Notes: generated by a model from the sequence alone, not told the origin. Counted from the stretch's first letter, positions 1-20,000 are shown. The stretch: DNA of 20,000 nt from Chiloscyllium plagiosum (GCF_004010195.1 NC_057717.1:103439205-103459204); one strand, 5' to 3'. A program made the numbers and translations.

Positions 1-1932
1 GTACCCTAGAACTCTGTAGGAAGCTAGGAAAGTGATTGCTGGGCCCCTTGCTGAGATATTTGTATCATTGATAGTCACAGGTGAGGTGCCGGAAGACTGG
101 ATGTTGGATATCGTGGTGCCACTGTTTAGGAAAGCTGGTAAGGAAAAGCCAAGGAGCTATAGACCGGTGAGCATGATATTAGTGGTGGATGGAATCATGA
201 AAGACAGGATTTACATATATTTGGAAAGGCAAAGATTGATTAGGGATAGTCGGCAAAGATTGGTTAGGGACATGGATAGGATAAACAGACAATGTCTTTT
301 CCCTGGGGTGGGGAGTCCAGAACTAGAGGGTATAGGTATAGAGTGAGAGGGGAAAGATATAAAAGGGACCAAAGGGGCATGGGAAATCATGTCTTACAAA
401 CTTGATTGAGTTTTTTGAAAAAGTAACAAAGAGGACAGATTAGGACATGATCCAAGTGTACTGCAGTAAGGCATTTGACCAGGTTCTTCATGAGAGATTG
501 GTTAGCAAGGTTAGATTCTGTGGAATACAGGGAAAATGAGTCATTTGGATACAGAACTGGCTCAAAGGTAGAAGACAAACGGCGGTAGTGGAGGGTTGCT
601 TTTCAAACTGGAGGATTGTAACCAGTGGAGTGCCACAAGGATCAATGCTGGGTCCACTGTTTTTCATCAGTTATGTAAATGATTTAGAACATAGAACATA
701 GAACAATACAGCGCAGTACAGGCCCTTTGGCCCCCAATGTTGCGCCAATCCAAGCCCACCTAACCTACACTAGCCCACTATACCCCTAAACCTTCTTTTC
801 TCCAATGAAAACAACCCCAAGTGCCTCAGCCTTTCCTCATACGATCTTTCAACCATACCAGGCAACATCCTGGTAAACCTCCTCTGCACCAGTTCCAGTG
901 CCTCCACATCCTTCCTATAGTATGGCGACCAAAACTGCACACAATACTCCAGATGTGGCCGCACCAGAGTCTTATACTTGGATGTGAACATAGGAGGTAT
1001 GGTTGGTAAGTTGGCAGATGACAACAAAATTGGAGGTGTCATGGACAGTGAAGAAGGTTACCGCAGGGTACAACAGGATCTTGATCAGATGGGCCAAATG
1101 GGCTGAGGAGTGCCAGATGGAGTTTAATTCAGATAAATGGAAGGTGATGCATTTTGGAAAAATAAATCAGAGCAGGACTTATACACTTAATGGTAAGGTC
1201 CTGGGGGCTGTTGCTGAACAAATAGACCTTGGAGTGCAAGTTCATAGTTCCTTGAAAGTGGAGTCGCACATAGATAGGATAGTGAAGAAGGAGTTTGGTA
1301 AACTTTCCTTTATTGGTCAGAGTATTGAGTATTCAAGCTGGGAGGTCATGTTGCAGCTGTACAGGACATTGGTTAGGCCACTTTTGAAATATTGCGTGCA
1401 ATTCTGGTCTCCTTCCTATTGGAAGGATGTTGTGAAACGTCAAAGTGTTCGGAAAAGATTTACAAAGATGTTGCCAGGGTTGGAGGATTTGAGCTATAGG
1501 GAAAGGCTGGACAGGCTGGGGCTGTTTTCCCTGGAGTGTCAGAGGCTGAGGGGTGACCTTATAAAGGTTTATAAAATTATGAGGGACATGGATAGGATAA
1601 ACAGACAATGTCTTTTCCCTGGGGTGGGGAGTCCAGAAGTAGACGGTATAGGTTTAGAGTGAGAGGGGAAAGATATAAAAGGGACCAAAGGGGCAACTTT
1701 TTCACACAGAAGGTGGCACATGTATGGAATGGGCTGCCAGAGGAAGTGGTGGAGGCTGGTACAATTACAACATTTAAAAAGCATCTGGATGGGTATATGA
1801 ATAGGAAGGGTTTGGAGGAATATGAGTTGGGTGCTGGCAGGTGGGACTAGATTAGTTTGGGATATCTGGTCGGCATGGACGGGTTGGACCAAAGGGTCTG
1901 TTTCCTGTGCTGTACATCCCTATGACTCTCTG
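1..1932 (+). mobile_element. Decayed CR1-clade LINE: ORF2 reverse-transcriptase region to 3' UTR (runs off the window start; frameshifted; interrupted at 252-379 and 686-977)
   Basis: Translation shows CR1 ORF2 motifs: VPEDW..VVPLF.K..KEKP.SYRPVS (32-180), GVPQGSMLGPL (627-659), K-L-A-D-D (1008-1022, degenerate FADD, followed by a frameshift), LYRTLVRPLLKYCVQFWSP, RLRGDLIKVYKIM and GNFFTQKVAHVWNGLPEEVV. A CR1-type 3' UTR ends in TATGACTCT at ~1921-1932. Confidence 0.95.
686..977 (-). mobile_element. 5'-truncated, internally deleted CR1 fragment of a different subfamily nested in the CR1 RT region
   Basis: The minus strand encodes YKTLVRPHLEYCVQFWSPYYRKDVEALELVQRRFTRMLPGM...LGLFSLEKRRFRG, jumps straight into a 3' UTR and ends in a (TTCTATG)n-type tail (AGAACATAGAACATAGAAC on +). 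The host reads ...AATGATTT|GGATGTGAAC (NDLDVN) across the insertion. Confidence 0.9.
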
Positions 1933-1933
1933 A

Positions 1934-2178
1934 CCATCACCTGCAAGTCCCCCTCAGAGCCACTCACTATCCTGACTTGGAAATATGTCACCGTTCCTTT
2001 ACTGTCACTGGGTCAAAGTCCTGGAATTCCCTCCCTAAGGGCACTGTGGGTCAACCCACAGCAGATGGACTGCATTGGTTCAAGAAGGCAGCTCACCCCC
2101 ACCTCCTCAAGGGGGAATTAGAGACGGGCAATAAATGCTGGCCCCAGCCAACGATGCCCACTTCCCAAAACGCATTTG
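1934..2178 (+). mobile_element. 3' end of a second LINE family (CR1/L2 group)
   Basis: Encodes SFTVTGSKSWNSLPKG...FKKAAHPHLLKG, a LINE ORF2 C-terminus with WNSLP, then GGGCAATAAATGCTGG. Clearly homologous to 4245-4490. Confidence 0.8.
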
Positions 2179-2194
2179 ATCTTTGATGCCAACC

Positions 2195-2358
2195 AGAGGG
2201 GCAGTTGAGGCTCCCACATCGCCTGAAGACAGTGCAGCACTCCCTCAGCGGTGCACAGTGAGTGCCGGTTTGGATATTTCTTTGTGCTCCAATTTCCTGT
2301 AAGGAATGGGAATCCACAATCTGTGACCTTCGAGGTGAGTGTCTCATCCCCTGAGCCA
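2195..2358 (-). mobile_element. Old tRNA-derived SINE 5' part (Deu-domain / SacSINE1-like)
   Basis: The minus strand starts TGGCTCAG (A-box-like), has a degenerate B box, then CTGAGGGAGTGCTGCACTGTC, which I recall from the DeuSINE body. Confidence 0.55.
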
Positions 2359-3069
2359 GTTCAAAACTAACACAAGGGTAAGCTGATGGGGCTGTGCACA
2401 GAGGACAGCGCACGTTCATGTAATTTATGGTGAATATGTAATAAACAGAAAAAGATCTTTCTTTAATGAAAATTAAATAGTAATGCGAGTGTACAGTCGA
2501 AAGAGAATCTAGCTTGATACTTGAAAGGAACATTCAATTATAGAGCTGAACGTTAATGGCAGAGCAGGAAGACATAGGTTTATATGATGACTAACCATTA
2601 GGAAAAGAAACCGAATTTCATTTCTCACAATGAATGATTTTTAATCTAAAAACGCTCCCTGCTCTCAGTGAGTTATTAGGAATAGATAAAAGCAGCTATT
2701 TAATCAACAATATTCGATGGTGGTGCGAGATGCCAATTTAATACAGTCACCCATTTCTTGTCATTACACACTCAATTCATTCATATCCTGTTTATAATAT
2801 TTCACAGTAACCATCTTCTGTTTGCAAACGGGATGAAGAGAACCTGTTTGGCATTCACTATGATTTTCCAATGGCACGCAGTCGGTTCAAATGAACCTCA
2901 CGAAGGGTGACTGGGGCAAGAAAGTTTGTACTGAATGGGATCTGATTTTCCATTGAGAGGCTGGTTGGGCTCCCCCAGTGAGGCAACCTGTGTCAGGAAG
3001 TGGGGGCCGGGAAATTCATTTAGAGATGGACTTAGGAAGAGGGAGGAGATCTTCCACTTATGCAGGAGT

Positions 3070-3310
3070 AGGACCTAATGGGTAACTTTTACACACAGAG
3101 GGTGGTGCGTGTATGGAATGAGCTGCCAGAGGAAGCAGTGGATGCTGGTACAGTTACAGTATTTAAAAGGCATCTGGATGGGAACATGAATAGGAAGGGT
3201 TTAGAGGGATATGGGCCACATGCTGGCAAATGGCACTGGATTAATTGGTCGACATGGACGATTTGGACCGAAGGGTTTGTTTTCACGCTGTACAGCACTA
3301 TGACTCGATG
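3070..3310 (+). mobile_element. CR1 3'-end fragment
   Basis: GNFYTQRVVRVWNELPEEAVDAGTVTVFKRHLDGNMNRKGLEGYGP plus a 3' UTR ending CTATGACTC. Same family as 1690-1932. Confidence 0.9.
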
Positions 3311-3364
3311 ACTGAAGAGAAAGACAAAAATTAATGACTTACAAATCGTCAGTAACAAATCCAA

Positions 3365-3600
3365 TCAGAAATTCCCAAGAAACATCTTCACACAGAAAGT
3401 GGGAGAGAATGTGGGAGTTGCTACCCCAGGGATTTGTCAATGTTAATAGTGTAAAGGAAAGCAAGATAAGGACATGAGAGAGAAAGAGTTAGAAGGATGT
3501 GGTGACTGAGTGAGATAACGAAGAGTGGGAGGAAGCTGGATGAAGAATATATATTAGAATGGAGCAAAGGGACTGAATAGTCTTTTACCCATGCTATCTA
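3365..3600 (+). mobile_element. Highly diverged CR1-like 3' fragment
   Basis: AAACATCTTCACACAGAAAGTG..GAGAATGTGG resembles the NFFTQRVVR.WN block, and GGGACTGAATAGTCT resembles the CR1 tail. Confidence 0.5.
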
Positions 3601-3887
3601 AGTCTATATACTCTCACCGTAGAAAGTACAGTGTCTCAAATCTGAAAAGTGGAGATGTCTGAAAACTGGGCATATTTGTTATTGGCCAGGCACAAGTTTT
3701 AATGTATCTTAAAAACCTCAATAATGTATGGACTTGTTTGGGCCAGTTCTGCAGTGGGGTGGAATAGCTATTGTTTTTGCACACCAGTCTTTTATTCCAA
3801 ATGGTGTGGCTGAATCTGAACCAACTTGGCTCAGCCTCCTTCACCACCCTCTCACCCCCTCCACACTCCCCACCCACCAACTCCCCA

Positions 3888-4495
3888 CTTGCCCTGGATG
3901 AGTGCAGCTCCAACAACACTCAAGAAGCTTGATACCATCCAGGACAAAGCAGTCCATTTGACTGGTACTATAACCCTCCAGGAGAAAGTGAGGACTGCAG
4001 ATGCTGGAGATCAGAGCTGAAAATGTGTTGCTGGAAAAGCGCAGCAGGTCAGGCAGCATCCAGGGAACAGGAGAATCGACGTTTCGGGCATAAGCCCGAA
4101 GAAGAAGAAGAAATGTCGACTCAGTAGCAGCAGTGTGTACCATCTACAAGATGCACTGCAGGAATTTACCAAAGATCTTTAGACAGCACCTTCCAAACCC
4201 ACATCCACTGCCATCTCGAGGAAAGAGCAGCAGATGCATGGGAACATCACCCTCTGCAAGTTCCCCTCCAAGCCACTCACTATCCTGACTTGGAACGACA
4301 TCATCGTTCCTTCACTGTCTTTGGGTCAAAATCCTGGTACTCCCTCCCTAAGGGCATTGTGGGTCAACCCACAGCAAGTGGACTGCAGCGATTCAAGAAG
4401 GCAGCTCACCCCCACCTTCTCAAGGGGCAACTAGGGACAGGCAATAAATGCTGGGCCCAGCCAACACTCCCCACGTCCCATGAATTAATTTTTAA
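3888..4495 (+). mobile_element. LINE 3' region (same family as 1934-2178), interrupted by a short repeat at 3980-4120
   Basis: WMSAAPTTLKKLDTIQDKAVHL before the insertion. After it: AAVCTIYKMHC and SFTVFGSKSWYSLPKG...FKKAAHPHLLKG, then GGGCAATAAATGCTGG. Confidence 0.85.
3980..4120. mobile_element. Short non-coding repeat, family H1 (GGAGAAAGTGAGGACTGCAGATGCTGG...), with a fold-back end and (GAA)n
   Basis: Near-identical to 6785-6902 and similar to 19877-19993, 16083-16290 and 10638-10730. Confidence 0.85.
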
Positions 4496-5107
4496 AAACA
4501 CACTCTCCATGAGCCAAAATCCAGCAAAATCTCAAATCTAACACGGATTCAGTCCTGACTTTCCTGTTTCAAGACACTACCACCACCATTTACAAATTAA
4601 AATAGTGCCTTTGTTATTGCACAACGCACCAGAGCAGGTTCAGACAAAACAAAACCTGGCATTGAGCCGGAGGAGGAAGATCTGGGCATGGGTGATCAAA
4701 AGCTTGGCTGGTTTTGGTGTTCCTAGACCTGGACCGACAGACCCAGGTTCAAATCCCACCTGCTCCCAAGATGCGTAATAATATCTCTGAGCAGGTTGAT
4801 GAGAAAATATATATTAAGGAGGGTCTTTCAGCAAGAGATAATTATTGAGGAAATTTAAGAGTTTAGGACCCAGGCAGCAAGCTCACAGTCATTGATGGTG
4901 GGGGAAGAGATACTGACAGGAGATCAGGGAATTGCAGAGATGGGAGAAACCAGAGAATGATTGGATACTCACTAAACTCTGCAGTGAGATTTCCAAATGC
5001 ATTCAAACTTGTGTGGATTACAACCATCCAAAATAGGAGCAGCAGTAGACCATTCAGCCCCTTGAGCTTACGTTGAACAGTCTGCTTCTGTTCCTGCTTT
5101 GTCAGCT

Positions 5108-5326
5108 TGCGTCACTCCACAGAGGCCAGTATCCTTTAGCTAAACGCGGAGAGTCCTTGACACTGATTCAGCTCCCTCAGAGCCAGCTCTCAGAGTGAGG
5201 AGAACCCCTGACACTCCTGGTGATACCTGTCAGACAGGGCTCCCGGACTGGACCAGAGCAACAGCCTTAATCAGGGAACTCAGATTCTATGAAGTCCCTC
5301 TAGCTGACCTCGTTACAATCACTGCA
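5108..5326 (-). mobile_element. Probable solo LTR (Gypsy-like), diverged
   Basis: The minus strand begins TGCAGTGATTGTAACGAGGTCAG and resembles a short shark LTR as I recall it. The other terminus is degraded and I found no TSD. Confidence 0.5.
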
Positions 5327-6105
5327 TATGGAACCCCAGGAAATTTCTGCAATAATCTTTAGCTGGATGGCTGGGGAATAATTCAGAAACATTTAAGCAG
5401 CAGGCTTTAGGAGAGTTTTTTATCTTCCATATCTAATGTCTCACACAGAACAGCTGAATATTTACACCCCCTCCTGCAGGGGATTTGGATCCAGATCTTC
5501 TGATTGCAAGGAAGTTAAATATCTCGCTTTCCCTCCCAAGGGCATCATGTAGCACTCCCCCTCTGCTCTGCTGTTAAATTTATGAGGGCGAGAGAAAAGA
5601 GATTTAAATGTAAAGCAGTAACATTTGTCATCACCTCCAGCCAACTGAGAACACTGGGAGCTCATGATTCTCTATCACGGCAGCATCAATTCGTCAGCTC
5701 CAACTCTGAAACATAACTGCAAGGGACACTTGCAGGAAATGCACATTGCCAGACTCTCACCCTCTCCAACTTCACCCACCACCACCACCACCCTCACCCC
5801 AGGCAAGCTGTCACCCAGGGGCAAGCTGCAGGAAGTTGACAAGAACAGTGGTAATCGAGCCTTTGTCCCCTGGTTAACCTGCATCTAATCAGTGACTGAG
5901 AACTAGAGAGAATGGAGTGGGGAGTGGGCCAGGAGGGTTATTTCACAACATTGTCTCCCTCCGGCGAGGCCAAATTTTCAACAGTGCTTTTCATGATGAC
6001 CACCTGTGATTTTGACATGCAGTCACCGCTGGGACGTAGGAAGCACAGCACATTTGCGAGCAGCACTGTGAGAATGATCAAATAATTGTGTTCCAGTGAC
6101 TAACA

Positions 6106-6297
6106 TAAAGACAAAGTCACTGTAATCGCACTCTCTGATTAGAAAGGGATACCTGGTGATGAGTTGCATCACATGCCGCATGTGAGGCCTGAGGTTGAGA
6201 AGGTATGGTTACCCCGATTGGTGCAGGAATTGAATCCATTGCTGTTGGTGTCACCTCTGCATCACAAATGAGCCATCCGATGAACTGAGCAAACCAA
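6106..6297 (-). mobile_element. tRNA-derived SINE, family S2
   Basis: Minus-strand head GGTTTGCTCAGTT...GGATTCAATTCCTGCACC. Homologous to 10012-10175, 12683-12845 and 14889-14946. Confidence 0.6.
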
Positions 6298-6329
6298 CCC
6301 TATAGCGGCGCGGACCACTGGGAAGAACG

Positions 6330-6735
6330 TAGAGTCATATAGCACGGAAACAGACCCTTCGGTCCAACCAGTCCGTGCCAAACATAATCCCAAACTAAAC
6401 TAGTCCCACCTGCCTGCTCCTGGCTCCAAACCCTTCCTATTTATGTACATATCCAAATGTCTTTTAAATGTTGTAACTAGATGCACATCCTCCACTTCCT
6501 CAGGAAGTTCATTCCACACACGAACCGCTCTCCATGTAAAACATTTGCCCCTTGTGTCTTTTTTAAATCTCTCTGCTCTCACCTTAAAATATGCCCCGCA
6601 GCCTTGAAACCCCCTACCCTGGGGGAAAGACACCTACCATTAAGCCTATCCACACTTCTCATGCTTTTATAAACCTCGATAAGGTCACCTCTCAACTTCC
6701 TACCCTCCAGTGAAAAATGTCCCAGCCTCTCTTTG
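6330..6735 (-). mobile_element. CR1 3'-end fragment
   Basis: Minus strand: FSLEGRKLRGDLIEVYK...VRVWNELPEEV..TTFKRHLDMYINRKGL..AGRWD*, with a 3' UTR ending ATGACTCT. Confidence 0.9.
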
Positions 6736-6780
6736 TAGCTCAGATCCTCTGCTCTGCTTCCCAGGCTTGGCTATGTGATC

Positions 6781-6912
6781 GTTGAGGAGAAAGTGAGGTC
6801 TGCAGATGCTGGAGATCAAAGCTGAAAATGTGTTGCTGGAAAAGCGCAGCAGGCCAGGCAGCATCCAGGGAACAGGAGAATCGACGTTTCGGGCATAAGC
6901 CCTTCTTCAGGA
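6781..6912. mobile_element. Short repeat family H1 insertion with an 8-bp TSD
   Basis: ATGTGATC occurs at 6773-6780 and 6913-6920. The body is near-identical to 3980-4097. Confidence 0.85.
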
Positions 6913-6914
6913 AT
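6878..6914 (-). ncRNA. Candidate minimal type I hammerhead ribozyme (family H1)
   Basis: The minus strand reads AUUC-CUGAAGA-A-GGGC-UUAU-GCCC-GAAA-CGUC-GAUU: intact core boxes, a 4-bp stem II, palindromic ACGU stem III and a GUC cleavage triplet. Stem I is weak. Confidence 0.65.
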
Positions 6915-7174
6915 GTGATCTTCTACGCCCACTGGACAGGGCAGAAGGTCCTCAGTTCGGGATCCCAGAATACCGCAGTGCTCTCTCAGTGACAGGTAGG
7001 CCAGAGTCTGCAGCCACATCTCAGGGATGGGAATCGGGCTTGAGAACAGAACGCTGTGGAAAAGAAATATCCACGATGACACTTAACAAACGGAAACATG
7101 GCCTCACATTCATGGAACTTCAACTAGCCTGCCACTTAACCTAACAAAAGTAGGAAATGCATTCAAGCAAACCC

Positions 7175-7263
7175 AGACACCGTTGGAGAAACTCAGTGTG
7201 TCTGGCAGCATCTGTGGAAAGAGAAACAGTTAATATTTCAAGCTCAGTGACCCTTCTTCTGAA
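7175..7263. mobile_element. Short repeat family H2 (GGAGAAACTCAGC..GTCTGGCAGCATCTGTGGAGAG..AAACAG..TTAA..TTTC)
   Basis: Homologous to 8645-8737 (inverted), 8892-9012, 9015-9145 and 11296-11520. Confidence 0.75.
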
Positions 7264-7894
7264 CTGTATGAATTTTTCATTACAGCGCTTTAACAAATCA
7301 ACACATTCCTGATCTAACTTGTCTTGTACATCTCAAAACGGAGCACCGGAACATTCAATCCCAAGCATGACTGGATTATTTAAGTGTGTTTTTCTCTCTG
7401 GGGGAGTCTGTGGGGGCTGGGAAGGTGGGAGGATGTAAAAAAGGCTTTTTAAACTGGTCCCTTAGTGTACTCCCATTCCATATTAGGGATGGCATAGCAG
7501 TCTGCCTGAATGATGAGTGGGTGAGAGATTATGAGCATCCTGGAATTCTGCAACATCCAGTCTGTTATTGTTCCCAGTGGACATCAGCTTATCTCGAGAT
7601 AGATCTCAGATGAGCCAATTTGTCAAAAAATGAAATCTTTCTCATCTTATCTGGAGAGATTCATCCCTCACGGAGGTTAAAAAAACAAAACACTCTTCAG
7701 TTTCACCGTTAATATCAGACAAGGCAGTGTGAAACTCTGAGGGAGACAGTTAATAAGCTTATCAGAAGTCTGTGCTTTGTGGCCTGTTATCACTCAAGTT
7801 GCCACAGTCACCCTCTCACTCTATCCTATCTCCTCCATAGCCTACACTCTAAACACACTGACCTTACCCAGAGCTCTAATTGGCACCACCTAAT

Positions 7895-7998
7895 GGGGTG
7901 AGGGAGCTGGGGGGAGTGAGGGTGCTGTGGGGGACGGTGAGGGATTTGGGGGGAGGTGGTGAGGGGCTGGGCAGTGAGGAGGTTGGAGGATGGAGGTG
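7895..7998 (+). repeat. G-rich low-complexity tract (degenerate GTGAGGG repeats; G-quadruplex-prone)
   Basis: Many runs of three or more G and four recurrences of GTGAGGG within ~100 bp. Confidence 0.7.
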
Positions 7999-8605
7999 TG
8001 TGACAATGCTGCTCCCTTAACATGATTATGTTGTCCTTGGTTTTTGTTTCAGAGGGATCATAAAGTCATGGGTTCCGAGATGTCTGGGTTGAACTACTTG
8101 AAGAAACTTTTAAGTTTAAAAAAAAAGGCGCTGATACAATGAAAGGGGGGTCAATTCTCCAGAGCACAGCTTTTCGCTGGTTTGGTTTAGCTTTAGCAGT
8201 CTGGCTGTTCTGGGCTGCTGGTCAGTTGTTATCTGAGAATCCATGGCTCCATGGAAGGTATTCCATGCTGCATCTCTCTCTCTCCCCTGTAACACTCTGT
8301 GTTTGATTTTTATATTGCTTGCCAAGGGGTGTTGGTGGGGATCATTGTAGGTATTTGGAACAGCTTCATTAAATTGGGATTTTTGGATTGGTTAAGTTAT
8401 TCTATATTCTATTCTCTTTTGTGTTTCATTTGGCAATCTTGCAAATAAATTCTGTTTTTGTTTAAAACTGAGTGGTTTGACCAGCTGCATCCCTCCTGGA
8501 ATATCCACTATATACCTGCTTAACACAACTAGAAAAGTTTGGGTCCAGGCTACCTTTTGAAATGTTTTTGATGAGGGGGGGCGGAATCTGGCCTGGTCCA
8601 TAACA
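7999..8605 (+). mobile_element. Solo LTR (607 bp) with a 4-bp TSD
   Basis: Begins TGTGAC and ends ATAACA (TG...CA). GGTG flanks it at 7995-7998 and 8606-8609. AATAAA lies at 8444-8449. No internal coding sequence. Confidence 0.8.
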
Positions 8606-8644
8606 GGTGTCAATGAATTTCAAGTGCATTAACAATCCCAGCTG

Positions 8645-8737
8645 CTCAGGGAAAGAGTCATACCAAACTTGAAACATTAACTCTGTTTCTCTCTTTCTCT
8701 CCACATTTGCTGCCAGAGTTTGTCCAGCACTCTGTCT
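8645..8737. mobile_element. Short repeat family H2, inverted orientation
   Basis: GAAACATTAACTCTGTTTCTCTC...CCACATTTGCTGCCAGA is the reverse complement of the H2 body. Confidence 0.7.
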
Positions 8738-8891
8738 CCGTGAGGAGAGGGTCAGCTGACACTGGCAGTGCCCACTCGCACGTTTCATCACAGGATGTGG
8801 GCAAGGCTTCCAGCTGTTGCTGTCCCCAGCTGCCCCTGAACCAACAGGATTATCCCGGGGGCACTTGGGTCAGTCGAACAACAGCCAAATA

Positions 8892-9145
8892 AAGGCAAGA
8901 TCCTGCGAATGCTGGAAATCTGAAATATACTCAGGGAAACTCAACAGGTCTGGCAGCTTCCGTGGAGAGAGAAACAGAGGTAACATCTCGCGGTCAGTGA
9001 ACCTTCTTCTGATACATAAAACAAAGATGCCGAAAGTCTGAAACAAAAAGAGAAATTGCTGGAGAAACTCAGCAAGTCTGGCAGCATCTGTGGAGAGAGA
9101 GAGAAACAGAAGGAACACTTTGAATCCAGTATAACTTTTCTTCAT
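8892..9145. mobile_element. Two head-to-tail copies of short repeat family H2 (8892-9012, 9015-9145)
   Basis: Both carry GAAACTCA.CA.GTCTGGCAGC.TC.GTGGAGAGAG..AAACAGA and end near CTTCTTC / TTTCTTCA. Confidence 0.75.
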
Positions 9146-9240
9146 TGCAAGCTTGGGGGATACCTAGCCCTGCTAGTTTCTTTTTATTTCAAATATATAC
9201 TTTACTCATAAAAATATCTTTCTATATCTCCGTAGTCACT

Positions 9241-9448
9241 AAGTTAAAAATCACACAACACCAAGTTAGAGTCCAACAGGTTTATTGGGAAGCACTAGCT
9301 TTTGGAGCGCTGCTCCTTCGTCAGGTGGTTGTCAGGAGCAAGCGTTCTAAAAGCTAGCGCTTCCAAATAAACTTGTTGGACTGTAACATGGTGCTGTTGA
9401 TTTTTAACTTTGTACACCCCAGTCCAATACCGACACCTCCAAATCATA
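9241..9448. mobile_element. Short repeat family H3, fold-back (inverted) pair with a probable TSD
   Basis: 9241-9327 pairs imperfectly with the reverse complement of 9335-9410. Flanks CGTAGTCACTA (9231-9241) and CATGGTCACTA (9449-9459) look like a TSD. Homologous to 15257-15384. Confidence 0.8.
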
Positions 9449-9471
9449 CATGGTCACTAGCGCAGTTCTGC

Positions 9472-9820
9472 TCTGGATGTAGGTTTGCTCGCTGAGCTGG
9501 AAGGTTCTGAGCTGAGCTGAGGGTCTAGAAGCATGGCACTCCAACCAGAACTCTATCAACAAACACATTGGCTTGGATCCCATTTATCACCCCCGAGAAA
9601 AAGAACAGGAAATGACATCACCATACGAAATGGCATCACCAACCCAAGGAAACCCAAACGTATAAATAGAAAGCGGGCTACACCCACCAGTGCTTCATCC
9701 AGAGGCTCACTGAAGATGTTACCCAGTATGGTGACAAAACATCTGGAAACAAACCTTCCAGCTCAGCGAGCAAACCTACAACCAGAACTTCAACCTGAGC
9801 TACAAATCTCAAAACTCACT
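9472..9820 (+). mobile_element. Penelope-like element 3' end: GIY-YIG C-terminal remnant, pseudo-LTR and an inverted partial pseudo-LTR at the 5' side
   Basis: 9525-9590 translates as LEAWHSNQNSINKHIGLDPIY (Penelope-type endonuclease terminus). TATAAATA lies at 9661. 9472-9506 is the reverse complement of 9752-9786 with one mismatch. A hammerhead-like motif sits at 9708-9745. Confidence 0.8.
9708..9745 (+). ncRNA. Degenerate hammerhead ribozyme motif in the Penelope-like pseudo-LTR
   Basis: CA-CUGAAGA-U-GUUACC-CAGUAU-GGUGAC-AAAA-CAUC-UG. It has a 6-bp stem II, but G12 appears mutated to A, so it is probably inactive. Confidence 0.6.
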
Positions 9821-10011
9821 CGCAGATCAATTCTGTGCAGCAGCATATAAAGAAACAAACCTTAGAGTTTGACTCTAGCCAGCAAACCAACCCAAGGCAT
9901 TTCTTACTTGTACAAGACTATATTTATATATATTTGAGGTACCAGGAGGGTCCAATAACTGGACCCCCATTTACCTTCAGCAGAAAGATCTCAGATGATG
10001 ATCTTTCTCCA

Positions 10012-10175
10012 GGCTAGTTTGCAAAGATATCAACAGCATGAGTTCAATTCCTACACCAGCTGAGGCTACCATGATGGTCCCTCCTTTGAACCTCACCTGA
10101 GGCTTAGTGACCCTCAGGTTAAGCCATCTTTTTTTTCTATGGAGAGAGTAGCCCGATGTTGACTTCATCTTTAAC
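10012..10175 (+). mobile_element. SINE family S2 fragment
   Basis: GAGTTCAATTCCTACACCAGCTGAGGCTACCATGA...GTGACCCTCAGGTTAA matches 12683-12845. Confidence 0.65.
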
Positions 10176-10637
10176 TCTACATCGTTCTCTTTGCTGCATC
10201 TCCCCAACAACTTCCTAGGTTTCTTTCAGAGAGCAGTTAATTTATTTTAGCTCCACAAATGATCAATGGTGCAATGCTGGTAATGGGATAATCGATTGCT
10301 GCTCCCTCTCTCCTGACTGTCACTTATTAAACACCTGAACAAAAGGGGGAATTCTCCCCAAGAAGAACACAAAACCAAAACTCCATTGTATCGATTGCAC
10401 GTATTCCACTCTGCGCATCAGGTTCTGTCAACAGTGTGAGGAAATCTTCCAGATTTATACACAGTTAATCTTCATCAGACTGGAACCAGCAAATACTTCA
10501 CAGTGAAATGGTTTCCAACACCAAAGGTCCAACAATAAAAAAAAATAAATCGGTTTCGAACAAGTGTGCATGAAATCTAATTCAAACTGTGATACAGTGG
10601 CAGTGTTCCTACTCTGGACTAGAGACAATCTGCCTCT

Positions 10638-10732
10638 ATTCCTGATGAAGGGCTTTTGCCCAAAACATTGATTTTCCTTCTCCTTGGATGCTGCCTGAAC
10701 TGCTGTGCTTTTCCAGCACCACTCTGATCTAG
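10638..10732. mobile_element. Family H1 copy (inverted) with a decayed hammerhead motif on the + strand
   Basis: ATTCCTGATGAAGGGCTTTTGCCCAAAACATTG followed by GGATGCTGCCTGAACTGCTGTGCTTTTCCAGCAC. Confidence 0.8.
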
Positions 10733-10754
10733 AACCTAGAGACACTTGAGTTGA

Positions 10755-11088
10755 GCGGCACGGTGACTCAGTGGTTAGCACTGCTACCTCCATCACCAGG
10801 GGCGAGGGTTCGATTCCAACCTCTGTGTGGAGTTTGCACATTCTCCCCATGTCTGTGTGGGTTTCCTTTGGGTGCTCTAGTTTCTCCCCACAGTCTGAAG
10901 ATGTGCAGGTTAGGTGGATCGGCTGTGCTAAATTGCCTGTAGTGTCCAGGGATGTGAAGGCTAGGTAGGTTAGCCATGGGAATGCAGGGTTACAAGGATA
11001 GAGTGGCGGAAGTGGTTCTAGGTGGGATTCTCTTCAAAGGGTTGGTATGAGCTGAATGGCTTGCTTCCACACTGTAGGGATTCTATGA
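10755..11088 (+). mobile_element. HE1-type V-SINE (tRNA head, V domain, CR1-like tail)
   Basis: A box TGACTCAGTGG, B box GGTTCGATTCC, V-domain TGTGTGGAGTTTGCACATTCTCCCC..GTCTG.GTGGGTTTCC, and tail CCACACTGTAGGGATTCTATGA. Confidence 0.85.
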
Positions 11089-11295
11089 AATGCCACTTGC
11101 TTCAGGGTATATAATAATATTGCTGAAGAGGTTGAGCATAAGAATGTTTCAAACGTCAGTTATAGGTATCAAGAAGACAAAGCATAATGTTCTCTCACAC
11201 TTAGTCTGACAACACATTTGATTTGCTTAAGTAACCAGCTTTCTCCAAATCTTTGTTTACAACAAAAATACAATTGAGCTCCATAATGTAAAGTA

Positions 11296-11522
11296 AAGAG
11301 AGAAATTGCTGGTGAAACTGAGTATATCTGGCAGCATCTGTGGAGAGGGAAACAGAGTTAACGTTTCTGAAGAAGAATTGTTTTGGACTCAACTGTTTCT
11401 TTTTCCACAGATGAAAAAGAAACAGTTGAGTCCAAAACAATTCTTCTTCAGAAACGTTAACTCTGTTTCCCTCTCCACAGATGCTGCCAGACCAGCAGAG
11501 TTTCTCCAGCACTTTCTGCTTT
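11296..11522. repeat. Family H2 fold-back element containing a perfect 79-bp inverted repeat (11327-11405 / 11413-11491, loop CACAGAT)
   Basis: Checked base by base: the arms are exact reverse complements. The outer flanks pair only imperfectly. Confidence 0.95.
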
Positions 11523-11845
11523 TAGATTTAGATTTAGATTAGATTAGATTACAGTGTGGAAACAGGCCCTTCGGCCCAACAAGTCCACACCGACCCACCG
11601 AAGCGCAACCCACCCATACCCCTACATTTACCCCTTACCTAACACTATGGGCAATTTAACATGGCCAATTCACCTGACCTGCACATCTTTGGACTGTAGG
11701 AGGAAACCGGAGCACCCGGAGGAAACCCACGCAGACACGGGGAGAATGTGCAAACTCCACACAATCAGTCGCCTGAGGCGGGAATTGAACCCAGGTCTCT
11801 GGCGCTGTGAGGCAGCAGTCTAACCACTGTGCCACCGTGCCGCCC
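11523..11845 (-). mobile_element. Full-length, young HE1-type V-SINE with a (TAATC)n tail
   Basis: The minus strand starts GGGCGGCACGGTGGCACAGTGGTTAG, has B box GGTTCAATTCCC and the V domain, and keeps many CpGs. The tail appears as TAGATTTAGATTTAGATTAGATTAGATTA on +. Confidence 0.9.
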
Positions 11846-11929
11846 GCTGCAATGAGCTTCTATATTGTGCAAATACTGATTGACATAAATGTCCTGTTAT
11901 TTCTTTCTAAATAGTGGACTCTAGCATTT

Positions 11930-12560
11930 CTGTCTCCCTCTCTCCTAGGATTGGTGGTTTTCCAATATGTTGGAATCTACTGAATTACGGGATATTTTAG
12001 CTAATATCTTCGCTATCTCTGCAGCCATTTCCTTTAAATCTCTTGGATGCCAGCCATCAGGCTTCTAGTGACCTGTCTGCCTTCAGTCCCATTAGCTTGT
12101 CAAATACTTTGCATCTCCTGAGGGAGACTATCACAAAACCTTTCTTCCCATCAGAACCTTGCTTATCTGATATCTTTGGGATGTTTACAAGGTCCTTCAA
12201 TGTGAAAATTAATGCAATATACTGGATTAGATTATCTGCCAATTCACCATTCCCCATTATTAATTCCTAAGTTTCAACCTCCAAAACTCCCACATTCACT
12301 TTAGCTACTCTCTTCCTTTTTAAGCCTCTGTAGGACTTCTTGCCATTTGCTTTTACATTTCTTACCAATTCACTTTCAAAATCAATTTTCTCCTTCTTTG
12401 TAAGCTTTTCAGTCATCTGCTACTGATTCCTAAAAGATCCCAACCAATAATTTTCACCACTTTGTATGTTTTTGATTGATTACTGTCCTTGACCACCTTT
12501 GTTAACCAAGAGTGGTCTGTACTCCTCAACGAATCTTTTGTCTGGAATAAATCTTCACTG
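11930..12560 (-). mobile_element. Old CR1-like ORF2 internal fragment (tether / RT N-terminus)
   Basis: Minus strand: ELADNLIQY...KVFDKLMGLKADRSLEA..DGWHPRDLKEMAAEIA, matching the CR1 SPGPDG.HPR.LKE motif. Confidence 0.75.
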
Positions 12561-12682
12561 AGTGTTGTGAAGTTTCTGACACAATTTCAAGGAAGTGCAG
12601 TGACCTTCTCCCTGTTATCTCTCAATCAACATCACAAAAACACTCCAACTTGGGCCTTGCCATATTGTGGCAATAATGGCTC

Positions 12683-12845
12683 AGTTAGCTCAGTTGACTG
12701 GATGATCAGGTTGCCACAAAGGGTGACACCAACATTATGGGTTCAATTCCCACACTGGCTGAGGTTACCATGATGGACATTTCTTCCCATACCTCTTCTC
12801 CCTTTACTGGAGGCTGGTGACCCTCAGGTCAAATCACCCCCAGTT
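12683..12845 (+). mobile_element. SINE family S2
   Basis: GTTAGCTCAGTTG (A box) and GGGTTCAATTCCC (B box), followed by GGCTGAGGTTACCATGA. Confidence 0.7.
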
Positions 12846-12848
12846 GAG

Positions 12849-13710
12849 ACCATAAGACATAGGAACAGAGCAGATAGGTTTCTCAACCCCATCTCCCACT
12901 TTCTCCCTGTAAATCTTGATACTCAGGAACCTATCTATCTCAGTCTGAAATATACTCAGTGACCTGGCCTCCACAGCCTTCTGTGGCAATGAATTCCATA
13001 GATTCCCCACTCCCTGGCTGAAGAGGTTTCGCCTTGTGCCCATTCTAAAAGGTCTTCCCCTTTACTCTAAGGTTGTACCCACAGGTCCTAGTCTCTCATA
13101 TCAATACAAACATCTTCAGATTTCCCACAGTGTGGAAACAGGCCCTTTCACCCAACCAGTCCAAAACAACCTTCCGAAGAGTAACCCACCTAGACCCATT
13201 TCCCTCTGACTAACGCACCTAACGGTATGGGTGATTTAGCATGGCCAATTCACCTGACCTGCACATCTTTGAACAGAGCACCCAGAGGAAACCCATGCAA
13301 TGTGCAAACTCCACATAGACAGTAACCTGAGGCTGGAATTGAACCTGGGACCCGGGTGCTGTGAGGCAGCAGTGCTAACCACTGAGCCACGTGCCACCCT
13401 AACATCCTTCCCAACATCCACACTGTCCAGGCCATTTAGAATTTGGTGTGTTTCAATTAGGTCTCCCGCACCCCCCCATCCTTCTCAACTCCGTCGAGTA
13501 TAAGCCCAAAGTCCTCAAACGTTCCTCATATGTTAAGCTTTTCATTCCTGGGACCGTTCTTGTGAATCTCCTCGGAACACGATCCAGGGCCAGTACGTCC
13601 CTCCTGAGACATGGGGCCCAAAGCCTTATGGGGCTTCAGAAGGTACATCCCTGCTTTCATATTCCAGTCCTCTCAAAATAGGTGCCACCATTGCATTTGC
13701 TTTCCTGACT
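12849..13710 (-). mobile_element. CR1 3' fragment interrupted by a V-SINE
   Basis: Minus strand RRNLFSQGVGNLWNSLPQKAVEARSLSIFQTEIDRFL, with a tail seen as CCATAAGACATAGGA on +. Upstream of the SINE (13400-13710) it reads RRDVLALDRVPRRFTRTVPGMKSLTYEERLRTLGLYS. Confidence 0.85.
13118..13399 (-). mobile_element. HE1-type V-SINE with an imperfect TSD
   Basis: Head GGGTGGCACGTGGCTCAGTGGTTAGCAC and B box GGTTCAATTCC. Flanked by AACATCTTC (13109-13117) and AACATCCTTC (13401-13410). Confidence 0.85.
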
Positions 13711-13744
13711 AGGTGCCTCTCTAATGCGAGTGCAGGACTACAGT

Positions 13745-13860
13745 GACTTTGCTGTCACATTGTAAGTGCATGCTGTGCACATTTCCTACATTACAGCAGT
13801 GCCATACTTCGAGAAAAGCCTGTCAAGTGCTATGGAAGGTGCTATAGAAGTGCAAATCTC
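13745..13860 (+). mobile_element. Deu-domain SINE 3' remnant
   Basis: TTTCCTACATTACAGCAGTG..ACTTC and GAAGGTGCTATAGAAGTGCAA resemble the DeuSINE/AmnSINE1-type 3' part. Confidence 0.5.
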
Positions 13861-13869
13861 CTCTTGTTT

Positions 13870-13970
13870 GGAACATAGAACAGTACAGCACAGGAACGGA
13901 CCCTTCCGCCCACAACGTTGTGCTGAACTTAACGCCAAACTCATCCCTTCTGCCTGCCCTTGGTTCATAT
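13870..13970 (-). mobile_element. CR1 3' tail remnant
   Basis: GAACATAGAACAGTACAGCACAGGAACGGACCCTTCCGCCCACAACGTTG is similar to 695-745. Confidence 0.7.
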
Positions 13971-14694
13971 CTTTGGCTGTCAAAGATTTCAAGGTGGAAT
14001 TTCTCTGGCCAAAGAAATTTAAATATTCGAGCGATTTTGTCCTTGGGGTGTGGAACAGACCTCGGAGAGTTCGCTCACGATGCAGATGTCAATGGGAATC
14101 GAGTGCGGAACCAGAAACAAACTGGCTGGCAGCCCAGTCGATTTTCAGGATAATAATAGCACTGCCCAGCAACACCAAGTTCAGCTGATTTCCTGCAGCC
14201 AATGGGGGTGGCTCCGTTGTGAGTTATTAGCATCTAATGATCAAGCATTATTTATCAGCATCAATTATCAGCTAATCTGCCGCAGCCTGGAATACTCCAG
14301 ATCACTAATGTATTCATAACAGCTGCAGTTCTTCAAGATAAAGACAAAGGGAAATCATCCTCAATTCTGCTCCAGCCAAACTGGACAATTCACTCAAACT
14401 AATCTCCGCAAAATGTTCTCAAAAGAATCAGGGACGACTTTGAGAGGAAAGATACAAAGTGTAGACTCATGTTGGTCAACACAAGCCATTTCCTCCACTA
14501 ACAGGCCGGATTTACACATGTTTATTCCATTGATTAACGTGTAAAACAGTCACACATTTGCAACACGCTAATGAGACCTTTGGGCATTATAATGCAATTG
14601 TGACTCTGGCCAGATATGTTTCACCGCGCAAGGCCACCCCGCTGCTGTGGGATAAGGCTCCTTCTCTTACGAAGTGTGGTCTCAGCCGGGATGG

Positions 14695-14870
14695 ACGGAA
14701 TGCAACAGCTCACTTATGCACAGCAAGATCCCAGAAGCAGCAATGTGACAATGATCAGGCAATCTGTTTTTGACAGTGGCGTACACAACATTGGCCCAGG
14801 CAGAGGTGCCTTGCACTCCTTCAGATAGTGATGTGGGACCTTACCCCGGGTTTAATTGGGCGTCTTAACC
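14695..14870 (-). mobile_element. Deu-domain SINE remnant
   Basis: The minus strand reads CAAAAACAGATTGCCTGATCATTGTCACATTGCTGCTTCTGGGATCTTGCTGTGCA, the Deu core as I recall it. Confidence 0.6.
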
Positions 14871-14949
14871 CATCGCCTTCCTCTCTCAGGTTAGCTCAGT
14901 TGGGCTGGTTAGTGATACCAACAGGATGGGTTCAATCCCCACACCATAT

Positions 14950-15105
14950 TTTGTTCCCTCTGGAGTGTCGGAGGCTGAGGGGTGACCTTATAAAGGTTTA
15001 TAAAATCATGAGGGGCATGGTTAGGGTGAATTTCTCAGGTTAGGGGGCTCCAAAACCAAAGGGTATAGGTTTAAGGTGAGAGGGGAAAGATTTAAAAAGG
15101 CAACT
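14950..15105 (+). mobile_element. CR1 ORF2 C-terminal fragment
   Basis: LFPLECRRLRGDLIKVYKIMRGM...GYRFKVRGERFKK. Confidence 0.85.
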
Positions 15106-15256
15106 TAGAAATGTATAGGATGGAAATGGACCCTTTCGTCCAACTCGTCCATGCCAACCAGATATCCTAAATTAATCTAGTGACCCATTTGCCAGCATTT
15201 GGCCCATATCCCTCTAGACCATTCCTATTCATATACCCATCCAGGTGCCTTTTAAA

Positions 15257-15384
15257 AAAATCACACAACACCAGGTTACAGTCCAACAGGTTTATTTGGA
15301 AGCACTAGCTTTCAGAGCGCTGCTCCTTCATCAGGTGCACTATAACTGCGTTGAGTGATTTTTAAGACTGGCTCTTCCACATCA
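15257..15384. mobile_element. Short repeat family H3 insertion with an 11-bp TSD (1 mismatch)
   Basis: TGCCTTTTAAA at 15246-15256 and TGTCTTTTAAA at 15385-15395. The body matches 9246-9327 and is followed by a short inverted remnant. Confidence 0.85.
15301..15340 (-). ncRNA. Candidate minimal type I hammerhead ribozyme (family H3), intact core
   Basis: The minus strand reads GCAC-CUGAUGA-A-GGAGC-AGC-GCUCU-GAAA-GCUA-GUGC: 4-bp stem I, 5-bp stem II, palindromic AGCU stem III and a CUA cleavage triplet. Confidence 0.7.
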
Positions 15385-16082
15385 TGTCTTTTAAATGCTT
15401 TAATTGTACCAGCCTTCACCACTTCTCTGGCAGCTCATTCCACACACGCACCACCCTCTGCATGAAAAAGTTGCCCCTTAGATCCCTTTTGTATCTTTCT
15501 CCTCTCACCTTAAACCTATGCCCTCTCGTTCTGAACTCCCCCACTCCAGGGAAAAGACATTGTCTGTTTACCCTATCCATGACACTCATGATTTTATCCA
15601 TACCCTTCATGTTTTTGTAAAAGGAACTCCAAAAGCATGTTGTATAAAGGCAGCGGAATAAAGTTTAAAATCCTTTGACCGACCATCTCCTGAAATTTAA
15701 CCTAATTTCCCATGATATTCCAAGTGCCATGCCGCGGAGTGTTAATTAAGGTCAGGACAATGTCTCCACAGAATAGTCTAGCAGAGGGATTATGCAACCA
15801 TGAAATGACCGATGAGAGGATCTTCGATTCATCGAGTAAAGAAAGAACAAACAGTCAGTTAAATCAATAAATGAGAGTATCTCAAAGGACCTCAATTCGC
15901 AGCCGGAGAACTGTCTTTGAAGAGTAGCCCTTGTCATTTAGTTGGCCAACATTCACACAGCACAGTCTCACAAAGAGAAAGAAAACTGAATGGTCAGCCC
16001 GTCAACTCTGACAGATCTATTTAGCTTCGAATACAAGATGTCATTGTTGAGCTGCACTGAGCCTGAGTTGGACCAGAGGAAG

Positions 16083-16290
16083 GAGTCAAAAGGTGTGACT
16101 CTGGAAAAGCACAGCCGGTCAGGCAGCATCCGAGGAGCAGGAGAGTTGACGTTTTGAGGATAGGTTTTTCGGCTTATGTGTGAAACATCAATTCTCCTAC
16201 TCTTCAGCCGCTCCCTGACCTGCTGCGCTTTTCCAGCGGCACATTTTTTTTGACTCTGACTCTCTAGCATTTGCAGCCCTCACTTTCTCC
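16083..16290. mobile_element. Family H1 fold-back pair (diverged inverted copies)
   Basis: CTGGAAAAGCACAGCCGGTCAGG (16101-) pairs with CCTGACCTGCTGCGCTTTTCCAG (16214-). The pair ends CACTTTCTCC. Confidence 0.8.
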
Positions 16291-16292
16291 CA

Positions 16293-16378
16293 GGCCTGAG
16301 GAAGGGTTATACCGAAACATTGACTTCTCCTCCTCCTGATGCTGCCTGTGTTCTTCCAGTCTCCTGCTCGTCTACCTG
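16293..16378 (+). mobile_element. H1-related short repeat beginning with a hammerhead-like motif
   Basis: CCTGAGGAAGGGTTATACCGAAACATTGAC followed by CTCCTCCTCCTGATGCTGCCTG. Confidence 0.55.
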
Positions 16379-16479
16379 GGGTAGCTCTGAGCTGTTCTGG
16401 GCATTGTGCTTTAGCAGTGACAAATTTGCCTTGGCTAATTCAAGAGAGTAAATGTCAGACTTCTCATGCATTTAAAGTG

Positions 16480-16850
16480 AGGAGAGACTGCACAATAAAG
16501 GGCTGTATTTCACCAAATTTAGATGGTTCAAGGGGCTACATGATTAAAACCCATCAAGATATTAAGGGGGAATTGATAGGGTAGAGGAAATGAAATTACT
16601 TCTGCTGGTTGGTGAATTGAGACATGGGGATATGGCTGAAACTTTAGAGTGATGTAAGGAAGTTTTTTGAGACACACGGGAACAGAGTGGACTTGTCTCC
16701 CACAGATTGTTAATTGCATTAAATTGTTAACTTTAAATCAAAGGTTGATAGGTTTCTTAAGGGATATGGAGCAATGACAGGTATTTGGAGATAGATCACA
16801 GATCCCATTGAATGGTGGAACAAGGGGCTGAATGGCCTGATGCTATGTTC
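16480..16850 (+). mobile_element. Old CR1-like 3' fragment
   Basis: AGATGGTTCAAGGGGCTACATGATTAAA..AAGATATTAAGGGG (RLRGDLI..KI-like) and the tail GGGGCTGAATGGCCT. Confidence 0.65.
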
Positions 16851-17284
16851 CAGTGAACAGGTCACCTAGCATGTGGTAAGATAAATCTCCATCACTGCTC
16901 ATGGTGCTGTCTGAGCTGTCCAACAAGTTACTGTCATCATCCTCTTTCTTAATAAGGGAGCTACAAGACTTGATGGGCCGAATGGGGCAGAGGAAATACA
17001 GTCTAATGGGAATGAGACTCTTTTCATCAATAAAGTGTGGTTTATTGCAGATAACGGTCAGGTATGAATTATATTGGCATCGTGGTCATCATTACGGAGA
17101 CTCTGGGGGAAGACCCAGATGGTCGGGCTTACTCCTTTGGGATCCTAAATTGTCCTTTCTCCCTGCAAGTCTCTATGGCATCTTCCCATTACATGGTGTT
17201 TAAGGTACTCCTCAGCATTAACCCCTTTCAGACTCTTACACATCAAAGAGGACAACTGAAACCCCACTCCTTTTTGAAGTATAT

Positions 17285-17890
17285 GAACATGGGAAGGAAG
17301 ATAAGGAATGGGAAAAACCATTTCGCCTCTCAAGATGGTTCCACCGTCCAATTAGATCTCAATCTCTCTGCCCTGGCTCCAGCACACCTAACACCATCGC
17401 CCAATAAAAATCGGTCAATCTTCCTCTCAAACTTCCAATCAATGCACACTATCAACAGCTTTTGTTTTGTGGGGAGAGAGATGTTCAGATTCCTAATCTC
17501 CTTTTGTGCTTCCTGACACCCTCCCTAAATGAGATTCTGCCCCCATTATTCTGAACATTCCTCACAGCCCCCAAACCCCAGTGGAAATATTTTTTCTTTA
17601 TTGACCTTATGGAATCCGTTGACCCTCTTCAATGAGATCATCCCTTAATTCCCCATGCTTCAGGGAAGGTCAAACTGCTCCATGAGTTGTTTTAGTCCTG
17701 GTATCATTCTAAAGGGCATCTTCACTACCATTATGACCTTCCTGAGGTATAGTGCTCAGAATAGAAACCATACTCTCAATGGGCGACCATATCCAGAGTG
17801 TTATGTAAATGGTTGCTCCCTTGTTTTGACTCTTTCAGGGAAACATTTATTTAATCCTTTTGAACACTTCAATGAGATCAGCCTTTAATC
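17285..17890 (-). mobile_element. Very diverged CR1-like 3' fragment
   Basis: A tail-like GAACATGGGAAG...AGGAATGGGAAAAACCATTTCGCCTCTCAAG on +, with degenerate WN.LP and EID.FL-type blocks on the minus strand. Confidence 0.45.
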
Positions 17891-17917
17891 CACATTAAAG
17901 CCTTTTTGCATTCCACT

Positions 17918-18070
17918 CGTGGACAGATGGGTCTCCTATTTAAAATCTCATTCAAACGACGACACCTCCAACAGTGCCAGAGCCCTTCAGTGCTACACTG
18001 CAATGTTAACCCAGAGTTGTGAAGTTTGAACCATGACCCTGTTGACTGCAATGCACAGATGGACAGCTAA
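17918..18070 (-). mobile_element. Deu-domain-like SINE 5' remnant
   Basis: The minus strand has GGTTCAAAC (B box) and CACTGAAGGGCTCTGGCACTGTTGGAGGTGTCGTCGTTTGAATGAGA. Confidence 0.5.
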
Positions 18071-18637
18071 GCAAGTGCCAATTTCCCTTGCCAAGGGGTT
18101 AACAGTAAGTGCCTACTCCATTCACATCTCTCAGAGCAATTCGTATTCTCCTAGAAACTAACAAGTGAAATGAAGATGGAAAAGGTGCCTTGGGTTTAAG
18201 TCAGACACTATTCGAAGTATTCCTGTTCATTGTCATTGGAGGAACAAAGATTATGTTACTGGAATGATAAATGGTTTCTTTATGTGCTCACTAACAAGAC
18301 ATCTGGGATTCCGAGTGAGCCGTGTGTGTTCATTCTGTATCAGACGTTCACTGCTTCTGAAATTAATTCCAACTGTGGGAGCCCTGCCACATTTCAACTC
18401 CCTCAAGTTATCTTTGATCATTTAATGAGAGCCACTGAATTAACTGAGGGGAAAGGAATGGGGATCGAAAATTGATGCAAGTGTGGAGTGCAAAACAGCC
18501 TAAACATTTAGTTGTGTTTCAATGTCACGCACACAGAACAGCTGTCAGTTTATCTATTTTCTTTGGTCACAACTAGAAGGAGTTCTGAGGGTCTTTTTGT
18601 TTTTATTTTCAGTGCGTGTTCAATCAGACTGCACGCT

Positions 18638-18987
18638 TTCATGGATGGCCTCTGACAAGATCAATGTTTGCTACCCATCCTTATTTGCCCTTGAGTGGAG
18701 TGGTCGGTTAAGCCATTGGCGAGGTTAAGAGGCTGTGGGGTTGGAGTCACATCTAGGCCAAAATGGCAGATTTCCTTCCCTGAAAGAACATGAGTAAATC
18801 AGATGGGTTTTTACAACAATCAATGGTTGTTGGCATGATCACCATCACCAAAGCTAAATTTATCTTCTAGAGTTATGAACTGTTTTAGATTCCACCAGCC
18901 GCCCTCATGGGATTTGAACCCTTAACCCCAAACAGTTAGTCTAAGCCTCTGGATTGACAGCCTACTGGCTTTGTCACTACCTCACCA
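18638..18987 (-). mobile_element. tRNA-derived SINE, family S3, with a LINE-derived tail
   Basis: Minus-strand head GGTGAGGTAGTGAC and B box GGGTTCAAATCCC. The core GGGAAGGAAATCTGCCAT is shared with 19202-19441, and the tail resembles the 3' end at 2110-2150 / 4420-4485. Confidence 0.65.
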
Positions 18988-19201
18988 TATTGTACTGCAA
19001 AGACACAAGAGTGATTTATAGAGAGCACCCTTTGGCTCCAATGTTAATCTAGTAGAACAAGAGTCCACAATTCTGCCACATCCAACAGCATAGTCACCCT
19101 ATCAGCCCCGGTTAAACAATCATATTTTTCACTACCGATGGTTGCACGGTGTACCATCTATAGCATCTGACCAAAATTCCATTGACAGCATTTTCCAAAG
19201 T

Positions 19202-19441
19202 GTGGTATGATGGCCAAATGGTATTATTGTTAGACGTATGAATCCAGAGTTCCAGGTAACGCTCTGGGGAGCTGGGTTCATAACCTGCTATGACCGATGG
19301 TGGTAATTGAATTCAATTAAACAATTTGGATTTGAGAGTCAAATGATGGTCATGAAACCATTGTTCATTGTTGAGGGAAAACCCCCAAAATCTGGCTCCT
19401 TAATGCCCTTTAAGGAAGGAAATCTGTCATCCTTACCTGGC
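19202..19441 (+). mobile_element. SINE family S3 (3'-truncated)
   Basis: TGGCCAAATGGTATTATTGTTAGAC..AATCCAGAG..GGGTTCATAACC, then AAGGAAGGAAATCTGTCATCCTTACCTGG. Confidence 0.65.
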
Positions 19442-19444
19442 TCA

Positions 19445-19692
19445 ACTATCCTCCCAGGCAGGTCAGACTCCCACTACACTCTGGATGAGAGCACTTCTCC
19501 TCAAATCCCACTAAACCTCCTGTCTTTCAATTTGAAATTATTTCCCATTGTCACTGGCCTTTCGAGTCAGAGAAGCATCTGCTTCCTACCCGACCTTTCC
19601 ATGCTCCTCATAATCTTATATACCTCAATCAGGTGCTCCCTCGGCCATCCCTGCTCCAAAGCCAACAACTCAAGCTTATCCAGCCTCTCCAT
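19445..19692 (-). mobile_element. CR1 ORF2 C-terminal fragment
   Basis: Minus strand ERLDKLELLALEQGWPREHLIEVYKIMRSME, a decayed RLRGDLIEVYKIM block. Confidence 0.75.
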
Positions 19693-19694
19693 GC

Positions 19695-19876
19695 CTATAT
19701 GGGCTTCAGTAAAGCATTCAACAAGGTTCCTCATGGTAGACTGGTTAGCAAGGTTAGATCACACGGAATACAGTGAGAACTCGCCATTTGGGTACAGATC
19801 TGGCTTGAAGGGAGGTGACAGAGAGTGATGGTAGAGGGTTGCTTTCAGACTGGAAACCTGTGACCAATGGAGTGCT
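19695..19876 (+). mobile_element. CR1 RT fragment
   Basis: YMGFSKAFNKVPHGRLVSKVRSHGIQ*ELAIWVQIWLEGR*QRVMVEGCFSDWKPVTNGV. Homologous to 458-635. Confidence 0.9.
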
Positions 19877-19993
19877 AGGAGAAAGTGAGGACTGCAGATG
19901 CTGGAGTACCAGAGTTGAAAAATGTGGTGCTGGAAAAACACAGCAGGCCAGGCAGCATCCGAGGAGCAGGAGAAACGACAGTTCGGGCATAAG
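19877..19993. mobile_element. Short repeat family H1 copy adjoining the CR1 fragment
   Basis: GGAGAAAGTGAGGACTGCAGATGCTGGAG...GGCAGCATCCGAGGAGCAGGAG..TTCGGGCATAAGC. Confidence 0.85.
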
Positions 19994-20000
19994 CATAAAA

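Follow-up and report, generated by a model that had tools for sequence, protein, structure and literature searches.

Hammerhead-bearing repeats in a Chiloscyllium plagiosum locus are probably mainly truncated 3' ends of Penelope-like elements

Introduction

Short repeats resembling hammerhead ribozymes recur along a stretch of 20,000 nucleotides from Chiloscyllium plagiosum (GCF_004010195.1, NC_057717.1:103439205-103459204; hereafter the window, at its full length). They raise the question of whether such repeats are separate non-coding families mobilised in trans by Penelope-like elements (PLEs), as an earlier note on this DNA had proposed, or pieces of the PLEs themselves. We favour the second answer, with a probability of roughly 0.85: H1, H3, H4 (our name for the note's 'Penelope-like LTR' family) and probably H2 are the 3'-terminal ~85-330 nt of several endonuclease-bearing PLE lineages, each with its own minimal hammerhead ribozyme (min-HHR), and most copies are short by truncation. 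The copies in the window would thus be mainly truncated PLE copies rather than separate trans-mobilised families.

Results

Hammerhead motifs in the window

Eight hammerhead-like sites (three H1, two H3, two H2 and one H4) lie at the coordinates originally given for them. We applied a strict descriptor consisting of CTGANGA, 0-1 extra base, a perfect stem II of 4-8 bp, GAAA, an A-N-N-T palindrome and H. The claim that all eight fit the motif holds in full for only two of them, the other six being decayed, mostly at CpGs. The intact sites, both on the minus strand, are H1a (C3 at 6910; CTGAAGA-A-GGGC/TTAT/GCCC-GAAA-CGT-C) and H3b (C3 at 15334; CTGATGA-A-GGAGC/AGC/GCTCT-GAAA-GCT-A). G12 (GAAA to AAAA) and CpGs have been lost in H1b (10638, plus), H3a (9327, minus) and the H4 site (9710, plus), stem II is shortened in H1c (16296, plus), and the CUGANGA box is mutated at both H2 sites, which had been described as decayed.

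In 200 first-order Markov shuffles of the window, the mean number of descriptor matches was 0.03, none of them with palindrome and H, compared with two in the window itself. Because of these shuffles and the reversed-pattern genome controls described below, a chance origin of the window motifs is excluded. The boxes, unpaired base, stems and palindrome match the published PLE hammerhead, and the assignment to the hammerhead type is supported. Comparison with hammerhead covariance models, which the note had suggested as a check, lent no support: the Rfam models matched none of the window sites, either at the gathering score or at E<=10.

Within 3979 to 19994, BLAST searches with family references recovered ~19 arms or pieces, distributed over ~12 places, in agreement with the 'about ten loci' noted before. 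The features of the window are as follows.

3979..4097, minus: H1 copy, 5'-truncated inside stem II, no CUGANGA box, full 3' tail (BLAST, 98% to the L012 H1 reference, +8..+126)
6785..6915, minus: H1 short unit, intact minimal hammerhead, long 3' tail form (97.7% to reference)
7165..7259, minus: decayed H2 copy, box CAGAAGA (80% to H2 reference)
8653..8720, plus: decayed H2 copy, arm of inverted pairs I5/I6 (BLAST)
8936..8984, minus: decayed H2 fragment (BLAST)
9032..9144, minus: decayed H2 copy (BLAST, 80% over 115 nt)
9238..9332, minus: H3 arm with hammerhead, G12 lost, left half of head-to-head pair I3 (BLAST, inverted-pair search)
9334..9447, plus: H3 arm, 5'-truncated inside stem II, long-tail form, right half of pair I3 (BLAST)
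9472..9506, minus: H4 short inverted copy of the element 3' end (I4: 35 nt, 97% complementary to 9752-9786)
9511..9817, plus: H4 5'-truncated PLE 3' end, long-tail form (86% over 261 nt to the L097 reference)
10624..10734, plus: H1 copy of the CTGATGA/TTTT subfamily, -13..+91, G12 lost (87% to the L092 reference)
11294..11524, both strands: H2 head-to-head pair, hairpin with 112-nt arms (I1, 90% complementary)
15256..15337, minus: H3 short unit, intact minimal hammerhead (C3 at 15334), short-tail form (96% to reference)
16088..16290, both strands: H1 head-to-head pair, arms 16088-16154 and 16171-16290 (BLAST; I2)
16293..16380, plus: H1-like unit belonging to a different subfamily; hammerhead decayed (C3 at 16296; right end set by eye)
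19877..19994, minus: H1 copy, +10 to tail, the window edge preceding its 5' part (BLAST, 86%)

The H1 unit at 6785..6915, with C3 at 6910 and predicted cleavage between 6883 and 6882, is flanked by an 8-bp direct repeat, ATGTGATC (6773-6780 and 6913-6920), and its stem II is predicted by RNAfold. For the H3 unit at 15256..15337 the RNAfold minimum-energy structure contains both helix I (GCAC/GUGC) and stem II. The arms of the H3 pair I3 (9238..9447) are 57 nt long and 86% complementary, and the H1-like unit at 16293..16380 directly adjoins the H1 tail that ends at 16290. The H2 hairpin at 11294..11524 gives sub-threshold matches to Rfam miRNA models.

Hammerhead architecture and stem covariation

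In ~297 kb of sampled loci, 39 of the 41 descriptor matches off the targeted site have an unpaired base after A9; all but three were assigned to H1-H4 by reading. This base is A in H1, H2 and H3 and U in H4. The extra base reported by the note is therefore present in all four families, although it already belongs to the published description of the PLE hammerhead (PMC4209133).

Among 15 representative sequences, stem II pairs 10.1-10.4 are standard pairs in every one. Pair 10.1-11.1 is G-C in 11 and G-U in 4 (C to T at CpG), and pairs 10.2-10.4 each occur as three or four pair types, with four at 10.4-11.4. The palindromic 15.2-16.2 segment has no loop 3 and is followed by H17, reading ACGU+C in H1 and H4, ACGU+U in H2 and AGCU+A in H3. 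Helix I begins with G-C, U-A or A-U at pair 1.1-2.1, depending on the family. It comprises 4 bp in H2 (AGUU/AACU), 3 bp in H3 (CAC/GUG; 4 bp in window copy H3b) and 2-3 bp in H4, and is weak in H1 (2 bp, a U-U mismatch and 1 bp; 4 bp in the L003 subfamily). These representatives bear out the covariation between families that had been proposed, with stem II and helix III differing around fixed boxes. Within families it is absent: of the first 100 matches listed, 23 have an altered stem II and none of the 23 is compensated.

In our favoured reading, master elements retain the hammerhead, which explains why stems co-vary between lineages, and inserted copies decay neutrally. By analogy with known min-HHRs, we infer that cleavage should be weak and confined to dimers, formed by way of the palindromic ACGU/AGCU helix III; in the predicted minimum-energy H1 dimer, GAAACGUCGAUUC self-pairs in place of the catalytic fold. 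The cleavage-ended RNAs that the note had proposed to look for were not seen in one poly(A) single-cell RNA run, in which neither read starts nor read ends accumulate at the predicted point of cleavage; this library type is poorly suited to the question. The role of the hammerhead in the PLE cycle is unsettled in the literature, and any function in H1-H4 is likewise putative.

Reading frames upstream of the hammerheads

At the sampled loci, longer copies of H1, H3 and H4 run upstream into GIY-YIG or reverse transcriptase (RT) frames. Upstream of the H1 hammerhead the frame has the sequence IIYCIRCSRCGLLYIGE... and matches Pfam GIY-YIG at 23.1 bits (cut-off 22.6). Locus L092 contains an H1 insertion of ~3.0 kb, flanked by an 11-bp target-site duplication (AATATTTCATC). 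In it the stop codon is followed after ~210 nt by the hammerhead, and the hammerhead after ~100 nt by the 3' end; the RT part of its frame reads as N, and no upstream pseudo-LTR was found in this unit. For H4, GIY-YIG is matched at 23.9 bits at L094:1563-1778, ~430 nt upstream of the hammerhead, in a copy that is homologous to the window copy at 9511..9817. The latter holds the last reading-frame codons together with its hammerhead (C3 at 9710). The supposed pseudo-LTR at 9708 is thus PLE-derived, as had been claimed, but is itself a 5'-truncated PLE end, with the last codons kept and a 35-nt inverted arm beside it.

For H3, a frame that lies ~540 nt upstream shares 76% identity with a shark protein of 643 aa (P0009), the closest named proteins being from Chiloscyllium punctatum. 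P0009 contains RVT_1 (36.5 bits), a VVYLIRC...WYIGKT motif read by eye, and a CX2-5CxxC-like linker, which may point to Neptune. The readable 80-aa piece of the H3 frame yielded no Pfam GIY-YIG match and no BLASTP similarity to the H1 frame; the link between H3 and GIY-YIG rests on this relative and on the motifs read by eye.

The proposed membership in PLEs is thus upheld by GIY-YIG frames in H1 and H4 and by an RVT_1-containing relative of H3. Of the RT and GIY-YIG parts that the note had recommended looking for, GIY-YIG was found upstream of H1 and H4 and RVT_1 in P0009. The note's further proposal, that H1 and H3 are separate non-coding derivatives, is not supported as it stands: since longer copies enter PLE frames, the simplest account of the short H1 and H3 copies is that PLE 3' ends were retrocopied in truncated or short form.

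Tails, inverted arms and target-site duplications

Heavy 5' truncation, an inverted neighbour, an optional tail and a target-site duplication are described as signatures of PLE insertion in the accessible text of PMC8557442 and PMC11167929. All four were found here: 5' truncation, an inverted 5'-truncated neighbour, an optional tail of 34-40 bp and target-site duplications, whose existence had been noted and whose length is ~8-15 bp. The 3' ends of H3 are bimodal, at ~+78..+89 in 16 and at +108..+123 in 17 of 40 selected copies; tails are short in four and long in three of seven H4 copies, and both forms are present in H1. Head-to-head inverted arms occur in all of H1, H2, H3 and H4. It is because of the upstream frames, together with the duplications, inverted arms and optional tail, that we regard H1, H3 and H4 as mainly truncated PLE copies.

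In the mechanism that we propose, target-primed reverse transcription would have two possible internal starting points close to the 3' end, giving alternative 3' ends 34-40 nt apart, that is, the PLE 'tail'. Synthesis would usually halt early, which would be why most copies are short, and priming on both DNA strands would produce the head-to-head hairpin copies.

Genome-wide abundance

Exact patterns, each with a reversed-pattern control, were counted in the 3.56-Gb genome. They matched 80,723 times for H1, 5,851 for H3, 960 for H4 and 102 for H2, while the reversed patterns of all four had 0 matches. The very high copy number suspected from the window is therefore real, with at least 87,636 exact motifs. 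A search with the C-terminal 74 aa of H1 gave 91,656 first-look candidates, and all of the 150 that were scored are at least 92% identical.

Alternative origins of the short copies

The reading of the earlier note, that the short units (~85-135 nt, with 5' ends 1-8 nt ahead of the hammerhead) are non-autonomous, SINE-like or monomeric retrozyme-like retroposons with their own RNA, using PLE proteins in trans, draws on the distribution of 5' ends. Random truncation alone would not be expected to concentrate these ends, as is observed, in the ~9 nt that precede the hammerhead: 26 of 63 unselected H1 copies begin at -13..+2, and in 30,936 exact H1 'TTAT' cores the upstream sequence is kept as ATTC (-4..-1) in only 59% and as TCCTCATTC (-9..-1) in 27%, a sharp boundary. 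Upstream continuation of H2 was found in 0 of ~24 independent copies sampled, the H1 'CCTG' loop subfamily is short or inverted in 4/4 sampled copies, and non-autonomous PLE derivatives have been proposed in print (accessible text of bioRxiv 10.64898/2026.07.22.740005 and PMC7229834). However, copies also begin at many other points, upstream of and within the hammerhead, and in H1 and H3 the subfamily sequences from the hammerhead through the tail are common to short and long copies. Neither an internal promoter nor a tRNA head (ARAGORN) was found in the window, and variation within families is the uncompensated decay seen above. Tandem arrays of units are likewise absent from the window (Tandem Repeats Finder), where copies are dispersed or inverted. 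Elsewhere, H4 motif pairs occur 387-409 bp apart; inspection of one such pair (L099) revealed a complex duplication with inverted and direct parts rather than units arrayed head to tail. We therefore think this reading unlikely as a general account, although it may hold for H2, because H2 is a discrete short unit of which no long copy was sampled. Somewhat more plausible, if still doubtful, is that the hammerhead-headed units are retrocopies of a discrete RNA, made from a promoter that lies immediately 5' of helix I, in the 3' UTR or pseudo-LTR of the PLE. Reverse transcription of this RNA would begin solely at the first of the internal start sites, and H2 would be a lineage that survives only in this form. 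If so, the PLE end would be a self-contained SINE-like module, and one that made this genome the densest known vertebrate carrier of hammerheads, at ~25 exact motifs per Mb.

Two other explanations would dispense with PLE hammerheads altogether. The four inverted pairs in the window resemble terminal inverted repeats, as if the hairpin copies were MITEs with incidental hammerhead-like boxes. The same sequences, however, occur as single arms with target-site duplications; inner arm ends vary while the outer ends are the element 3' end with its two alternative tails; longer arms enter GIY-YIG frames; and PLEs are described as having an inverted 5'-truncated neighbour (accessible text of PMC8557442), making a MITE origin extremely improbable. 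A coincidental likeness of short boxes in abundant repeats to hammerheads, devoid of meaning at the RNA level, might be argued from the unmatched Rfam models, the uncompensated decay and the lack of a cleavage-site signal in the one, poorly suited, poly(A) single-cell run. It is nevertheless very hard to reconcile with four or five unrelated 3' ends that keep the boxes, the unpaired base, G10.1-C11.1, the palindromic helix III and the start of helix I while their stems differ. Moreover, shuffling yields essentially no matches, and the same architecture occurs in PLEs of many animals, with weak dimer cleavage in vitro (PMC4209133).

Comparison with known systems

A tRNA-derived SINE was considered and excluded: ARAGORN found 0 genes in the window, in accord with the note's statement that tRNA heads are lacking, and the short units begin with the hammerhead.

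Among short hammerhead repeats, animal non-LTR retrozymes are non-coding, co-occur with PLEs and have a proposed origin from PLE pseudo-LTRs, in all of which the H1-H4 repeats resemble them (PMC7229834; Li, Clavereau & Pollet 2026, bioRxiv 10.64898/2026.07.22.740005; both as far as their accessible text goes). In the same text, retrozymes are defined by head-to-tail tandem arrays, 150-450-bp units, canonical type-I hammerheads and circular RNAs, whereas in the window the units carry minimal hammerheads and lie dispersed, singly or as inverted copies, without forming arrays. The available portion of the 2026 preprint also records retrozyme-type repeats in one Chondrichthyes species, and short hammerhead repeats as non-autonomous PLE derivatives are there already in print for vertebrates.

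The H1-H4 lineages share with canonical endonuclease-bearing PLEs (Penelope/Poseidon and Neptune, Craig et al. 2021, PMC8557442; PAc, PMC11167929), as described in the accessible parts of these papers, the heavy 5' truncation with an inverted 5'-truncated neighbour, the target-site duplications, the C-terminal GIY-YIG endonuclease (matched in H1 and H4) and an optional 30-40-bp tail, ascribed there to two internal reverse-transcription start sites. In PAc, according to the same partial text, hammerhead and reading-frame start overlap, whereas in the ~3.0-kb L092 unit the hammerhead follows the stop codon and has no pseudo-LTR upstream.

The closest counterpart is the min-HHR of metazoan PLEs (Cervera & De la Pena 2014, PMC4209133), whose layout comprises CUGANGA, one unpaired base, a stem II with G10.1-C11.1, GAAA, a palindromic helix III and a short helix I; its cleavage as a dimer is credited to Lunse, Weinberg & Breaker in the accessible text of PMC6765202. 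H1-H4 share the boxes, the unpaired base between A9 and 10.1, G10.1-C11.1, the palindromic 15.2-16.2 without loop 3 and the short helix I. As in that study, a single genome contains several consensus families that differ by compensatory changes, and the motifs are mostly solo ones from truncated PLEs, with pairs on opposite strands. The differences are the shark-type host genome, cleavage that for H1-H4 is predicted from sequence, and a far higher copy number than the ~9,000 motifs of Xenopus tropicalis or the ~4,000 of coelacanth (PMC4209133). None of the papers listed by our literature searches describes the H1-H4 families. Most hammerhead copies in the window are, in our favoured reading, worn-out tail ends of Penelope-like elements; a hammerhead at such tails is already known, and H1-H4 add new members to that group.

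Results

Hammerhead motifs in the window

The window, on contig C8 of the 3.56-Gb genome, is rich in repeats, and it contains four families of short repeats with a hammerhead-like motif (H1–H4), of which H4 is the one that the earlier note had called a Penelope-like LTR. All eight of the positions proposed for these motifs were confirmed, each read in the orientation that places CUGANGA first. The proposal that all of them fit the motif stood as regards hammerhead identity, but only two of the eight, H1a and H3b, are intact. By intact we mean passing a strict descriptor: CTGANGA, 0–1 extra base, a perfect stem II of 4–8 bp, GAAA, an A-N-N-T palindrome and then H. Positions are those of C3, the hammerhead anchor from which offsets are counted, except for the two H2 ranges.

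Hammerhead sites in the window
6910, minus strand: H1a, CTGAAGA-A-GGGC/TTAT/GCCC-GAAA-CGT-C, passes the strict descriptor
15334, minus strand: H3b, CTGATGA-A-GGAGC/AGC/GCTCT-GAAA-GCT-A, passes the strict descriptor
10638, plus strand: H1b, GAAA changed to AAAA, CpGs decayed
9327, minus strand: H3a, GAAA changed to AAAA, CpGs decayed
9710, plus strand: H4 ('PLE' site), GAAA changed to AAAA, CpGs decayed
16296, plus strand: H1c, stem II shortened
7228–7263: H2, first box mutated
8645–8682: H2, first box mutated

Chance does not explain these motifs: when the window was Markov-shuffled 200 times, descriptor matches averaged 0.03 per shuffle, and none had the palindrome and H. The Rfam hammerhead models had no match in the window, either at gathering score or at E<=10. 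The H2 hairpin at 11326–11494 gave sub-threshold Rfam matches to several plant and animal miRNA-precursor models with E down to 7e-14, all far under the gathering scores, and hairpins of this type risk being mistaken for miRNA genes.

Genome-wide abundance

Copies were counted genome-wide as exact patterns that let the N7 base and loop II vary and fixed every other position, with the reversed pattern as control.

Exact matches genome-wide (reversed control)
H1: 80,723 (0)
H3: 5,851 (0)
H4: 960 (0)
H2, strict pattern: 102 (0)

Undoing the CpG decay of the window copies yields exactly the genomic forms; the genomic CCGAAA of H3, for example, appears as CTGAAA and CCAAAA in window copies. In H1, the 80,723 motifs have retained two CpGs. 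Across about 297 kb of retrieved loci, the descriptor found 41 further matches off the targeted sites, all but three of which we assigned, on our reading, to H1–H4; the unpaired base after A9 is present in 39 of the 41. This extra base, pointed out previously, was already known.

Near-identical H1 words (share 0.35–0.88) are found in runs (X1–X18) from four differently labelled organisms, so that several related species must have the young H1 family in common or have closely similar ones; none of the runs listed with H1 words is an RNA run.

Covariation of the stems

We examined 15 representative hammerheads of five stem types, counting pairs by script from the motif anchors because a MAFFT alignment set H3 one column out of register. 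Stem II positions 10.1 to 10.4 form standard pairs in 15/15. Pair 10.1–11.1 is G-C in 11 and G-U in 4, the latter because of C to T change at the CpG formed with G12; 10.2–11.2 is G-C, U-A or A-U, 10.3–11.3 is G-C, A-U or U-G, and 10.4–11.4 is of four types. Furthermore, helix I pair 1.1–2.1 is G-C, U-A or A-U by family, and helix III is ACGU or AGCU.

Setting stem II free gave 60,243 H1 matches; a hand count among the first 100 listed found GGGC/GCCC in 77 and a changed stem II in 23, of which 11 carry a CpG transition at 11.1 and none is compensated. The covariation around fixed boxes claimed in the earlier note therefore holds between families, for the 15 representatives, but not within H1 (0/23). 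Uncompensated changes of this kind are what selection on the master elements, with neutral decay of the inserted copies, would predict.

Reading frames upstream of the hammerheads

In longer H1 copies, the hammerhead is preceded by a shared 3' UTR and, upstream of it, by a reading frame. At one such locus (L022) the frame reads IIYCIRCSRCGLLYIGE... and scores 23.1 bits for Pfam GIY-YIG (cut-off 22.6). At another (L092), an H1 insertion of about 3.0 kb lies within a LINE reverse-transcriptase frame, flanked by an 11-bp duplication, AATATTTCATC; reading the last 80 codons of the H1 frame, we found a stop codon followed by about 210 nt, the hammerhead, about 100 nt and the element end. For the 74-aa end of the H1 frame, 91,656 first-look candidates were listed in the genome, and the best 150, which were scored, are all at least 92% identical. 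A genome search with Pfam GIY-YIG gave one weak match among the best 150 of 14,402 candidates.

In H3 the 3' UTR is conserved over about 540 nt, and upstream of it a frame ends in ...RLIAKFGTHRDGLNRDLGFMSHY. Its readable 80-aa piece was left unclassified by Pfam and BLASTP, and BLASTP found no alignment between the H3 piece and two H1 frame pieces. The piece shares 76% identity with a shark protein of 643 aa in which RVT_1 (36.5 bits), VVYLIRC...WYIGKT and a YIDD box are present.

In a head-to-head pair of H4 arms (L094), the longer one encodes VIYKIPCKDCNKHYIGQT, with GIY-YIG at 23.9 bits, about 430 nt before the hammerhead, and the last codons of this frame are kept in the window copy at 9511–9817. 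Pfam found nothing in the H4 C-terminal pieces, and a homologue search with the C-terminal piece returned only two host-gene isoform models. A PDB sequence search gave chance-level matches only. In public shark annotations, five host-gene isoform predictions (P0002, P0015, P0017, P0027, P0028; PPP1R12A-like, septin 5a, XRCC5, WBP2-like and one more) contain stretches 57–96% identical to the frame ends of Penelope-like elements (PLEs), reflecting either exonisation of PLE fragments or contamination of gene models by them. At a further H4 locus (L099, C1:95528900-95530100), a block of inverted and forward arms is duplicated with a 387-bp period beside an H1 fragment, an example of complex nested PLE insertion.

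H2 is an old family, with no upstream continuation in any sampled copy. Seven H2 copies on contig C8 at 4.8–53.8 Mb (L077–L083) share more than 1 kb of flank at 60–80% column identity; as candidate long H2 elements they were rejected, being paralogous host regions on one contig that were duplicated after H2 insertion.

Insertion signatures

According to PMC8557442, PLE insertions are heavily truncated at the 5' end, lie beside an inverted copy that is itself 5'-truncated and may bear a tail of 30–40 bp; all of these features were seen in these families. The tail is explained in PMC11167929 by two internal reverse-transcription start sites, the PLE enzyme priming both DNA strands. Two alternative 3' ends occur in every family, H2 included: H1 ends at ...cattttcagct or 34 nt beyond at ...cactttctcc; H3, in selected copies, at +78..+89 in 16/40 and at +108..+123 in 17/40; and H4 short in 4/7 and about 40 nt longer in 3/7. 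Within the window, a head-to-head pair is also present for every family.

Head-to-head pairs in the window
9255–9397: H3
9472–9786: H4
11294–11524: H2
16088–16249: H1

Target-site duplications of 7–15 bp flank insertions at six sampled loci (L003, L009, L010, L023, L027, L092), and H1a in the window has the duplication ATGTGATC. Tandem arrays of hammerhead units are absent from the window. Consistent with the earlier statement that the repeats have no tRNA head, ARAGORN finds none in the window. Separate from the hammerhead finding, repeats with tRNA-like GGTTCGATTCC-type boxes, in which ARAGORN calls no tRNA, were seen by eye at 10755–11090, 11560–11850 and 13130–13400, as was, at the start of the window (1–1900), a fragment of a LINE-type reverse transcriptase.

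A hot spot of 5' ends

The 5' ends are spread unevenly, as seen when upstream letters are added to the H1 core that has TTAT.

Exact matches of the H1 'TTAT' core
Core 30-mer: 30,936 (100%)
Core with ATTC at -4..-1: 18,329 (59%)
Core with TCCTCATTC at -9..-1: 8,227 (27%)

As 27% keep -9..-1, the 5' end lies no more than 9 nt upstream of C3 in about three quarters of these copies. Mutated letters in the added stretch may account for some of this loss. Of 63 H1 copies taken without selection, 26 begin at -13..+2, 14 at -27 or further upstream, and 23 within the hammerhead or downstream of it; among 40 selected H3 copies, 25 start at -12..+2, the same cluster.

Hammerhead cleavage does not account for this hot spot, because it would occur about 28 nt downstream of C3. 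We infer instead that transcription of many template RNAs begins immediately 5' of helix I, from a putative promoter located in the 3' UTR or the pseudo-LTR of the PLE; PLE start sites within the pseudo-LTR are described in PMC6765202. If such RNAs were then copied from the first internal start site alone, units of about 95 and about 130 nt would result. In one poly(A) single-cell run (X19), H1a is covered by 2,003 reads of both directions; 95% of the reads run on into unlike flanks, and 198 continue into the PLE 3' UTR; another run (X20) has 0 reads. X19 contains no site with many molecule starts or ends, as a dedicated or cleaved H1 RNA might give, and libraries of this type are unsuited to reveal one.

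In H1 (window 6872–6918, minus strand), GAAACGUCGAUUC is a 13-nt quasi-palindrome (10/13) through which two hammerheads are predicted to pair on cofolding, at -24.1 kcal/mol vs -16.4 for two monomers. The predicted cofold is a competing quasi-palindrome duplex rather than a catalytic dimer; it would sequester G12–A14 and rival the catalytic fold, and is uninformative about activity.

Discussion

The earlier note was right in identifying hammerheads and PLEs, and erred in setting H1, H3 and the 'pseudo-LTR' apart from the 3' ends of PLEs: H1 and H4 run into GIY-YIG frames, and H3 into a frame related to an RVT_1 protein. In annotation, the label for the hairpin-shaped and the short copies should be PLE ends rather than SINEs, MITEs or miRNA precursors. 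For ribozyme biology, tens of thousands of young copies and several independent lineages make this genome well suited, as a natural data set, to asking what the PLE hammerhead is selected for and where PLE template RNAs begin.

Among the papers listed by our literature searches, none is on these shark families. The minimal type-I hammerhead of metazoan PLEs (min-HHR) was defined by Cervera and De la Pena in 2014 (PMC4209133), with a conserved G10.1–C11.1 pair, a palindromic 15.2–16.2 and families 'full of covariations', mostly as solo motifs from truncated PLEs, with opposite-strand pairs, and with weak cleavage in dimeric or trimeric constructs only (PMC4209133). Short hammerhead repeats as non-autonomous PLE derivatives have been proposed in vertebrates, including one Chondrichthyes species (bioRxiv 10.64898/2026.07.22.740005), as foreshadowed in the discussion of PMC7229834.

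What remains unusual is the 5'-end hot spot and the very high copy number. At least 87,636 exact min-HHR motifs are present in the 3.56-Gb genome, which makes about 25 per Mb. For comparison, PMC4209133 gives about 9,000 min-HHRs for Xenopus tropicalis, and PMC7229834 gives 126,247 type-I hammerheads for the axolotl, whose genome is much larger; against these figures, the density per Mb may be the highest reported. The known picture of PLE hammerheads is unchanged by these families, which are shark lineages of an already known kind.
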